Part shown: piece by piece, positions 1 through 64,000 of the stretch
Position numbering within the stretch: position 1 is the first letter of the stretch
Layout: each line of letters opens with the position of its first letter
DNA from: a virus
Lineage: Duplodnaviria; Caudoviricetes
Reading direction: 5' to 3' (one strand)
IMG/VR virus record: IMGVR_UViG_3300032007_000001
Length of the DNA stretch: 64,000 nt
The notes under the pieces: generated by a model
The model's input: the letters and a program-made list of their open reading frames with translations, nothing else
Databases searched by the model: none
Told to the model about the DNA's origin: nothing
Made by a program: the position numbers and the translations under genes

Positions 1-88
1 TTCAATTCTTATTGATGGTGTAAAATCCGGAAAGGTATTTTCTATTTTTCTTAACAAGTCAAAAACATTTATTGATGAAATAACGATA

Positions 89-301
89 GTGTCACATGGA
101 GAATTTGATATTGACGCGTTAGTCAATCATATATTGAATGTTTTTGATATTCAAAACAATAAAAATTTGGAAGACGAACCATTATTTGAAAATGAAAAAA
201 GGTATATAGATGTTTCTTATATGAGAGAATGTTTTGATGGATTATATCATAATATATATACATTAACAACATTAAGGAAAGGAAGAGAAATATGCCTGTA
301 G
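89..301 (+). CDS. hypothetical protein
   Basis: 70-aa ORF overlapping the start of the next gene; no recognisable motif. Confidence 0.5.
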   Translation: MSHGEFDIDALVNHILNVFDIQNNKNLEDEPLFENEKRYIDVSYMRECFDGLYHNIYTLTTLRKGREICL

Positions 302-843
302 TACAAGATACAATGAATATGATAGATAAAATTCTATCATCAGACAAACAAATCAATATGGTGGAAATGGTAGAGAATCTTACAAAAGATGCTGAAGACA
401 AGGAAGTCATGAAAGAATTAATGTGCTATTTTTTATTAGGATGTTTGAAAAAGAAGTTATCTTCCAATATAAGAGAAGATATAGTGAATAGTGTTGTAAA
501 TGATATATCAGACCCCAAAGATGCAAAAGAAAAAGCAGAAGCAATACAAGAATTCATATATAATAAGGAAGACTTTGTAGAAACATTAAAGAAGTTGAAG
601 AATGTAATAGATAACTCAAATAATTATACCAATGACAATGTGTTTGAAAAAGAATGCAATGATATAAATGAATTGATAAAACATAAACAATATATAAAAG
701 CATTGGATTCTATATATAAATTCTATCCACAAATAAAGACTCTTGTAGAAAACGATTCAATAAATAAAACAACAGCAGTATCATTGGATAATACAATTAA
801 TCAATTGGCAGATTTCTCATATATAAAGAAAGTAAAGGCTTGA
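292..843 (+). CDS. hypothetical helical protein
   Basis: 183-aa ORF with purine-rich RBS, followed by a hairpin and T-tract (~835-860). Confidence 0.7.
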   Translation: MPVVQDTMNMIDKILSSDKQINMVEMVENLTKDAEDKEVMKELMCYFLLGCLKKKLSSNIREDIVNSVVNDISDPKDAKEKAEAIQEFIYNKEDFVETLKKLKNVIDNSNNYTNDNVFEKECNDINELIKHKQYIKALDSIYKFYPQIKTLVENDSINKTTAVSLDNTINQLADFSYIKKVKA

Positions 844-886
844 GTGTTCAGGCCTTTTTATTTTGAAAATTTTTGTAAAAAAGGTA

Positions 887-915
887 TTTACAATTTCGAA
901 TTTCTGTGGTATAAT
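887..915 (+). promoter_or_regulatory. sigma70/sigmaA-type promoter for the tRNA-like gene
   Basis: TTTACA (887-892), 17 bp spacer, TG-G-TATAAT (910-915), A-rich UP element. Confidence 0.75.
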
Positions 916-932
916 TAAATCGTGGTTGAGGT

Positions 933-1007
933 CCGGATATGGTTCAATGGTAGAATGTGTGTTCGTATGAATGCGAGATATGTGTTCGATTCACATTATT
1001 CGGACCA
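933..1007 (+). tRNA. atypical tRNA (identity undetermined; 8-nt anticodon loop containing GTA)
   Basis: Acceptor stem CCGGATA/TATTCGG, discriminator A, encoded CCA; D arm GTTC-AATGGTA-GAAT; T arm ATGTG-TTCGATT-CACAT; anticodon loop TCGTATGA is non-canonical. Confidence 0.75.
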
Positions 1008-1040
1008 AATAAAAAAAATTAAAAAAATTGCAAAAAGGTA

Positions 1041-1069
1041 TTTACAAACTTGGAAATTTATGATATAAT
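1041..1069 (+). promoter_or_regulatory. sigma70/sigmaA-type promoter for the large ncRNA
   Basis: TTTACA, 17 bp, TG-A-TATAAT; shares AAAAAGGTATTTACAA with the tRNA promoter. Confidence 0.75.
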
Positions 1070-1075
1070 CTAATC

Positions 1076-2105
1076 ACAGTCAAAGAACAAACAAACATAA
1101 ACCAAACCAATGAAATGTATTTGAAGGAGGTGTTCATCTTCTAAAGAGTGAACATTCGAAAAATCTAAAATTGAAATCAGCAAAAAAGAAAGAGAGAAAA
1201 GTAAAATGAAGAACATGGAGTACGGAAAGCACGCCGGGCGGTTTGAGACCGCTTAATCTCTAAAAAATTTAAATTAAAAAATTAAAGGGAATTGCTACCC
1301 TGATGAGTTATCGGATGCCGCGAATAAACCTGGCGCAACACGTCAATGGTATCGCGGTCGGCAATCCAGGACCACCGAAGCAAAATCTAAAAAGGATAAA
1401 TAGTAAAAATGCGACGATGTAAAAAGAACTCCTGAGACGATAACAGGACATAAACATCTGAAAAAACATTAGAATAAATATAATTTGAAAAAGAGCCGGC
1501 CGGTCCATCGAAGGCCCGACCGGCCACAGCGGGGGAGATTCCCCGGATAATAGCGGCGGACATGCCAACGTGCGCAACAGCCGCAAAGACCGCACCATGA
1601 AGAGTGCAAAACAGAAGCCAAACTATACATGCTTCGGAAAGGAACACATATCGATGGCTAAAATCGACTACGGTTAGGTACTTTAACTACTAATAAATTG
1701 AAAAATTTAGCGAGACGCCGAATTTGCCAATGGCCGCATTTGGCTAGAACGACTAGCAACTTGGCCCGAAGATATGGCAAAAGCGAAACGACAAGGAAGA
1801 AGTCATAAAAACCGTACACCTAACCGCCGGGGAGAATTGCAAAAGTGGTTGCAAACATTTTTGCATGGCTTAAGAGAACGCAATCCTGTTATTTTTGGTG
1901 TTAGACAGGAAATGCATCTAGTGCGGAAGATTGAAGGTGATGGAGCAGCCTTCACATTGGTGAACGCCATAAAGAAAATCCCAATGGTAAGTCTCCCAAG
2001 TCCGAAGCGTGGTTCTCAGTGGGAACGCATAGCTCGGCAAGCGCGGCCTTGCTAAGAGCGGTCGCGGAATATGAAAAAAACCGACGGATTAATCTCCGTC
2101 GGTTT
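1076..2105 (+). ncRNA. putative large structured non-coding RNA (~1 kb; GOLLD/ROOL-like context, family not assigned)
   Basis: GC-rich island with no credible ORF, many GC-rich hairpins linked by A-rich stretches, own promoter and terminal hairpin, adjacent to a tRNA; boundaries approximate. Confidence 0.6.
2078..2105. terminator. bidirectional intrinsic terminator
   Basis: AAACCGACGGA-ttaatc-TCCGTCGGTTT between convergent transcription units. Confidence 0.75.
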
Positions 2106-2322
2106 CGTATTTTCTGAGTCTTTTGAATTTTGTACGGTAATTCCCACTTTTTATATATTTAGTAAGTAATACTTCAAATGGTGGATTTTCATCATCTTCT
2201 TCCACCGTTTCTTTTTCTTTAGGTGTATTCCAATCATATTGTCTTACATAATTATCATATCTCATATATGGTGATACTGGCATAATTGGCGATATGTCTG
2301 ATTCTTTAATTATCTCATCCAT
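2089..2322 (-). CDS. hypothetical protein
   Basis: 77-aa ORF with AAGGAG RBS. Confidence 0.6.
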   Translation of the reverse strand: MDEIIKESDISPIMPVSPYMRYDNYVRQYDWNTPKEKETVEEDDENPPFEVLLTKYIKSGNYRTKFKRLRKYETDGD

Positions 2323-2347
2323 TTTTTTACTCCTTCCTATTTACATT

Positions 2348-2713
2348 TCATTCATTCTGTGGTATAATTTCATTGTCGGAATTATCTTCCGATTCATTTT
2401 CTGATTCTAAATCTTCTTTGAATTTCTTAAAAACATTTGCCCAACCAGATATAAACATACTCATATTGGAAAAATCATATTCCAATTTATTATCACTGTC
2501 TTTTTGTGTAATGAGCATATGTAATTTTTGGTTATTGTCTACAGGCAAAATATTGTTACTTACACCTGAATTTATGATAAGTTCAAAGTCTCCATCTTGT
2601 TTATAGTAAGAATCGAAATTATTGACAGTTTTTGCAATGAACCCATAACTTTCCATATAACTTTTTATATCCGGATTTTCATTAAAAGCAAATTTTCTTA
2701 TAAGATGTTTCAT
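2348..2713 (-). CDS. hypothetical acidic protein with basic N-terminal leader (MKHLIRKFA)
   Basis: 121-aa ORF with GGGAGTG RBS. Confidence 0.7.
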   Translation of the reverse strand: MKHLIRKFAFNENPDIKSYMESYGFIAKTVNNFDSYYKQDGDFELIINSGVSNNILPVDNNQKLHMLITQKDSDNKLEYDFSNMSMFISGWANVFKKFKEDLESENESEDNSDNEIIPQNE

Positions 2714-2757
2714 GAATTTTCACTCCCAATTATTGAATAGAATTGGAGGTATAAATA

Positions 2758-3909
2758 ATGTATAATAATGAAGAACTTATGGAAATTTTTGAAGAAAATA
2801 TTTACGTTGCAAAAATTATGGCACAAGAAAAAATTATCGAGTGCTTAAAAAATAATCAATTGAACAAAAATAATGATTTCAAGATGCATTTTGAAATTGG
2901 CAATTTGCATTTTTTTGTGTATGATGTGTCCCGCAGCAGCGTCGCTCAATTTAACGATATTTCAAGAACGTATACTGAAATCCTCGAATGCATGGAAAAC
3001 AATACTTATGTTATTTCAATCGACATTTATGATATGGAAACAATGAAAATGAGCGTTGTAAACACATTGTTTCTTGTACAATATAAAGATACTTATGTTG
3101 GAACGTATTTCAATTGGGAAAATGCATACTCGTCACTTTCTGTTTGGAAAACCAATTATCTTTGTTCAGAAACGCATTTGATGCTAAAAGAATTTGATAA
3201 CGGAATACATTATGGTTTACATTCGCGCTATTTTGTGAAAGAATATGAAACTTTCAAATTTGTAATTGAATCTTCAAATACGTCAGATGGTGTAATTCCT
3301 AATTATAGTTTTAGGTATTATATCGTATTCCCATATTTCAATATCATTATCAACCGTAACGAAATTTTGGAAATGCTTAATTTTGATGATGAGATTTGCG
3401 ATTTGATTAGAAGTCTTTATATGCCAATCGAAGATTTGTCAAAAGAACAAAAGAAAAACATTGTCAATTTTCTTGGAAGAACTGTAAATATTCTATTTAA
3501 TCCGCTTGCATCTTTTAAGAGAATTTCAGTACATGTACATAGTGTATTTGACAATTGTTTTGTTTTGAAAAATAAAGATAATGAATCAAATGAAACGATA
3601 AAAGAAAAACATAAATTGTTTAGCAATATGATTTTGAGAAAAGCACAAGGCATGAAAAAATGTAATGTAGATGAACTCAAAAGGCAGAATCCGATTATGT
3701 CTTCTTATAATGTAATTGATTTTGATATTGGAGGTGTTATAGAGGATAATAAGGAAAATAAAGAATTTATGTATGTAAAAACTAGACTTGGGAATATAGC
3801 ATTTAGTTGTTATGAAAATGTTTTTCAACGTCACAAGAAGATTATAGAAGACAAATACGAAAAATTCAAATATACACAAAAAAAGTTGAATAGCAAAAAT
3901 TTTAATTGA
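2758..3909 (+). CDS. hypothetical protein
   Basis: 383-aa ORF with GGAGGT RBS; no motif recognised. Confidence 0.75.
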   Translation: MYNNEELMEIFEENIYVAKIMAQEKIIECLKNNQLNKNNDFKMHFEIGNLHFFVYDVSRSSVAQFNDISRTYTEILECMENNTYVISIDIYDMETMKMSVVNTLFLVQYKDTYVGTYFNWENAYSSLSVWKTNYLCSETHLMLKEFDNGIHYGLHSRYFVKEYETFKFVIESSNTSDGVIPNYSFRYYIVFPYFNIIINRNEILEMLNFDDEICDLIRSLYMPIEDLSKEQKKNIVNFLGRTVNILFNPLASFKRISVHVHSVFDNCFVLKNKDNESNETIKEKHKLFSNMILRKAQGMKKCNVDELKRQNPIMSSYNVIDFDIGGVIEDNKENKEFMYVKTRLGNIAFSCYENVFQRHKKIIEDKYEKFKYTQKKLNSKNFN

Positions 3910-4100
3910 ATAGTTTATTTGACTTATTTGATAATTAAAAAAGTTTTATTCACAATTCAAGTTTGTATAACAAATCTTATATTTACAAACTTGAATTTTT
4001 TATTTATTATAATTACAAAACAAGCACAGTGCACGGTGCTTGGTGGGGAAAAGAAAAAATGAATGGAATATATGAAAGTCGTTAAAGGAGGAAGTTCCAA

Positions 4101-4568
4101 ATGATTACAAAAGAAGACCTCGGCAAGTATGTCGAATCTGGAAAACACGGGGTTACTAAGCATCAGTTGATTCCGGCCGTTATCGCTCACATTAAAAACA
4201 AAGATGTTATCAATGCTTTGCATAAGACGTATCCCAATACATTCAAATCTGCATTCAGGTATTTCAAGAAAAATATGAAAGCTGAAATCATCAAAGTTCT
4301 TGGTACTGACCCGAGCAAAACATCGGCAGAGGAATTGGCTTTGATTCAAGAACTGAAGCCGAATCGTAAGGGGGTGTCAATGCATCAGATTATTGATTTT
4401 GTCGAAACCAATGTTGCGAATAGCAAATTCGATAAGATTATTTTGGTGCAGAAGCATTTCCCCGAGTATTACAAGAGAGCTCAGCGATATATGAAGCGTC
4501 AAACACAGGATAAGATTAAGGCATTTTCTGCGGCTAAGAAAGCGACAAAGATGGCGAAAAAAGCGTAA
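4101..4568 (+). CDS. basic protein with internal duplication and Ala/Lys tail (putative DNA-binding)
   Basis: AAAGGAGG RBS; two similar units GVxxHQ...HxxYP/FP...RYxK; C-terminus AAKKATKMAKKA. Confidence 0.75.
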   Translation: MITKEDLGKYVESGKHGVTKHQLIPAVIAHIKNKDVINALHKTYPNTFKSAFRYFKKNMKAEIIKVLGTDPSKTSAEELALIQELKPNRKGVSMHQIIDFVETNVANSKFDKIILVQKHFPEYYKRAQRYMKRQTQDKIKAFSAAKKATKMAKKA

Positions 4569-4581
4569 ATCCAATTAAAAA

Positions 4582-4608
4582 CAAGAGCGGCTAATTGGCC
4601 GCTCTTTT
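4582..4608 (+). terminator. intrinsic terminator
   Basis: AAGAGCGGC-taattg-GCCGCTCTT followed by T-tract. Confidence 0.8.
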
Positions 4609-4649
4609 GTTTTGTGAAAATTAAAATTTTGTATATCGCCTAAAATAAT

Positions 4650-5054
4650 ATGGGTGATATTATGGTAGAAGGCGAAGAAAATTTATTTCATATTTATGGG
4701 ATAAAAAATGATTTAACAAATAAATTTTTTTATATTGGTTGTACGACACAAGAATTACATAGAAGATTATATCAACATGCAAATGATTCTAAGAGCGCTG
4801 CATATGATAAAATTCAAGAAATAGGAGAATGCAATGTTTCTATTGTATTACTAAAAGACTATTATGGTATGATAGAAGAGGCGCATTTTATTGAAGGAGA
4901 ATATACGAAACTTTATAACGAAGATAATGAATTATTTAATAAAAAATTTGGAGACGTTTACTTTGAAGGCTTTAAGACAAAAATAAGAAAGCCTAAAAAG
5001 AATAGTCATGGAATCGATGTTTTACTGAAATACGCAAATCAAAAGCAGGCATAA
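4650..5054 (+). CDS. GIY-YIG nuclease family protein
   Basis: HIYGIKN...FYIGCT...RRLYQH...E motif. Confidence 0.75.
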   Translation: MGDIMVEGEENLFHIYGIKNDLTNKFFYIGCTTQELHRRLYQHANDSKSAAYDKIQEIGECNVSIVLLKDYYGMIEEAHFIEGEYTKLYNEDNELFNKKFGDVYFEGFKTKIRKPKKNSHGIDVLLKYANQKQA

Positions 5055-5161
5055 CGCCTGCTTTTAATATTTAATCATAATATAACATATCATCACCAAA
5101 ATTATGTTTAATTCTATTTAATAAAAAGTTTTGTATTTTTTAATTAAGAAGGTGAAATATT

Positions 5162-5788
5162 TTGTTAAATAAATTAAAAAAATTAATCATAAAAACAAGT
5201 AACTTAATTAAAAAGAGAATTATAAAGTCTGAACTTAAAAAATTAGCAGAATTTATAGAAGACTTAAAGAAAGAAACAATGTTGCAACAATATTTTGTAA
5301 CGAAAGAAGATTATGAAAAAGAAAAACAAGATGTTTTAGATAAAGGAAAACCTTTTTATGAAGAACAACTTCCTAATTGGTACGAAATAACGTCAATTGT
5401 TGAAACATTATATATGTATCAATTACCTCCAAATGGAATTAATAATGTGTTATTAGCCAGATGTTATGTAGTGGAATTAAGAAATAAAGGAATAAATGAA
5501 CCAGTTTGTATAGCCGGTTTGTATGAAATAGATAAAAATGATAATATTACTAATAATTTAATTGGTACTAAGATTTTTAAGAATATGGATTTAGTTAATA
5601 CGGTTAATGAAATAATAAAAACAGGTATGGTTGGAAAAGGTAGAATTTATATAACAAATAAAGAAATTTATAAAAATTTTAAGGTATTTAGGGAATATAT
5701 AAAAGAACAAATAGATAATAGAAATAAAAACATAATTATAAAAAATCCAAAAACTATTTACAAAACGATAAAAATGTGGTATAATTAA
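5162..5788 (+). CDS. hypothetical protein
   Basis: 208-aa ORF with AAGGTG RBS. Confidence 0.65.
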   Translation: MLNKLKKLIIKTSNLIKKRIIKSELKKLAEFIEDLKKETMLQQYFVTKEDYEKEKQDVLDKGKPFYEEQLPNWYEITSIVETLYMYQLPPNGINNVLLARCYVVELRNKGINEPVCIAGLYEIDKNDNITNNLIGTKIFKNMDLVNTVNEIIKTGMVGKGRIYITNKEIYKNFKVFREYIKEQIDNRNKNIIIKNPKTIYKTIKMWYN

Positions 5789-5796
5789 TACGAGAG

Positions 5797-6219
5797 GTGA
5801 TAAATATGAATAATGCTCTCGTAAAAGAAATAAATAAAATGAAAAAGGCTTTGGAAAAATTTATCTATAAAAAAGCTAAAATTTGTTTATATTTTACTCA
5901 TAATGATGGTGAAATAGCACACCGTATGCCGTTTTCATTCGGAATATGTAATAAATATGGTGCAAAATTCGAGTATAGAATGCACTATATGGAAGATTAT
6001 GACTTTAATATAGAATTTTCCAGTTATCAATCTGACCATTATGAAATAAAAATAGACCAAAGTCAATTGCTTTCAAAACATTATGTAAAAATAGAAATCT
6101 ATTTCATGGATGAAATAGAAGATACAAAGACTTTTTATGAAGTATTTGATACATGGTGTGAAAAATTTGAAAAATACAAAAAATATGAAGGCCCAATTCA
6201 ATTAGATATAGAATATTAA
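5797..6219 (+). CDS. hypothetical protein
   Basis: 140-aa ORF followed by a terminator hairpin (~6227-6256). Confidence 0.65.
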   Translation: MINMNNALVKEINKMKKALEKFIYKKAKICLYFTHNDGEIAHRMPFSFGICNKYGAKFEYRMHYMEDYDFNIEFSSYQSDHYEIKIDQSQLLSKHYVKIEIYFMDEIEDTKTFYEVFDTWCEKFEKYKKYEGPIQLDIEY

Positions 6220-6280
6220 AATGCTCAAAGAGATGGATGAAAATTCATCTCTTTTTAATTTACGAAATTGTCTGATTCTA

Positions 6281-6309
6281 TTTACAAAATAAAATTTTTA
6301 TGATAAAAT
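6281..6309 (+). promoter_or_regulatory. sigma70-type promoter for the first GL-tail gene array
   Basis: TTTACA, 17 bp, TG-A-TAAAAT. Confidence 0.7.
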
Positions 6310-6340
6310 TAAACAAAAATCAATTTGTAAAGGTATAAAC

Positions 6341-6694
6341 ATGTTATATAAAATATACGAATACAAAAGCAGAACAAACAATTATAGAAATTATGTTTTC
6401 AAAACAATGATAGATGATTATTTTGTTGTCTTAAAATTTGTTATTCAAGATAATCATTTTATATTAGAATTTACAGTTGATAAAGAAGTTGATTGGGATA
6501 CGTTATGCGTTTGTTCCACAGATATTCAGTATTATAAATCATGGAAAAATGTTATCAAATTGAAAAAACAAAAAATAGATATAAATGACTTCAATGGTTC
6601 ACATAAAATTTTGATGTCTGAAAGAAGAATACAAACATGCGAAGATATCATTAATTTTGCTTTCAAAAAAATGTTTATATTTTTTGGTTTATAG
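6341..6694 (+). CDS. hypothetical protein, C-terminal GL-tail family
   Basis: ends ...IFFGL*. Confidence 0.7.
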   Translation: MLYKIYEYKSRTNNYRNYVFKTMIDDYFVVLKFVIQDNHFILEFTVDKEVDWDTLCVCSTDIQYYKSWKNVIKLKKQKIDINDFNGSHKILMSERRIQTCEDIINFAFKKMFIFFGL

Positions 6695-6703
6695 AAGGTA
6701 TTT

Positions 6704-6961
6704 ATGTTCATAAGAGATATCAACGAAAATTCATTTCCGTTTGAAATCAGTTATGACACGTATATGATGAATGGTTGGTTCATTGTCTCTTATAGTAAGA
6801 AAAATGGTAAAATCATTAAATATCATTTTTTGAAAGAGAAATATTTAATTAACGATGAAAATAATGTAAATAATATTCTTAATTTAATTGCTGGTAAAGA
6901 CATGAAAAAGCATTGTCTAGAAAAATTTAATAAGGAAATTATAAAAAATTTTGGTTTGTAG
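6704..6961 (+). CDS. hypothetical protein, C-terminal GL-tail family
   Basis: ends ...KNFGL*. Confidence 0.7.
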   Translation: MFIRDINENSFPFEISYDTYMMNGWFIVSYSKKNGKIIKYHFLKEKYLINDENNVNNILNLIAGKDMKKHCLEKFNKEIIKNFGL

Positions 6962-6963
6962 TT

Positions 6964-7263
6964 ATGAAAACTAATGTTAAACGTAAAAAAATGTTATATA
7001 CAAAAACGTACAGAGAAATCTTTATTGAGAAATTTGGAGAAATTGAGGTATCTTATTGTTTATTTCCAAAATTTAGCATTTTTAAGGTGAAAAAAGGAAA
7101 ACTTGTAGCTACTACAAATATGGTAGAAGATGCTTTCATGGAAAAAGATATTCTTTTAGCAGAAGATTTTGATAGTGAATATTTAACGATAAGTCAATTA
7201 AGAAAAATGAAGAAATATATGAATGTATTTGTTGAACATTTGGCAATATTTTTTGGATTGTAA
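6964..7263 (+). CDS. hypothetical protein, C-terminal GL-tail family
   Basis: ends ...IFFGL*. Confidence 0.7.
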   Translation: MKTNVKRKKMLYTKTYREIFIEKFGEIEVSYCLFPKFSIFKVKKGKLVATTNMVEDAFMEKDILLAEDFDSEYLTISQLRKMKKYMNVFVEHLAIFFGL

Positions 7264-7277
7264 ATGGAGGATTAACG

Positions 7278-7697
7278 ATGAATGTTTTGAGGAAAACGTA
7301 TTTTTCTGGTGCAATAAAAGATTTGTCATTAATGAAATCAAAAATCTATTGTTCGTTACTTCCAAAAAATACAAAAAAATATTTCAATCATGATTTTAAG
7401 GCTGCATGCAAAGCTTATTCTAAAAATAATAAATACGTAAGTTCATTTACTGGAATTTATTCAAATGATAAAACTGATATTTTGCATGTAGTTATTGAAA
7501 GTAATGACAATACAGTTACTTCTTTTTATGTTATGTATGATATGAAAGAGATGAAAGAAAAACAAATTGACATTAATAAAATCATCAATAAAAGTGATGA
7601 TTTTTCTTTGACTATGATTAAGTTATACAACATTCATTTGTATAATATAAAACGCCTTGCGAAGAAAGAGAAAAAAGATGGATTTTACAAAAAGTAA
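7278..7697 (+). CDS. hypothetical protein
   Basis: 139-aa ORF with GGAGG RBS, inside the array but lacking the GL tail. Confidence 0.65.
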   Translation: MNVLRKTYFSGAIKDLSLMKSKIYCSLLPKNTKKYFNHDFKAACKAYSKNNKYVSSFTGIYSNDKTDILHVVIESNDNTVTSFYVMYDMKEMKEKQIDINKIINKSDDFSLTMIKLYNIHLYNIKRLAKKEKKDGFYKK

Positions 7698-8001
7698 AAA
7701 CGAATTTGTTTTTATTAAGCAAACAATTGATAGATATATTGTTGTGAAATTCAATTTAATGCGCAATAATGTTTATGTCAATTTATATGTTGATAAAGAT
7801 GAAAATATTTCTTTCGCATATGGACATTCACCGATTGCTCATTTTTTTAAGGTTTTGGAATATACAGAATGGCTTTCATATTTGGAAATTTCAACGTTTG
7901 CAAATAGGTCAAGAAAGAAGCAATCAAAATTCGTTATGGATTACTATAATGACATTTTGAACGAAGCGGTTAAAGAATTGTATATTTATTGGGGATTATG
8001 A
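7657..8001 (+). CDS. hypothetical protein, C-terminal GL-tail family
   Basis: ends ...IYWGL*; likely start ATG 7678. Confidence 0.7.
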   Translation: MRRKRKKMDFTKSKNEFVFIKQTIDRYIVVKFNLMRNNVYVNLYVDKDENISFAYGHSPIAHFFKVLEYTEWLSYLEISTFANRSRKKQSKFVMDYYNDILNEAVKELYIYWGL

Positions 8002-8025
8002 AATGCAAAAAATTATCAGTATATT

Positions 8026-8367
8026 TTGGGCTGTGATAAAATGCTTGTAAATGATAATTTCATAAAAATAGATTTTGAGATAATTTATGGTTTGGGGTCA
8101 ATGCCGTGTTTGGTCTTGCTTGCAAAAATAGAGTATGATAATCAATTTTTTAATTTGATTGTAAATCATACATCTGATGGATGTTATGTAACGTTTAATT
8201 CCAATAAATGCATGCATCATTTTACAATCAACGAATCTGCTCATCTTATGACAATAACAGATAATGACATCAATACGTTAAGAAGAAAAAATATGCCAGC
8301 TGCACAATCGTTGTTTTTATATAATTATGTATTTGAATGTTGTCTAATGAAATGTTTGGGGTTATGA
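8026..8367 (+). CDS. hypothetical protein, C-terminal GL-tail family
   Basis: ends ...KCLGL*. Confidence 0.7.
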   Translation: MGCDKMLVNDNFIKIDFEIIYGLGSMPCLVLLAKIEYDNQFFNLIVNHTSDGCYVTFNSNKCMHHFTINESAHLMTITDNDINTLRRKNMPAAQSLFLYNYVFECCLMKCLGL

Positions 8368-8672
8368 ATATGAAAAAAATAAAAGCAATTAATGGAATGT
8401 TGTTTAAGTATATTAAAAAAATAAATGGAGAAAGATTCGAAGTTTTAATGCACGTATATAATACATTTATTGATGTTAAATTGGCAAAAATAACTTACAA
8501 TCTAAGACCATATACTGTGTTTGTATCAAAACCTGGCATAAAAGCAATCAATAGGAAAAATAAATTTGATGATATTTTTTCTTGCGCACATGCTGATAGG
8601 CGTTATGAAAAAGAATTTAGATTGCTATATGAATGTTTTTTGGACCATTTTGAATTAACGTTTGGATTGTAA
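8337..8672 (+). CDS. hypothetical protein, GL-tail family (paralogue of 8673..8993)
   Basis: ends ...LYECFLDHFELTFGL*. Confidence 0.7.
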   Translation: MLSNEMFGVMNMKKIKAINGMLFKYIKKINGERFEVLMHVYNTFIDVKLAKITYNLRPYTVFVSKPGIKAINRKNKFDDIFSCAHADRRYEKEFRLLYECFLDHFELTFGL

Positions 8673-8993
8673 TTGGAGTTAAAAATGAAAAAAAGATTTT
8701 TTAACGGTAATATTATTTTTTATTTTATGAAAGAAATCAATGGGCAAACATTTTTAGCTACTCTTCGTGTCAATCCAATAAATAACTTCAATAGTGATTT
8801 AAGTTTAGCAATCATATATGACAATAAAAAAGATACGCATTACATGTCAAAATTATGTACAAATGAAATCAATAGAAAAAAGAAATTTAATGATTTTTTA
8901 TCGTGTGTTTATACGAATGAATTTTACGAAAATGAATTTAAGATATTGTATGAATATTTTTTGGACGATTTTGAATTGACGTTTGGATTATAA
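8673..8993 (+). CDS. hypothetical protein, GL-tail family (paralogue of 8337..8672)
   Basis: ends ...LYEYFLDDFELTFGL*. Confidence 0.7.
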   Translation: MELKMKKRFFNGNIIFYFMKEINGQTFLATLRVNPINNFNSDLSLAIIYDNKKDTHYMSKLCTNEINRKKKFNDFLSCVYTNEFYENEFKILYEYFLDDFELTFGL

Positions 8994-8999
8994 AAACTA

Positions 9000-9028
9000 T
9001 TTACATTTTTTGATTTTCGTGGTATAAT
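9000..9028 (+). promoter_or_regulatory. sigma70-type promoter
   Basis: TTTACA, 17 bp, TG-G-TATAAT. Confidence 0.7.
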
Positions 9029-9041
9029 TATTGCAGAAAGG

Positions 9042-9530
9042 GTGAGAGATATGAATATCATTGAAAGATACCCAAACTGTTTTGAGAAAATTGACAATGA
9101 AGTATACGTTGAATACGTTGACCCGGAAAATAACAAGTATAATTATACTGTTTCTGGAAATATGTATGAAGGCGATTTGCTGAAGAAGTATAAATTTGTT
9201 TTGAATGTTTTGTTTGCCGGTACTTTTACTGGTGTTTTTTATTCCAACAATCCAAACAAACTGCGTACAATCGCGAAAGATTTCGTAGATTTGTGTTGGG
9301 AAAAAGAAAAGGATAATGTAGATTCACATTATAATTATCCTAAAGAATTGAATTATCTGCTGATGCATGTTGGAGATGATAAGGAGTGGCTGATGTATTG
9401 TTCGCCAACAAGTGATGAGCATTCAGATATTGAAGCGTGTTATAAAGAAGGAATGTTCTCTGAAGAAGTTTATAGGATGTATGAAACGTATAAGAAATTC
9501 TTGAATGAACGTGGAATGGATGTTTTCTAA
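9042..9530 (+). CDS. hypothetical protein, homologous to the C-terminal domain of 9778..10959
   Basis: shared KKYKF...FYSNNxNKLRTIAKDFxDLxW...LNYLxMxxGD..EW. Confidence 0.75.
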   Translation: MRDMNIIERYPNCFEKIDNEVYVEYVDPENNKYNYTVSGNMYEGDLLKKYKFVLNVLFAGTFTGVFYSNNPNKLRTIAKDFVDLCWEKEKDNVDSHYNYPKELNYLLMHVGDDKEWLMYCSPTSDEHSDIEACYKEGMFSEEVYRMYETYKKFLNERGMDVF

Positions 9531-9759
9531 GGAGGAAGTAATGGATTTTCTAAAAGTAACGATTAGAGAACAAGGAATTACTAGTACAGATTTTGTAAAT
9601 GTAAGTAAAGAATCTTTGGCAAAACGTTATGTGCTTTTGCCTTTTTCTAACGTATATATTAGAAAAGAAAATATTGCCGAGACAGTGGTTCTAATTTCTA
9701 CGAATATGACAAAACGTATGTTGGAACTGATTGTTGATGATATTAAAATTGAAGGATAA
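9505..9759 (+). CDS. hypothetical protein
   Basis: AAGGAGG RBS before ATG 9541. Confidence 0.6.
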   Translation: MNVEWMFSKEEVMDFLKVTIREQGITSTDFVNVSKESLAKRYVLLPFSNVYIRKENIAETVVLISTNMTKRMLELIVDDIKIEG

Positions 9760-9777
9760 TGAAAGGAGATAATTGTT

Positions 9778-10959
9778 ATGCCGAGATATGCTATGCAAAG
9801 TGACAAGTCGATTTTGGAGGAAGCAATTCATAAATATGAGCAAGGTGTTTATGAAATTGTCGACCTTAAACAAATTGACAAAGATAGAAAAATAGATTTT
9901 GGTTGTTCCAATCTGAGCGACCCAGAAAATTGCGATTTTGGAGAAGGATTGGTTGATTACTATCAAATGAATGGCTTTTGCATAGCTCTTTGTTGTGCTG
10001 GTAGCGACGAAGAAACACCGTTGTATTTTGCTCTTTATCTTGATGATAAAAATAAGTTCCGCATGTATATTCCAACCGTTGGAAACACTTTCAATAAATT
10101 TGATAAAAACGCTTTTTGCAGTGAAGATTTTGGTTGGGCAGAACGTTACAACAATTGGGGACTTACAAACGATGATAAAATTTATGATGCAGCGGTAAAA
10201 TTTGTTGACCATATTTTTGAGACATCAAATTTGGACGCTATGTTGGCAGATATTGCTAATCGTATAACTTTGAAAGGCAATGAGACCATTCCAATTCCAG
10301 AAGAAATGATTAGAAAAGATAATGAACGTTGGAATTGGAATCCATTGCAAAAAGCCGACAGTGATTGCGAAGATGAAAACAATTTTGAAGATATTGAGGA
10401 TGGAGACGACGTAATCAAAGCATATCCGGAATTGTTTGAAGAAGTAGAAAAGAATGACGACGATGTGTATATTGAATGTGATTATTGTGATAATGAAGAT
10501 TTTGAAAAATACAAAAATTCGACTGGAAAATTGTTAAAAGATGAATTGAATAAAAAATATAAATTTAGGCTTTGCGTTGAAATGGAAGGACATTATCGCG
10601 GGAATTTCTATTCTAATAATGCAAATAAGTTGCGTACAATTGCAAAGGATTTTATAGATTTGTATTGGGATGTCAATTACGACCCTTATTATGAGGAAGA
10701 TTATGATGGCAGTTATCCATTCATTTATTGTCCTCTTGATGGTCATTTTGAACTGCCAATGGTTCTCAATTATTTGATGATGGCTTGTGGTGATGGATGT
10801 GAGTGGTTCATTAATTGCTATACAACAGAGAATGAAGACGCAGATTCTGATGAAATGTATAAGCTTGGTCTTTATCCTAAAAAAGTACACGAAATGTTTT
10901 TGGACCACAATGACCATATTGCTTGTATGGGGAAATATGAATACTTGAGGAAAAAATGA
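9778..10959 (+). CDS. acidic two-domain hypothetical protein
   Basis: 393-aa ORF with AAAGGAG RBS; C-terminal domain duplicated in 9042..9530. Confidence 0.75.
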   Translation: MPRYAMQSDKSILEEAIHKYEQGVYEIVDLKQIDKDRKIDFGCSNLSDPENCDFGEGLVDYYQMNGFCIALCCAGSDEETPLYFALYLDDKNKFRMYIPTVGNTFNKFDKNAFCSEDFGWAERYNNWGLTNDDKIYDAAVKFVDHIFETSNLDAMLADIANRITLKGNETIPIPEEMIRKDNERWNWNPLQKADSDCEDENNFEDIEDGDDVIKAYPELFEEVEKNDDDVYIECDYCDNEDFEKYKNSTGKLLKDELNKKYKFRLCVEMEGHYRGNFYSNNANKLRTIAKDFIDLYWDVNYDPYYEEDYDGSYPFIYCPLDGHFELPMVLNYLMMACGDGCEWFINCYTTENEDADSDEMYKLGLYPKKVHEMFLDHNDHIACMGKYEYLRKK

Positions 10960-11270
10960 TTATAAAAAATTTTTCTTTTCGCAAAAAAATCAAAGTATAT
11001 TTTGATATTGCGAAAGATACAAAGATAATTTTATATGATTTTTTTGGAAACAACGTATTGTTGCTAAAAATTGAGTGTCAATATGATTATATTTTTTCAT
11101 TTGCATTAAATGAGTATGGAACAAAAACATTCAACGCAAAACTTTTTGAAACAGATTTTTTACATACATTCGGAGATGATGAACGAAATAGAGAAGCATC
11201 AGAAACACTTTCAAATATAGTTAAAAATTATTATCCAATAAAAAAATTAATTCCCAATATTGGATTATAA
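10956..11270 (+). CDS. hypothetical protein, GL-tail family
   Basis: ends ...PNIGL*. Confidence 0.7.
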   Translation: MIIKNFSFRKKIKVYFDIAKDTKIILYDFFGNNVLLLKIECQYDYIFSFALNEYGTKTFNAKLFETDFLHTFGDDERNREASETLSNIVKNYYPIKKLIPNIGL

Positions 11271-11378
11271 AAGAGCGACTAAATAGCCACTCTTTTTTTA
11301 TTTTTAAATTAGAAAAGAAAAATATAGTTGGAACATTGACCATATCAAATAACAGATAAAAAATAAGAGGTGAAATAA

Positions 11379-11981
11379 ATGAAATTAGTATATGTAAATG
11401 ATGAACAATATAATGATTTTATAAATTCCTTAACAATAGAACAAAAATCTATGCTTAGAAATAACGAAGACAATAATGATGATTCTGATGATAGCTTGGC
11501 TATCATCAGAATCTTATCTAATAGTGAATATGACCAATATATTATTAATAGTACATGCGATGGGTCCATATCATTAAATAATCAAAATGTATGGCACCAT
11601 GACGAACCTCGCCAGGATGTTTCTATAAACACTGGACACTCCAATTATTCTCTTGGTGAGTTTGGGTCTTGTGTGTTGCTAAAAGAATTGGTACAAAACA
11701 ATATTAAAGAAAATGCATGTCTTTATAGTCAATCTAAAATAAAAGTTGATATGTTTGTGACATGGTACAGCGAAAAATATAGAACATCGCATTCTATCGA
11801 AAAGAGTATGTATGAAAACAAAACTACAAAAAATAAAAAATATTTTGTTTATCCAAATGGTGTAATAAATTATAATTCTCAAGGTTCTGCTCATGGTTGG
11901 TATGCTTTTAATATATCTTTTAATTATCGTCCTGTTTTTCAATATATAGATAATAATAAATCTAACAATATTTTTAGGTGA
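11379..11981 (+). CDS. variable-core paralogue family member 1
   Basis: IRILSNSEYDQYII..TCDGSI...NVWH and C-terminal YRPVFQYIDNNKSNNIFR. Confidence 0.75.
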   Translation: MKLVYVNDEQYNDFINSLTIEQKSMLRNNEDNNDDSDDSLAIIRILSNSEYDQYIINSTCDGSISLNNQNVWHHDEPRQDVSINTGHSNYSLGEFGSCVLLKELVQNNIKENACLYSQSKIKVDMFVTWYSEKYRTSHSIEKSMYENKTTKNKKYFVYPNGVINYNSQGSAHGWYAFNISFNYRPVFQYIDNNKSNNIFR

Positions 11982-11985
11982 TAAT

Positions 11986-12675
11986 ATGTCAAAAATTATT
12001 TCTGACGAATTATATAATCAAATCTTAAATTCTAATTTAGAACAATCATTAAAAAATTCATTAATAAATCTGCAAAACAATAACAATGATATTTCTAATA
12101 ATAGTTTAATTGGTATTAGGACATTGTCTCCTGATGAATATGATAAATATATTATAAATGGAAATGCAGACTATTCTATAACAGTTCATGATAATAATGT
12201 ATATCACTATCAAGATGATTATGGAACTGGTAAATCATATATTGGTTACAGTGGTTCATATTGGGATGCAAATAATGCTACTGTAAAAAGCATGTATCAT
12301 TATCCTAATTATGTTTTGAAATATACAAATGACCAAGGTTATGTATATGATACATTTAATTGTTATCTTTCATATGAACTTGGACAAGGCAGTTCTGAAA
12401 ATAATTGTTCTATTTATAGAGGTGAACAATGTATTATCGACTGTCTTGGAGGACAAAGCGGATATTATGGTTATGTAGTTACTAGTACAAATGATATTGT
12501 AGCAATAATAGATAAAGATGTAACGCAAAAACTTGTTGATGCTAAAATAAGTTGGTTTAGAAATGCAAGGGGCGGAAGGTCTGATAGAGCATGGTTAAAT
12601 ATTTATTATAATTTTAATTTTCGTCCTATTTTTATTTTTGCAGACAATAATAAGTCTAAGAACATTTTTTATTAA
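11986..12675 (+). CDS. variable-core paralogue family member 2
   Basis: IRTLSPDEYDKYII...SIT...NVYH and FRPIFIFADNNKSKNIFY. Confidence 0.75.
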   Translation: MSKIISDELYNQILNSNLEQSLKNSLINLQNNNNDISNNSLIGIRTLSPDEYDKYIINGNADYSITVHDNNVYHYQDDYGTGKSYIGYSGSYWDANNATVKSMYHYPNYVLKYTNDQGYVYDTFNCYLSYELGQGSSENNCSIYRGEQCIIDCLGGQSGYYGYVVTSTNDIVAIIDKDVTQKLVDAKISWFRNARGGRSDRAWLNIYYNFNFRPIFIFADNNKSKNIFY

Positions 12676-12771
12676 AAAATTTTGAATAGACATTATTTTA
12701 ATGTCTATTATTTTTTTTTATCTTTTTTTATTTATTTTATTTTAAAGAAATTTTGTACTGAAGGTGTTGAA

Positions 12772-13386
12772 ATGTGGATGTTAAAAATGTTAAAGATAAT
12801 TTCAAAAACATGGAACTTGTCGTTGTTGAAAAACAAAGCAATATTAAGCGTTACGCTATTGCTGCTGGTATCGTCATTCTTTGTATCGCCATCTATTGGT
12901 TCATGCTCGGATTCCACGGAAGAAACGAGCACATTGACAATATCGATGACGGACTGGAAAAAATTACAATCGAACAACAAAGAGCAAAAGATAGCCTTGG
13001 AAAAATCCAAGAAGGAATTGGAAGAAGCGAAAGCTCAGTTGAGCGAATCGAATCAAGCGTTGATAGAAGCGAAGGAATTATTAGAGATATTGCAGATGGA
13101 CTCGAGCGAAGCTCAGGACAAATTGATGCTGTTATTGAACGAATTGAATATGCAGAAGAGCGAAATCGAGATGCTGAAGGGCGAATTGGCGAAACTTCAG
13201 ACAGAGTCGATGACGGCATTAGATGCGCTGACGAAAGCGAATCTATATTTGCAAGATATGAAAAAGGAAATTGAAGAAAACGAAAAACATTGGAAAGCTA
13301 GAGAAACACAGCTTGAACGCCAGAGAGTACTTTGGCAAATAATAGCAGTATTGGCTGTGGCTGGTGGAGTTGCAGCAGCTGCATAA
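12772..13386 (+). CDS. putative spanin-like lipoprotein (coiled coil, C-terminal TM)
   Basis: ATG 12772 after AAGGTG; hydrophobic signal ending IGSC (lipobox-like), long coiled coil, C-terminal hydrophobic segment. Confidence 0.55.
   Translation: MWMLKMLKIISKTWNLSLLKNKAILSVTLLLLVSSFFVSPSIGSCSDSTEETSTLTISMTDWKKLQSNNKEQKIALEKSKKELEEAKAQLSESNQALIEAKELLEILQMDSSEAQDKLMLLLNELNMQKSEIEMLKGELAKLQTESMTALDALTKANLYLQDMKKEIEENEKHWKARETQLERQRVLWQIIAVLAVAGGVAAAA
12774..13274 (+). CDS. putative inner-membrane spanin (Rz-like), embedded out of frame in the previous gene
   Basis: N-terminal TM (YAIAAGIVILCIAIYWFML) plus heptad coiled coil. Confidence 0.55.
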   Translation: MDVKNVKDNFKNMELVVVEKQSNIKRYAIAAGIVILCIAIYWFMLGFHGRNEHIDNIDDGLEKITIEQQRAKDSLGKIQEGIGRSESSVERIESSVDRSEGIIRDIADGLERSSGQIDAVIERIEYAEERNRDAEGRIGETSDRVDDGIRCADESESIFARYEKGN

Positions 13387-13476
13387 TATCACTAAAACAC
13401 ATGAGAGGCCCATCAGGCCTCTTTTTATTTATGTGTTATAAAATATATATTTACATATATTCGAATTTGTTATAGA

Positions 13477-13791
13477 ATGTATCTGGTGATAATTATGATA
13501 TTTGCTAATGACTTACAAATAAAAATCGATTGTATTTTTAATTATAAACCAGTACAATACATTCACATATCTATAATTTTTATATACAAAAATAAACGTA
13601 CGAGAACAAGATATAGTGCAAATGCATATAACATATTTGATTGTAAATTAACTGATTTTAAGAATGTATTCAAAAACGAACAATACATTATAAATTTTAA
13701 AAAAGATGTTATAGAACAAGAAAATAGAATCAATAAAGAAATAATCAATTATTTTAAGAACAGTAATCACATGTTGTACATAGGACTGTAA
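13477..13791 (+). CDS. hypothetical protein, GL-tail family
   Basis: ends ...LYIGL*. Confidence 0.7.
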   Translation: MYLVIIMIFANDLQIKIDCIFNYKPVQYIHISIIFIYKNKRTRTRYSANAYNIFDCKLTDFKNVFKNEQYIINFKKDVIEQENRINKEIINYFKNSNHMLYIGL

Positions 13792-13794
13792 ATC

Positions 13795-14139
13795 ATGAAA
13801 ACATTGGAAAAGTATTGGTTTGAAAATAAAAACGTTTTTGTATCGCGATATTCTCATAATAATTTAATTTTTTCTTTTGGTCTTCATAAAAAAGAAAAAC
13901 GAGGAATTAGCATTCATTCTTCTATTAAAATGAAAATAAATAACGAATATCTTTTGATATGCGATTTACATACATTTAATGTTTTGGATGCAAATATTGA
14001 TGATTTTACAACATCGTTAACTAATAATTGTTATATTGGATTTTTTGATAGAAATGAAAATTTTTGCCAAAATCATTTTAGTGAAGCATTAAAAAGATTT
14101 TTTATAGATGTTAATCAAATTGCTATGGTGGGATTATAA
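13795..14139 (+). CDS. hypothetical protein, GL-tail family
   Basis: ends ...AMVGL*. Confidence 0.7.
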   Translation: MKTLEKYWFENKNVFVSRYSHNNLIFSFGLHKKEKRGISIHSSIKMKINNEYLLICDLHTFNVLDANIDDFTTSLTNNCYIGFFDRNENFCQNHFSEALKRFFIDVNQIAMVGL

Positions 14140-14392
14140 GATGTTTTATTCAAGAAAAGTACATGACTTGCATTTTTCTTTTCATATGCAAGAAGATTAT
14201 AGAGATTACTATACTTTATATGTAACATCCGAACCAGACTTAAATTTTGAAGTTACATTTGATTTTTTGACAATTCCAAAAATAGATGAAGAAGAAAAAA
14301 ATTATTTATGTAAGTACTATGGAGAACATTTTGAAATATGGGTACATGAATTTTTTAGAGATAAAATTTTCCTAACCAAATTTGGATTATAA
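14108..14392 (+). CDS. hypothetical protein, GL-tail family
   Basis: ends ...TKFGL*; likely start ATG 14141. Confidence 0.7.
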   Translation: MLIKLLWWDYKMFYSRKVHDLHFSFHMQEDYRDYYTLYVTSEPDLNFEVTFDFLTIPKIDEEEKNYLCKYYGEHFEIWVHEFFRDKIFLTKFGL

Positions 14393-14420
14393 AAAAGAGA
14401 GGCAAATGCCTCTCTTTTTT
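14393..14420. terminator. bidirectional intrinsic terminator
   Basis: AAAAGAGAGGC-aaat-GCCTCTCTTTT between convergent genes. Confidence 0.8.
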
Positions 14421-14716
14421 TATATATGTTTTACTCTGTCTCTTACTTCGGCTTTTTTTGCGTCATTAAACTTATCTAAAGTAGTAGATATGTACCCAGT
14501 AATTCTTCTAATTCTTTCTATCTTATGAGGTTGGATATATTCAATCTCTAAATCCATGCCTTTTCCATCTTCACAAAAAGAAACGATGATTGTATCTATT
14601 TCTTCTTTTTCTGATTTATTTTTTTCGGCGTATTCTACTATTTTTTCAGCTTCTTCTGTCGTTAAATCAATATCTTTTCCTTTTACAGATATTTCATTTA
14701 TTTTTATTGTTTTCAT
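14420..14716 (-). CDS. stand-alone glycyl-radical domain of class III ribonucleotide reductase
   Basis: ERIRRITGYI...FNDAKKAEVRDRVKH is the canonical NrdD C-terminus; own GGAGGT RBS. Confidence 0.85.
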   Translation of the reverse strand: MKTIKINEISVKGKDIDLTTEEAEKIVEYAEKNKSEKEEIDTIIVSFCEDGKGMDLEIEYIQPHKIERIRRITGYISTTLDKFNDAKKAEVRDRVKHI

Positions 14717-14729
14717 ATTTTTACCTCCA

Positions 14730-16277
14730 TTAGCAAATGCATGGCATTTTTACATGTTGATTATTAATATGGTCTTTTTGTCCGCATACTGGACATTCGT
14801 TGTCAATGATTCCATTATATCCGCAATTACTGCATCTATCAATTGGATGATTGATAGCACAATATGTGCAATCATAATCATGCATTGTTCTTACAATTTT
14901 TTCAAATGCAGATAAATTCTTAGTTGGGTCTCCATCCATTTCTACATACATAATGGCGCCAGCATTACATAATGCATGATATGGAGCTTCAATTCTAATT
15001 TTATCAATTGCTTTAATTGGATAATATACTGGAACATGGCTTGAATTTGTCATATATTCTTTATCTGTTACACCTTTTATGATTCCATAATGAGCCTGGT
15101 TGCTTCTTTGGAAACTACCAGCTGTAGATTCTGCAGGTGTAGCAAAAACAGACCAATTCAAATGTGTATCTTTAATATACTTATCAGTCATTTCTCTCAT
15201 ATGACCAATAATTTCCAATCCAAGTTTTTGAGATTCTTCTGATTCACCATGATGTTTTCCAGTTAAGAATTTTAAGCATTCTGCTAATCCACAAAAACCA
15301 ATACTTAATGAAGCATGTTTCAATATTTTTTCTATTGTGTCATTTGGTTTAAGCTTTTCACTATCCATCCAAACTCCTTGACCAAGCAAGAATGGATAAT
15401 TATAAACATGGCGTTTACCGATTAAATGATATCTCCAAAGAATTTGATTCTTTGCTAACTCCATATATTTATCAAGAAGTTTATAAAATTCCTTTATATT
15501 TTTTTGAGATTCAATAGCTAATTTTGGAAGATTAATAGTAGTGAATGAGAAATTACCGCGACTTGTAACAATTTCTGGACCGTTTACATTGCTAATCGTG
15601 CGCGTTCTGCAACCCATTGTCGCGATTTCAGTACGTGGGTCATCCGGTTTATAATATTGTAAGTTATATGGAGCATCTACATTTACAAAATTTGGGAATA
15701 AACGTTTTGCTGAAACTCTGATAGCTAATTTGAATAAATCATAATTTGGGTCTCCGGGATTATAATTTATTCCTTCTTTCATTTTGAAAACAGTAATTGG
15801 AAATATTGGAGTTTCACCTTTTCCCAATCCTTCTTCTTGCGAAAGTAAAAGTTTTTCTGTTACAAGTCTACCTTCTGGCGATGTGTCTGTTCCAAAATTC
15901 AAAGAACTAAATGGCGTTTGTGAACCGCAACGGCTATGCATAGAATTCAAATTGAAAATAACGCTTTCCATAGCTTGATACGTTTCATCTTCAATTTGTT
16001 CGCATGTATTTTCGTATACTTTATTCAAAAAATCATAAATTATTTCTTCAATTACATTGAATTTATCACTTAACTTTTTTGATAATTCTTTTAAACATTC
16101 ATTGTTAAGATATGTTGGATAATTATTTTCAGCTATTTCTAAAACTTTATCATTATCATAGTTTGTGTATTTTAAAGCAGCTTTTAAGTTTTTCTTAAAG
16201 TCTTTTTTAAATGATTTTCTAACGCCTTCCGCCATGCCATAATCAAAACAAGCAATGCTTTGGCCTCCAAATTGGTC
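14730..16277 (-). CDS. nrdD: anaerobic ribonucleoside-triphosphate reductase, exon 3
   Basis: DQFGGQS, SQTPFSS, TMGCRTR, RGNFSFTTINLP, ATPAES, YMTNSSHVP, C-terminal CxxC...CPVCG. Confidence 0.93.
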   Translation of the reverse strand, partial: DQFGGQSIACFDYGMAEGVRKSFKKDFKKNLKAALKYTNYDNDKVLEIAENNYPTYLNNECLKELSKKLSDKFNVIEEIIYDFLNKVYENTCEQIEDETYQAMESVIFNLNSMHSRCGSQTPFSSLNFGTDTSPEGRLVTEKLLLSQEEGLGKGETPIFPITVFKMKEGINYNPGDPNYDLFKLAIRVSAKRLFPNFVNVDAPYNLQYYKPDDPRTEIATMGCRTRTISNVNGPEIVTSRGNFSFTTINLPKLAIESQKNIKEFYKLLDKYMELAKNQILWRYHLIGKRHVYNYPFLLGQGVWMDSEKLKPNDTIEKILKHASLSIGFCGLAECLKFLTGKHHGESEESQKLGLEIIGHMREMTDKYIKDTHLNWSVFATPAESTAGSFQRSNQAHYGIIKGVTDKEYMTNSSHVPVYYPIKAIDKIRIEAPYHALCNAGAIMYVEMDGDPTKNLSAFEKIVRTMHDYDCTYCAINHPIDRCSNCGYNGIIDNECPVCGQKDHINNQHVKMPCIC

Positions 16278-16623
16278 CGTGTTATTCAATCGATATCGCT
16301 ACTATCGACCAGTTCTCTTATGAACTTCATGTGCTTTCACACATAGACTAGACTATATCATTCTCGCCATATATCTTAAAAAAGATACTTAGGTTTTGTC
16401 CCCCACTTCTCAGGCGCTTGCCCAATAAAAGCATTTCAGCTTATAGTCGTTGAGGTTTATTCTGTTCGAATCTTACCTGCTGATTTCCCAATCCTTAAAC
16501 TTTTTAAAGCATTTGCGTTTGAGCTTATTTCATCTCTCCGATTTAGCATTAAGGCTCTAAGGGCGTTCCAGCATTTCAAGGGAATGCGAGTAATATGTTT
16601 CCATATTAAACGAACAAATTTTT
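16278..16623 (-). ncRNA. group I intron 2 of nrdD (ORF-less, 346 nt)
   Basis: Minus-strand core elements AAAUGCUGGAA (P), AAUCAGCAG (Q), UCAACGACUA (R), UGAUAUAGUCU (S); terminal G before the GAC codon. Confidence 0.85.
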
Positions 16624-16639
16624 ATTTTGGTTGCTTTGT
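16624..16639 (-). CDS. nrdD: nrdD micro-exon 2 (16 nt; completes Ile and encodes QSNQN)
   Basis: A CAA AGC AAC CAA AAT restores the conserved ACIAI-QSNQN-DQFGGQS in frame. Confidence 0.85.
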
Positions 16640-17598
16640 CATTATTACCGTCATTTTCATGATATTTAATGCTCAATTAAGAGCCGGATTAGACTATCTC
16701 ATTACCCTCGTTTAACGTTAGGATTAATAGAGTCTACCTATTAATAGTAAAACTATATTTTACTGTATTGTGCACTTCGATTTAAGGGGTTTTCTCCCAC
16801 CAATATTTCAATTGGCCCTACTCCTATTGCGGAGACCAATCCGCTAAAGGATAGTCGTTACACTTTTATATTACATTAATTCAATTATATCTTTAATCAT
16901 ATATTTTTGTCTAATTTCTGGTTGTGCTATAATATTTTTTATTGTGCTTAAATGATAATTTTTATTTAGTTTTTTATTTATTGCTTTTATCATTTCTTTT
17001 CTTGTATGAATTATTGCTGACGTATTATCTGTAAAGATGATTTTTCTTGTTTTTGCTGCTGGATTTCCAGCGCCAGAATTTGTTTGTGAAACTATTTTTC
17101 TATGTTCTTCTGTCATGTGACTTCCTAATCTAGTCGGTCTATAATTAAGAACTTGGTAATTATATTTCATATTTTTCGAATGTGTTGTCCATTCTAAATT
17201 TAAGTAATGATTATTTCTTTTATTTCCGTCTAAATGATTAACTTCTAATTTTTCATTATCTTTTTTACAAAAAGTTTCAGCAACAATTCTATGTACCAAA
17301 TATACATTACAACATACATAACCAGAGTTATTTATTCTGAAAGATAATTTTCTTTTGTTTTTATAATCGTAAACAAATGTTCCTTCTTTATTTACAAAAA
17401 GCATTTTGTATTTTTTTGAATTATGTAATATACTTAGCACGGTATTACCAGCTATCCATTTCTGGACCTTAGGTTCTCTTACGAAGCTCATTGGTTATTA
17501 ACTCCTACCGTTAGCATGAGAAAATTTCTCACACACCCCATATTGGGTTCACACAATTTTTTCTGAACATGTTTCCATGTTAGGCCACACATTTGTTT
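16640..17598 (-). mobile_element. group I intron 1 of nrdD (959 nt) carrying an HNH homing endonuclease
   Basis: P1 helix GCCAU/GUGGC with U.G at the 5' splice site; R (UAACGACUAU) and S (UGAGAUAGUCU) elements; terminal G at 16640. Confidence 0.85.
16871..17491 (-). CDS. intron-encoded HNH homing endonuclease
   Basis: VHRIVAETF...VNHLDGNKRNNHYLNLEWTTHSKN plus NUMOD3-like HMTEEHRKIVS. Confidence 0.88.
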   Translation of the reverse strand: MSFVREPKVQKWIAGNTVLSILHNSKKYKMLFVNKEGTFVYDYKNKRKLSFRINNSGYVCCNVYLVHRIVAETFCKKDNEKLEVNHLDGNKRNNHYLNLEWTTHSKNMKYNYQVLNYRPTRLGSHMTEEHRKIVSQTNSGAGNPAAKTRKIIFTDNTSAIIHTRKEMIKAINKKLNKNYHLSTIKNIIAQPEIRQKYMIKDIIELM

Positions 17599-18263
17599 AT
17601 GGCAATACACGCGAGCGCTGCATAAGAACGAATTGATTGTGGTTCTCTTATCCAACCGTTGCCAGTAGAAAATCCTCCATGAAATAATTTAAGAATATCT
17701 ATTTGGCAGCAATTGAAAGTTAACATCGAAAAGTCCTTATCGTGTATATGAAGCCAACCTTCTTTCATTGCTTCCACATATTCATCTGGCATAACGTAGT
17801 TATCAATGAAAAATTTACTTGCTTCAGTACCATACTTAAGCATTGACCCCATTGTGCTTGTAGAAGAAATGTTTGCATTGTCTCTATATGCATCAATTGA
17901 ATTATCAGCTTTGAATGTAAGATTCATGAATTCTGACATTAATTTCTCTGCATCATCTCTTCTTTTAGCATGTTCAGCTCTATACACAATATATGATTTT
18001 GCTGTATTGATGTACTTTGACTTCATTAAAATGTTTTCTGTAGCTTCACTAATCTTATCTACAGATGGAATTTTGGTATCAGAAAAATAGTCTTCAACTT
18101 GCTTTACAATGTCCGTGATTTGTGCAATGTTCATTCGTTTGTCTTTACTATCCTTATTTGCTTGACGAATGGCATTGAAAATCTTAGAATCATCATATTC
18201 TACTATTTTTCCATTTCTCTTTTTTACCTTAAACACTTTGAAAAATTCATCTCCTTTTTGCAT
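17599..18263 (-). CDS. nrdD: anaerobic ribonucleoside-triphosphate reductase, exon 1 (ATP cone)
   Basis: VKKRNG..VEYDDSKI ATP cone, DNAN, HIHDKDF, EPQSIRSYAALACIAI. Confidence 0.92.
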
Positions 18264-18458
18264 AGCTAAATTATTTTATGCTAAAAAAATCAAAGTATTT
18301 TGATGATTACTTTATTCTTGTAACCTCAAAATACTTTGATATACGCTAAAAATTTCAGTATTTTTATATTTATTTTTTATTTTTTTATTAAAAAAATTAT
18401 TTTTTCTATTATAATTTTATGACTTGAACGAATTAGAATAAATTAAGAGGTGTAAAAC

Positions 18459-18965
18459 ATGACTAAAATTATAAATTTATACGGTGCACCAGGAGCTGGA
18501 AAATCTACAATTGCTGCTGGATTATTTTATCAAATGAAAATAAAACATTACAAAGTAGAATTAGCTTATGAATGGATAAAAGGAAAAGTATACGAAAATA
18601 GTACATATCCATTTAAAGACCAGATTTATACATTTGCAAAACAATATAAGATGTTGAATCAATTGAGAGACAAGGTGGATTATGTAATTACTGATTCGCC
18701 ATTACTTTTATGTTTAGTATATGGTAAAAATGAATCTGATGCATTTAAGGATTTAGTAAAAGAAAGTTATAATTCTTTTGAAAATATTAATTTCTTTATA
18801 CAAAGAAATCACAAATATGAAAAAATTGGAAGACATCAAACAGAAAAAGAAAGCGATAAAATAGCAAAAGAAATTTTGAACGAATTGGATTGTATGGACA
18901 TTTTCTATGAAATTTACAACAGCGATGAAGCTATTTATAAAATAACAGATAAATTAAATTTGTAA
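18459..18965 (+). CDS. P-loop NTPase/kinase (AAA_28, NadR-like)
   Basis: INLYGAPGAGKST, VITDSPLLL, GRHQT. Confidence 0.75.
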   Translation: MTKIINLYGAPGAGKSTIAAGLFYQMKIKHYKVELAYEWIKGKVYENSTYPFKDQIYTFAKQYKMLNQLRDKVDYVITDSPLLLCLVYGKNESDAFKDLVKESYNSFENINFFIQRNHKYEKIGRHQTEKESDKIAKEILNELDCMDIFYEIYNSDEAIYKITDKLNL

Positions 18966-18977
18966 AGGAGTAAACCA

Positions 18978-19334
18978 ATGAAAAGATTAGCTGAAGATAA
19001 TTATGCAATCAATAGAGCATATGATTATTTTGTTGAACATATAAATAAAGAAGATGTTTTTGAAACAACAGGAAGATTACATTCTTCGTGGGAAAATGCA
19101 AATTCAAATGGATATATAGACGAAAAATATGATTCATTTAATGATTGGATGAAAGATTATGGGAAATCAATTGCTGCGGATTTAATATCATTATTAAAAA
19201 ATAATGATGATGAATTCAATGCACTTTTATCAGATGTAAAATATACTGAAAAAGACGAATTTGAAGAAAGAGTTTTTGAATACTTACAAAGCATAAATGA
19301 AGAAATTGAAAATGGAATCAACGAATCTAATTAA
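18978..19334 (+). CDS. hypothetical acidic protein (MKRLA leader)
   Basis: AAGGAG RBS. Confidence 0.7.
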   Translation: MKRLAEDNYAINRAYDYFVEHINKEDVFETTGRLHSSWENANSNGYIDEKYDSFNDWMKDYGKSIAADLISLLKNNDDEFNALLSDVKYTEKDEFEERVFEYLQSINEEIENGINESN

Positions 19335-19614
19335 TTGGCAATATTTGCCAATAGAAAAAAATTCAATATTAAATATCAGCAACGGTAAATATGTAGAAAC
19401 TTTTGATAAATACAATCATCCATTTATGCTTTGCGTTGGTATAAGAAAGAATGCATATTATTTATATTTAATAGAAAAAATTAATGGATTCTCAAAAAGA
19501 TTTATTTGTGGTTCGTTTGAAGAAGCCGATGAATTGGCTTTAAGAATTATTGGTTTTTTATTGCAAGGGAATGGAGTAATGACTATTATAAAAGGGAGTG
19601 AGAAAAATGATTAG
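19297..19614 (+). CDS. hypothetical protein
   Basis: 105-aa ORF bridging its neighbours. Confidence 0.55.
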   Translation: MKKLKMESTNLINWQYLPIEKNSILNISNGKYVETFDKYNHPFMLCVGIRKNAYYLYLIEKINGFSKRFICGSFEEADELALRIIGFLLQGNGVMTIIKGSEKND

Positions 19615-20407
19615 CAATGTTGGATTAAATAATATTAATAAAACATCAAATGCAATGGCAAATAGCATTCAAAAAATTGCAAGTGGTTCAAATAATCCAT
19701 CTGCGAAGTTCGGCGTAGCGTCTTATTCAATTACGCAAAAGATAACTTCAAATATTTCTGCCATTGCTCAATCAAATAAAAATACACAAAACGCAAATGC
19801 TATGTTAAATGTAGCAGCTGGTGGAGTATCTTCTACAGTTAATGCGTTAAGCGATATAAAATCAAAGCTTTTACAAGCAAATAATGGTACGAACAATGAT
19901 AGTGATAGAGCTGCTATTTCTCAATCAATAACGCAATCTATTGCTACTATCAACGAAAATGCTAATATCGAATATAATGGCGAGAAGTTATTAGACGGCA
20001 ATAATTCAATTACTGTCGCTGGAATGAGTGGATATGATACATTGAAATTAGGAAATATGTCCTCTCAGGCACTTGGTTTGACTGATAGTGATGGTAATAT
20101 TACGCTGGATTTATCATCGTCTTCTGGACTGGCCAGTGCAATCGACACGGTGGATAATGCTTTGGATAAAGCATTGAATATGTCAACAGATATTGGTTCT
20201 ATGCAACAAGGATTGAATGCTCAAGAAAGTAATTACACCGTAATGGAAGAATCTCTTGTTGGAGCTGTTTCTGCAAATGATGATACTGATATCGTCGCTG
20301 AAATTACAAAACTTAAATCAGAAAGTACATTAAATCAGATTGCTTTAATAACGCAAAAAATGTTTATGCATGATAATGCAAGAGTATTATCACTCTTACA
20401 AAATTAA
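19598..20407 (+). CDS. fliC: flagellin-like protein
   Basis: SIQKIASG, QSNKNTQNANAMLNVAAGG, ANNGTNNDSDRAAI, YNGEKLLDG, DTDIVAEIT, VLSLLQ; likely start ATG 19607. Confidence 0.85.
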   Translation: MRKMISNVGLNNINKTSNAMANSIQKIASGSNNPSAKFGVASYSITQKITSNISAIAQSNKNTQNANAMLNVAAGGVSSTVNALSDIKSKLLQANNGTNNDSDRAAISQSITQSIATINENANIEYNGEKLLDGNNSITVAGMSGYDTLKLGNMSSQALGLTDSDGNITLDLSSSSGLASAIDTVDNALDKALNMSTDIGSMQQGLNAQESNYTVMEESLVGAVSANDDTDIVAEITKLKSESTLNQIALITQKMFMHDNARVLSLLQN

Positions 20408-20416
20408 GGAGTAAAA

Positions 20417-20638
20417 ATGAAAAGATTACAAAAAATGGCATCAATGGATTATGAAACGCTTTTGAGTGATTATGCATATAGATGTCAAATGTCTTATGGT
20501 AATGTATTATGTTCCATTGACGGTTTTAGAGAATTCGTTGAAGATAATAATATGAACGGTGACGAAGCATTGGAAGTATTGGATATATATGATGAAGGAG
20601 ATTTAGAAAGAAGAGTAAAAGAACAACTATGTATGTAA
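20417..20638 (+). CDS. hypothetical acidic protein (MKRLQKMAS leader)
   Basis: AAGGAG RBS; terminator hairpin follows. Confidence 0.65.
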   Translation: MKRLQKMASMDYETLLSDYAYRCQMSYGNVLCSIDGFREFVEDNNMNGDEALEVLDIYDEGDLERRVKEQLCM

Positions 20639-20681
20639 AATAATTAAAGCCACTGGCATTTACCAATGGCTTTTTGTTTTA

Positions 20682-21263
20682 TTATTTTTTGAAACCTCTA
20701 ATAAGAATCTTTGTTTTGATTTTCATGTTATCTTTGAAGTTCATTGGACTGATTGAAGAGGAATGGAAAATCGAGTAAATCATTTCGTTGATAACCTCTA
20801 TTGGGATATCCTTTCTAAATTCTCCAGTGGTCTGTCCTCTTACAATGATACTGGAAAATGTACCAATGAATTTTTGCAATTGACTTTTCCAGAAATTGTT
20901 TTTTGTACGATTCGGACGTGCTGATTTTTTATAGTTGAATAACAACGGCATGATGAATTCATTGTCTCCAAGATGATTTGACATCAATGTCATTGCGTTT
21001 TCAAATGTTTCCTCTTGCGTTTTTTTGCTTTGCTTCACCATGTCTTTTGTTTCATCAATGAATGTGTTCAGCAAATCAGAAATGAGTGCTTCTTTCGATT
21101 CAAAGTAGTTGTAAAATGTACCAAGACCGAGATTGGCATCAGTCATGATATCAGCAATTGAAGATTTGCTGATGCCATAGTTTGAGAAAAATTTTGTTGC
21201 TGACGAAACGATTGTTTTTTTGACCTTTGCCTTACTTTGTTCACGGCGTCCAAGAATTTTCAT
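20682..21263 (-). CDS. TetR/AcrR family transcriptional regulator
   Basis: IVSSATKFFSNYG...SIADIM..ANLGLGTFYNYFESKEALI; GQTTGEFRKDI. Confidence 0.9.
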   Translation of the reverse strand: MKILGRREQSKAKVKKTIVSSATKFFSNYGISKSSIADIMTDANLGLGTFYNYFESKEALISDLLNTFIDETKDMVKQSKKTQEETFENAMTLMSNHLGDNEFIMPLLFNYKKSARPNRTKNNFWKSQLQKFIGTFSSIIVRGQTTGEFRKDIPIEVINEMIYSIFHSSSISPMNFKDNMKIKTKILIRGFKK

Positions 21264-21335
21264 AATGGTTCTCTCCTTTTTAATTTTGTAAATTTCAAAA
21301 CTCCCAATCCTTTTGAATTGGGAGTTATTGACTTT

Positions 21336-22217
21336 TTAGAAGATTTCGGTGTCCATATCATCATCGTCATCATCGATGCCAAGAGCTTTGGTGACTTTTG
21401 AGATATCAATATCGTCTTCTTTGATTGCTTTTTGCTTTTTGGATTTAGGAGGATTATTGAAGTTATCCTGCAGAATAGCAATCTTCTCAAGCGAAACCTT
21501 GTGTTTGATTACAGCATACAGTCCGTCGCTACCATATAAGTGCCGGCGGTAAATAGGTACGCAAGTTTGGCATCCATTTTCGTCTACCGGTCTTTCATCG
21601 CACCATACTGCTGCGAAGAAGTAGGAATTGCAGCGGTCATAAGCTCTTACATGGACGTTGATGACTCCAGCTCTGGCAGTCTGTACAGGAATCGTTTCGG
21701 TATAGATGCACTTTTTAGTAGTTGCTTTTTCAATCGTCGGATATTTTGCAAAAAGTCCATCTTTGATAATTTCATTTCGTTCGGGGTCGTTTTTGCCTTC
21801 TTCGTCTAATTCCAATTCGTACATGCGGTCCGCAACCTCTTTGGCCTCTACATCATAGCCAGCAATTTTGTTGCGAAGTTCTTTCTGCTTTCTTTCACGG
21901 TCAGCTTTTTTGATTCGATTATCGCGTTCGATATCATCGAAGTTCGCAGCTTTTTTCGTCTCATAGATGAAAGTTCTGCTTGCAATTTCGTAATAGTGAG
22001 ACATATCTCTATCAAGCGAAGAACCAACAGAAACTTCATTTTCAACAGCGTCATCATACAGGACAGCAAGGCGAAGTTTATCTTCCTGAGTCCCCTGATA
22101 GCAAAGCTTGTAATACATGAACATCCAATAGAGATACTTGGTAATGCCGCAGATATAATCACGATGGCCAGGAGTCTCGTAGTCTTTCATCCATTCGTAA
22201 TTTTTATTCTTAAACAT
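21336..22217 (-). CDS. hypothetical protein
   Basis: 293-aa ORF with AAGGAGG RBS and a strong promoter; acidic C-terminal tail. Confidence 0.75.
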   Translation of the reverse strand: MFKNKNYEWMKDYETPGHRDYICGITKYLYWMFMYYKLCYQGTQEDKLRLAVLYDDAVENEVSVGSSLDRDMSHYYEIASRTFIYETKKAANFDDIERDNRIKKADRERKQKELRNKIAGYDVEAKEVADRMYELELDEEGKNDPERNEIIKDGLFAKYPTIEKATTKKCIYTETIPVQTARAGVINVHVRAYDRCNSYFFAAVWCDERPVDENGCQTCVPIYRRHLYGSDGLYAVIKHKVSLEKIAILQDNFNNPPKSKKQKAIKEDDIDISKVTKALGIDDDDDDMDTEIF

Positions 22218-22246
22218 TGTTTGTACCTCCTTTGTTCTATGGTTAT

Positions 22247-22275
22247 ATTATACCACAGAATAAGGAAAAAGTAAA
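22247..22275 (-). promoter_or_regulatory. sigma70-type promoter
   Basis: TTTACT, 17 bp, TG-G-TATAAT on the minus strand. Confidence 0.7.
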
Positions 22276-22297
22276 TAGTTTTGTGCAAAAAAATCGT

Positions 22298-22852
22298 TCA
22301 AAAACCAAATTTTTTCAATATCTCAAAGGATTTTAAGCTTGACATCATATTTTCATATCCAACATTTGAAAGAAAATCATGACAATCTATTTGCGTTTTG
22401 GGATTCGAATTAATTCGTTTTTTAATATAATCATATTTGTCGAAAAATTCTTTTTTAGATGGAATTGTCATACAATCATACGTATATCCAGAACAACCAA
22501 GGTATTTATCGTTTATATCTGAAAATAAGTAATCAATTCCCAGCCCAGAAAATACTGTTTTCATATTAAAATTAAAAAACTTATGCTTAAATACCATCGT
22601 TTTAGCCGAATGACAAATTTGTAAATCTAAAATAAGTGTTTTATTGTTCGAACCAATAATTGTATATTGATAAATATGATAAAAAAATCCAAAATTTTTT
22701 TGAGCACATTCATAACAAACTGTAATTGTTTTTGATTGATATTTATGATAACGTAATGCTATTTCGACACTATTCCCCTGCGTATTGCCACAAAAATGAC
22801 ATGGTGCATGTATTATATTATCATTGTATTTTTCATCAAAAATATCAATCAT
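22298..22852 (-). CDS. Zn-finger hypothetical protein, G[LF]-tail family
   Basis: CHFC...CYEC; ends ...KKFGF*. Confidence 0.7.
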   Translation of the reverse strand: MIDIFDEKYNDNIIHAPCHFCGNTQGNSVEIALRYHKYQSKTITVCYECAQKNFGFFYHIYQYTIIGSNNKTLILDLQICHSAKTMVFKHKFFNFNMKTVFSGLGIDYLFSDINDKYLGCSGYTYDCMTIPSKKEFFDKYDYIKKRINSNPKTQIDCHDFLSNVGYENMMSSLKSFEILKKFGF

Positions 22853-22860
22853 AAATTACC

Positions 22861-23511
22861 TCAAAGACCAAATATTTTTTTATCTACTCCAATCTCAAGA
22901 GTTTTTGTCATGCAATCATAAATATACTTAATCAATTTTTCATTTCTTACAACTTTTTGCTTTGATTCTAATTTGGCTCTATCTGCATGTTTTATCATCC
23001 TATAATAAAATTCATCATATGAAGGAAGACAATATGGCGTAAATTCATCATTAATAGAAATTTCATTTTCACTTCCAAATGTATTTTTATGTCTTCCAAT
23101 GTTTTTCAAACTTTTCAATTTTATATAGCATTTCATTTCGAAAATCATATTTACTAAAGATTTTCGAAAATATGTAGAATAACGTTTTGTTTTATGTTGT
23201 TCAAATCTTACTTTAATGCTTTCAATATCTTCTATTCCAAGTTTTTCTCCATCAGAACGATGATTGTGAACAAATATGCAATTTCTCGTATTGTAGCAAT
23301 TATCGCATACGTGTTTACCATCATGCAACACTTTTATATTTTTATATTCAACTATACGTTGTCCAAGCGGTACAAATCCCAAACTTCCGTCAATTATAAA
23401 AGCATGGATAATTTCTCCGCAAACAGCACAACGCTCTTTTATAGATTCTGCTTTCTTAATTTTATTTTTTATTTTCATTATTTCAAATTCTTTAATTGCT
23501 TTTTTAGCCAC
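22861..23511 (-). CDS. Zn-finger paralogue, GL-tail family
   Basis: CAVC...CDNC, HNHRSDGEK, KCYI.L.SL..GR..FG..NEI; ends KIFGL*. Confidence 0.75.
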   Translation of the reverse strand: MAKKAIKEFEIMKIKNKIKKAESIKERCAVCGEIIHAFIIDGSLGFVPLGQRIVEYKNIKVLHDGKHVCDNCYNTRNCIFVHNHRSDGEKLGIEDIESIKVRFEQHKTKRYSTYFRKSLVNMIFEMKCYIKLKSLKNIGRHKNTFGSENEISINDEFTPYCLPSYDEFYYRMIKHADRAKLESKQKVVRNEKLIKYIYDCMTKTLEIGVDKKIFGL

Positions 23512-23529
23512 ATCAATCCCTCAGAAAAA

Positions 23530-24228
23530 TCATAATCCAAATATTGTTTTATCAAGACCAACTTTTAATGTTTTAATAAAACAATTATACATATATTTAA
23601 TTAATTTTTCATTTTGCAATATTGTTTGTTTTTCTTTTATCCTTGCACGCAAAGCGTGATATAATATTCTTTTTTGAAATCTTTCGTATGATGGAGCACC
23701 AAAAGGCATAAATTCATCATTTATTGTAATTTCATTGTCTTTCCCAAAACCATTATTTCTCCCAGAATTTTTTAGACTATATAAGGTTATATAACATTTC
23801 ATTTTAAGTTTGGTATTATATATATATTGTTTTGTTTTTAAATTAAAAATTTTATCTCTAATGTGTTCAAATCTGACTTTTATAGTTTCTAAATCATCAA
23901 TATTTAATTTTTCGCCATTAGACCTATGATTATGAATAAAATAACAATTTAATTTATTAAAACAATTAATACATATTTCTTTTCCATTATTTAATGTTAT
24001 ACTTTCATCATATATAGAAGTTGGTTCGTTAAGTACATTTGTTGTATTATTATTTGATATAATTTTTTTCATTGTAAGAATTTTTATATTATATTTGGCT
24101 GAGATGATTTCTCCACAAATATGACATCTTTTTTTTATTTCAATAAGATTTTTCTTTCTTTTAATGGCAAAAGGTCTTTTATTCATTATTTCAAATTCTT
24201 TAATTGCTCTTTTAGCCACATTTATCAC
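23530..24228 (-). CDS. Zn-finger paralogue, GL-tail family
   Basis: CHIC...CINC, HNHRSNGEK; ends TIFGL*. Confidence 0.75.
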   Translation of the reverse strand: MINVAKRAIKEFEIMNKRPFAIKRKKNLIEIKKRCHICGEIISAKYNIKILTMKKIISNNNTTNVLNEPTSIYDESITLNNGKEICINCFNKLNCYFIHNHRSNGEKLNIDDLETIKVRFEHIRDKIFNLKTKQYIYNTKLKMKCYITLYSLKNSGRNNGFGKDNEITINDEFMPFGAPSYERFQKRILYHALRARIKEKQTILQNEKLIKYMYNCFIKTLKVGLDKTIFGL

Positions 24229-24237
24229 CCGTTTCTA

Positions 24238-24266
24238 ATTATAACAAAATTTTTAATAAATGTAAA
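24238..24266 (-). promoter_or_regulatory. sigma70-type promoter
   Basis: TTTACA, 17 bp, TG-T-TATAAT on the minus strand. Confidence 0.65.
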
Positions 24267-24309
24267 TAATTAAGTACATAAAAAATGCCGATTAATACCG
24301 GCATAAATT

Positions 24310-24930
24310 TTATAACCCATTCATCAATGTTATATATTGTTTGTCTATTCCAACATTCATGCTATGTTTTATGCATTCATATAAATATTTAATAAATCTA
24401 TCATTAGCTAGCAAAGCTTTTTTACTTGGTATCTTAGCTCTTTTACTATATATTAGTATATCATTCTTAAAATCATTAAATTTTGGAATATCCATCATAT
24501 CATTTCTAAAACTTTTTTCAAAAATAATTTCTTTTTCATTATCAAATGAAGTTGTACGATGAGAATCCTCAAGACTTTTTAAGTCTATATAACACGTAAA
24601 TCCAAATGAATGTATACGTTTATATATGACTATCTTTATTCTTTCAGCATCATTTATTTTTTCTTTTTTACCATTTGTTCTATATTCATGATAAAATGTT
24701 CCAAAAATTTTATTGTAGCATGTACAGCATAGTTCTTTTCCTTCGAAATCATATATACAACCAATTATTTGGTTTTCAGACTTAAAATAAAAAGGTTTTC
24801 CACATTTCGAGCAATAATGTATTACTCCGTTTTTGTCATTTTTGTGTTTTTCTATTTGTGGAATTATCAACATTTCGTTACATTGAAATGCATTTTTTAC
24901 GTTCATATGTTTCTCCTTATAATCCATCAA
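24310..24930 (-). CDS. Zn-finger paralogue, GL-tail family
   Basis: CSKC...CCTC; ends LMNGL*. Confidence 0.75.
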   Translation of the reverse strand: MMDYKEKHMNVKNAFQCNEMLIIPQIEKHKNDKNGVIHYCSKCGKPFYFKSENQIIGCIYDFEGKELCCTCYNKIFGTFYHEYRTNGKKEKINDAERIKIVIYKRIHSFGFTCYIDLKSLEDSHRTTSFDNEKEIIFEKSFRNDMMDIPKFNDFKNDILIYSKRAKIPSKKALLANDRFIKYLYECIKHSMNVGIDKQYITLMNGL

Positions 24931-25513
24931 TTAGTGTTAACATTTTTTTATCAACACCAATGTTAAAACTATATGTTATGCATTCATATAGATAATTTAT
25001 AAATTTTTTATCAATTAATAATTCTTTTTTGTCTTTTATTTTTGCTCTTTTACTTAATGTTGTCATTATGTTTGTAAATTCTTCGAATGTTGGTACTTTA
25101 TAGTAATCAAAGTTACATTCAAAAGAAATTTCATTTTCTTTTCCAAAAAATGTACTTCTACCTGAAGCTTTTAAGCTGGTCAAATCTGCATAACACTTGA
25201 GATGAAATTTTTTAAAAAATCTAGAAAGTTCGACTTTTAATCTTTCAACGTTGTTTATATTTTCTTTTTCTCCGCGAGTTTTATATGTATGAGAAAAAAA
25301 ACTATGTCTTTTTTTATAGCAATCTTCACATATTTTTTTTCCGCAATCCATTTCCATATAATGTGTACTAAATCTTGGAGAACGTATTTCCATTGGGTTT
25401 CCACAAATAGGACAATACGTTATTTTTGCATCAATATAGTATTTTTTGTCAAAATCCATTATATAATTTGTACGCATTTCTAAATTGTCTTTTACCATTA
25501 AAAATGCCTCCAA
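24917..25513 (-). CDS. Zn-finger paralogue, GL-tail family
   Basis: CPIC...CEDC; ends LIDGL*. Confidence 0.75.
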   Translation of the reverse strand: MEAFLMVKDNLEMRTNYIMDFDKKYYIDAKITYCPICGNPMEIRSPRFSTHYMEMDCGKKICEDCYKKRHSFFSHTYKTRGEKENINNVERLKVELSRFFKKFHLKCYADLTSLKASGRSTFFGKENEISFECNFDYYKVPTFEEFTNIMTTLSKRAKIKDKKELLIDKKFINYLYECITYSFNIGVDKKMLTLIDGL

Positions 25514-25534
25514 ACCTTTTATTTCTATATATTC

Positions 25535-25563
25535 ATTATACCATAGAATTAAAAAAAAGTAAA
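25535..25563 (-). promoter_or_regulatory. sigma70-type promoter
   Basis: TTTACT, 17 bp, TG-G-TATAAT on the minus strand. Confidence 0.7.
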
Positions 25564-25593
25564 TAAAAAAGAGGCTTTTCTAGCCTCTTTTGT

Positions 25594-26661
25594 TTAAGTC
25601 AAATATGAGAATATGTTATTCGAAGATTCTTTTATTTTGAAAGATTTTATTTTGTCTTTCATATTGTTGTCAAAGATATATGCATCTTTTGCATTTGGAA
25701 TCAATGCGCCTTCTTCTTCATCATATTCAAATTTGCTCATATCCAATCTGCATGTCATTCCGGAATCATTGCCTTCTAAATATACTCTTTGCGGGTCGCT
25801 GGAAAAAATATCCAATCTTTCTTTTCCGAACAATGTTTGCTTATTTGTAACTACTTCAATATCATATACTTCATTTCCAACATTTAAGATATTCATATCG
25901 TCAATGAAGTCTACGAATTTTTCACCTTGATTTAATTCAAATGCAATGCTTCTTAAGCAATCATAATTTAATCTTACTTTTTGAGCAAATGCTACTACAT
26001 TAATGATTTCGCTATGATATTTTTTATCCACATTGTCGTTTAAGTATTCTTCAATTTCTTCAGTTTTTGGATATAAAAATCTGAAATGATAATGGAACCG
26101 TCCAGGACGATTGATGAAATATTCGCTGATATCGCTTATTTTATTGCATGTGACTAAAAATAATTTTTTATTTACATCAGAACCGTCAAATAAACTTAAC
26201 ATTTCATCTTGAGGACGATTGCTGTCATTGTCATAATCTTCAGCATTTTGATGGAATAATTTATCAAATTCATCTAAGAAAATAACTGCTTCACAATCAA
26301 TCTTATGAAGATAATCTGCAATGCCTGGAATATATGAAGATACAATTATTACAGGATAACCTTTCTTCATCATTCCACTGCAAATCATCTTGCATACGAG
26401 ACTTTTCCCCATGCCTTTATTGCCACTAAGCAATACACCGAGATTTCTATCAAACTTTTCAAATGTATTGATTACTTTTTGACTTTTTCTTGTGTGGTCG
26501 CCATATACTTTTTCATTGACAACAATGTCGTAATCTTTCATCAAGAAAAATCCTTGCATTTTGTCAAATCCAATTCTATATGTAGCAGCAGGAAGCTTTT
26601 CAAATGTCTGAACACTATCATCAAACACCTGATATTGCCCATTTGAATAAATATACTTCAT
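25594..26661 (-). CDS. AAA+ family ATPase
   Basis: GVLLSGNKGMGKS Walker A, IFLDEFDK Walker B, NRPGRFHY. Confidence 0.88.
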   Translation of the reverse strand: MKYIYSNGQYQVFDDSVQTFEKLPAATYRIGFDKMQGFFLMKDYDIVVNEKVYGDHTRKSQKVINTFEKFDRNLGVLLSGNKGMGKSLVCKMICSGMMKKGYPVIIVSSYIPGIADYLHKIDCEAVIFLDEFDKLFHQNAEDYDNDSNRPQDEMLSLFDGSDVNKKLFLVTCNKISDISEYFINRPGRFHYHFRFLYPKTEEIEEYLNDNVDKKYHSEIINVVAFAQKVRLNYDCLRSIAFELNQGEKFVDFIDDMNILNVGNEVYDIEVVTNKQTLFGKERLDIFSSDPQRVYLEGNDSGMTCRLDMSKFEYDEEEGALIPNAKDAYIFDNNMKDKIKSFKIKESSNNIFSYLT

Positions 26662-26675
26662 AAATTTACTCCTTC

Positions 26676-27038
26676 TTAAAATTGGCTTTCGTTATTTAAC
26701 GCATTAAATAAATATGTATTGTCCTTAAAATATCCCAATTGTTGATTTAACGAACTATGAAATTCTTTCATAGAATCTGCATCTTCGTTTGTTGGCAATT
26801 CCACTGTTTGCTGAAGTTTTTCATACAATTTTGGGTATCTATCATATAATTCATTCAAATCTTTATAAAGATTTATATACGTTTCAAGCAAAGCATCAGC
26901 ACTATCTTTTATTTCCAATAATTTAGCTCTTGCAGAAATTATTTCTTCTTTTGCGTCATTTGCCTTTTCATTGAGGTTTAGAGATATTACTCGCTTCAGC
27001 CTCTTTTTGTTGGATGAGCGATTCGAGTCCTTGTTCAT
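26676..27038 (-). CDS. hypothetical helical protein
   Basis: 120-aa ORF with basic N-terminus KRLKRVIS. Confidence 0.6.
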   Translation of the reverse strand: MNKDSNRSSNKKRLKRVISLNLNEKANDAKEEIISARAKLLEIKDSADALLETYINLYKDLNELYDRYPKLYEKLQQTVELPTNEDADSMKEFHSSLNQQLGYFKDNTYLFNALNNESQF

Positions 27039-28356
27039 CTATTTCAACTCCAAGTTCTTTCATTGTATTCGGTAACCAATTTTTATATACTTCAAGCGGT
27101 CTCGGATAATTCTCTGCAAATGTAAGTTTTTTCAATAATTCATTTTTTAATTCTCCAACCCATTTGCCGTCTGTTTTGTTTTTTGACGATTTAAGAATTT
27201 CCTGTCCAGTAACATGCAATTGATTAACAAAATATGGTCTTGCACAAAGCCAAAAATATATTTTTTCTGGTTTTGTTTTGTCACCAGTCTTGATAATATA
27301 TTTTCTATTATTTCTGTCTATAAGCATTTTAAGATAATGTATGTCTTTCTTTTTTTCTTCTTTGCCTATAGAACCAGCAATCTTCTTGATGCAATCGTTG
27401 TCACTTTCAACATCAAAAAAGTCCTTATTGTTGATTAACCACTTTATGGTATTCAATTCTTCTTTATTGAAAACATTGAATTTGGTTAATTCATCAATAT
27501 GTTTATTATCAATCAATTCTGACCAAATTTCCAATTCTCTGTCTTCCAATTTATTGAATTTTTCAATATCAAAATCAATATTTTCAAAAGCTTCAAAAAT
27601 TGGAGTTTGTATATTATTGATTGAGCATTTAGCGGAGAAAATATGATATTGATTCATTAATTTCAAAGCATCATTGGCATATTTCCCCTTTATGATTTTT
27701 CTAAGTTCTGTTCCAATTCTTTCTCCAGGAACAACAGAAAGATATTGTTTGCATTCATTTATTCCATTAAGAGTTGTTTCTTCTATTTCATATCCAAATT
27801 GTGACATAAAACGAAAAGCTCTTAAAATGCGTAAAGGGTCTTCATAAAATCTTTCTTTGGGATTTCCAATTGCTCTTATTATTTTATTTTGTACGTCATC
27901 AATACTGCTATATGAATTTCCATTATAATCAAATTTATAATCTACAAATTCGCCTTTATTCGTTAAAGCAATTGCATTGATACTAAAATCTCTTCTCGCT
28001 CTATCTTCATCCAATGTTTTTACAGTTTGAACGATTGGGTCTAGAAGTTTATTTCCATTTTCATCATAATAATTATCACTTCTATATGTAGCGATTTCAA
28101 AATTTTCACCAGCAAATGGTACAACCAATACGTTAAATGCTTTTCCAACATCATTGCTTCTTGGAAAAAGCGATTTTAATTTTTCTGTTTCAGCACTTGT
28201 TACGATATCAACATCTTTTGCTTTTATTCTATCTTTGTGAAATTGATTATGAAACATTGTTCTTGGTTTCCCACCAATAATATATGCTTCATATCCTGCT
28301 TTTACTATGATATTGACTAAAGCTTTTGCCGCTTCTAATGTATTGTCTTTCATCAT
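26968..28356 (-). CDS. cca: CCA tRNA nucleotidyltransferase / poly(A) polymerase family protein
   Basis: AYIIGG..R, KDVDIVT, EIATYR, DRARRDFSINA, RFYEDPLRILRAFRF, ERIGTEL. Confidence 0.9.
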   Translation of the reverse strand: MMKDNTLEAAKALVNIIVKAGYEAYIIGGKPRTMFHNQFHKDRIKAKDVDIVTSAETEKLKSLFPRSNDVGKAFNVLVVPFAGENFEIATYRSDNYYDENGNKLLDPIVQTVKTLDEDRARRDFSINAIALTNKGEFVDYKFDYNGNSYSSIDDVQNKIIRAIGNPKERFYEDPLRILRAFRFMSQFGYEIEETTLNGINECKQYLSVVPGERIGTELRKIIKGKYANDALKLMNQYHIFSAKCSINNIQTPIFEAFENIDFDIEKFNKLEDRELEIWSELIDNKHIDELTKFNVFNKEELNTIKWLINNKDFFDVESDNDCIKKIAGSIGKEEKKKDIHYLKMLIDRNNRKYIIKTGDKTKPEKIYFWLCARPYFVNQLHVTGQEILKSSKNKTDGKWVGELKNELLKKLTFAENYPRPLEVYKNWLPNTMKELGVEIDEQGLESLIQQKEAEASNISKPQ

Positions 28357-28373
28357 TTATAAGAGTCCTTTCA

Positions 28374-28817
28374 TTATTCACTATAGTATTGAGACCATTT
28401 CTTATAACCAGCTACTATATAAGCAACCCAAGCTTTATACGGTTTTTCTACGAATTCTGCACTTCGTTCTTCATATGTTAAGTTAATATAATTCATATCA
28501 AAATTGGAATAAATATTGATATAAAAATTACTAAAATAATTATCTGGGTCTATGCTTTCTCTATAATTTTCTGGACAAATCAATTTAATGTCAACTATGA
28601 TTGAAGTAGAACCGCAGTCCTCATAAAATTTATTGATATAAGGCTTCAATTGAGAAAATTGCATATATCCTGAATTGAATGCTGTATTTATGTCCATATT
28701 GATTCCAGTATCTGAAGAAAGAGTAAATCTTTTTGTTTCCCATGATAAGAATTCTTCTTGATAATCTAAATAACTCATTATTTCTTCATATGATTCAAAA
28801 TAAATTTTATATCCCAT
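28374..28817 (-). CDS. hypothetical protein
   Basis: 147-aa ORF with GGAGG RBS. Confidence 0.65.
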   Translation of the reverse strand: MGYKIYFESYEEIMSYLDYQEEFLSWETKRFTLSSDTGINMDINTAFNSGYMQFSQLKPYINKFYEDCGSTSIIVDIKLICPENYRESIDPDNYFSNFYINIYSNFDMNYINLTYEERSAEFVEKPYKAWVAYIVAGYKKWSQYYSE

Positions 28818-28829
28818 ATTTCCTCCAAA

Positions 28830-29552
28830 TTAGACCAAATTGTCAGCATCATTAAATTTGTTAATATTTCTTTCTTTTTCTCCGTCTTTTGGAGATAATT
28901 TACCTGCAAAAATCAAATCTTGTCTTGAATTATATAATTCCATTTGTTTTTTGAATTCTTCTGTAAATGCTATTTCCAATTCAAAATTCATTCCATATTG
29001 CATATCCAAAGCGCGTATTGTACTTAATACTATTTCAGCAAATGTATGGATTTCGTTTCTAAAGAAATTTGAATCTATTGTACCTTCTTGTTTTATATTT
29101 CCAGAGACTTTATTCAATTCGTCTATCAACGATTTGATTTGTCCCATATATCCAATTGTATATTGATGTTTTTTTGCTTCAGAAAGTTGTTCTACTTCTT
29201 CGAGTCTTGTCAATGCCAATTCAATCATATGACTTAATGTATTGGCTTTGTCAATATTTATCTTTAATCCTTGTCTATAATCTTCTCTGTCTTGTTTGAC
29301 TTTTGATTTTATGCGAGCATCTTGTGCTAAAAATTCATCTCTTTGGTCAAAATGTCTTTGCAAATGTCTTCTTATAGACGAAGGTGCTATGTTTTCTTCT
29401 TTTACGATTCTTCTATCAGCTGGGTCTGTCATATCTTGCAAATACTGATAGATTTTTTCTGGAGAAAAACCTTTGCATGAAAGTTGTTCAATAATGTTTC
29501 TATGCTTTGACATGCAAACTTTACATTTTTTCTCTGTTAACACATAGCTCAC
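28830..29552 (-). CDS. hypothetical protein with CxxC...HxxxH Zn/HTH N-terminus (possibly terminase small-subunit-like)
   Basis: CKVC...SSIRRHLQRH followed by a helical region; function inferred only. Confidence 0.55.
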   Translation of the reverse strand: MSYVLTEKKCKVCMSKHRNIIEQLSCKGFSPEKIYQYLQDMTDPADRRIVKEENIAPSSIRRHLQRHFDQRDEFLAQDARIKSKVKQDREDYRQGLKINIDKANTLSHMIELALTRLEEVEQLSEAKKHQYTIGYMGQIKSLIDELNKVSGNIKQEGTIDSNFFRNEIHTFAEIVLSTIRALDMQYGMNFELEIAFTEEFKKQMELYNSRQDLIFAGKLSPKDGEKERNINKFNDADNLV

Positions 29553-29661
29553 CTCTTTATTTCCAAATATATTTTATCAAATTACATTGAAAAAGAAAAT
29601 TGATTTCTAAAATTTTTTATACATTAAAAAAGCCGGATTATTTATATCCGGCTTTAATTTT

Positions 29662-29973
29662 TTATTTTTTTGCAAATTCAAATTTTGTATCAAAAACTGT
29701 TAAGCATTTTCCAGCAAGAATTTTATCCGGCTCGTTTGTCCATGTTCCGAGAAGCAAATCTTCTTTGATGTCTTTCATCAAAACTTTTCGATTCATTACT
29801 CCAGCATCAACTCCTCGTGCCCATGGTTCTGGGACAGCAACATATTTGTACGTTTCATCATGTTTCGTTACCACCTTGCACAATCCAAGGTAAACGTATT
29901 TATCACTTTCATGCCAATAGATTCTACCAAATTGCAAACGATGTTTTTCTTTACTTGAAATTTTCATATTCAT
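29662..29973 (-). CDS. hypothetical protein
   Basis: 103-aa ORF coupled to the upstream gene; terminator at ~29627-29655. Confidence 0.65.
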   Translation of the reverse strand: MNMKISSKEKHRLQFGRIYWHESDKYVYLGLCKVVTKHDETYKYVAVPEPWARGVDAGVMNRKVLMKDIKEDLLLGTWTNEPDKILAGKCLTVFDTKFEFAKK

Positions 29974-30836
29974 GCTCCTTTTTTAAGAACAATCTTACCT
30001 TTGTCTTGAGCCCAATCTTTCAAATCTTGCAATGTAACCCAACCAAAATTATATTTGTCTTGCTCTTGCGGGTTGAGCCAGAAAATAAGATTTCCTTTAT
30101 CGTCTTTCTTTGGAGAAAGTGCAAAAAATTTTTTTCCGGCATTTTTCAGTTCTTCGTAAATGCCAGTTTCGTATGCTTCTTTCCACGTTTCATAATTTTC
30201 CTTATCGTTCTCGTATACCTTGTCAGCCCAAGACTTAGGAATCAAAGACTTGATAAGGATAGTAAGACCAGCATTCTTAAATACTCCGCCACCAGTAAAT
30301 CCAATTGTGATATCGAGATTTTGAAACGCATTATACAACGTTTCAACTACATTTTTATCTTTTGCCATGAAGGCAAAATCTTCACCGCTCCAACATGCAG
30401 AAAAATCCCAATCATCTTCCCAAGGAATGAGTTCAGAATGCGGTTTCTCATTGCAATTGCGGTCATAATATCCACCTGCACACACGAGAGCATATGCTTT
30501 TTCGCCTTTGATTTTATATTCGTAAATCTTTACGTTAGAACCATCGCGAATAGAACGTGCTTCAATACCAAACAACGGTTTAAGAGTACCATTGTAAGAT
30601 TCAAAATTATCTCGTTCAGATGCTGAAACATAGTTTCCTTTATTGTCAATATAATTTCCAATACCGCATCTACGAGAAATTCCCTTAATGCCCCACTCAT
30701 GTTCAGCACAGTAATCTGCACCAAGGTCTACACCAACAATAATGTTAGCTTTCTTTCTTTTGTACCCAAAATCTTTTCCGTAAATCACCTTTCCATGAAA
30801 TGCTCTACGCATTATTTCAGCCCCTTTCGTTAACAC
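29970..30836 (-). CDS. hypothetical protein
   Basis: 288-aa ORF (likely start ATG 30812) behind a TTTACA/TATAGT promoter. Confidence 0.75.
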   Translation of the reverse strand: MLTKGAEIMRRAFHGKVIYGKDFGYKRKKANIIVGVDLGADYCAEHEWGIKGISRRCGIGNYIDNKGNYVSASERDNFESYNGTLKPLFGIEARSIRDGSNVKIYEYKIKGEKAYALVCAGGYYDRNCNEKPHSELIPWEDDWDFSACWSGEDFAFMAKDKNVVETLYNAFQNLDITIGFTGGGVFKNAGLTILIKSLIPKSWADKVYENDKENYETWKEAYETGIYEELKNAGKKFFALSPKKDDKGNLIFWLNPQEQDKYNFGWVTLQDLKDWAQDKGKIVLKKGA

Positions 30837-30870
30837 TATATCATATTTTTAAGTTTTTGTAAACAACTTT

Positions 30871-31182
30871 TTATACTTTTCCAATATATGGATTTTCAAA
30901 GCTAAGAGGATTTACGCCAAGAGCAAACAGGTATTGGCGATATTGCCATGTATCTTCCGGACGTACATCCCAATCAACGAGATATTCATCTTCTGTCAAT
31001 GTAATATTATCTTCAATTTCTTCTTTTTCATCTCCCCATACTGTAGTAATAACAGCACACACTTCATTATCTTTTTCATTGCGTTCAATATCTTCAATCT
31101 TCTTTGGTGCAACGCATTCGTTAAGCAAAGCTTTGATTTCTTTGTCTGTGAGTTCAACTATCCTACGATAATTTTTTTTCAT
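30871..31182 (-). CDS. hypothetical protein
   Basis: GGGAG RBS and upstream sigma70-like promoter (31214-31241). Confidence 0.7.
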   Translation of the reverse strand: MKKNYRRIVELTDKEIKALLNECVAPKKIEDIERNEKDNEVCAVITTVWGDEKEEIEDNITLTEDEYLVDWDVRPEDTWQYRQYLFALGVNPLSFENPYIGKV

Positions 31183-31246
31183 GGCATTTATTCTCCCTTC
31201 TTTTGATGTTTATATTATACCATAATTTAGTAAAAAGTAAATAGCT

Positions 31247-31663
31247 TTGTGCAAAAATATATGTACAAATTTAATGAATTATGATAAAATTACATTAAAG
31301 GAGAGAAAATTAATGTTTAAGAATATAAGATTAATCAAACAAGAAATTAAATATTCAACATGGGGAATAAGAGAATATCTTATGATGTTTCGTTTTTCAT
31401 GTAAAAATGAAAATAATGAAAAAGATATGGTGCATATTATCATATCAAGTAATATCGATTTTAATTTTTATCATTGTGTTATATCTGCAAAAGAGATTCA
31501 TAAAATATTCAATTTTCATAGTATGTTTGGTAAAAAATTAAGCACATATGATTTTGCTAGAGAATATGGATTGTATTATTCTGAATTTTATAATAAGGTT
31601 TTTGATAAATCATTAAAACATTTTTATAAACAAGTAAGACTTTTGGAACGGGTGGGATTATGA
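31247..31663 (+). CDS. hypothetical protein, GL-tail family
   Basis: ends ...ERVGL*; likely start ATG 31313 after AAGGAG. Confidence 0.7.
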   Translation: MCKNICTNLMNYDKITLKERKLMFKNIRLIKQEIKYSTWGIREYLMMFRFSCKNENNEKDMVHIIISSNIDFNFYHCVISAKEIHKIFNFHSMFGKKLSTYDFAREYGLYYSEFYNKVFDKSLKHFYKQVRLLERVGL

Positions 31664-32094
31664 TGTCTGTACAAACAGAACTTATGGATTTTTTTAATTT
31701 GTTCTATCAAATAAAAACATGGACAATGATGTTGAATGATGATAGATGCAAATATATGATGGAAATAATGTCAAAAATGGAAACAATAAAAGACATAATG
31801 ATTATATGTTTTGACATTTATAATACATATCAATTGAAAAATGGAAATTATGTAAGAGGCGAAAGAATTTTTACAATTGAAGTTAATGTAACAGAAGATA
31901 TATTTACTGCATATGAATATTCATTTTGCAAACATAAAGGACATCTTAGAGATTTTAGAGATGTGCTTTTAACAGAACATTCGTTAAGAGATGTGTTTGA
32001 TATAATAATGACATTTGAAAAAAACATTTTGCCAAAAATCAAAAATTTCGAACAAGAAACGTATGAAATGCATTTAATCAAATATGGATATTAA
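31660..32094 (+). CDS. hypothetical protein, tail variant GY
   Basis: ends ...IKYGY*; coupled to the previous gene. Confidence 0.65.
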   Translation: MMSVQTELMDFFNLFYQIKTWTMMLNDDRCKYMMEIMSKMETIKDIMIICFDIYNTYQLKNGNYVRGERIFTIEVNVTEDIFTAYEYSFCKHKGHLRDFRDVLLTEHSLRDVFDIIMTFEKNILPKIKNFEQETYEMHLIKYGY

Positions 32095-32141
32095 AAAAGC
32101 AGCTAGTTTTTATAGCTGCTTTTAATTTATTTAATTTTTGG

Positions 32142-32849
32142 GTGATGAGAATGAGTAATGATTTGAAAAATCAATTGATAGATTTACTTTCGTCCAATGA
32201 TTATGATATAAATTTTAACACATATGAAACAATAAAAAGTTTAATTATAAATGAAGAAAATCAAAATAATATTTCTAATGAGAACTTAGTTTTCATTAGG
32301 GTTTTATCTAAACAAGAATATAATAAATATATTAAAAATGGAACTTGTAATGGGTCTATAACTGCTGAAAATATTAATGTTTGGCATATGCAAAAAGATA
32401 AAGATTTTTCAAAAAGTTTATTTGTTCATGATGGCAGAGTACATGAAGAGTATTCGTTTGATAGATATTTTTCCTTAACACAAGACAATAACTTAGATGA
32501 AATGAATACATCTGATTTAGATGCTTATAATATTTATATTGAAAGTTCCTGGAGTCGTGATAATAATTGGTATAAAAATTCCGACGCAATGAAAAATGGT
32601 GGTTATTATTGGAGAGAAAACGAATATAATTTTCCAGTAACTATTCCCAAAACCACAACTATTAAAAATACTAGAATTGAAACAAAGGCTGCACTTCGTC
32701 CATATTCTTGGACCTATGAACAGTTAATTGCAGATGGTTGGGTTTATCGGACTTATAGTCTTTTAAGAGTTGATATTCAAGATATAGCTTGTTATAGACC
32801 TGCATTTACTTATAAAGACAATAATAAATCAATTAATATATATTATTGA
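32142..32849 (+). CDS. variable-core paralogue family member 3
   Basis: IRVLSKQEYNKYIKNGTCNGSIT...NVWH and YRPAFTYKDNNKSINIYY. Confidence 0.75.
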   Translation: MMRMSNDLKNQLIDLLSSNDYDINFNTYETIKSLIINEENQNNISNENLVFIRVLSKQEYNKYIKNGTCNGSITAENINVWHMQKDKDFSKSLFVHDGRVHEEYSFDRYFSLTQDNNLDEMNTSDLDAYNIYIESSWSRDNNWYKNSDAMKNGGYYWRENEYNFPVTIPKTTTIKNTRIETKAALRPYSWTYEQLIADGWVYRTYSLLRVDIQDIACYRPAFTYKDNNKSINIYY

Positions 32850-32962
32850 GTTGATATAATATGAAAACAATCAATTTAATAGATGAACAATATAATATTG
32901 ATAATAAAAAATCATTGAGTATTTATAAATAAATTAGAAAATGGAAATGCGAGGTAACAAAA

Positions 32963-33484
32963 ATGAAAAAAATAGCTGGGTATTATTCTGAAATCGAAGA
33001 ATATGATGGTTTTTATTTTAGATACAATTATAAGCGTCAAGAATTGGAAGCTTTAGATGAAAGTGGTCATGTTCTTACATATAAAGAGCTTTCTTTGGAA
33101 GATTGGGAAGACAACAATGAATATTGGATAGAAACATTTGCTGATGAACTTAGTGAAGAAGCTGGACGCTGGACAGACAGTTTGCTTGAAGAATTTGGCT
33201 GTTTGGAAAAGAAGAAAATTAAAAAAGCAAATTCTCAGGAAGATATTGATAATTTCGTAGCAAATGCTGAATTTTTTAATAAAGGAATTTTATTAAAAAT
33301 AGATAGCTTAAAAAGTCTTGTATTTCCAAACGATAAAAAATTTGAGCAAGATGAATATTACACATCAAAAATTGATAAATTGAAGAAAGAAGTAGAAGAA
33401 CTTGAAGCAGTTGCACAAAAAGTTAAAACAACTTTAGGAGATATTAAAACAACGAAAAACTTAAAGAAAGATAATTTTATATGA
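32963..33484 (+). CDS. hypothetical acidic protein (MKKIA leader; internal KKIKKANS)
   Basis: GAGGT RBS. Confidence 0.7.
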   Translation: MKKIAGYYSEIEEYDGFYFRYNYKRQELEALDESGHVLTYKELSLEDWEDNNEYWIETFADELSEEAGRWTDSLLEEFGCLEKKKIKKANSQEDIDNFVANAEFFNKGILLKIDSLKSLVFPNDKKFEQDEYYTSKIDKLKKEVEELEAVAQKVKTTLGDIKTTKNLKKDNFI

Positions 33485-33491
33485 AATTAAG

Positions 33492-33782
33492 GTGGGTTAT
33501 ATGAAGCACTTAAAGAAAATAGCTAGTGACCAAAATTTTGAAACGAAAGTTAATGATTATATCAATAAATTAGAAATGGTATCTTCTGGGCTTACATCAA
33601 ACAAAATTCTTTTAAGTAATCTTTCTGATGATTTTTGGAAAGCTTATCAAGATGAAAATGGTGAAGCTGTTGATGAAACGTTTAAGAAAGCAGCCAAACA
33701 CGTATTAGAAGCAACCAATTTATTAAATGGAGTTTTAGAAGACTTACATTTTTATCAGAGAGATATGGGATTTAGGGAGTAA
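33492..33782 (+). CDS. hypothetical protein (MKHLKKIAS leader)
   Basis: likely start ATG 33501. Confidence 0.65.
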   Translation: MGYMKHLKKIASDQNFETKVNDYINKLEMVSSGLTSNKILLSNLSDDFWKAYQDENGEAVDETFKKAAKHVLEATNLLNGVLEDLHFYQRDMGFRE

Positions 33783-33786
33783 AAAA

Positions 33787-34041
33787 ATGAGCAATAATTT
33801 TGAAGCAATTAGATTTAGTAAAGATGTTGTAAGAACACTCACATATGCAATTAATAATATAAAAGAAGATTATATGTTAGAAGGTAGTAAAGCATTAAAA
33901 GATATACAAGAAAGATATGATATGGGATTTGATACAACTTTCAATGGTATTCTTACAAGATTAGAAGAAGCAAAACAGACTGCTGAAAATCAATATAATG
34001 ATATAGTGCGGCTTGATGAAGATGTTGTGGATGAAAGATAA
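33787..34041 (+). CDS. hypothetical protein
   Basis: GGGAG RBS; ends at a bidirectional hairpin (34041-34069). Confidence 0.65.
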   Translation: MSNNFEAIRFSKDVVRTLTYAINNIKEDYMLEGSKALKDIQERYDMGFDTTFNGILTRLEEAKQTAENQYNDIVRLDEDVVDER

Positions 34042-34053
34042 AAAGTGGAAGCA

Positions 34054-34944
34054 TTAAGCTTCCACTTTTTCTTTGTCTTTTTTCTTCCAATCAATTTGTT
34101 TTAAATCGCCTTGATAAATAAGATGTTTATTAATATAGTCTCTATCTTCTTCAAATATTGGGATATTTAAGTCTACATTCCATCTTGTTTTTATTACATC
34201 TGGCTTATCATCAATTGTGAAGTTTTCTTTGAAAACACATACGCCTCTTTGGAAATATATCGGCACACTATCCCAATCAAAATCTTTTTCTTCTTTCAAC
34301 TTCTTAATAACTTCACCAGAATTTACGCCTTCCAATTCTTTCGTTGAAAAATAACAATGCGCTACTTGATTAATAGCATTTCTTACTGCATCTCTTTGCC
34401 TGAAAATGAAAGCATTATTGACTTCAAACTCTGGGAGTGAAAATGCTGTGCAATCAAATTCTGCTTGGAAAACTTTCGTATAAATATGATTTAAGATAGT
34501 ATCATCTAATTTTGTTGGTTGGTCTGTAAACGGGTCGATATAAGATTTATTTGTACATGCATTATACAACGCTTTATTGAAGCCATTTGTGCAAATAGAA
34601 GCAGATACAGAAAGCAGTTTATTCAAACGTTTGGAATACCAAGATTCTGTATTTTCTCCTTTTTCTACTAAAAGCAATGTGATTTCATCACTTTGTGTAT
34701 ATGCAATTTCTGTATTCGGTATATTTCTGCACATATGCTTTGCAGTTTCAATCATACAATGTCTAAATAATGTGCTAAATGGGCGCTTAAATCCTTTTGT
34801 AAAATTTCGAAAAGCTCTACCGTCGCATCTTATAAGAGTTGGAGTCCTAATAGGAAGAACATTTTTGTAAACAGCTTCATAACCTTTCATTCTTGCTGCC
34901 AATGTATTTGGTTTCTTTTTCATCTTTTTCTCCTCTCTTTTCAA
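34054..34944 (-). CDS. thg1: tRNA(His) guanylyltransferase Thg1-like protein
   Basis: RMKGYE, IRCDGRAF..FT, YTQSDEITLL, FRQRDAVRNAI. Confidence 0.9.
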   Translation of the reverse strand: MKREEKKMKKKPNTLAARMKGYEAVYKNVLPIRTPTLIRCDGRAFRNFTKGFKRPFSTLFRHCMIETAKHMCRNIPNTEIAYTQSDEITLLLVEKGENTESWYSKRLNKLLSVSASICTNGFNKALYNACTNKSYIDPFTDQPTKLDDTILNHIYTKVFQAEFDCTAFSLPEFEVNNAFIFRQRDAVRNAINQVAHCYFSTKELEGVNSGEVIKKLKEEKDFDWDSVPIYFQRGVCVFKENFTIDDKPDVIKTRWNVDLNIPIFEEDRDYINKHLIYQGDLKQIDWKKKDKEKVEA

Positions 34945-34991
34945 AACGCATTTTTAATATATAATATATAAAGAAAATAAAAAAGTAAACA

Positions 34992-35585
34992 ATGATTCTT
35001 AAAAATTACAAAGTTTTTGTTTTACATGGAGTTGAAAAAATGAGAATTGGATTGGATATAGATGGGACAATCAATAACTTAGACGAAGTTGTGCGTCCCA
35101 TTATTAAAGAACAATATAATATTACTACTTATCCAGACCAATATGAACTTTTCCCAGGGATGACTACTGAACAAATTCACGAATTTCATGTTAATAATAA
35201 AGATATTTTTATTAACGATATTAAGCCAATTAAAAATTCTCAATATGTTATTAATAAGTTATATAATGACAAATGTCATATTTATGTAATAACGGCTAGA
35301 ACAAAAAAGAAAATATATGATATGACTATTGATTGGTTTAGAAAAAATGATTTTAATTTGAGAGCTTTTAAGGATATGTTTTTTGACGTTGACGAAAAAC
35401 ATAATTTATGTAATTTATTAAACATTGATTTTATGATAGAAGATTGTCCTAAACATTTGGAAGATTTGTATAATTACAATATCAAAACAATTAGATTTGA
35501 CCACCCATATAATCAAAATAATCACTGTTATTTTCATAGTAATGATTGGTTAGAAATTTATGATTACTTGAAAACATTTTATTAA
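34992..35585 (+). CDS. 5'(3')-deoxyribonucleotidase, HAD superfamily
   Basis: RIGLDIDGTI, VITAR, MIEDCP, FDHPYN; likely start ATG 35040. Confidence 0.85.
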   Translation: MILKNYKVFVLHGVEKMRIGLDIDGTINNLDEVVRPIIKEQYNITTYPDQYELFPGMTTEQIHEFHVNNKDIFINDIKPIKNSQYVINKLYNDKCHIYVITARTKKKIYDMTIDWFRKNDFNLRAFKDMFFDVDEKHNLCNLLNIDFMIEDCPKHLEDLYNYNIKTIRFDHPYNQNNHCYFHSNDWLEIYDYLKTFY

Positions 35586-35642
35586 TAAAAAGTATTTTGT
35601 ATTAGAACGGATATGAAAATAAGTTTTTGGAAGTGAAAAACA

Positions 35643-36347
35643 TTGGCAAAAAATAATGAATTATCATTAAAGAAATTGTATGAAATGATTCAGGAAAAAG
35701 CTCCTTTGGAACATTCTCATTCGTTTCTTGGAAGTATAGAAGATGCAAGAAAATTATATGGTATTTCATACGAAAAATATATGAGAAATAATTTGAAAGA
35801 CCAAATTATTCAATCTCCTCATAATACTGTTAGTGTTGGCGTTGAAAGTAATAGTTCTATAATGAGAATGATTGCTGGAAATAATAAGAACTATTTGATA
35901 TCTGAAAACAAAAATTTAAGTACTAACAACTTAACAATTACTGGATATAATGAAGAAGATGTTGTTGTAAATATCAATGGTTCTTTATTAATCAAAGGAC
36001 AACCGATTTCAGCATCGCCAGAATTATCAGAACCTTCACCAAGCACTCCATCTGTAATCAATAATATAACTACTAACGCACCAGTCGGGTCAATCATACA
36101 AATGATTTCTCAGGCAGTACCAGATGGTTACGTTGAAGCTAATGGTAATGATTTATTAAGAAGCGATTATCACGATTTATATGAATTTGCTAAAACGAAA
36201 ACCGATATATTGTCAGATTCTGAATGGTTAGCAAAACAGGCAGATGATGAAAATGTAGAATATTATAGTCATGGAGATAGCTTAACAACATTTAGAGTAC
36301 CAAGTTTAGTATCTGGTGGAAAGATGAGATATTTTATTAAATATTAA
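35643..36347 (+). CDS. tail-fibre/tail-collar domain protein
   Basis: PVGSIIQM...PDGYVEANG..L.RSDY.DLY...GDSLTTFRVPSL. Confidence 0.75.
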   Translation: MAKNNELSLKKLYEMIQEKAPLEHSHSFLGSIEDARKLYGISYEKYMRNNLKDQIIQSPHNTVSVGVESNSSIMRMIAGNNKNYLISENKNLSTNNLTITGYNEEDVVVNINGSLLIKGQPISASPELSEPSPSTPSVINNITTNAPVGSIIQMISQAVPDGYVEANGNDLLRSDYHDLYEFAKTKTDILSDSEWLAKQADDENVEYYSHGDSLTTFRVPSLVSGGKMRYFIKY

Positions 36348-36383
36348 AAATAAAAGACCAACAAATGTTGGTCTTTTATTTTT
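36347..36383. terminator. bidirectional intrinsic terminator
   Basis: AAAATAAAAGACCAAC-aaat-GTTGGTCTTTTATTTT. Confidence 0.75.
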
Positions 36384-36488
36384 TCAAAAGAAAAAGTATG
36401 ATTATTTTTTCTTATTTTTTTTTATCATTCTTTTCTTGTTCTTGTACATACCGCACACACTTCGGATTGTTGCCATGCTTCTCACCAC

Positions 36489-36755
36489 CTAACAAATGGA
36501 ATGCGCGACAAGCACTATAATCTCGCCAGCCAGCGCACCAAGAGCATCGGCAACTATATCACGCCAGTCCGCATCGTGTTCGTCTGAATGCCTGTAGTCG
36601 TATATCTCTTTGCCGCATCCGAATAGCCCGACGTTAAGAGCGAACCGTTGCCACGGGAGCCATGTACGGAAAACGCCAACAAGGATAAGTTCGATGCCGA
36701 GAGACGCGCCGAAGTGCATAAGTTTATCTTTTGGGATATTCATAATGCCCTCCAT
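36489..36755 (-). CDS. small membrane protein (DKxxH, YfiM/VanZ-like)
   Basis: IPKDKLMHF...GKEIYD...DWRDIVADALG. Confidence 0.65.
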   Translation of the reverse strand: MEGIMNIPKDKLMHFGASLGIELILVGVFRTWLPWQRFALNVGLFGCGKEIYDYRHSDEHDADWRDIVADALGALAGEIIVLVAHSIC

Positions 36756-36770
36756 AATACAAGGGCAGGA

Positions 36771-36959
36771 TTACTCCTGCCCGTTGTCACGGCCTTCTTT
36801 GACTTTGCGCTTTACTTCTTCGCAGAAGTCAAAGAACGCTTGATACTCCTGCGGCTTTTCGTCTTTCTGGCGAAGTATGGCAATCTGTGTGTCGATTGAG
36901 TATTTACTGTCGATTACGAGCGCGACTTCTTCTTCGTATGTCAGTTGTTTTTCTTCCAT
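36771..36959 (-). CDS. small tail-fibre-associated protein
   Basis: AAGGAGG RBS; directly downstream of the tail-fibre gene; YSIDTQIAILRQ. Confidence 0.6.
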   Translation of the reverse strand: MEEKQLTYEEEVALVIDSKYSIDTQIAILRQKDEKPQEYQAFFDFCEEVKRKVKEGRDNGQE

Positions 36960-36973
36960 TGTGATTCCTCCTT

Positions 36974-38854
36974 TTAGGCGATGCGGAAACAAAGGGGAAC
37001 GCAAACTGTCGTATCGAATGCATTGTCAAATGCCGCTGCGCCAGTGATGTGAACGTAGCAAATGTATGTAGTGCTTTCTTTACAAGCAGACAATTCCCAC
37101 CACTCACAACGAGTACCACCATTGCCTCGACCTTTAATAATTTTGCTCGCATTCAACTTGAAAATCGGGTACTGCAAATTACATCCAGAGCCGCCAGTTC
37201 CATAACCGGGTTCACTCCAAGATGCGTGGCCGAAAACTTCGATTTCTGAAGGCAACCACAGTTCTCCAGCTGAAGCATCCGACCACCCAGTATCAGATGA
37301 TACAACCCCGCCTCCAGAATACCTATTTTCCAACATAGCTCTTTTGGCTAATATAACATTTTGAACATCAGAAGGAAGAGTTGAGTATATTGATGAAGCT
37401 CCGCTATTAAATTTCCAAAACAAATCGGAACCCTGCCAAGGGGAAGTGTAAGTTAGCCCTTCTCTAACTTGTCCGTTATTTGTATTCGTCGCATTGAACT
37501 GATACGGCGTAGCAAGGCAATCACGACTTATAAAATCAATGTGATTCCCAACGGTTGTACTTCCAAATCCTTTGTAGCAGTTAATACCAGCAATCTCCAT
37601 GATAACTACTTCATTTGTAGTAAGCGTAATTTGCTTATAGTCGCCGATATAGTAGTTATCGAAATTCCCTGCCTGAATGTTGGACTGAATCGTCGCCCAC
37701 GAATCAGTTATTTCCTGTCCACGGAAGATATTGTTGTGGTCATTACCAAATGTTGATGTAAATATAGCAGTTGGTAATTTATTAGCTAACTCTTGAGCAT
37801 ACTGAGTTACATCTATCAATGCTGACTCAGGAGTCTGATTATCGAATGCTTTGATTAATACTCTGTTGGAGGGTCCAATGAATTCGAAGATGATGTAACC
37901 GTCGCCTCCAGCAGTTCCAGCGGTATACTCTCCATCTTTCCAAATAAATCCTCCTCCACCGCCTCCACCTAATTCTCCAGTCATTCCAATAGAATAAGCT
38001 CCACCATCTCCTGCACCATTTCCTCCTATTGCATAAGTACCAAAAACATGACCCGAACCACTACATGGTCCACGATATACTTTTACACCATTAATCGTAG
38101 CAATTGCACCAGGAGTACTAACAGCTGCTTCTGAAGAAGAATACCCTCCGAATCCACCATTACTGACGTAAACATTACTATTTAAGGTAATAGACGAGGT
38201 ACCTCCAACTCCACCCATCGAGCCTGAAGTGGAGTTACTTCCTGCAGTACCTCCAGCACCTCCAGCACCAACAGTAAATGAATATGAAGTCCCAACAGTT
38301 AATGGCTCATAAAAAGATAATATTGCTCCTGACCCACCACCTGAACCAGAAAGATGAACTCCAGATGACCATGTTCCAGCGCCACCACCACCGCCGCCTC
38401 CACCTTGGAGAGTAATCTTATAATAACCTGACTTAGTAGGAGTAAACGTTCCGTCACCAGGAGTAGTGATCATAGTCTTCTCATAATCAGTAAATGATAA
38501 TGAATGAGTCATCTTAGGAAGATTAAATGTAGTACTACCATCACCTGGACCATATGATGTACCAATTACATCAAATAAATCAGGATACATAGCACGAGAT
38601 ACTGCAGCACCATTACATTCAAGATAACCCATTGGATTAGTATTTGTAGCACCATATTCAATAATTGATCCAATAGGAATACTACTGCTACCTATTTCCG
38701 TCCTTAATGAATTTGCGCTATCTATAGTCTTGCTTATACCTTTCATATAAGAAGACATATCTTCTATTTGGTCTACCTCGGTCTCAAGATGATGTAGTTC
38801 TTGGGAGTTTGTAGAAGGATTGGGTAGATATAATTTTGATTTTCTAGTTGGCAT
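36974..38854 (-). CDS. tail-fibre protein (collar domain, Gly-rich domain, C-terminal DUF6273/C-type-lectin-like domain)
   Basis: IPIGSII...GYLECNGAAVSRAMYPDLF...GDGSTTFNLP; GGGGGG runs; LWLPSEIEVFG...WWELS...VPLCFRI. Confidence 0.85.
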   Translation of the reverse strand: MPTRKSKLYLPNPSTNSQELHHLETEVDQIEDMSSYMKGISKTIDSANSLRTEIGSSSIPIGSIIEYGATNTNPMGYLECNGAAVSRAMYPDLFDVIGTSYGPGDGSTTFNLPKMTHSLSFTDYEKTMITTPGDGTFTPTKSGYYKITLQGGGGGGGGAGTWSSGVHLSGSGGGSGAILSFYEPLTVGTSYSFTVGAGGAGGTAGSNSTSGSMGGVGGTSSITLNSNVYVSNGGFGGYSSSEAAVSTPGAIATINGVKVYRGPCSGSGHVFGTYAIGGNGAGDGGAYSIGMTGELGGGGGGGFIWKDGEYTAGTAGGDGYIIFEFIGPSNRVLIKAFDNQTPESALIDVTQYAQELANKLPTAIFTSTFGNDHNNIFRGQEITDSWATIQSNIQAGNFDNYYIGDYKQITLTTNEVVIMEIAGINCYKGFGSTTVGNHIDFISRDCLATPYQFNATNTNNGQVREGLTYTSPWQGSDLFWKFNSGASSIYSTLPSDVQNVILAKRAMLENRYSGGGVVSSDTGWSDASAGELWLPSEIEVFGHASWSEPGYGTGGSGCNLQYPIFKLNASKIIKGRGNGGTRCEWWELSACKESTTYICYVHITGAAAFDNAFDTTVCVPLCFRIA

Positions 38855-38873
38855 TTATATACCTCAGTTATGA

Positions 38874-39053
38874 TTAATTTTGTTGTTCTTGCTCTATTTG
38901 AATCCACATTGTATTCGGATCTTGTGGTTGTGTACTGCTAACAACAATCTTCATTACGCTATTATTTAAATCATCTATATCTTTTGATGTAGCGTTTTTC
39001 ACTATCTGAAATTTAGCCGTACCATAATTAATAATACTTTGATTGGATGACAT
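38874..39053 (-). CDS. small tail-associated protein (59 aa, not in ORF track)
   Basis: MSSNQ...IVVSSTQPQDPNTMWIQ motif typical of tail-fibre modules; AGGAG RBS. Confidence 0.55.
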   Translation of the reverse strand: MSSNQSIINYGTAKFQIVKNATSKDIDDLNNSVMKIVVSSTQPQDPNTMWIQIEQEQQN

Positions 39054-39064
39054 TTTTTCATCTC

Positions 39065-39496
39065 CTATTGATTATTTTCCCAATTGTCCATTTCTTCAAG
39101 ATTTTCTTCGCAAAAACCTTCAGATGTTGTATAATACACTTTTTTAATTCCGACAGATTTTATTAAATTAAAACATGCTGGGCATGGTCGACAAATTGCT
39201 ATTTTTTTATTTTTATCTTCTCTATATACATAAATCGAACACCCCTCTAAATTTGTCGTTCCAGCATGTATAATAGCAGAAATTTCAGCATGAATGAAAT
39301 GATGACATCTATCATCCAATTTTTTATTGAATTCGTTGTATTTTTTTTGTATTGGGTGTGTTTTATGCATATTTGTGCCACAGCTTATGACAGTATTTTT
39401 ATCAGTTATAACCGCACCAATACTAATACGTGGGTGATTTGATGTTTTTGATATTTCTTTTGCTAACTTAAAAAATTTCATATTTTTCTTATTCAT
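39065..39496 (-). CDS. cytidine/dCMP deaminase family protein
   Basis: IGAVI, HAEISAI, RPCPAC Zn motif. Confidence 0.85.
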   Translation of the reverse strand: MNKKNMKFFKLAKEISKTSNHPRISIGAVITDKNTVISCGTNMHKTHPIQKKYNEFNKKLDDRCHHFIHAEISAIIHAGTTNLEGCSIYVYREDKNKKIAICRPCPACFNLIKSVGIKKVYYTTSEGFCEENLEEMDNWENNQ

Positions 39497-39699
39497 AATT
39501 TTATTCTATTTGTTTTCTTCATATTTATTTTTCTAAATAGTATATACTTGGAGATGATAAAATGAAAGTATTGAATTTTTTATGTAAAGAAACCGATAAA
39601 TTCGTATCTAGTTCTTTTTTAATGTTTATCATTAAAGTATATGTTATTTATATTGTTGCGTCTTTTCTTAAAATAATTTTATATGATTGAGGAGAAATC

Positions 39700-39891
39700 A
39701 TGAAAAGATTAACAAAACTATTTACAAACAATGAAAAATATGGTAAAATATCTATTGGAAAATCAGATTTGACTGGTAATAATATTTGGTTTGCTGATGT
39801 AGAAGATTTTCTTTCATCTAATAATGAATGGAAAAAGTTATTAGACAAAAATCAATATGAAAGAGTTCTTATAAAAAGGATTATAAAGTAG
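39700..39891 (+). CDS. hypothetical protein (MKRLTK leader)
   Basis: GAGGAG RBS. Confidence 0.55.
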   Translation: MKRLTKLFTNNEKYGKISIGKSDLTGNNIWFADVEDFLSSNNEWKKLLDKNQYERVLIKRIIK

Positions 39892-39897
39892 AAAATC

Positions 39898-40341
39898 ATG
39901 GAACAACAGAAATTGAGCCCTAAAAAAATAGCATTATTAAAAAAATGGGCTTGGTATGACGAATTGGAAAAGGATGTAAGAGAAAGATTTTTGCCTTTTT
40001 TCAAAAATGAAGTTTATTCTTTGATTAAAAATAATCAGGTTCTTTGTTGCATGATGCCTCAAGATGTAGATTTACTTTATAGAATTACATCGGGTTATAC
40101 AAAAGATTCTCACCGTCGTATAGTTAGTGAATTTAATGAAGTTGATAATTCAAAAAAAGATTATGTCATTATTCGTTTTGATGTAGTATATAACGTTAAT
40201 GAAAAATCTCATTGGGCTTTGGAAAAAATAAATGATGAAGAATATATAATTCATTTATTTTTACAGGAAGATTGTTGCAGAAATGCGATTAAAAGAGCAA
40301 TTGTTGATTTTGCAACTGGTAATGATACTAAGGAGGATTAA
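39898..40341 (+). CDS. hypothetical protein
   Basis: 147-aa ORF in operon. Confidence 0.65.
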   Translation: MEQQKLSPKKIALLKKWAWYDELEKDVRERFLPFFKNEVYSLIKNNQVLCCMMPQDVDLLYRITSGYTKDSHRRIVSEFNEVDNSKKDYVIIRFDVVYNVNEKSHWALEKINDEEYIIHLFLQEDCCRNAIKRAIVDFATGNDTKED

Positions 40342-40343
40342 TT

Positions 40344-40502
40344 ATGAGCAAAGAATTCAATTTTGATGATTACAAGAAACAAATTGACGACATTAAGTTT
40401 GATATTCCAAGGTTTGAAAATCCAGATTGGTTTGCAAAACAAACTGTAAATGATTTTCCAGCCGAAACAGAAGATGTAACGATTAGATGGGAATGTCATT
40501 GA
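40344..40502 (+). CDS. small hypothetical protein (52 aa, not in ORF track)
   Basis: AAGGAGG RBS; MSKEFNFDDYKKQ...WECH*. Confidence 0.55.
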   Translation: MSKEFNFDDYKKQIDDIKFDIPRFENPDWFAKQTVNDFPAETEDVTIRWECH

Positions 40503-40609
40503 TGGATTTGCTCATGACATCTGTTTTTTCAGTTATTATCATTTCCTGTATTTTTTGTGGAATGTTTTTTTACAATAGAAGCAAATATTGAAAGAAAGAG
40601 AGAGAAATC

Positions 40610-41251
40610 ATGTTTGAAAATTTGTTTGAAAAAAGCAATATCACTGTAATGCTTGGTGGATTGCCAGGTTCTGGTAAGTCTTTCATTGCAAAACAATTTG
40701 AGAATCATGGTTTTCTTGTTATTTGTAAAGATACAATAAGGTATGAAATGGCTCGGCGTATTTTTGGAGATAAGCCAGAGCCTCTTTTTGATGATGAACT
40801 TGTGAGTATGGGAAGATTTGTACACCCAGTACTTAAAGATATAATTGAATCTTTTATTGCAAAAACTCCTGTTTTTACGCATGTTGATGAAAAGATAAAA
40901 AATCAAAAACATAATAAGTTTGCAAAAGAATACATCAAATCAATTGATTATAATAAATATAAATCAATTGTTCTTGACGCTACTCACTTTAATAAATCTC
41001 AACGTAAGCCTATGATTGATAATATCAATGAAAGAATGGATATATATTGCATATACATTAGCAAAAACGTTAATGACTCTTACAATGGCGTTCAAAAACG
41101 AGTAGCTTCTGTTGTTGGAATATATAATGGAGAAGAAGTTCATGGAAGAGATGTTCCAAGGAATGTATTGGAAGATATGCATAAATATGAAAGTTTGCCA
41201 TATAAATCAGAAGGTTTCAAAGAAGTATATATCATAGAAAACAAATTTTAA
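40610..41251 (+). CDS. polynucleotide-kinase-like P-loop kinase (AAA_33)
   Basis: MLGGLPGSGKS, KDTIR, VLDATH...QR, R..GRDVP, P...EGF. Confidence 0.8.
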   Translation: MFENLFEKSNITVMLGGLPGSGKSFIAKQFENHGFLVICKDTIRYEMARRIFGDKPEPLFDDELVSMGRFVHPVLKDIIESFIAKTPVFTHVDEKIKNQKHNKFAKEYIKSIDYNKYKSIVLDATHFNKSQRKPMIDNINERMDIYCIYISKNVNDSYNGVQKRVASVVGIYNGEEVHGRDVPRNVLEDMHKYESLPYKSEGFKEVYIIENKF

Positions 41252-41254
41252 GTT

Positions 41255-41548
41255 TTGTTAGCTGGTGATAATATGATAGAATCAAGAAATGTTGTAGACA
41301 TTTTTAAGAACGCCCCAGAAGGAACTTTTGTGCCTGAATTTTTTAAAGAAAAGTCTGAAGTAAAAGTCCGCCCAGCGTTTATTGACATCTCGGTTGTTTG
41401 TATGAGATGCGGGAATGTTTTGTATAGCGGATGCTATGAAAAAGGCATTATTGGAAAACTGAAGAAAAAAATCAAAAAAGCGAAATGGGTGCACCACTCA
41501 GAAGAAGGGACACTTTGTCCTGACTGTTTTAATGCAATTTCAAAATAA
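41255..41548 (+). CDS. small Zn-ribbon protein
   Basis: CMRCG...LCPDC. Confidence 0.6.
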   Translation: MLAGDNMIESRNVVDIFKNAPEGTFVPEFFKEKSEVKVRPAFIDISVVCMRCGNVLYSGCYEKGIIGKLKKKIKKAKWVHHSEEGTLCPDCFNAISK

Positions 41549-41584
41549 ATTAATTTTAAGCTGGACAATGTCCAGCTTTTTGTA

Positions 41585-41965
41585 TTGAAAGGAGAAAACA
41601 TTATGAACCAGACATTTATCTCAACGCCGTATCACACAATTCCCAAGGATAAAATTCTTTCTATTTCTGTTGGGACAGATGACAAAAATCCAGATTTGTG
41701 TGCATTAATGGCACATATGATTAATGGACAATCTATTATGTTTCTTGCAGCTTCACATATTTCCATTGTGCATGACCTAAAAAGAATTATAGAAGAACAT
41801 TGGGAACAACATATTTTTGTAGACCAATTTTTACCAACCATTGTCAATAACGTAAAAGAAAAAAACCAAAATCGGCCCATTGTTTATAGCTATATTTCGG
41901 AAGACCACCTCGTTCATTTATACGAAAAAGAAAAGAAACGTATAGAGGAGGAATCTAAGAAATGA
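41585..41965 (+). CDS. hypothetical protein
   Basis: AAGGAG RBS, likely start ATG 41603. Confidence 0.65.
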   Translation: MKGENIMNQTFISTPYHTIPKDKILSISVGTDDKNPDLCALMAHMINGQSIMFLAASHISIVHDLKRIIEEHWEQHIFVDQFLPTIVNNVKEKNQNRPIVYSYISEDHLVHLYEKEKKRIEEESKK

Positions 41966-42654
41966 AAACTGTGCAAGAAACGTTAAAAAACATTGATAGG
42001 TCAAAACTTATCAGTGAAGTTTATGACAGACATCATACTCCTTTATATGAATTGGAAAAAAGAATAAAAGACGATGAAAAACAAAGAACTGTCATTGAGA
42101 TTATTGAACGATTTAAGAAGATTTACAATAACTTCATTGACAGATTGATTTCTTTGCCAATTCAAAAAATGAAAAATAATGACAATGGAATCTTTTTTGT
42201 TCACGATAAATATGATACTAATTTCGATAATAATGAATTTGCATTAGTATATATCAACGAATTAAAAGAAAAAGGCGTTGACGCACAAAGCTACGCTTTT
42301 GAATTTGTAAAACAAGAAGAGATTGTAGGATATTTGATTAGCGATTCAAAATATACGCAGGATAATTTATATGAACTGCTTGCCTTTATTCTTGACGAAG
42401 CTTCTTTCTTTGGTTTTGAAAATGAAAAACTTGAAGAAGAGCAAAGGAAATTGGAAGAAAGCTTAAAAGAAATAGAAGAAGGAAAAGCAAAATTACTTAG
42501 TGCACAAGAAGTCTTCAAGGAATTTGATATGGATTTTGAAGATGAAAATGATGAAGAAAAAGATGAAGCTTCAAGAAAATGCGCAGAAGCAATTTACGAA
42601 TACGGGAAAATCTTTTTCAAACGAGAAATCAATCACATTTTAGAGCAAATATAA
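41962..42654 (+). CDS. hypothetical protein
   Basis: 230-aa ORF with GAGGAGG RBS. Confidence 0.7.
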   Translation: MKTVQETLKNIDRSKLISEVYDRHHTPLYELEKRIKDDEKQRTVIEIIERFKKIYNNFIDRLISLPIQKMKNNDNGIFFVHDKYDTNFDNNEFALVYINELKEKGVDAQSYAFEFVKQEEIVGYLISDSKYTQDNLYELLAFILDEASFFGFENEKLEEEQRKLEESLKEIEEGKAKLLSAQEVFKEFDMDFEDENDEEKDEASRKCAEAIYEYGKIFFKREINHILEQI

Positions 42655-42668
42655 GGGAGATTTGTAAT

Positions 42669-43094
42669 GTGGAAAAATTAGTTCCTATACAATATGATGA
42701 AAAACTTACAGAATTTAATTTAGAAGAAAATAAAAATTGTGATGATAGGATTGAAACACTATTAATATTACATGATTATGATTGGATGAACTACAAATTT
42801 ATTACAATTTTGCCAACAAAAAAACAAGGATATTTGAAAGTAGAGATAGAGTATTTTGGAACATCCACATCAATTATGAAGGTTTGGCAAACAATTAATG
42901 AAAAAGTATATATACACGAAATTGATTTTGATGCTTATATTTTTATCGATTTTGTAAAAGATTATATGACAAAGCATATTCAAAATTGGGAAGATACATA
43001 CGCTTTTTGTGGCGAAAAAGAAGCAATTGAAATTTTCAATAAAATTTTGAACAATGTAAAAAATTATAAATTAGTAGAAGATAGCGATGATTAA
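42669..43094 (+). CDS. hypothetical protein
   Basis: in-frame GTG 42669 after GGGAG; the ORF track extends it to 42579. Confidence 0.6.
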   Translation: MEKLVPIQYDEKLTEFNLEENKNCDDRIETLLILHDYDWMNYKFITILPTKKQGYLKVEIEYFGTSTSIMKVWQTINEKVYIHEIDFDAYIFIDFVKDYMTKHIQNWEDTYAFCGEKEAIEIFNKILNNVKNYKLVEDSDD

Positions 43095-43145
43095 ACGAAT
43101 TGACAAAAACTATTTTTTTATAGATGATATTTTAAGGAGTGAAAA

Positions 43146-43664
43146 TTGATGAGCTATTTGATGAAGAAAACAGCAGAACCAAAAGGAGAAAGAATTTCAA
43201 TTGATGAAAAATGGGATTTAGATACAGCTCTTCTTAAAGATAATATTGACTATTATATGGACCCATATAATATCGACAATAATGATTATGCTATAAAGGA
43301 TGTTTTCGAAGGTGCGGAAGCAGCTGGTATCGATATCGGAAAACTTGGCAAATGCGAATATATCGTTTTAATGGAAAACGTTGAAAACATTTTGGATAAA
43401 TCATATAATACTTTGGAAATCATAAAAATGATTAAAGAAGGAGAAATCGATATCGACCCAGACGATAAATACGTTATGGTAGTATATGAACCAAGCCGTA
43501 AATATGTTTCGTCTAGCGACATTTACGATAAACTCCCTGAAATCAAAAGTAAGTTTTTCGATTTTCTTGTAAAGAAAGCAAAATCAGGAGAAATCGATGA
43601 TATGAATAAATATGACATAACATCATATATTGTCGATGCGTCTTTAGTACAAAAAGAGGATTAA
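43146..43664 (+). CDS. hypothetical acidic protein (YLMKKTA leader)
   Basis: AAGGAG RBS. Confidence 0.7.
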   Translation: MMSYLMKKTAEPKGERISIDEKWDLDTALLKDNIDYYMDPYNIDNNDYAIKDVFEGAEAAGIDIGKLGKCEYIVLMENVENILDKSYNTLEIIKMIKEGEIDIDPDDKYVMVVYEPSRKYVSSSDIYDKLPEIKSKFFDFLVKKAKSGEIDDMNKYDITSYIVDASLVQKED

Positions 43665-43667
43665 AAA

Positions 43668-44372
43668 ATGAAGTTTGATGAATTAAGCGAAAGTGCAAAA
43701 GAAAAAGCAATTAATGATTTAGTTAATTTCTATACAAACATGGTTGTAACTTATGGTGATAAAACGTTAGAAAACAATTGGTGTTTTAGCGTTTTGGATG
43801 ATTTTGTAACAACGCAAAAAGAAACGTATGGATTTGCTGTAGATAAAGAGAAAATAAGTTTTGACGTAAGTGACCCAGCTGGCGGAGATAATTACGCAGA
43901 ATTTGAAATACCAAATAAAATACCAGCAGCAATGTTCGAATTTATTTTTAAGCAACTTTCTTCCGTTACAAGAAAAAAAGAAGAAAAACAAAAAATAATG
44001 AATTTGCTTAATGAATCTCCAATAGAAGGCGTTTTTGGAAATCAAAAAGCAAATTCAAGAGAGAAAAATCATATATCTTTGAATTGGGAAATTTTTGAAG
44101 ATAAGATAGATACATTAGACCCAGAAGTATATGAACCGGAAGTTGCAATATCTCAAAAAACTTTCGACAAATTGAATGATAAATTTATCGATATACAAGA
44201 TTCTACAGAAGAAAAATTCACAGATTTGTTTAATGGTTTGGCAATAAGTTTGCTGAGCAATTTAGAAAAAGAAATAGAAAGTTTATATGAGAATGCTAAA
44301 AATTCAGCAAAAGAATATGATTATGATGAAAAAGGAAATATCATTCCAGTTGATATGAGAGAAGTTATTTAA
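43668..44372 (+). CDS. hypothetical acidic protein
   Basis: MKFDELSESAKEKAI N-terminus; GAGG RBS. Confidence 0.7.
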   Translation: MKFDELSESAKEKAINDLVNFYTNMVVTYGDKTLENNWCFSVLDDFVTTQKETYGFAVDKEKISFDVSDPAGGDNYAEFEIPNKIPAAMFEFIFKQLSSVTRKKEEKQKIMNLLNESPIEGVFGNQKANSREKNHISLNWEIFEDKIDTLDPEVYEPEVAISQKTFDKLNDKFIDIQDSTEEKFTDLFNGLAISLLSNLEKEIESLYENAKNSAKEYDYDEKGNIIPVDMREVI

Positions 44373-44376
44373 GTTA

Positions 44377-44405
44377 TTTACATTTCTATATTTGTGTGGT
44401 ACAAT
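44377..44405 (+). promoter_or_regulatory. sigma70-type promoter for a 26-aa ORF
   Basis: TTTACA, 17 bp, TG-G-TACAAT. Confidence 0.65.
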
Positions 44406-44441
44406 ATATTTGTATGAGCAGTGAGGAAAGGAGGAGAATCA

Positions 44442-44522
44442 ATGGAATATAATAGAGAAGATTTGGAATTGATTCGTTCTGGTGTACCTTTGGAAATTGT
44501 ATTGATGATTAAAAGGAAATAA
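44442..44522 (+). CDS. 26-aa microprotein MEYNREDLELIRSGVPLEIVLMIKRK
   Basis: AAAGGAGG RBS, own promoter and terminator. Confidence 0.6.
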   Translation: MEYNREDLELIRSGVPLEIVLMIKRK

Positions 44523-44550
44523 AAAAGAGAGGCTATAAAGCCTCTCTTTT
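44523..44550. terminator. bidirectional intrinsic terminator
   Basis: AAAGAGAGGC-tataaa-GCCTCTCTTT. Confidence 0.8.
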
Positions 44551-44551
44551 A

Positions 44552-45319
44552 TTATGCAGATTTTCTTTCGTAATGTTTTTTGTAGTAAAGAGATTTTAGA
44601 ATTTCTGATAATCCTTCTTTTTCTCTCATCTTCTTAAATCTCATGTAAATGTTTGAAGGACTAATCCCAGTCTTTTCTGAAATTTCCTTTACCGAATACC
44701 CATCAACTGTCATATTTACTATGACTTTTTCTTCGCTGTCAAGCTTCGGTAAAATGTTTGACTTCAGAATTGATTTGAATAATACATCATCCATTGTATC
44801 TTCAAATTTCTTATCCTCAATGACATTTTCTACTGTAACGTCCATGTCTTGCATCATTGAATTTAATGAAATTTCGCCTTGCTCGTTTTTTCTCTTTTTG
44901 GAATTGTTACGAATCTGAATCATTCCAACGTGATTCTGCGCCGCCGTCCACAGCAACGTATTAAAACAGCTGGAACCTCCTGCTTCGTATTTGTCGATGC
45001 AATGTAATAACACCATTGCCAATTCCTGAACAAGGTCTTCATTGTTGTACTTTGCTGCTACATAACCGAACTTCTTTTTGTAGTGGTTATATAGGAAATT
45101 AAATGCTTCTTTACATCCACACTTAAAATCCTCAACAGCTTGTTCTAAAGTGGGCTTCTTAAATTTTAGCGCTGAAATAATTGCTTTTTCAGCATCATCC
45201 ATGAGCTTTGGCAAATCCATGTAGGTAATACAGTCGTCTTCGTCAAAAGAGTTTCTGGTAATCTTTACCGGAAACTCATTGTAAACTATGACGTCATCAG
45301 AGGATAAAGCTACGTCCAT
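44552..45319 (-). CDS. RNA polymerase sigma factor (sigma70 family, regions 2 and 4)
   Basis: AFNFLYNHY...EDLVQE..MVLLHCIDKY...FNTLLW; DGYSVKEISEKTGISPSNIY HTH. Confidence 0.82.
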   Translation of the reverse strand: MDVALSSDDVIVYNEFPVKITRNSFDEDDCITYMDLPKLMDDAEKAIISALKFKKPTLEQAVEDFKCGCKEAFNFLYNHYKKKFGYVAAKYNNEDLVQELAMVLLHCIDKYEAGGSSCFNTLLWTAAQNHVGMIQIRNNSKKRKNEQGEISLNSMMQDMDVTVENVIEDKKFEDTMDDVLFKSILKSNILPKLDSEEKVIVNMTVDGYSVKEISEKTGISPSNIYMRFKKMREKEGLSEILKSLYYKKHYERKSA

Positions 45320-45664
45320 TTTTCCACCCGACTTTCTTATAAGATAAATTATTTTATTAGGAAAAAACGTCCTCGTTTTTTTAATTTCAAATTTTTTATT
45401 TTCTAATTTTTTTATCTATTTGATAATTAAAAAAACTTTTGCGAACATTTTTTCCTCCCCGAAACTTATATTACCACTAAATTTTAAAAGTGGGAACCAC
45501 TGTATATCAGTTTTTTCTATCGAATAAGTTATTTATTTTTTCAAGGTCGATTTCTTCTTTCTTTTTCGGCTCTAACATGATTTCAAGCCATTCTGGAACT
45601 TTATCATTATTTGGGTTTTGAGAATTCCAAACATTTCCAGTGATTTGTTGATTTACAGTTTCCA

Positions 45665-46318
45665 CTATTTTGAATCTCCTTCCTGTTCTTCGGTTTCTTC
45701 TTCATTATTTTCTTCTTGATTTTCATCATTGTCATTATTGTTAGAATTTTCTTCGATTTCTTTACTATTTTCTTCTTCAACGTTTTCTTCGTTTCTCATG
45801 TCAACGACGTCTTCATTCATATCGTTAATGTCATCAAGCAATTGATTCTCAATTTCGTGCGTTTCTTCTGTGTTTTCGAGAGTTTCTATAGCTTCATCAT
45901 ATGGTAATTCTCTTTCATCAACTTGCTCATTTTCTGTTTCTTCTATAATTTCGTCAATGTTAGGTAAAGTCGGAATCATGTGGTCTTGCGGTTGTTCGTG
46001 TTCTTTTTCTATAGTTACTTCATTTTGTTCTTCTTGTGGTTGATTGTAAGCATTAATAATACTATCATCTACCATGACCTGAAGCAATCTATCAAACCGG
46101 TAAGACCTAATTGACCCGTCCGGTTTATAACACATCAACAATAAATTGTTGTCTTTACTAACACTCCACCCATAAGCTAGTGCTTCACGAAATCCACTTC
46201 CTTCATATTCAACATGAATAGGAATATTGTTTGCCATAGAATCTGTTATAAATTGTATAGCTTGGTCTCCTAATCCAACACTTACATATTCAGCTAATTT
46301 TTTTCTCATTTTTATCAC
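45665..46318 (-). CDS. WYL-like domain protein with a long acidic tail
   Basis: IHVEY..GFREALAYGW....LLLMCY...IRSYRFDRL; Glu/Asn-rich C-terminal half. Confidence 0.6.
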   Translation of the reverse strand: MIKMRKKLAEYVSVGLGDQAIQFITDSMANNIPIHVEYEGSGFREALAYGWSVSKDNNLLLMCYKPDGSIRSYRFDRLLQVMVDDSIINAYNQPQEEQNEVTIEKEHEQPQDHMIPTLPNIDEIIEETENEQVDERELPYDEAIETLENTEETHEIENQLLDDINDMNEDVVDMRNEENVEEENSKEIEENSNNNDNDENQEENNEEETEEQEGDSK

Positions 46319-46464
46319 ACTTCTTTGATTGTTTTTCTTCGCCAGTAATCATTGAAATAAATGAATTTTCTCCAATTTCTTGTTTTATGAAATTATATGT
46401 ATTACTATTTTCTGCTATGCTATTTAAGTATTTATCTATATCTTTCATTAATTAATTCCCTTCT

Positions 46465-47214
46465 TTATGAATAAATATTTTTACTTTTATTGTTATCTAT
46501 ATATTGAAAAACTGGTCTAAAACAAAAATTTGCATCACATAAAACATCAAATTTAACTGAATGAGAATTATTAGTATGAAAATAAATTATATTTGACGAT
46601 AATGTAAATTTTTTATTTGCAAAATTTTTTTCAATTAATAAATTACTATCATCAACAAAAAAATATTTACATGTTACACCAGTATATTGACTTTTTGCAT
46701 ATAATGCTACATATGCACTAAAATGTATTACAACGTTACAAACAGATAATTTATTATTATTAATAATTTCTAAATTTTTATTACCAAAATTATATGTTTG
46801 ATAATATGGACTACCTTGTCCATTTCCAGGGAAATATTGTTTATTTAATTTACGTAATTCTTCCGGTATATACGGGTCAACACTATTTGCTGGATAACCA
46901 TACCAATCACTGGAAACAAAAAATGTATTTGAAGAATCACAACATTTATCATAATGCCATGAATTAATATCATATTTTGTTATAGCACCATTTAATGTAT
47001 TATTTCTAATAAATGCGTTATATTCATTTTTAGATAAAGTTCTTATTAAAATATTTAACTTACTAATTTGATTATTGTTTATATTTGAATTGATAATAGA
47101 ATTTTTTATATTTAATAATTCCGGCGGGAATTCTGTATTTAATATTTCATTATATAATTCATCTGAAATTATATGCGACATATAAACAGCCCCTATAAAA
47201 AGGAAAGACGACAA
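46465..47214 (-). CDS. variable-core paralogue family member 4
   Basis: HIISDELYNEIL...IRTLSKNEYN..NNTLNGAIT...NSWH and FRPVFQYIDNNKSKNIYS. Confidence 0.75.
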   Translation of the reverse strand: MSSFLFIGAVYMSHIISDELYNEILNTEFPPELLNIKNSIINSNINNNQISKLNILIRTLSKNEYNAFIRNNTLNGAITKYDINSWHYDKCCDSSNTFFVSSDWYGYPANSVDPYIPEELRKLNKQYFPGNGQGSPYYQTYNFGNKNLEIINNNKLSVCNVVIHFSAYVALYAKSQYTGVTCKYFFVDDSNLLIEKNFANKKFTLSSNIIYFHTNNSHSVKFDVLCDANFCFRPVFQYIDNNKSKNIYS

Positions 47215-47383
47215 GTCTTACTTTGTACTATGTAAATTCTCAACGTATGAATATATTCACAATCAATATATTTTTATATGTACACTCTAAAAACTTTATA
47301 TTGTGACGGTCACATACATCTTATTTTACCCTTCTAAAGTATGATTGCCTCTTTCATCTAATTTATATATGTAATATTAAAGA

Positions 47384-48331
47384 TTATAATTGTTTTTCTG
47401 TTTTCATTATCAAATTTTCCATAAATTCGTAAATATCTTTGCAATAGAAGTTACTTACGCCGGCAGCAAAACCGTGTCCACCGCCACCAAACTCTTCCAT
47501 TATTTTCCCGACATTAATCTTTTCACTTCTCGCCTTGATAGAGATTCTTTTTTTGTTTTGTATAATAAGATACATTACGTCAATTTCTCTGACGTTCTTG
47601 AGTATATCTATGATATGAGATGCATCATTAAATGTAGAATCGCTGTCACATATTTCTTCTTTTGTTATGATAAGATAAGCGATTCTTGTTTTTGGATTGT
47701 ATACCAATTTATTGAAAACTTTTCCAATCAATTTTAATACTGATACATTATATTTTTCGATATCGTTAATCAAAGTAATATCTGCTTTATAATGCATAAG
47801 TTCTGATGCCATCTGATGTATGTCAAAAGAATCATTATATATACGAAAATTATTCGTGTCTCCTCTTATTGATAAGAGTAAACATGTAGCTATATATGAT
47901 GTAATTTCAAAATTCAATTCTTTGAGTAATTGATAAATCAATACGCCTGTCGCTTGGACATTTTCTCTCCAAATGATATCGCCTTCTTTACTATCACTTA
48001 TATGATGGTCTATGACGATAATTTTTTCTCCCAATTCATTGCAGTTTATATACTTAATTCTGTCAAAATATGAACAATCCAAAACGAATACTAAATCAAA
48101 AGTTTCGTTCTTTTTAGGGAGTCTTTTTGTACATGAATCTTTTACTATTTTCTTAAAAGAATCATTTAATGTGGTTTGTATTACGTGCGTTACATTTTTA
48201 TTATATTGGAGAAGCGCTTCTTTTAAGGCCAATGATGAGCCTAATGCATCTGCATCTGGTCCATCATGGCTGATGATGCAAATGTTTTTTGCATTATCGA
48301 TGCATTGCTTTATTTTTTCTATAGTTTGCAT
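47384..48331 (-). CDS. nrnA: DHH/DHHA1 phosphoesterase (nanoRNase/PAP phosphatase)
   Basis: SHDGPDADALGS, VLDCS, IDHH, GDTNNF, GGGGHGFAAG. Confidence 0.88.
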   Translation of the reverse strand: MQTIEKIKQCIDNAKNICIISHDGPDADALGSSLALKEALLQYNKNVTHVIQTTLNDSFKKIVKDSCTKRLPKKNETFDLVFVLDCSYFDRIKYINCNELGEKIIVIDHHISDSKEGDIIWRENVQATGVLIYQLLKELNFEITSYIATCLLLSIRGDTNNFRIYNDSFDIHQMASELMHYKADITLINDIEKYNVSVLKLIGKVFNKLVYNPKTRIAYLIITKEEICDSDSTFNDASHIIDILKNVREIDVMYLIIQNKKRISIKARSEKINVGKIMEEFGGGGHGFAAGVSNFYCKDIYEFMENLIMKTEKQL

Positions 48332-48415
48332 GAGCGATATCTTTCCTTGTAAATAATAAAAAATAATCTATTTACAAAATATCACTACTGCTTATATTTA
48401 TAAAAAAGGTGAGGA

Positions 48416-49579
48416 TTACCTCACCTTTATTTTGCTAATCAATATAGTATTTATTGCCATTAATGTTGCGAATATATTCAACATTAGATTATAATTGCCT
48501 GTCAATTCATATGTGTATGATATGATTGGCGAGGCACACAATCCAGCCAATCCCCATGCAAACAACGTTCTTCCATGTATAACCGACAAATGTTTTTTGG
48601 TAAATAAATCAATTATAAATGATGGAACCACAGCAAAATATCCGCCATATCCAGATGCTATAAGAAGCAATAATACTTCATATAAATACTCGTTTGTAAT
48701 AAACGGAAGTAATGTATAAGAAGCGCATTCTATAGCCATAAACGTTAGTATTGTATTGGGACGTCCAAAATAATCACTTAAGCTACTCCATAAAATTCTT
48801 CCGGCACCATTTACCAATCCAACAAAACCAACGAATGCAGCTGCTCTTACAGGAGTAAATTCAAACGTTTGCTGCAACATTGGAGATATCACCGCAAGCA
48901 ATGCTATACCACAAAGAATATTGATATAAAATGTTATGAACAGCAACTTAAAATTATTTGTTTTGCATATTTCTTTTACCGACAACGATTTTATTTCGTT
49001 ATCTTGTTCGATAATATCATCTGGATAATCCAAATAGAAAGATGCCGTAAACATAATAATTGGATAAATAATTCCTAAAATAATGAAGTTATTTACCAAC
49101 CCATAACTGCTTAACAGATATTGCATTAATGGACCAGCTATCATAGCTGCAAATCCAAACGACATTACTGTAGCTCCACCAGCAAATCCTGGTTTATCCT
49201 TAAACCATGATATAATGCATTTTACTGGAGTAACATATCCAATACCATAAGCACATCCGCATATTACGCCATTAAAAAGATACATTAATATAAGATTGTG
49301 AGTTAGTATAGCAAAAGCAGAACCTTGAAGACCAATAGTAAACAACAATCCAGCTAAAGCACCGGTTTTTCTTGGTCCATATTTTTCTACCCATTTTCCG
49401 CCAAAAGACGCCGAGGTGCCTAAAAAGAAAATTGCAATGGAAAATATAAACGTTGTAGCAAAAAGCGACCAGGATGTCTCTGAGATAATAGGAAGCACTA
49501 ATGTGCTATACGCATATACAGAACCGATTGAAATATGTATAGCACATGCTGCCAATAACATTAACCATCTATTTTTCAT
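48416..49579 (-). CDS. MFS transporter, oxalate/formate antiporter (OFA) family
   Basis: MKNRWL...HISIGSVYAYS, GIGYVTPV...WFKDKPG.A.G, NGAGRILWSSLSDYFGR; ~12 TM segments. Confidence 0.88.
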   Translation of the reverse strand: MKNRWLMLLAACAIHISIGSVYAYSTLVLPIISETSWSLFATTFIFSIAIFFLGTSASFGGKWVEKYGPRKTGALAGLLFTIGLQGSAFAILTHNLILMYLFNGVICGCAYGIGYVTPVKCIISWFKDKPGFAGGATVMSFGFAAMIAGPLMQYLLSSYGLVNNFIILGIIYPIIMFTASFYLDYPDDIIEQDNEIKSLSVKEICKTNNFKLLFITFYINILCGIALLAVISPMLQQTFEFTPVRAAAFVGFVGLVNGAGRILWSSLSDYFGRPNTILTFMAIECASYTLLPFITNEYLYEVLLLLIASGYGGYFAVVPSFIIDLFTKKHLSVIHGRTLFAWGLAGLCASPIISYTYELTGNYNLMLNIFATLMAINTILISKIKVR

Positions 49580-49839
49580 TTATTCTTCATCAACCTCGAC
49601 ATGCATTCGTTACTACAAACCATCGTTTTCTTTGCGCGTTTTGTATGACGATATTCTCTCATAAAGAACTTTCCGCATACATCACAGCGGCATAATACTT
49701 TTGTAGTAGACCCTTTTGACAAATCTTTTACTTTTGCATTGAAAAAACTATTGAAGCCAGTGAACTTATACCCTTTCTTTTGATAAAATTTCCAATTTCT
49801 TGAAGACCATTTGACTCTTGCGACTTGATTCGTAATCAT
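49576..49839 (-). CDS. small Zn-ribbon protein
   Basis: KKGY...DLSKGS...CRCDVCGK...CSNEC. Confidence 0.6.
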   Translation of the reverse strand: MITNQVARVKWSSRNWKFYQKKGYKFTGFNSFFNAKVKDLSKGSTTKVLCRCDVCGKFFMREYRHTKRAKKTMVCSNECMSRLMKNK

Positions 49840-51491
49840 TAATTACAACTTCCCTTCTTAAAATCTTTTGGAATTAATTGAATATTTCTTCTCCCCATGA
49901 ATTCGTTTAATTCAATTGTAAACGCTAAGTCTATACAATTGCAATCATCAAATTCACCGAGAAAATAATCTTTCATAGCATTAAAACATATTGCTTCAAA
50001 TACATATTCGTTTTGAGCTAATGAAAATTTTAATGCGTTTTGTTTTTTGCCTAATATTCTTTTATCTAGTATTTCAATGTTTTTCGAGCAAAAAACAATT
50101 TCTTCATTGCCTTGTCCAAACGGACGAAATCTATTTATATCGTATAACAAAGAAAACGTTATGTCTTTGAAGTTTATCAAAAAGTCTACATTCATTACTG
50201 GACGTTCTTTTGCTTCGTTTTCTTCTAAGAATTTTAAGTAGTTTTCATTACAACGTTTTTTGAATTCTTCCAAATCTTTTTCTGCAATATTCATTGCACA
50301 AGCTTCGGAATGTCCACCGCCAGATATATCCAAATCATTATTTAGAAGAATATTCTGCGATAGATTATATCCATATACAGAACGTCCAGAACCACCATAT
50401 CTACCATTGTTTTTTGTAACAGCAAAACATGGGCGCATATATGTATCAGCTATCCTATTAGCTATGATTCCCATGATTCCCGCTGGTACATCTTTGATTT
50501 CCTGTATGATAACAGGAGAATCATCTACTTCTATATTTTCAATGACTTTTTGCTGGATAGCTTTTCTTTTTTCGTTTAACGAAACGATATGTTTTGCTAT
50601 TTTCTCTGCTTCTATTTCATCATCGGCCAAAAATAAATCCACTATTTGTGTAGCATTTTCTATTCTACCAGCCGCATTTACGCATGGTGCGATACTATAG
50701 CCAATATCTTTTTCAGTTAATTCTTTTGTAATTTTTAATTCTTTTAATAAAGCATTAAGCCCGTAATTACTTGTTTGATTAGCCAATTTTAAGCCGTGAT
50801 AGACAAATATACGATTTTCGTCTTTTACTGGCATAACATCAGCAATTGTCGCTATAGCAGCCAAAACAATCATTTGATTATTTAAGTCTTTATCCATTTT
50901 TTTGATATCTGGCAAAAGAGCTCTAATAACCTTATATGCTACCATTGCTCCGCAAATGCCTTTGAACGGATAATCGCTATCTATGTATGGGTCAATTGTA
51001 AGCTCACAAGGAAGAGTATCGGTATTCCATGGGTGATGGTCTGTTACTATTACGTCTATACCTTCGTCAATTGCTTTTTTTACTAATTCATGTTCTGCAA
51101 TCCCACAGTCTACTGTAATCAATAAATTTATTTTTTCTTCTTTACATCGATTAATAAGTCTTTCTGATAATCCATAACCGTCTATTGCTCTATCTGGAAT
51201 GTCATAATATACATTTTTTGTAAGAGTCAATAAACCAAGCATCATAATAGAACATGCTGTGGTCCCATCACAATCATAGTCACCAGCAATCATAATTCTT
51301 TCGTCATTTACAATTGCATCTTGAATACGATTTATTATCAAATCCATATTTTTCAATTCATATGGATTTCTTATATTGCCTGCATGGTCTATGAATTTCT
51401 TGAATTCTTCTTTGCTTAATCCTAAATCTTTTCGTCGTTCTTTGAATAGATTATTGTTATATACGTGTTGTATGTCCCACATATAATTCAT
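49839..51491 (-). CDS. recJ: single-stranded-DNA exonuclease RecJ
   Basis: GDYDCDG, PDR..DGYGL, ITVDCGI, TDHH, ATIADVM, NAAGRI, GSGRS, GGH..A, PFGQGN. Confidence 0.93.
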   Translation of the reverse strand: MNYMWDIQHVYNNNLFKERRKDLGLSKEEFKKFIDHAGNIRNPYELKNMDLIINRIQDAIVNDERIMIAGDYDCDGTTACSIMMLGLLTLTKNVYYDIPDRAIDGYGLSERLINRCKEEKINLLITVDCGIAEHELVKKAIDEGIDVIVTDHHPWNTDTLPCELTIDPYIDSDYPFKGICGAMVAYKVIRALLPDIKKMDKDLNNQMIVLAAIATIADVMPVKDENRIFVYHGLKLANQTSNYGLNALLKELKITKELTEKDIGYSIAPCVNAAGRIENATQIVDLFLADDEIEAEKIAKHIVSLNEKRKAIQQKVIENIEVDDSPVIIQEIKDVPAGIMGIIANRIADTYMRPCFAVTKNNGRYGGSGRSVYGYNLSQNILLNNDLDISGGGHSEACAMNIAEKDLEEFKKRCNENYLKFLEENEAKERPVMNVDFLINFKDITFSLLYDINRFRPFGQGNEEIVFCSKNIEILDKRILGKKQNALKFSLAQNEYVFEAICFNAMKDYFLGEFDDCNCIDLAFTIELNEFMGRRNIQLIPKDFKKGSCN

Positions 51492-51568
51492 ATATCTTTA
51501 CCTCTTTAGTTCGTTCTTATTTATTTTATACAAAATTTTATTAATCAAAAATTAACGTATAAAAACTA

Positions 51569-51597
51569 TTTACATGCATTGAAAAATATGGTATAAT
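51569..51597 (+). promoter_or_regulatory. sigma70-type promoter
   Basis: TTTACA, 17 bp, TG-G-TATAAT. Confidence 0.7.
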
Positions 51598-51621
51598 TTA
51601 TATCGTGAAAGGAGAATTCTT

Positions 51622-52431
51622 ATGGATAAGAAAGAAATGAAAGAAATTTTATTTGATGCCTTGGCAGAAAAAGAAAAAAATATGGAAGAATATAAAAAAG
51701 TTATGATGAAAATTCTTCCAGAATATATGGAAACAACTCCAGAAGAACGATTGAATAAACATTTTGAAAAATTTGATGATGATACAAAATCTTTTATTAT
51801 GCAATTTGAGCAAGAACAACCGGAATATATAGATTTCAATAATCCGGATAAGTCTATTATGACGATTATTTACGATTTCATTTATGGAGATAAACCAAAT
51901 TTGACAAAAAAAGAAAAGAAGTTTTTGAAAAACTTTGATAATATTCTTTCTCTTATTCAAACATGCCAATATGCTCTTGGAATTAAAGAGGATAGCGGAG
52001 TTGGAATTACTCATTTCGGATTGGACAAAACATTGTTTGATTCTGATACGTTGCATGTGGAAAACGAAGATATTATCATTACCGACCCATGCTACATTGG
52101 ACATAATAGAGGATATGATTTAGACCATATCCATCATAGCACCATTTATGGTGATTGGGGTTGTAATGTAGTAAACGAAGATACTGGCGAAATGCTCGGA
52201 ACTTTTTGTGCTGATGCTGGAGAAGTTGGCATTTTTAAGCTCGAAGAAGTAAAAAAGAAATATCCTAAATATAATTATATAGAATCTTATCCTCACACCG
52301 TAACGGTTATTAAGAATTTTACTGGAGACGTTACCATAAAAGTTGGATTTGACAAAAAGCATAAGGACTTTTATTGTTATGTAGAAGGAAAAGGCTCTAT
52401 TAATTTTAAGTCGTACCAAAATAGATTTTAA
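51622..52431 (+). CDS. hypothetical protein
   Basis: 269-aa ORF; IIITDPCY...TIYGDWGC...FCADAG motif. Confidence 0.7.
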   Translation: MDKKEMKEILFDALAEKEKNMEEYKKVMMKILPEYMETTPEERLNKHFEKFDDDTKSFIMQFEQEQPEYIDFNNPDKSIMTIIYDFIYGDKPNLTKKEKKFLKNFDNILSLIQTCQYALGIKEDSGVGITHFGLDKTLFDSDTLHVENEDIIITDPCYIGHNRGYDLDHIHHSTIYGDWGCNVVNEDTGEMLGTFCADAGEVGIFKLEEVKKKYPKYNYIESYPHTVTVIKNFTGDVTIKVGFDKKHKDFYCYVEGKGSINFKSYQNRF

Positions 52432-52454
52432 GGTCAAAAATTTTTACTTCAAGT

Positions 52455-52670
52455 TTGCGAAAGGAGCTAACAATGCATTACACTGAAAAAGACGAAAAGG
52501 CATTAAATGCTGCTAAATTTTTGAACGACTATTGTGAAGGAAACATTAGTTGCAAAAAATGTTTCTTTCATTATCAAAATATTGATAACGTAACTTGTTG
52601 TTCGTTAAATTCAACGCCTTCACATTATAAAATTCGTTTTGCAGAATTAAATCTTAAAGGAAATGAATAA
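52455..52670 (+). CDS. small Cys-rich protein
   Basis: AAGGAG RBS before ATG 52473. Confidence 0.55.
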   Translation: MRKELTMHYTEKDEKALNAAKFLNDYCEGNISCKKCFFHYQNIDNVTCCSLNSTPSHYKIRFAELNLKGNE

Positions 52671-52884
52671 AATGAATCATTTTTCAAAATTAAATGATGC
52701 TGCATTGAAAGATGCATTAATTGATTATATGGCGTTTGGAAATAGTAATTTAATTCAAGACGGATATCTTAGTGATAAAAAAGAAAAATATGTAAATGAT
52801 TTTGGTGATAAAGCATTTGCAATTATGGAAAAAGATTTGTTATTTGAATGTGCAAAACGTTGGATGACATATCGTTTTAAGTAG
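52663..52884 (+). CDS. hypothetical protein
   Basis: 73-aa ORF in operon. Confidence 0.55.
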   Translation: MNKMNHFSKLNDAALKDALIDYMAFGNSNLIQDGYLSDKKEKYVNDFGDKAFAIMEKDLLFECAKRWMTYRFK

Positions 52885-52896
52885 AGAGGTAAAAAC

Positions 52897-53082
52897 ATGA
52901 ATAAGAATGAATTGATAAAGATTATTGAAAACATTGAAAAGAATAGATGTCCAATTTATCATGGTGGAAGTTGTAATATGGATTGTGGTTATAGAATAGA
53001 TGGATGCTACGGAGATGAATGTATGTTTGATTCTTTTGTAAGAGCTTTAGAAAGTGATGATAAATTAGAACATATAAAATGA
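52897..53082 (+). CDS. small Cys-rich protein
   Basis: GAGGT RBS; ends in a bidirectional hairpin (53078-53110). Confidence 0.55.
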   Translation: MNKNELIKIIENIEKNRCPIYHGGSCNMDCGYRIDGCYGDECMFDSFVRALESDDKLEHIK

Positions 53083-53111
53083 GCACCAAAATTAATTGGT
53101 GCTCATTTATT

Positions 53112-54287
53112 TTATATAAATTCAATAATAAGAGTATCATCACCTTTAAGTAATTGAGGAGTAACTTCAGACCTAATATTATAATTTACATTAGCTAATG
53201 TTACATTAGTTACCGAAGAACCATAGAACATATCTTGCATATTACTAGCATCACTTATACTACTACAATCTATAGTCCATGGGAATATATCTGTGAGAGA
53301 CTGACAATCACGAAACATACCCATCATGTTTGTGACTTTACTAGTATTTAATTGAGGTATAGTAGTAAGAGAAGTACAATAATTAAACATATTATTCATA
53401 CTAGTTACATTATTAGTATTTAATTGAGGAATAGAAGTAAGATTAGTACAATTACCAAACATTTCTTGCATATCAGTTACTTTACTAGTATTTAATTGAG
53501 GTATAGAAGTAAGATTTGTACAATTACTAAACATATTATTCATACCAGTTACATTACTAGTATCTAATTGATGTATAGAAGTAAGTCTTTGACAACCACT
53601 AAACATAAAATTCATACCAGTTACTTTACTAGTATTTAATTCAGGTATAGCTGTAAGATTTCTACAATTATAAAACATATCATCCATATCAGTTACATTA
53701 CTAGTATTTAATTCATTAGGTATAGTTGTAAGTTTATAACAATTATAAAACATATTAATCATACTAGTTACTTTATCAGTATCTAGTTGAAGTATAGTAG
53801 TAAGATTAGCACAATCATAAAACATCGACCTCATATCAGTTACATTACTTGTATTTAATTGAGGTATAGAAGTAAGTTTAGTACATTGATGAAACATACA
53901 AAACATATCGGTTACTTTACTAGTATCTAATTGAGGTATAGAAGTAAGAGATTTACAATTTTTGAACATATTACTCATAGTAGTTACATTACTAGTATCT
54001 AATTCATTAGGAACTGTAATCATATTAGTATATGTATTTGGATATACTTGACTCATCTTATAATAAGAATCTGTTAATTGTAAAGGTGGTTTTGCTTCCT
54101 GTATAAAATAGTAAAAATTGTCATATTTTACATAGATACCTTTTTGATTAGGATTTACAGCATTTACTTTTGTAGCTGATATTGGTACACTATTTCCATT
54201 AATAGTTAACATTACTCTTGGAAATGTAGTAGTATCATTATTTTCTAATACATTTACAGAAATATTACCAAACATTGTCGTTGACAT
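53112..54287 (-). CDS. BspA-like/DUF285 leucine-rich-repeat surface protein
   Basis: about ten 24-aa repeats IPQLNTSxVTxMxxMFxxCxxLTS. Confidence 0.85.
   Translation of the reverse strand: MSTTMFGNISVNVLENNDTTTFPRVMLTINGNSVPISATKVNAVNPNQKGIYVKYDNFYYFIQEAKPPLQLTDSYYKMSQVYPNTYTNMITVPNELDTSNVTTMSNMFKNCKSLTSIPQLDTSKVTDMFCMFHQCTKLTSIPQLNTSNVTDMRSMFYDCANLTTILQLDTDKVTSMINMFYNCYKLTTIPNELNTSNVTDMDDMFYNCRNLTAIPELNTSKVTGMNFMFSGCQRLTSIHQLDTSNVTGMNNMFSNCTNLTSIPQLNTSKVTDMQEMFGNCTNLTSIPQLNTNNVTSMNNMFNYCTSLTTIPQLNTSKVTNMMGMFRDCQSLTDIFPWTIDCSSISDASNMQDMFYGSSVTNVTLANVNYNIRSEVTPQLLKGDDTLIIEFI
53300..54010 (-). repeat. ~72-bp coding tandem repeats
   Basis: recurring ACTAGTATTTAATTGAGGTATAGAAGTAAG-like units on the + strand; boundaries approximate. 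Confidence 0.8.
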
Positions 54288-54357
54288 TTTTATATCACCT
54301 TCTTACTTTCTATTCTAAATTAAGAATAAAAAAAGATGGACATTTAAGTCCATCTTT

Positions 54358-55551
54358 TTATTTTGTATTTGTATGTTTTTCTTTTATATCACTCTCATGT
54401 ACTATATGCTTCTTTGTTTTTGTCCCTGGTAGAGAATACATAGCATCCATTAAGCTATCTTCTAGTACTGATTTAAGTCCTCTAGCACCAGTTTTTCGTT
54501 TTATTGCTATTTTAGCTATTTTATGTATGGCTTCATCATCAAATGATAATGCAATATTATCAAATTTGAATAATTGTTGATATTGCTTAATTAATGCATC
54601 TTTAGGCTGCGTTAATACTTTTACAAGAGTATCTTCATTAAGCGAATCCAACGTAATAATAATTTGAAGTCTACCGATGAGTTCTCTTACTAATCCAAAT
54701 TCATATAAATCTTGTTGCTGAACTTGGTGAATTAAATTTTCATTTGGCTTTACTTTTTCAGTTGAACATCCAAAACCGATTTCTTTTTTGCTTATTCGTT
54801 TTGCTATTATTTCTTCCAATCCAGAGAATGACCCCATGCATACAAATAATATATTACTTGTATCAATGCTTACCATATTGCTTCCTAATGTATTTTTGGA
54901 ATATTCAACGTCAAATTTATTTCCTTCTATTAACTTCAAAATTGAGCTTTGAGCATCTCCGCCATTTACGTCTTTTCCTGATTCTTCAGTAGCTTTTAAT
55001 TTATCTATTTCATCTAATATAATGATTCCTCTTTGTGCTACATCTATATTCCCATCTGCTTCGTTAAGTAATTGCGTTAATATATCTTCTACAGAAAGTC
55101 CAACATAACCTGCAGATGTAATGCTTGATGCATCTGTGATTATCATTGGAACTTCTAAGAATTTAGCGATTGTCCTTATTAGATGAGTTTTTCCAGCGCC
55201 CGTTGGTCCAATCATTAATAAATTTGATTTTTGTATTTCAATATCTTCTTTTTCTTTTATATCAGTTTTGAATACTCTTTTGTAGTGATTATATATTGCA
55301 ACGCTTAAGGCTTTCTTAGCATAATCTTGACCAACAACATATTCATCGAGATGTTCTTTTATATCTCTTGGCGTTAATGTTTTTCCTTTGGTCTTTGAAG
55401 TGCTTACTTTTCTGCCAGCAAGGATGTTTTTGCAAAGGTCTACGCATTTTTCACAGATATTGATTGAGGATGTGGTACCAAAAATAATTTTGTCTTTATC
55501 TACCTCTTCTCCACAAAATTTGCATTTGATTTTTTTCTCTTTTTTAACCAA
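54358..55551 (-). CDS. clpX: ATP-dependent Clp protease ATP-binding subunit ClpX
   Basis: CxxC/CxxC Zn domain, HLDEYVVGQ, AIYNHYKR, GPTGAGKT, AGYVG, DEIDK, IGF loop, TGARGL. Confidence 0.93.
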   Translation of the reverse strand: MVKKEKKIKCKFCGEEVDKDKIIFGTTSSINICEKCVDLCKNILAGRKVSTSKTKGKTLTPRDIKEHLDEYVVGQDYAKKALSVAIYNHYKRVFKTDIKEKEDIEIQKSNLLMIGPTGAGKTHLIRTIAKFLEVPMIITDASSITSAGYVGLSVEDILTQLLNEADGNIDVAQRGIIILDEIDKLKATEESGKDVNGGDAQSSILKLIEGNKFDVEYSKNTLGSNMVSIDTSNILFVCMGSFSGLEEIIAKRISKKEIGFGCSTEKVKPNENLIHQVQQQDLYEFGLVRELIGRLQIIITLDSLNEDTLVKVLTQPKDALIKQYQQLFKFDNIALSFDDEAIHKIAKIAIKRKTGARGLKSVLEDSLMDAMYSLPGTKTKKHIVHESDIKEKHTNTK

Positions 55552-55603
55552 ATATCATCCCATCCTTTGCTACCAAATAATTTATTTTAACAAGAAAAAA
55601 CTG

Positions 55604-56278
55604 TCACAGACGGATTTTTTCATCAGAAATCAATATTTTAGGGGTTTGTATAAGAAAAAATTTGTTTTTGTTTTCCTTAAATCTATATATATCTAAATCT
55701 GTAGTTAATAAATCGTATCCCTTATAACATTTTGCAATTGATGCATATGAAAATTTTTTATTTGAATTAACATGTTTTACACTTAAAGCATCAATTGCTT
55801 CTTTTTTATTGTAAAAAAATCCAATTGTCAATTCTATGCCAAAAAATCCAAATTTTTTATTGAAGTTTTCATGCAACGTTACAACGTAAATTGGAGGTGC
55901 CATATCGTTTTCTCCATAGAAAATAATGTAAAAATCTCTTTTCAAAATATCTCTTGCATAAATAAAACAATGCGTTGTGTTTTTATACTTTCCAATATAA
56001 AATCTTTTTTCTTTTTTATCTTTAAGTTTTTTGGAAAGTTTTTGTATCATTAAGCAGTTATGTATATATGCTTCGTTTCTAGTAGCAAAAAAAGAGTATT
56101 CGCTCATTTCATCTATCCACGTGAATTGTTTGTCTATTCCATTATCATACCAATATGTAGTAAAAACAATTCCGTTATAAATAGAAGTCAAAGCCTTTAG
56201 ATTTTCAAAAGAAAATCTAAAAGGCTTTAATCCCATTTCATCTTTTATTTTTTTGCAGTATTTATATCCCTTAATCAT
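55604..56278 (-). CDS. hypothetical protein
   Basis: 224-aa ORF coupled to gyrA. Confidence 0.6.
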   Translation of the reverse strand: MIKGYKYCKKIKDEMGLKPFRFSFENLKALTSIYNGIVFTTYWYDNGIDKQFTWIDEMSEYSFFATRNEAYIHNCLMIQKLSKKLKDKKEKRFYIGKYKNTTHCFIYARDILKRDFYIIFYGENDMAPPIYVVTLHENFNKKFGFFGIELTIGFFYNKKEAIDALSVKHVNSNKKFSYASIAKCYKGYDLLTTDLDIYRFKENKNKFFLIQTPKILISDEKIRL

Positions 56279-58656
56279 AATTTTTCCACATTAAATGTAT
56301 TCGGTTTCGCTTTAATCAATTCCATTTTTTCCAAACGATTCTTAAAGTCAAATTTCTTAATTTCTACTAAGTTATTTTTATCGTCATAATAAATTGGTTT
56401 TTCGCATACATTGACTTTCAATAACTTACTAAATTTCTTATCAAAACAATACCTTAATGCTTTGGATATTCTACCTTTAATTAAAGCATCTCTTGCTCTC
56501 ACAACTTTATAAGAATACGTATCATTATTATTTTCTGCTAGTACCAAAATTAAGTCTTTATCATTATTCTTAAGAGAAGATATTTCGCAATCTACTATGA
56601 AATCTCCATCTTCCAATTTTGGTGCTGGCATAGCTTTTGCGTTCATACCAGTAGAAGTGAATGAATTTGTACTGAATCTTGCTACATATCCTTGTTCTGT
56701 TGCAACCGTTACAATTTCATCTTCAATGTCATCTATAAATTTAGCACATACGATATCTGAGTCAATGTCTTTAATCAACTTTTTGCCAGATTTTAATTTG
56801 CCTATTTCTGTCTTTTTAATATTACCATTTTTCAAAATGGTGAAAAGTGTTTTCTTCAATGTAACTGGAAAAATAGTTACAACGTCTTTTAATTTAGCAT
56901 CTTCTATTTCTTTTACTTTTATAGAAGATACTTCACCATTTTTGAATAATACATATATCTCATCGTTTATCTTTGCTTCAAAATAAATTTTATATAATTC
57001 GGATTTGTCTTTAAGTTTTGAATCATCAAATTCTTTTTTATCGTATACTTTAACGTTTTTATTTGTCAAAACAACAACAGCATCAATAAATGCTTCGGTA
57101 TGTTCTTCTGACATTTCTGCGAATTTAGCTACTATTTTCGTCCTACGTTCGTCGCCAAATTTTTCTTTCAACTGAATCAATTCATTTTTGATATATTCGT
57201 CTCTTGTTTTTTCATCATTTAAGATGTTTTTATGTTCTTCTATGCTTTTCTTTAATTCTTCGATTGATTCAAACACAGCATTGACATTTTTCTTTACAAC
57301 TGAACGGAATTTTCTATCCAATACATAATTGGCTTGAAATTCTGTCAATTGATATTTATTCATAAGCATTTCAATTGCTTTGGCGTCATCTTCGCAATCT
57401 ACTATTTCTTTTGATACTTCTTTTATATTATGAAGTATCTTAGCTACGCCTTCTTGAATCTCTAATTTCTTTCCTTCTTTTTCTATTAGAAATTGCATAC
57501 GGCGTTTGATTACGTTTCTTCTATTTTCAAGATATATATTTACGTAATCAATCAATGTAATCAATTTTGGCGTTTTTTCATGTATGCCACACATGATATA
57601 ACTGCATGGTTTTTGCAAGTCTGTAGAACTATATAATTTATTAACGATAAATGGAATGTTTGCTGTTTTAGCGCACTCTATTACTAACCTTATATTTTCG
57701 CCTTCGCTTTCTTCTCTAACTTCCAAAGCTTTAGGCAAAGACTTGCTAGAAATTAATTCGTATATTTTCTCTAACGTTTTAGAGATATTCATGTTTGGTG
57801 TAGTATCGGTAAATACAATTTGAGGGTTCTCATTTTCTGCATTATGCTCAATTTCATAATTTGCTCTATATATTATTTTACCTTTACCAGTACTATATAA
57901 TTCTTTCAAATTTTCTGAAGATATGCACCCTCCCAAAGGCATATCTGGTCCTTTGATATAAGTCATCAAATTTTCCAAAGTAAAGTCTTTATTGTCTATA
58001 GCATAAATTAAAGCATCGCACACTTCTCTTAAATTATGGCTTGGGCAATTTGTTGTCATACCGACAGCGATACCAGATGCACCATTTACAAGAAAGTTGG
58101 GAAGCAATCCTGGCAATACTATTGGTTCTGTTGTGGTTTCAGAATAATTCGGCTTGAAATCTACGCTACATTCATCTAAAACATCTTCCAATAGATTATA
58201 GGCTATTTTTGCTAAACGGCATTCTGTATATCTATCAGCAGCTGGAGAGTCACCAGAAGCAGAACCATTACATCCATGGAAATCTATTAAAGGATATCTA
58301 AATTCCCAATCTTGTGACATATTCGCAATCGTACCATAACACGAAGAATGTGGGTGATAGTCACCCATGACTTCACCAGATACTTTTGCACATTTTACAT
58401 ACTGTTTATCACTATCATGCTTTCTTTCTGCGCATGAATATAATATCCTTCGCTGTGCTGGTTTCAGCCCATCTAAGACGTCTGGAATCGCACGAGACAG
58501 GATAACTAACATTGAATAAGAAAGCATAGACGTTTTTATTTCTTCGCTTATATCTCCAGTAATGATATTTTCGTTCTCTAGTAATTTATCTACATTCAGT
58601 TTGGCTGTTCTCTTTGCCAAAAAAATCACATCCTTTACTAATTCCATTATAAACAA
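56275..58656 (-). CDS. gyrA: DNA gyrase/topoisomerase IV subunit A
   Basis: SRAIPDVLDGLKPAQRR, YHPH, AADRYTE active-site Tyr, GIAVGM, GPDMP.G, FGDERRT, degenerate C-terminal blades. Confidence 0.92.
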   Translation of the reverse strand: MFIMELVKDVIFLAKRTAKLNVDKLLENENIITGDISEEIKTSMLSYSMLVILSRAIPDVLDGLKPAQRRILYSCAERKHDSDKQYVKCAKVSGEVMGDYHPHSSCYGTIANMSQDWEFRYPLIDFHGCNGSASGDSPAADRYTECRLAKIAYNLLEDVLDECSVDFKPNYSETTTEPIVLPGLLPNFLVNGASGIAVGMTTNCPSHNLREVCDALIYAIDNKDFTLENLMTYIKGPDMPLGGCISSENLKELYSTGKGKIIYRANYEIEHNAENENPQIVFTDTTPNMNISKTLEKIYELISSKSLPKALEVREESEGENIRLVIECAKTANIPFIVNKLYSSTDLQKPCSYIMCGIHEKTPKLITLIDYVNIYLENRRNVIKRRMQFLIEKEGKKLEIQEGVAKILHNIKEVSKEIVDCEDDAKAIEMLMNKYQLTEFQANYVLDRKFRSVVKKNVNAVFESIEELKKSIEEHKNILNDEKTRDEYIKNELIQLKEKFGDERRTKIVAKFAEMSEEHTEAFIDAVVVLTNKNVKVYDKKEFDDSKLKDKSELYKIYFEAKINDEIYVLFKNGEVSSIKVKEIEDAKLKDVVTIFPVTLKKTLFTILKNGNIKKTEIGKLKSGKKLIKDIDSDIVCAKFIDDIEDEIVTVATEQGYVARFSTNSFTSTGMNAKAMPAPKLEDGDFIVDCEISSLKNNDKDLILVLAENNNDTYSYKVVRARDALIKGRISKALRYCFDKKFSKLLKVNVCEKPIYYDDKNNLVEIKKFDFKNRLEKMELIKAKPNTFNVEKL

Positions 58657-58682
58657 AAAATAAATAGGCGAAATTTATTCGC

Positions 58683-59213
58683 CTATAACTTTATCATATG
58701 AGCTGCTGATGTTATATATTCTCCATTCATTTTTGGACTATTCCAAAGTGATATGTTATCTACTAATATTGGTGTTCTTGGCAACTTAAAAGGAATGAAT
58801 TCTTGTGTATCATAAGCGAATGTAATGTGTGGAGTATATCCTTCAAATTTATCTTTAACTTTTTGATACCCAACTTCTTGATATAATTGTTGCAATAAAT
58901 AATGAATTTGATATAACTTAAAAGAGTTATTTACATCCATCCATGCCGCACCCATATCGAAACGATTTAATGTGTTGGCAAAAACATAGAAAGAATGATA
59001 TTCTTCTCCGTATCTTTCTTTGAATAGATTCATTGCTTCTTTTACTAATTCTATGTCGTGTTCTGTGTCACCAAGAAAATCTATAGTAATATGGAAACTG
59101 CTATCGTCAACAAAATTTCCCTTTATTTTTTGTTTAGCTAAAATCTGACAATACTTTAATGAATCAATTGTTTGTTTGTCAGTAATATCAACGGACATAT
59201 ATAACGAACTCAT
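58683..59213 (-). CDS. 2H phosphoesterase (RNA 2',3'-cyclic phosphodiesterase / LigT-like)
   Basis: two HxT motifs: FHITIDFLG and YTPHITFA. Confidence 0.85.
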   Translation of the reverse strand: MSSLYMSVDITDKQTIDSLKYCQILAKQKIKGNFVDDSSFHITIDFLGDTEHDIELVKEAMNLFKERYGEEYHSFYVFANTLNRFDMGAAWMDVNNSFKLYQIHYLLQQLYQEVGYQKVKDKFEGYTPHITFAYDTQEFIPFKLPRTPILVDNISLWNSPKMNGEYITSAAHMIKL

Positions 59214-59218
59214 CTATT

Positions 59219-59686
59219 TCACCCTTGAATCTGGTCAACTTTTTTCCAATTCATATTGTACCAGATTTTTTCAAATCCTTTGTAAGTAATTTTTTCTCTA
59301 TACAACGAATATGCGTTTTTCTTTTTTTCTCCTCTTAATCTTCTTGCTCTTATATCTTTTACTTCATTTACAGTCAATTTGCTTCTGCATATATATAAAT
59401 TTTCGAAATCATTGCCGCCAGGAAGAGTATTATAACCAGTGTTCGTTGTATCGTATTTATTAATAAAATATTTTTCTCTCTCCTCGAGATTATCTGTTAT
59501 TTCCAATACGTAAAAAGTGAAGTTTTCTATTCCTTCATTTATTATAGCATCATAAAGTTTATGTTTTATTTTTCTATTAAAAGCACTTTTTATGTGCTGT
59601 TTCCAACGATTCATTACATCTTTTGAACGTCCTATATATTTTTTGTGATTATTGATGTTTTCTATTGCATATATTCCAGATATCAT
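59219..59686 (-). CDS. GIY-YIG endonuclease
   Basis: SGIYAIEN...KYIGRS...RWKQH...REKYFI...GYN. Confidence 0.88.
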   Translation of the reverse strand: MISGIYAIENINNHKKYIGRSKDVMNRWKQHIKSAFNRKIKHKLYDAIINEGIENFTFYVLEITDNLEEREKYFINKYDTTNTGYNTLPGGNDFENLYICRSKLTVNEVKDIRARRLRGEKKKNAYSLYREKITYKGFEKIWYNMNWKKVDQIQG

Positions 59687-60102
59687 GTTATAAACAATGC
59701 ATACATTGCATATGAAATATGCAATATTGGTAATATGTTTATAAATACTTTATTATTAGATATACGTTCTTTAAAGAAAACATCAATATAAAAAATACTA
59801 TTATATAACAATAATGTGAATAAATATATATACATAACATTTGTAGACATTATAAAACAACTAACAATAATTAAAATAAAAAATACACATATATTAAAAA
59901 GAAAAACAGAAACTGCTGCAGAAAACGATTCTAAAAATCTTATATATTTCATATGTTCTGCTAATGTTTTATCTTTTTTATTATGTAAAAGTCTATCATC
60001 AAAATTTTTGATTACATATATAATATCATCATTGAATGGAATCTTTTTCCAAATCCCTAATACGTTGTAACAAATCACTATTAGTAGTAGACAATTTATC
60101 AT
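59683..60102 (-). CDS. hypothetical membrane protein
   Basis: several hydrophobic segments; operonic coupling. Confidence 0.55.
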   Translation of the reverse strand: MINCLLLIVICYNVLGIWKKIPFNDDIIYVIKNFDDRLLHNKKDKTLAEHMKYIRFLESFSAAVSVFLFNICVFFILIIVSCFIMSTNVMYIYLFTLLLYNSIFYIDVFFKERISNNKVFINILPILHISYAMYALFIT

Positions 60103-60373
60103 GAATTTCTTCCTTCAATTTATGTAATTTGTATTCTAAAATAATTGTTAAGTAATTGATTACAGATTCTTTTTCTTCTTTCAAAAAATCAAATAAATTA
60201 CAACATTTATTATCATTTGATAAACCACTGGACATTATCAAATATTTCATGCCATATTTTTCAATACTTTGTAGTATTGAAAGGAGTTCTTTCATTACTT
60301 TTGTTTTACTTTTTAATTCGTCAATTGATTTTTCAGATTCATTAATAAAATCATTGACTTCTTGAAAATCCAC
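60029..60373 (-). CDS. hypothetical coiled-coil protein
   Basis: GGAG/AAGGA RBS before GTG. Confidence 0.55.
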   Translation of the reverse strand: MDFQEVNDFINESEKSIDELKSKTKVMKELLSILQSIEKYGMKYLIMSSGLSNDNKCCNLFDFLKEEKESVINYLTIILEYKLHKLKEEIHDKLSTTNSDLLQRIRDLEKDSIQ

Positions 60374-60469
60374 TTCCTTTCACTCCTGGTTTATTGTAAA
60401 CCATTTAAGCTCGTTTGTTTTTATTGATATTCGTAGTTTTATCTACCAAAACAAAAATAATTACTTTTA

Positions 60470-61770
60470 ATATAGAAAAACATTCCAATTAAAAAGTTTT
60501 AATAAATATTAGTATTGTACTGAATATTTATATGGCCTATTACATGCCTCTATTGGATCGATGACGTCATACGTCATGTTTCCAACTACTTTTTTTAAGA
60601 TATTATAACTTCCATTTACGTCTGCATTTATCGTTATTCCATTTTCACTTCTAAATAATCCTCTTTTTACTCTTTTTCCTTTATATACATCATGTTTACA
60701 TATATCTTCTTTATCAAGAAAGCTACATTTAGAAGTATAACTTTCCTCATGAGTAATTAAATTAATGCCTAATAATTTACATTTATAAGAAATCATAGTT
60801 AAAAGTTTATAAAATGGAATTTGTGTAAAATTTTGATTATTTACTTTTCCCATATTAATGTCTTGTTTCCAAGATTTATTATATCCTACTACTAAAGTAG
60901 ATATGTCATTAGAAACTAATTGATTCATTAAATAAGAAACACTTTTGTATAAATAATCATTAATTTTATTATTTCTTTTTAATGAAAGTTTTTGCAATCT
61001 TTTACTTGTATATTTATTATTTACTTTTATCAATTTTGAAACTATTTTTGCTTTTTTCTTATTATAATATTGGTTTATTGATTTTAATGGTTTGCCATTA
61101 ATAATTAACGGTTTGTGATTTGTAAAAACTAATGTCATTAAATTATTTAATCCTAAATCTATTGATGCATAATTTTGATTTGTTTTAACCTTTTTTTCTG
61201 TTTCATTATAAAGTACTTCTATTTTTACATATCCATTACATGGTACTATTCTTAATGCTTGAATTTTATTTTTATCTATTTTTGTTTTAATTTTTATATC
61301 TGTTCCACTTAATTTTATATAATTTTGTTCTTTAAGAGATAAAGCTTGTTTTGTATAAGGTACAATTTGTCTTCCTTTTATTGAATCCAAATATTTTGGT
61401 ATAGATACTTTTTTATTGTATTTATTTTGTTTTTTTAATTTGAGCAATTCAAAAAAAGACTTAAAGTTTTTGTCTACTATTTTTTGTATTTGTTGACTAA
61501 CTTTAGAAGGCAAAGCTCTATAATCTTGTTGATTATTTTGAGAAAATTCTTTATTGATTGTACAATAATTTTTATATTTTTGCGTATTAAAAAAATATTG
61601 TCTTATATCATATAATGTAGCGTTATATAAATTTTTAGATAAAAAACATAAATTATCCAATTCTTTATAAAACTTGTGATTTTGCTTAAAAATATGTGTT
61701 TCTACTAATATCATTTTTTCACCTCCTTATTTGAATAATACACTTAAGGTTATGTTTTGTTCATTGTTCT
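60470..61770 (-). mobile_element. TnpB-only IS200/IS605-like (IS1341-type) element, ends approximate
   Basis: solo tnpB with no tnpA in the window. Confidence 0.5.
60509..61714 (-). CDS. tnpB: IS200/IS605-family RNA-guided endonuclease TnpB
   Basis: SKNLYN, SIDLGLNN (RuvC-I), EESYTSKCS, RVKRGLF, NADVNGSYNI (RuvC-III). Confidence 0.9.
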   Translation of the reverse strand: MILVETHIFKQNHKFYKELDNLCFLSKNLYNATLYDIRQYFFNTQKYKNYCTINKEFSQNNQQDYRALPSKVSQQIQKIVDKNFKSFFELLKLKKQNKYNKKVSIPKYLDSIKGRQIVPYTKQALSLKEQNYIKLSGTDIKIKTKIDKNKIQALRIVPCNGYVKIEVLYNETEKKVKTNQNYASIDLGLNNLMTLVFTNHKPLIINGKPLKSINQYYNKKKAKIVSKLIKVNNKYTSKRLQKLSLKRNNKINDYLYKSVSYLMNQLVSNDISTLVVGYNKSWKQDINMGKVNNQNFTQIPFYKLLTMISYKCKLLGINLITHEESYTSKCSFLDKEDICKHDVYKGKRVKRGLFRSENGITINADVNGSYNILKKVVGNMTYDVIDPIEACNRPYKYSVQY

Positions 61771-61806
61771 ATTTTGTTTATAGAAAATTATGATGGGAGG
61801 TAAATC

Positions 61807-62517
61807 ATGTCATATTTTTTTTCTAAAAACAAATTATCTGATAGCGAATATAACGATTTAATTAATTCAAATTCATTAGAAGAAATAAAAAATTACTTAA
61901 ATAACATAATTAAGAAAGATGAAAATGATAATTCAAATGAAAATTTAATGATTATTAGAATATTGTCTTATGATGAACATAAAAAATATATAACAAGTAG
62001 TACGTTAAGTGGTAGTATTTCAAAAAATGATATTAATGTATGGAATAATTCCGATATGGTTCGATACAGAACATTTTCATATGAAGAATCTTATAATGGT
62101 TGGAATTATAGCGAATATTTAAGATGTTTTAGAAATAACACTAAAATTAGAATAAATGAAATTTTAAAAGAAAATGACAATTACGATTGTTTTTTCCCAA
62201 CTGGAGGTCGTGTTAAAAACAGTCCTTCTTATTTTACACAATATAATAGTTTAATACAAAACAACAACAATAACAATGGCAATGTATATCTTATCCCATC
62301 AGTAATTCAATTTTGGACTTCGCAAGGTGGATATAATAATTCTTACTATAGAAATGACATTTCATATATATATTTAACAAAAAATCAATTAAAATATACA
62401 ATTTCATTTCTAAAAACAAACGGTAATTGGTGGTTTATGGAATTTAATTTTGTACCGGCATTTCGTCCAGTATTTAATTATATAGATAATAATAAAAGTA
62501 ATAATATTTATAGGTGA
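61807..62517 (+). CDS. variable-core paralogue family member 5
   Basis: IRILSYDEHKKYI..TLSGSIS..INVW and FRPVFNYIDNNKSNNIYR. Confidence 0.75.
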   Translation: MSYFFSKNKLSDSEYNDLINSNSLEEIKNYLNNIIKKDENDNSNENLMIIRILSYDEHKKYITSSTLSGSISKNDINVWNNSDMVRYRTFSYEESYNGWNYSEYLRCFRNNTKIRINEILKENDNYDCFFPTGGRVKNSPSYFTQYNSLIQNNNNNNGNVYLIPSVIQFWTSQGGYNNSYYRNDISYIYLTKNQLKYTISFLKTNGNWWFMEFNFVPAFRPVFNYIDNNKSNNIYR

Positions 62518-62518
62518 T

Positions 62519-63283
62519 ATGATGATTATACAAAAACAATTATACGATTCATTGAAAAATATAAAAAATTTCGAAGAATTTGAAACTTTCAGAAATTCTT
62601 TGGAAATAAGTGATAATGATATTTCAAATGGAAAACTATTTTCTGTAAGAACATTATCAAAAAAAGAATATGATAAATTCATAATGCAAGAGACATTAAA
62701 TGGTTCAATAACAGCAAATGACGCAAATACATGGAATTCTTCATCTAACATTTCATATAAAAGTTTATTTTTAATTGTAACACAAGTAAACTACGGTGGA
62801 GATACATCCAGTTATGGTAAATTCAATCCAAATACGAATTGGGATAGTTTAACTGGAAACGTTTTTAATATAAATTCTTATATAAAGAATAATGATTATA
62901 TTTTGTATAATCAAATTATACCAGGCGGAACCTCTACACAAACTCTTAATAAAATGACAGAACTTTTACAAGATAATAAAACTAATGCATTTTCATTATC
63001 TATTGGTTGTAAAATATTAGAAATAGCTACAGCAACATACAACGATATGTACCGTAATTGGTACGCTTATTGTGGATATAGAGATTCTATAGTACATGGT
63101 ACAACAATTTCTGGGTCAGCAACAGCAACAAAAACGCAAACAAAATTGACTTATTCTTGGAATTCATCATTGCACTTTATAACACCAATAACATATTGTA
63201 CGAGAAACCTAAATATTAATTTATGTTTTCGTCCGATATTCCAATATGTTGATAATAACAAGAGTGCAAATATCTATAGGTGA
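62519..63283 (+). CDS. variable-core paralogue family member 6
   Basis: VRTLSKKEYDKFI..TLNGSIT...NTW and FRPIFQYVDNNKSANIYR. Confidence 0.75.
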   Translation: MMIIQKQLYDSLKNIKNFEEFETFRNSLEISDNDISNGKLFSVRTLSKKEYDKFIMQETLNGSITANDANTWNSSSNISYKSLFLIVTQVNYGGDTSSYGKFNPNTNWDSLTGNVFNINSYIKNNDYILYNQIIPGGTSTQTLNKMTELLQDNKTNAFSLSIGCKILEIATATYNDMYRNWYAYCGYRDSIVHGTTISGSATATKTQTKLTYSWNSSLHFITPITYCTRNLNINLCFRPIFQYVDNNKSANIYR

Positions 63284-63288
63284 TTTTA

Positions 63289-64000
63289 ATGAGTATAGAA
63301 AATAAAAAAAGAGATTTGTTAAATCTCTTATCTTCTAATAATTACGATATAAACGACGATGAAACGAAACAAGCTTTACAATTAATTATTAATGAAAACG
63401 ATGCAAATGATATAAATGAAAGCTTAATTCTTACTAGAATGTTATCTTACGATGAATATAACAAATATATAAAAAATGATTCTTTGAATGGGTCTATAAC
63501 TGAAAATAACAATAATGTTTGGCACCATTTTATAAACAACAAAGAATTTAATATATATTTTGCTTGGTTAAATGATGGTGGCGGATTTAATGAAAATACA
63601 TGGAAAACCACTATCTTAAATAACTTAAAAACATATAAAAAAATAGATTTTACAAAGTATTTACAGGATAAATGTTACTTAAAAGATTATCAATATAACT
63701 ATGATAAAAATACAATTGATATTACAAGTCTTTATGTAGAACAAACAAACAATGATTCTACAAATACATATAAATTTAATGGACCAATGCAATATATTTT
63801 ATGTACCAATCTTTATTGGAGAGGATATTATAACGGATTTATAAGCCAAATTTCTGGCAACGGTTGCAGTGCGTTAGTATCATATATAGATGTAAGCTCG
63901 TATACAATTAACAAAAGCAACACTAGTGAAACGAAACATATTTATTCTACTATGTATTCAGAATATTGGTCAAGACAAATAGACTTTAGATTTCAGTTTT
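63289..64000 (+). CDS. variable-core paralogue family member 7 (runs off the window)
   Basis: MSIENKKRDLLNLLSSNNYDIN...TRMLSYDEYNKYIKNDSLNGSITENNNNVWH; no stop before the window end. Confidence 0.7.
   Translation, partial: MSIENKKRDLLNLLSSNNYDINDDETKQALQLIINENDANDINESLILTRMLSYDEYNKYIKNDSLNGSITENNNNVWHHFINNKEFNIYFAWLNDGGGFNENTWKTTILNNLKTYKKIDFTKYLQDKCYLKDYQYNYDKNTIDITSLYVEQTNNDSTNTYKFNGPMQYILCTNLYWRGYYNGFISQISGNGCSALVSYIDVSSYTINKSNTSETKHIYSTMYSEYWSRQIDFRFQF

Follow-up and report, generated by a model that had tools for sequence, protein, structure and literature searches.

A putative structured non-coding RNA gene of about 1 kb, outside the families of Rfam 15, in a phage G-like rumen megaphage

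Large and intricate RNAs are rare in bacteria and phages, and GOLLD, ROOL, OLE and raiA turned out to form RNA-only assemblies. GOLLD is made during the lytic cycle, and the tRNA cluster of phage T4 carries the stable RNAs called species 1 and 2. GOLLD (RF01998) is often located near tRNA genes and in prophages (PMC5737381). ROOL (RF03087) has an average length of 581 nt and occurs in several phyla; it was first found in cow rumen metagenomes and often lies by tRNA genes, in phages or prophages (PMC5737381). The ROOL family model contains six multistem junctions, three pseudoknots and about 10 highly conserved nucleotides (RF03087), and a further report describes RNA-only homo-oligomers of ROOL (PMC12286853).

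The locus analyzed here belongs to a phage from cattle rumen. The window, that is, the whole analyzed stretch of 64,000 nucleotides, comprises bases 97,438-161,437 of a 504,279-bp virus record (G000) that was rated complete. Bacillus phage G is the closest named phage, and its gp1 shares 56% identity with the large terminase of the record; an uncultured relative with a genome of 416 kb (G001) reaches 85% identity. The standard genetic code reads the genome well, and its overall GC content is 29.7%. A single-copy island at 1076-2105 is the longest GC-rich stretch of this genome that lacks an ORF of at least 100 aa. The jump in composition that a first, sequence-only reading had noticed there was confirmed, with a GC content of 43.5% over 1076-2105 versus 27.5% in the flanks; the plus strand of the island contains 37% A and 19% T. 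Public runs that contain the window stem from the gut of cattle, sheep and goat. We conclude, with a probability of roughly 0.75-0.85, that 1076-2105 on the plus strand constitutes a real gene of about 1.0 kb for a structured, non-coding RNA, and that this RNA represents a family outside Rfam 15.

Homologues of the island were reached by synteny, using relatives of the neighboring 121-aa gene (2348-2713, minus strand), and three further island forms were obtained. Full-length islands of 1,083 nt and 1,196 nt are present in L092 (= L093, L094, L101, L102) and in L078 (= L079), respectively, and L096 contains only the 3' 390 nt. For the aligned locus, i.e., the island and its flanks, the pairwise identities were 72-82% among G000, L092 and L078; the partial L096 was 70% identical to G000. 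The syntenic gap of G001 contains an ORF-free, GC-richer and A-rich unit of about 570 nt with a promoter of the same type. This unit aligns with the RNA of the window only over the first ~110 nt, which contain the 5' module described below.

The sequence-only reading had proposed either membership in the GOLLD/ROOL class or a new large structured phage RNA. The second proposal stood, and the transcription unit, the non-coding character, the presence in RNA libraries and the covariation all speak for it. The first did not, as Rfam 15 gave no match. With cmscan, the GOLLD, ROOL, OLE, RNase P, tmRNA and intron models were all unmatched. At gathering scores, only the tRNA-like gene at 933-1004 was retrieved from positions 850-2350, and at E <=10, the island yielded nothing but terminator look-alikes. 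At E <=5, GOLLD, ROOL and the other families were also unmatched in L078, L092, L096 and the G001 locus. The Rfam models for group I and group II introns, HEARO, raiA, 6S, OLE, tmRNA and RNase P RNA found no match either. The tmRNA gene of the phage is located at G000:6105-6468 (Rfam, 104.7 bits; ARAGORN tag DNDYVAIAA), and therefore, the island is not the phage's tmRNA. A search of the literature did not retrieve the family.

Because the defining models fail, the RNA is not a member of ROOL or GOLLD. Nevertheless, it resembles ROOL in being large, multi-helix and pseudoknotted, and in its occurrence in a rumen phage with a tRNA-like neighbor, although context alone does not define a family. 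It differs in length (~1,030 nt versus 581 nt), in its restriction to one phage lineage and in the exchange of modules, and self-assembly is a conjecture in this case. With GOLLD it shares the very large size, the tRNA-type neighbor and the phage context, but the model is unmatched and the conserved motifs are not shared. Like the species 1 and 2 RNAs of T4, it would be a stable phage RNA beside a tRNA-type gene, possibly co-transcribed with it; in contrast to them, it is about 10 times larger and is framed by a promoter and a terminator of its own, and the tRNA neighbor is being lost.

The elements of the transcription unit are as follows.

887-915, plus strand: upstream promoter, TTTACA-17-TGgTATAAT, predicted to drive the tRNA-like gene; kept in L092 and L078
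933-1007, plus strand: tRNA-like gene whose anticodon loop, UCGUAUGA, has 8 nt; scored by the Rfam tRNA model at 43.8 bits (933-1004)
1041-1069, plus strand: sigma-70-type promoter with extended -10; kept in L092, L078 and G001
1076-2105, plus strand: putative RNA gene; the distance between inferred start and terminator end is about 1,030 nt; based on an RNA-library contig and on the lack of an internal terminator and of a conserved ORF
2078-2105, both strands: bidirectional intrinsic terminator, common to the RNA gene and a convergent 77-aa gene (2089-2322, minus strand)

Both boundaries that had been proposed from the sequence were borne out. The promoter at 1041-1069 has the form TTTACA-17-TGaTATAAT, with 11/12 matches and an extended -10, and the terminator is a hairpin of 11-12 bp that can be read on both strands. 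Neither an internal promoter nor an internal terminator was seen on the plus strand of the RNA gene. As no terminator is found before the RNA gene, the promoter at 887-915 is probably its second, tandem promoter and probably adds to its expression. A nearly identical promoter, AAAAAGGTATTTACA-N17-TGnTATAAT, recurs in the window (1041-1069, 887-915 and 2340-2368) and at 338-366 of L132, and it precedes numerous units in this phage and in G001. The recurrence suggests a single regulatory class of the host sigma-A type, which probably serves early genes.

The tRNA-like gene lies 70 nt upstream of the island, and its anticodon was read by ARAGORN as the 4-base cgta. About 17 tRNA genes are clustered near both ends of the record. 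In L078, a 23-nt deletion takes out the anticodon arm, and in L092, only the first 18 nt are left; the promoter is retained in both cases. Judging from these deletions, the gene is decaying in the sister strains, and because they have lost either the anticodon arm or nearly all of it, it is not a stable partner of the RNA gene. At the place of the tRNA-like gene, G001 has a GC-rich putative transcript of about 170 nt (G001:281925-282097 = L042 2097-1925, minus strand) with the same promoter type. ARAGORN found no tRNA in this unit and Rfam gave no match; it ends in CUUCUAAAAA.

Evidence for the presence of the RNA came from the contigs of four public runs, which were compared with positions 401-3400. 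In metatranscriptome X3 (rumen RNA), one contig of 894 nt corresponds to 1081-1974 with 0 mismatches. Its first base is located 12 nt after the -10 box, near the expected transcription start. Nothing else in 401-3400 was found in X3 at >=95% identity, and thus the flanking protein genes were absent. RNA from a second study (X14) contained 1238-1495 and a diverged copy of 1946-2077. Runs X5-X24 contained small shares of the sampled words; the contigs from X5, X6 and X14 were short, and most were near-identical to this phage (one X14 piece was diverged) rather than distant conserved parts. The X3 contig stops at 1974 and not at the terminator; as the strains differ at this position (UAAAG versus UUUUG), it was not taken as the 3' end, and it is probably an assembly break. 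In summary, the island is present as RNA in rumen libraries, which is good but not final evidence: assembled contigs are silent on strand, ends and level, and DNA carry-over in the libraries is possible.

The 93-aa ORF at 1774-2055 and the minus-strand ORFs at 1308-1598 and 1387-1647 are open in this one genome, and the island might therefore be read as a protein gene. A conserved coding signal in these ORFs, which the sequence-only reading had named among the observations that would speak against an RNA gene, was found neither with homologues nor with reading frames nor with periodicity. The ORFs of the island had no Pfam or PHROG match, and the 93-aa ORF matched only itself among 5.8 billion proteins. 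Two frameshifts, +2 near 1788 and -2 near 1891, disrupt the 93-aa ORF in L092, where a stop follows after 32 codons, and in L078 an insert of about 100 nt interrupts it. Of the six changes that X14 shows within this ORF, four are at first codon positions. In L078, L092 and L093, gene callers predicted zero genes in the islands of 1.2-1.4 kb, and a 3-nt periodicity of the 318 variable sites was absent in every 45-nt window. A close strain in X5 has indels of -1, +8, +1, +1 and -1, which also break the minus-strand ORFs; these ORFs cross the hypervariable block, with strain indels at 1488 (-1) and 1607 (+8). Judged by these comparisons, the island is non-coding, and the protein-gene reading, to which we give next to no credence, is refuted as far as the comparative data reach.

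The following structural elements were predicted.

1304-1374, plus strand: module B, a long irregular hairpin with GGAU/AUCC and GCCGCGA/UCGCGGU; RNAalifold, 3 variants, 3 double-change pairs
1430-1448, plus strand: invariant hairpin UCCUG/CAGGA
1494-1600, plus strand: hypervariable block of hairpins (1498-1525, 1532-1544 and others), which differs between strains by replacement or in size
1614-1635, plus strand: hairpin GAAGC/GCUUC, with compensatory GAAGU/ACUUC in L078
1724-1780, plus strand: helix UUGCCA/UGGCAA around inner hairpins that are swapped in L078; read from the alignment
1790-1996, plus strand: module E, the best supported domain, with helices 1823-1827/1923-1927, 1838-1847/1856-1865, 1885-1889/1905-1909, 1932-1937/1949-1954 and 1955-1960/1981-1986
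1849-1854, plus strand: UUGCAA, a candidate kissing-loop contact; the sole 6-nt palindrome that never changes among the variants and is mostly unpaired in the predictions
1942-1996, plus strand: pseudoknot of GGAG (1942-1945, in the loop of hairpin 1932-1954) with CUCC (1993-1996); covariation
2042-2066, plus strand: variable 3' hairpin; sister strains have 1-3 extra hairpins before the terminator

The seven stems that had been named from the sequence are all exact inverted repeats and lie at the coordinates given for them. The folding energy was below that of dinucleotide shuffles on both strands (z = -3.1 for the plus strand and -5.8 for the minus strand, 20 shuffles each), and therefore, folding energy alone cannot pick the strand. 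In a curated variant alignment of 11 helices, which were picked by eye, 30 of the 62 pair columns vary; 16 of these show double compensatory and 8 single compatible changes, and 11/227 cells are unpaired. Covariation among homologues, the absence of which would have counted against the RNA, was thus seen at 16/62 curated pairs, with thin statistics because the alignment has only 3-4 distinct variants from one narrow lineage. The hairpins H1 and H3 recur in independent minimum-energy folds of all four variants.

Module E was also counted automatically, using a model-fitted alignment and an RNAalifold structure derived from the same alignment, in which at least 2 helices are thought to be wrong. 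In this count, 94.3% of the cells were paired, versus 35-43% with slid partners, and 6 double-change pairs were found versus 0-1 in the slid controls. The covariation score was reached by 0/500 shuffles. The helix 1885-1889/1905-1909 occurs as CCUGU/ACAGG, CCAUC/GAUGG and UCUAG/CUAGA, and the helix 1823-1827/1923-1927 as ACCGC/GCGGA, AUCGC/GCGAU and ACUGC/GCAGU. The hairpin 1932-1937/1949-1954 reads UGAAGG/CCUUCA or UGGAAG/CUUCCA. The GGAG/CUCC pairing is replaced by AGCA/UGCU in L078 and by GGCA/UGCC in L096, and as both crossing helices covary, a pseudoknot is predicted. The loops GUUGCAAA, UUUUGGUGUU and GAAAAUCCCA of module E are invariant. The alignments indicate that these compensatory changes and invariant loops are the result of selection on the fold. 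The helix 1724/1780 gives no covariation because the helix itself is invariant. For the palindrome UUGCAA, it has to be considered that, with a dozen loops, chance could well yield one that is palindromic.

Two resemblances to known motifs were rejected. The hammerhead-like CUGAUGAG at 1301-1308 had no Rfam match and the wrong helix geometry, and it is located inside a covarying stem. A hairpin at 1494-1527 that resembles domain V of group II introns was ruled out by the lack of an Rfam match and by its helix geometry.

The 5' part of the RNA contains two elements that could engage ribosomes.

1123-1155, plus strand: 5' module with the Shine-Dalgarno-like AAGGAGGUG (1124-1132), a 7-bp hairpin GUGUUCA/UGAACAU (1130-1155) and the loop AUCUUCUAAA; kept in G000, L092, L078 and G001
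1206-1256, plus strand: 16-codon small ORF, MKNMEYGK..., without a good ribosome-binding site, which may or may not be translated

AAGGAGGUG matches the anti-Shine-Dalgarno sequence over 9 nt, and weaker forms of it are present in L092, L078 and G001. It is followed by AUC UUC UAA in all variants and in G001, the sole change being UAA to UAG in L078, which is still a stop codon. The 5' module motif occurs once per genome in that context, and the leader in G000 is C/A-rich and unstructured. Codons 5-7 of the small ORF vary between GAG/GAA, UAC/UAU and GGA/GGC/GGU, all of which are synonymous third-position changes in two lineages. These features would fit a messenger or dual-function RNA, in which the Shine-Dalgarno motif loads ribosomes on AUC UUC stop, or the 16-codon ORF is translated, or both, and the rest forms a structured 3' part. 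However, AUC is a very poor start codon, and the small ORF lacks a convincing ribosome-binding site. Its C-terminal half diverges freely, its stop is shifted by one codon in L092, and G001 shares only MK.M. The 5-6 sites are too few for a test, and a micropeptide would leave more than 800 nt of covarying structure unexplained. This reading is therefore regarded as improbable.

Comparison of the strains revealed a mosaic. L092 is nearly identical to the window in 1600-2040 and divergent in 1200-1600, and L078 shows the reverse. The hairpins in 1494-1600 and after 2000 are replaced, resized, gained or lost among the strains. As far as the alignments tell, the RNA is built of hairpin modules that related strains exchange, resize, gain or lose. 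A putative promoter of L096 in front of module E was rejected, as its sequence corresponds to G000 1765-1790 in the alignment and the contig stops at this point.

Separately evolving modules, as in the reciprocal mosaic of L092 and L078, could also be expected if the ~1-kb transcript were a precursor from which cleavage in the A-rich linkers releases small stable module RNAs, e.g., decoys or regulators. The gain and loss of 3'-end hairpins, the presence of only the 5' module in G001 and the short RNA contigs of X14 are in agreement with this possibility. In addition, a linker motif, (U)CUAAAA, is 7-10x enriched in the islands of G000 and G001, albeit it was chosen after seeing the data. On the other hand, 2-3 CUAAAA sites are missing from L092, and X3 assembles 894 nt as a whole, even if contigs do not prove single molecules. 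The lack of internal promoters and terminators on the plus strand also argues against a precursor, and the pseudoknot and the helices 1823/1923 and 1724/1780 tie distant parts of the RNA together. Processing into module RNAs is thus rather unlikely, yet it ranks above the ribosome-engaging or micropeptide RNA.

The distribution of the RNA is narrow. A distant-mode blastn search with the island against 50,697 phage records revealed no similarity, an exact 31-mer of the island was absent from the viral contigs, and in five related jumbo-phage records, blastn retrieved nothing beyond chance matches in A-rich sequence. The 121-aa gene family has one short contig in the JGI metagenomes and only G001 in the viral contigs. 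Two more distant clusters of this family, P0005 and P0006, are on contigs without the island at that place, and P0005-type contigs have an ordinary protein gene instead. The 383-aa and 183-aa neighbors are orphans. Two covariance models, R1 for module E and R2 for the 5' module, were applied to 14 records, where the weak matches (16-25 bits) fell within protein genes or A-rich sequence. Neither phage G nor any of 11 other related records had a credible match, and R2 matches G000 and G001 only. The three-invariant-loop pattern had zero matches in the viral contigs. A relaxed three-motif pattern, searched in 185,579 prokaryote genomes and the viral contigs, matched 10 prokaryotes (unrelated, from marine and soil sources) and 1 viral contig, none of which was scored by R1. 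The 5' motif AAGGAG-N6-ATCTTCTAAA matched 27 times in viral contigs; all matches except G001 were read as chance because a promoter and a GC-rich downstream region are missing. As the RNA is absent at the locus in more distant relatives and the models have no credible matches elsewhere, it seems to be confined to one narrow lineage and to be accessory, and the relatives without it indicate that it is dispensable for this kind of phage.

A high GC content, absence from more distant relatives, a decaying tRNA-like neighbor and a mosaic strain pattern would also be expected for a passenger, i.e., decaying foreign or mobile DNA such as an intron remnant or host fragment that is transcribed by chance and has no function. 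This explanation is very improbable. It does not account for the selection on the fold or for the conservation of promoter and terminator. Furthermore, no intron, IS or ribozyme model matches the island, similar DNA is lacking in the phage records, and the matches of the prokaryote scan are scattered and not credible with the module E model.

We hypothesize that the RNA gene is transcribed from the host-type extended -10 promoter to the intrinsic terminator and that the RNA would accumulate as a stable species. It may act in trans as a scaffold whose conserved single-stranded loops bind a protein or another RNA, and copies of it may bind each other, as GOLLD and ROOL do, via the invariant palindromic loop UUGCAA. 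Such a scaffold or self-association mechanism is our favored guess and ranks first among the readings, but it is a tentative one. More speculatively, and with a rather low probability, the RNA could represent a new class in phage G-like megaphages that either self-assembles via a palindromic kissing loop or docks to the translation machinery via its Shine-Dalgarno motif, and that swaps modules between co-circulating strains, perhaps under host-defence pressure. If this were true, a module-swapping RNA would be the counterpart of mosaic phage proteins.

To the known large RNAs, the locus adds an unrelated one of about 1 kb, in a half-megabase phage that is related to the culturable phage G. The natural strain variants map kept helices and exchangeable modules and offer a ready design for probing and deletion. 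The narrow distribution limits the present weight of the RNA. Nevertheless, it exemplifies that a search for GC-rich islands without ORFs uncovers real RNA genes in AT-rich phage genomes.

Several other features of the genome were observed. A second ORF-free, A-rich stretch with a GC content of 37% is located about 16.5-17 kb before the window start (G000:80394-80976), downstream of a unit with a TTTACA-type promoter; it had no Rfam match at E <=0.01 and may be another RNA gene. The window also encodes a protein of the CCA-adding enzyme or poly(A) polymerase family (26968-28356) and, on the minus strand, a TnpB-like protein (60509-61714; OrfB_IS605 and a Cas12f1-like TNB domain). A small GIY-YIG nuclease gene is located at 4650-5054, 2.5 kb downstream of the RNA gene, and its homologue is syntenic in G001.

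Follow-up and report, generated by a model that had tools for sequence, protein, structure and literature searches.

About 110 genes of a 504,279 bp megaphage from the bovine (cattle) gut, about 15% of its genes (~1 in 6), encode proteins ending in a common tail, in which a hydrophobic residue is followed by Gly and, most often, Leu. The tail is a feature of the protein and is strictly terminal, and strong purifying selection maintains it even as the bodies that carry it turn over. This GL-tail protein family is previously undescribed, and is best explained, at about even confidence, as a clade-specific and hyper-variable repertoire of small proteins bearing a C-terminal tag that would be read by one partner.

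Tail genes in the window and in the whole genome

Eighteen tail ORFs had been predicted in the window, the 64-kb stretch of DNA that was analysed (64,000 nucleotides), and all were present at their coordinates (Table 1). Sixteen end in GL, and those starting at 22298 and 31660 end in FGF and YGY, respectively. The five ORFs at 22298-25513 lie on the minus strand, and no further tail ORFs were found within the whole window. Promoters had also been proposed to precede the arrays, and TTTACA-17-TAtAAT sites with a TG are indeed found there (6281, 9000 and 13450), but promoters of this type occur genome-wide and are not specific to the arrays.

Table 1. Tail ORFs, transcription signals and clpX in the window.
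Feature	Position	Strand	Length (aa)	C-terminal end	Remarks
Sigma-A-like promoter	6281..6309	+			TTTACA-17-TAAAAT with TG; precedes 6341-8993 array; terminator 6227-6254 just before
Tail protein	6341..6694	+	117	FFGL	First gene behind promoter 6281
Tail protein	6704..6961	+	85	NFGL	
Tail protein	6964..7263	+	99	FFGL	Linked by BLAST to 7657 and to two genes at 21.4-22.1 kb of the genome
Tail protein	7657..8001	+	at most 114	YWGL	Start uncertain
Tail protein	8026..8367	+	113	CLGL	
Tail protein	8337..8672	+	111	TFGL	Paralogue of 8673
Tail protein	8673..8993	+	106	TFGL	Paralogue of 8337
Tail protein	10956..11270	+	104	NIGL	In 9-copy 'FYPL..YI..IGL' subfamily
Sigma-A-like promoter	13450..13478	+			Precedes 13477-14392 array; terminator 13403-13423 before promoter
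Tail protein	13477..13791	+	104	YIGL	First gene behind promoter 13450
Tail protein	13795..14139	+	114	MVGL	
Tail protein	14108..14392	+	94	KFGL	Last gene of operon, followed by terminator 14391-14420
Intrinsic-terminator-like hairpin	14391..14420	+			Closes 13477-14392 array
Tail protein, Zn-ribbon subfamily	22298..22852	-	184	KFGF	
Tail protein, Zn-ribbon subfamily	22861..23511	-	216	IFGL	
Tail protein, Zn-ribbon subfamily	23530..24228	-	232	IFGL	TTTACA-17-TATAAT promoter directly upstream (~24238-24266)
Tail protein, Zn-ribbon subfamily	24310..24930	-	206	MNGL	
Tail protein, Zn-ribbon subfamily	24917..25513	-	198	IDGL	Promoter ~25535-25563
Tail protein	31247..31663	+	138	RVGL	
Tail protein	31660..32094	+	144	KYGY	
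Phage ClpX	54358..55551	-	397		Candidate tail reader, by inference

Counting C-terminal dipeptides over the whole genome confirmed the tail and showed it to be far more widespread than first noted. In a set of greedily chosen, non-overlapping ORFs of at least 60 aa (n = 680, 91% coding), GL is the ending of 81 genes, where composition predicts 2.5, while 13 end in GY and 12 in GF. Endings of the form G-[LFYMI] are found in about 109 of the 680 genes, and reach one third (96/288) among those of 75-150 aa. They are also strongly clustered, with 77 of 109 adjoining another tail gene on the same strand (32 +/- 6 when labels are shuffled). Bacillus phage G (497,513 bp, 29.9% GC), a negative control matched on size and GC and analysed with the same ORF caller, does not have GL among its 15 commonest endings (2.9 expected). 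A 416-kb relative (G001) has 29 GL ends, against 1.9 expected.

No recognisable enzyme was found to carry the tail, which occurs only on orphan small proteins and on one orphan of 521 aa, the GL end of which is kept in both this phage and the 416-kb relative. The restriction to orphans is explained equally well by inheritance within one superfamily. A dUTPase ending in YGY was rejected as a true tail carrier, since the same end is present in phage G, which is without the tail system.

The tail as a terminal protein motif

The original prediction held that selection acts on the protein terminus and not on the DNA, and this is borne out by the varying codons, the lack of conservation past the stop and the confinement of the motif to the exact C-terminus. 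The Gly codon of the tail may be GGA (69), GGG (19), GGT (15) or GGC (6), all six Leu codons are used, the genes stop at TGA (51), TAA (50) or TAG (8), and no nucleotide conservation was found 3' of these stops. At the exact C-terminus there are 78 instances of the tripeptide hydrophobic-G-[LFYMI], compared with 0-2 at each offset from 1 to 12 (background 2.1). Among about 100 fast-evolving copies, none extends beyond the tail by a single residue.

The signature is longer than the terminal residues, comprising about 13 basic and hydrophobic residues that reach back to position -13, with hydrophobic residues at -6 and -1. A position-specific scoring matrix (PSSM) of positions -13 to -4 alone separates tail from non-tail small proteins with an AUC of 0.84 when paralogues are left out, and the matrix trained on this phage gives an AUC of 0.81 when applied to the 416-kb relative. 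Positions -3 to -1 match [LIVFY]-G-[LF] in most copies, and the last residue in relatives may be A, Q, M, I, V or S.

Divergence and predicted fold of the bodies

While core genes of this phage and the 416-kb relative share a median identity of 59%, BLAST finds a counterpart in the relative for just 1 of 98 small tail genes, compared with 59 of 190 other small genes. The relative nevertheless has its own GL-ended set, so that the tail has been kept while the bodies have changed beyond recognition, as expected of a shared docking or degron tag. Within the Zn-ribbon subfamily, homologues from other contigs (23-30% identity) retain just three invariant columns, one of which is the penultimate Gly; this residue outlasts nearly every residue of the core, and the linker before it varies in length.

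AlphaFold2 (AF2) models of two subfamilies predict a common four-strand meander followed by helices. In the 10956 protein, four strands lead to helices and a low-confidence tail; the 24917 protein (pLDDT 84.7) is modelled with a Zn ribbon, four strands, four helices and a tail at about 61. In both models the last residues form a short helix capped by Gly-Leu, and within the ordered part pLDDT is lowest at the tail (55 and 61, compared with 85-96), which fits an exposed motif. The two subfamilies have 15 of their top 50 PDB neighbours in common. The weak neighbours, at Z 4-5, include peptide-binding modules, polo-box and WNK CCT-like domains; the fold matches, with Z of 5.8 at most, do not rise above noise. 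An hhalign comparison of the two subfamilies found no relationship, even at the tail.

The bodies had been described as unrelated, and this is true of sequence only, because the two modelled subfamilies belong to one fold class. Given the common predicted fold and the common PDB neighbours, a single hyper-divergent superfamily is no less likely than the grafting of a tail onto unrelated domains, and the tail need not be a portable module.

Alternative explanations

Rather than being read by a partner, the tail could be purely structural: one ancestral domain whose last helix ends in a Gly-hydrophobe C-cap (Schellman-type) packed on its own core, and which was simply inherited. Hydrophobic residues at the positions equivalent to -6 and -1 are typical of a Schellman cap, the short terminal helix of the AF2 models ends at G-L and could be an entirely intramolecular cap, and the common topology and PDB neighbours, together with the restriction of the tail to orphan small proteins in tandem arrays, would fit this origin. 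However, such a cap would tolerate a few extra residues, and none of the copies has even one; it also does not sit easily with the low pLDDT of the tail, with a penultimate Gly that outlives the core behind a linker of variable length, with the negative hhalign result, tail included, or with the tail of the 521-aa protein. We regard this as unlikely.

An improbable alternative is self-association, in which the tail would add to a sheet or groove of another copy or family member, head-to-tail or by strand swap, giving homo- or hetero-oligomers. Beta-formers (I, Y, F, V, W) abound in the last 6-7 residues, which show no special amphipathic-helix character, fold and tail are conserved together, and peptide-binding modules are among the fold neighbours. 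Those matches are, however, no better than noise, and oligomerization explains neither why the carboxyl end is strictly free across more than 100 paralogues nor why their sequences are hyper-variable.

It is also quite improbable that the tail binds some other hub for C-terminal peptides, such as the host sliding clamp, a host PDZ-type domain or the membrane. E. coli Pol IV ends in QLVLGL-COOH, and the last six tail residues resemble the hexapeptide clamp motif minus its Gln; hydrophobic-x-hydrophobic-COOH matches class II PDZ ligands, and the tail is hydrophobic with a net charge of about +1. Against this, position -6 is I, L or K and not Gln, no clamp (PF00712, PF02768) or PDZ_2 domain was found in the phage, and the last 11 residues do not have a raised hydrophobic moment, unlike membrane helices of the MinD or FtsA type.

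The original prediction favoured host ClpP, with the tail mimicking the IGF/IGL loop of Clp ATPases and occupying the hydrophobic pockets of ClpP, which would make it an adaptor, activator or blocker. This version found no support, and we consider it highly improbable. The tail does fit the loop pattern [LIV]-G-[FL], and the phage depends on host ClpP, because its own ClpX has an IGF loop but no ClpP gene was found in the phage. The loops, however, are internal and are presented six-fold on an AAA+ ring, whereas the tail is one free C-terminus on a small (100-aa), monomeric, non-ATPase protein, and its last residue varies in relatives. With over 100 proteins competing for the pockets, the phage's own ClpX would be shut out as well.

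A signal in translation (termination efficiency, re-initiation or the coupling of small genes) rather than a feature of the finished protein is hardly credible: TGA stops are over-represented (47% in tail genes, 31% genome-wide), 34 tail genes run into the gene that follows, and GGA and GGG are favoured Gly codons, but the tail is equally frequent with (57) and without (52) a close downstream gene, with the same codon preferences, nothing is conserved past the stop, Phe, Tyr and Met are in use besides the six Leu codons, and the signature extends 13 residues back and transfers between phages.

Comparison with known systems

The closest parallels to a tagged small-protein repertoire are the lineage-specific expansions of jumbo phages, such as the ~35-copy Zn-ribbon family of Bacillus phage G (Iyer et al. 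2021, PMC7824862). In both cases, dozens to more than 100 tandem, fast-diverging small orphans are limited to one clade and clustered towards the genome ends, and the presumed role is host takeover or counter-defence. They differ in that BLAST, HMM and hhalign fail to recognise most copies here as paralogues, and in that the uniting feature is a strictly C-terminal motif of ~13 residues, which is absent from phage G. These expansions also resemble the multigene families found in large eukaryotic DNA viruses.

Proteins of the Atg8/GABARAP type (about 100-120 aa) also end in F/Y-G-X, an aromatic residue and Gly plus one residue, which is removed by Atg4. The tail-protein models, however, have no beta-grasp fold, no E1-like ThiF gene was found in the phage, and a conjugated tag is implausible with more than 100 different proteins.

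The SspB adaptor is tethered to the ClpX N-domain by a short C-terminal peptide, the XB tail. If ClpX reads the GL tail, this would likewise couple a variable substrate-binding body to ClpX, but E. coli has one such adaptor against more than 100 proteins here, and the two motifs have no sequence likeness.

Degrons of the ssrA type, which are read by ClpX, also consist of a few residues at the extreme C-terminus and need a free carboxylate (Fei et al. 2020, PMC7652416). The GL tail, a putative degron, differs in being hydrophobic-Gly-Leu and not Ala-Ala, and in being encoded by the gene itself, whereas ssrA tags are appended by tmRNA. The tmRNA of this phage still specifies an ...AIAA tag.

Phage ClpX as a candidate reader

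The most likely reader of the tail would be the phage's own ClpX acting with host ClpP, a tentative candidate that we hold at low confidence. This ClpX keeps the Zn finger, the GYVG pore-1 loop and the IGF loop, but its pore-2 loop is shortened by 3 residues and its RKH loop is replaced. In E. coli ClpX, Thr199, Arg228 and His230 read the Ala-Ala-COO- of ssrA (PMC7652416), and the phage protein is without equivalents of these residues. The ClpX proteins of G000, G001 and G002 all retain IGF and GYVG, have a 3-residue pore-2 deletion at the site of Thr199, and lack RKH, while the ClpX of phage G, where the tails are absent, is canonical. Since three related phages are set against phage G, the link between tail and ClpX comes down to a single phylogenetic event and could thus be coincidence. 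Many megaphages have ClpX genes, and G002, a 177-kb fragment (36% of a genome), combines the altered ClpX with an array of just four genes, which end in IGI, IGV, TGV and TGS.

We infer that the tail is a short linear motif whose free C-terminus would be recognised by a single shared partner, and that the variable bodies would engage diverse targets, probably those of the host. The ~110 genes form a clade-specific, tandemly expanded and extremely fast-evolving set of small basic proteins made from host-type promoters, the modelled members being predicted to fold as a four-strand beta-meander followed by helices. All members end in the basic and hydrophobic module of ~13 residues that stops at hydrophobic-Gly-Leu-COOH, or with Phe, Tyr, Met or Ile for Leu. 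Were the partner phage ClpX together with host ClpP, the tail might act as a C-degron that times removal of the proteins, or as an adaptor tether.

Gly-Leu ends across the 504 kb genome

The window covers bases 97,438-161,437 of a virus record consisting of one contig (504,279 bp, 29.7% GC), and bovine-gut metagenome runs contain near-identical sequence. Several genes of this phage resemble those of large Firmicute phages, and for 109 genes BLAST finds a counterpart in Bacillus phage G. The 18 small ORFs that the original prediction described as sharing a Gly-Leu tail (16 ending GL, one FGF and one YGY) were all found, with ends as described. The whole genome was laid out as 680 non-overlapping ORFs of at least 60 aa, and the comparison of C-terminal dipeptides with amino-acid-frequency expectation that the prediction had called for came out strongly on its side: Gly-Leu ends 81 of the 680 ORFs against 2.5 expected, followed by GY (13) and GF (12). 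Phage G (497,513 bp, 29.9% GC), treated with the identical ORF caller, has no GL enrichment, and the signal is therefore not created by base composition or method.

About 109 proteins shorter than 270 aa (median 108 aa) end in G-[L/F/Y/M/I], and the tail is present on 96 of the 288 genes of 75–150 aa. Tail genes form tandem arrays at 0–60, 100–132, 380–400, 440–460 and 480–504 kb of the genome, and 77 of the 109 have a tail-bearing neighbor on the same strand (32 ± 6 with shuffled labels). The promoters expected in front of the arrays were located: TTTACA-17-(TG)TATAAT sites lie 5' of them, and terminators at their ends. Promoters of this type occur about 110 times genome-wide, and 19 of 52 gene-proximal sites head runs with tail genes. 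The pattern fits transcription by the host RNA polymerase, as far as promoter sequence can indicate, and gives no date for the genes. One metatranscriptome library holds a few contig pieces that are 100% identical to the phage, which are not a sign of transcription, and the parts left uncovered are without meaning.

A strictly terminal protein motif

Several observations point to the tail being a feature of the protein rather than the DNA. All four Gly, six Leu and three stop codons are in use, and directly 3' of the stop codon the information content drops to background, in agreement with the proposed selection on the protein terminus. A close downstream gene makes no difference to how common the tail is (57 with, 52 without). 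At the exact C-terminus the motif hydrophobic-G-[LFYMI] occurs 78 times, compared with 0–2 times (the background rate) at each of offsets 1–12; confinement to the exact end in so variable a family implies selection against any extension.

The shared signature is longer than first described, reaching back about 13 residues. Gly occupies position -2 and is followed at -1 by L in 80 copies, F in 12 and Y in 12; 72% of copies have a hydrophobic residue at -3 (F 20, Y 20, I 19, V 6). Upstream of these are basic residues at -5/-4, hydrophobic residues at -7/-6, a Lys-rich stretch from -10 to -8 and an aromatic residue at -12/-11, with F/Y/I preferred at -3. With paralogues excluded, a position matrix restricted to residues -13 to -4 tells small tail proteins apart from other small proteins at an AUC of 0.84, and farther upstream of -13 the AUC falls to 0.54–0.61.

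Sequence and fold of the bodies

The bodies preceding the tail had been called mostly unrelated, a description that stands by sequence, while the two models suggest otherwise by structure. BLAST leaves 85 of 117 as singletons, iterated HMMs with the tails stripped still leave 92 groups with no more than 9 members in any, and body-to-body alignment z-scores equal those against non-tail proteins. The two best-populated subfamilies, 'FYPL' (window 10956) and Zn-ribbon (22298-25513), show no profile relation when their alignments (A3 and A5) are compared by hhalign (probability 0.1%). The AF2 model of the 'FYPL' subfamily (pLDDT 74) has four antiparallel strands, then helices and a low-confidence tail, and in that of the Zn-ribbon subfamily (pLDDT 84.7) the Zn ribbon leads into four strands, then three helices, with a short helix at the very end. 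Against 48,161 PDB chains, 15 of the top 50 neighbors of each model are common to both (all Z ≤ 5.8), including the C-domains of CO-dehydrogenase flavoprotein and LplA, the polo-box and WNK CCT-like domains. Neither model matches anything above noise in the PDB (Foldseek, VIA wide), BFVD or the Atlas (best Z 5.0 and 5.8); a YueH-like fold was among the best matches (TM 0.58/0.68), also not above noise. By their models, the two subfamilies appear to belong to one fold class, to which no known fold can be assigned (Z ≤ 5.8). It is plausible that all tail proteins form a single hyper-divergent superfamily, of which two subfamilies have been modeled and some 90 sequence groups lie beyond them.

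Database searches gave little else. Pfam and PHROGs returned nothing meaningful for the 18 window proteins or for 10 proteins of relatives, megablast and tblastn against a phage collection gave no match for the arrays or P0022, and look-ups in the ESM Atlas yielded low-confidence models with no usable neighbors. When the 'FYPL' subfamily was searched by word index against 5.8 billion proteins, nothing came up beyond the phage's own sequences and near-identical fragments from metagenomes.

Relatives and turnover

The tandem arrays are confined to one clade: the tail occurs in a 416 kb IMG/VR relative (G001) and in related ENA contigs, and is absent in phage G. In G001, whose core genes have a median identity of 59% to those of the 504 kb phage, GL ends number 29 against 1.9 expected. 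About 210 proteins are common to both phages. BLAST matches just 1 of 98 small tail genes to G001, compared with 59 of 190 small genes that lack the tail, yet the tail matrix derived from the 504 kb phage recognizes the tail proteins of G001 with an AUC of 0.81. Bodies have thus been replaced or have diverged beyond recognition while the tail was kept, which bears out the general idea of variable bodies on one conserved, selected C-terminal tag. Exhaustive searching with a profile of the Zn-ribbon subfamily retrieved homologues at 23–30% identity in other contigs, all ending in h-G-L or h-G-I (h, hydrophobic). The alignment of 13 sequences has three invariant columns only, one of them the penultimate Gly, and the linker preceding it varies in length. 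Two of these homologues come from ENA contigs (119 and 166 kb), where they sit amid arrays of 80–120 aa proteins with ends of the form [YF]-G-[L/M/A/Q/I].

The only large protein truly having the tail in common is a 521 aa orphan encoded just upstream of the window; its 520 aa orthologue in G001 (53% identity) ends in KIGL. A zincin-like identity for this orphan, indicated by weak structural matches, was rejected as there is no HExxH. Other large proteins ending in GV or GY have orthologues without that end and were counted as chance, and the YGY end of the dUTPase is a coincidence since phage G has the same end.

Window positions 8342-8672 and 13409-14370 are matched at 90–93% identity by contigs of related strains, from sheep and cattle gut runs, and in one of them the match breaks off right at the stop codon that ends the 8337-8672 gene. 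This boundary hints at a shuffling of whole tail-gene cassettes between strains.

The best reading of these data is a clade-specific, hyper-diversifying repertoire of small proteins that carry a C-terminal linear motif read by a partner. Its main rival is that the tail is an intramolecular helix cap, inherited within one superfamily; arguments against such a cap are that extensions are strictly excluded, that the tail has low confidence in the models and that the linker before it varies.

Phage ClpX and other candidate readers

For a motif read by a partner, the leading candidate reader is a re-tooled ClpX encoded by the phage itself (397 aa), a proposal drawn from comparison of ClpX sequences. 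The protein retains the zinc finger, the GYVG pore-1 loop and the IGF loop, and so should work with host ClpP. When compared with ClpX of E. coli and phage G, the ClpX proteins of the phage, of G001 (71% identity) and of a 177 kb relative fragment, G002 (63%), share a 3-residue deletion in pore-2 at the Thr199 site and have RKH replaced by a different, shorter loop; ClpX of phage G is canonical, with neither change. In the ssrA degron, the terminal Ala-Ala-COO- is read by Thr199, Arg228 and His230; human ClpX has other residues at these positions and leaves ssrA substrates undegraded (PMC7652416). The loop changes affect the ssrA-reading residues, and the specificity of the three viral ClpX proteins is therefore probably altered. 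ClpX genes as such also occur in Lak phages, Atu_ph07 and phage G (PMC7824862).

The tail matches ssrA-like C-degrons in its extreme C-terminal position with a free carboxylate (78 at offset 0). It differs in ending Gly-Leu instead of Ala-Ala, and the phage ClpX differs in its missing RKH and in a pore-2 shortened by 3 residues; if the tail is a degron, it would be a non-canonical one. An altered ClpX beside more than 100 proteins with a non-canonical tag is suggestive of ClpX as the reader, but represents one phylogenetic event. A co-fold of the ClpX N-domain dimer with a tail protein (score 0.02, mark 0.32) speaks neither for nor against binding. Both the phage and G001 (tag ANEEYAIAA) encode a tmRNA, and both tags end in the canonical Ala-Ala though the phage ClpX is without the residues that read such ends.

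The tail fits the PDZ class II ligand pattern (hydrophobic-x-hydrophobic-COOH); a search of the 504 kb genome for ClpP, PDZ_2 (PF13180), the DnaN N- and C-domains and ThiF/E1 found none. An Atg8- or ubiquitin-like modifier would have a beta-grasp fold and an activating E1 enzyme. No ubiquitin-like chain is present among the fold neighbors listed for the two models, and the genome has no ThiF-family match. The original prediction had put forward docking on ClpP, and positions -3 to -1 do conform to the [LIV]-G-[FL] tripeptide. Docking loops, however, are flexible, internal and borne on a hexameric AAA+ unfoldase, whereas the tail is found only at the free C-terminus of carriers of 85–230 aa, which have no ATPase domain; with no phage ClpP either, this mechanism finds no support. 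The tail does not match a beta-clamp-binding motif (QLxLxL or QLVLGL-COOH), which begins with Gln; Gln is not among the commonest residues at position -6 (I 30, L 20, K 19, V 8), and the phage has no DnaN-type domain as clamp partner. A membrane-helix role was dropped, as the last 11 residues show no raised hydrophobic moment.

Other features of the phage

A second expanded family, of about 200–270 aa (BLAST cluster 27), has at least 19 copies genome-wide. All end in F-x-Y-x-D-N-N-K-S-x-N-I-[FY]-x and, unlike the GL proteins, are recognizable by sequence. What separates the two apparent parts of the ribonucleotide reductase-like gene is probably an intron, judging from the ORF lying there. The tRNA-like gene adjoins a GC-rich non-coding island. 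The TnpB-type, MFS transporter, Thg1-like and DUF285 genes are odd cargo for a phage.

Features of the phage genome (window coordinates unless marked as genome)
Feature	Position	Strand	Remarks
tmRNA	genome 6105-6468 (stretch L001:6105-6468), outside window	-	tag peptide DNDYVAIAA
521 aa orphan	genome 95233-96798 (stretch L005:15233-16798), just upstream of window		ends GLGL; own TTTACA promoter
tRNA-like gene, four-base anticodon loop (cgta)	933-1007 (genome 98370-98444)		ARAGORN
Second expanded family, copies	11379-11981, 11986-12675, 32142-32849, 46465-47214 (-), 61807-62517, 62519-63283		
Anaerobic ribonucleotide reductase-like gene, apparently split	14730-18263	-	C-terminal part 14730-16289; N-terminal ATP-cone part 17580-18263; judged from translations
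Homing endonuclease-like ORF	16871-17491		between ribonucleotide reductase parts; judged from translation
269 aa ORF	19598-20407	+	putative flagellin-like N- and C-terminal sequence; judged by eye
Thg1-like tRNA-His guanylyltransferase	34054-34944	-	Pfam
MFS transporter	48416-49579	-	Pfam
DUF285 repeat protein	53112-54287	-	Pfam
Phage ClpX	54358-55551	-	E 3e-100 to solved ClpX
TnpB/OrfB_IS605-type protein	60509-61714	-	Pfam

Significance of the tail proteins

Large expansions of this kind, made up of small early proteins and in some cases marked by C-terminal motifs, are already known from jumbo phages (PMC7824862); no description of this tail family or of its two-residue terminal rule was found in the libraries or literature searched. 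A specific and rather unlikely version of the partner-read motif is a proteome-wide tag, in which the re-tooled ClpX reads the tail on more than 100 hyper-variable proteins. ClpX with altered pore-2 and RKH loops would recognize hydrophobic-Gly-Leu-COOH on the tail proteins, and this could lead to scheduled clearance of the whole class. Alternatively, the tail proteins may be a library of diversifying adaptors that hand bound host proteins (e.g. those of defence) to ClpX and host ClpP for destruction.

Some 15% of the genes of a half-megabase phage bear one strictly terminal tag, on bodies that outpace nearly all else in the genome in their evolution. A tag that is kept on fast-changing bodies is what marks an arms-race repertoire connected to a single shared machine. 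Naming that machine would place more than 100 orphan genes in a function class at once, in this phage and in related rumen megaphages. Should the altered ClpX prove to be the reader, it would be a first case of a viral degron or adaptor code for a bacterial AAA+ protease, and also a natural source of orthogonal degradation tags. The more modest reading, a hyper-divergent superfamily known only by its last 13 residues, also helps in annotating the dark matter of huge phages.
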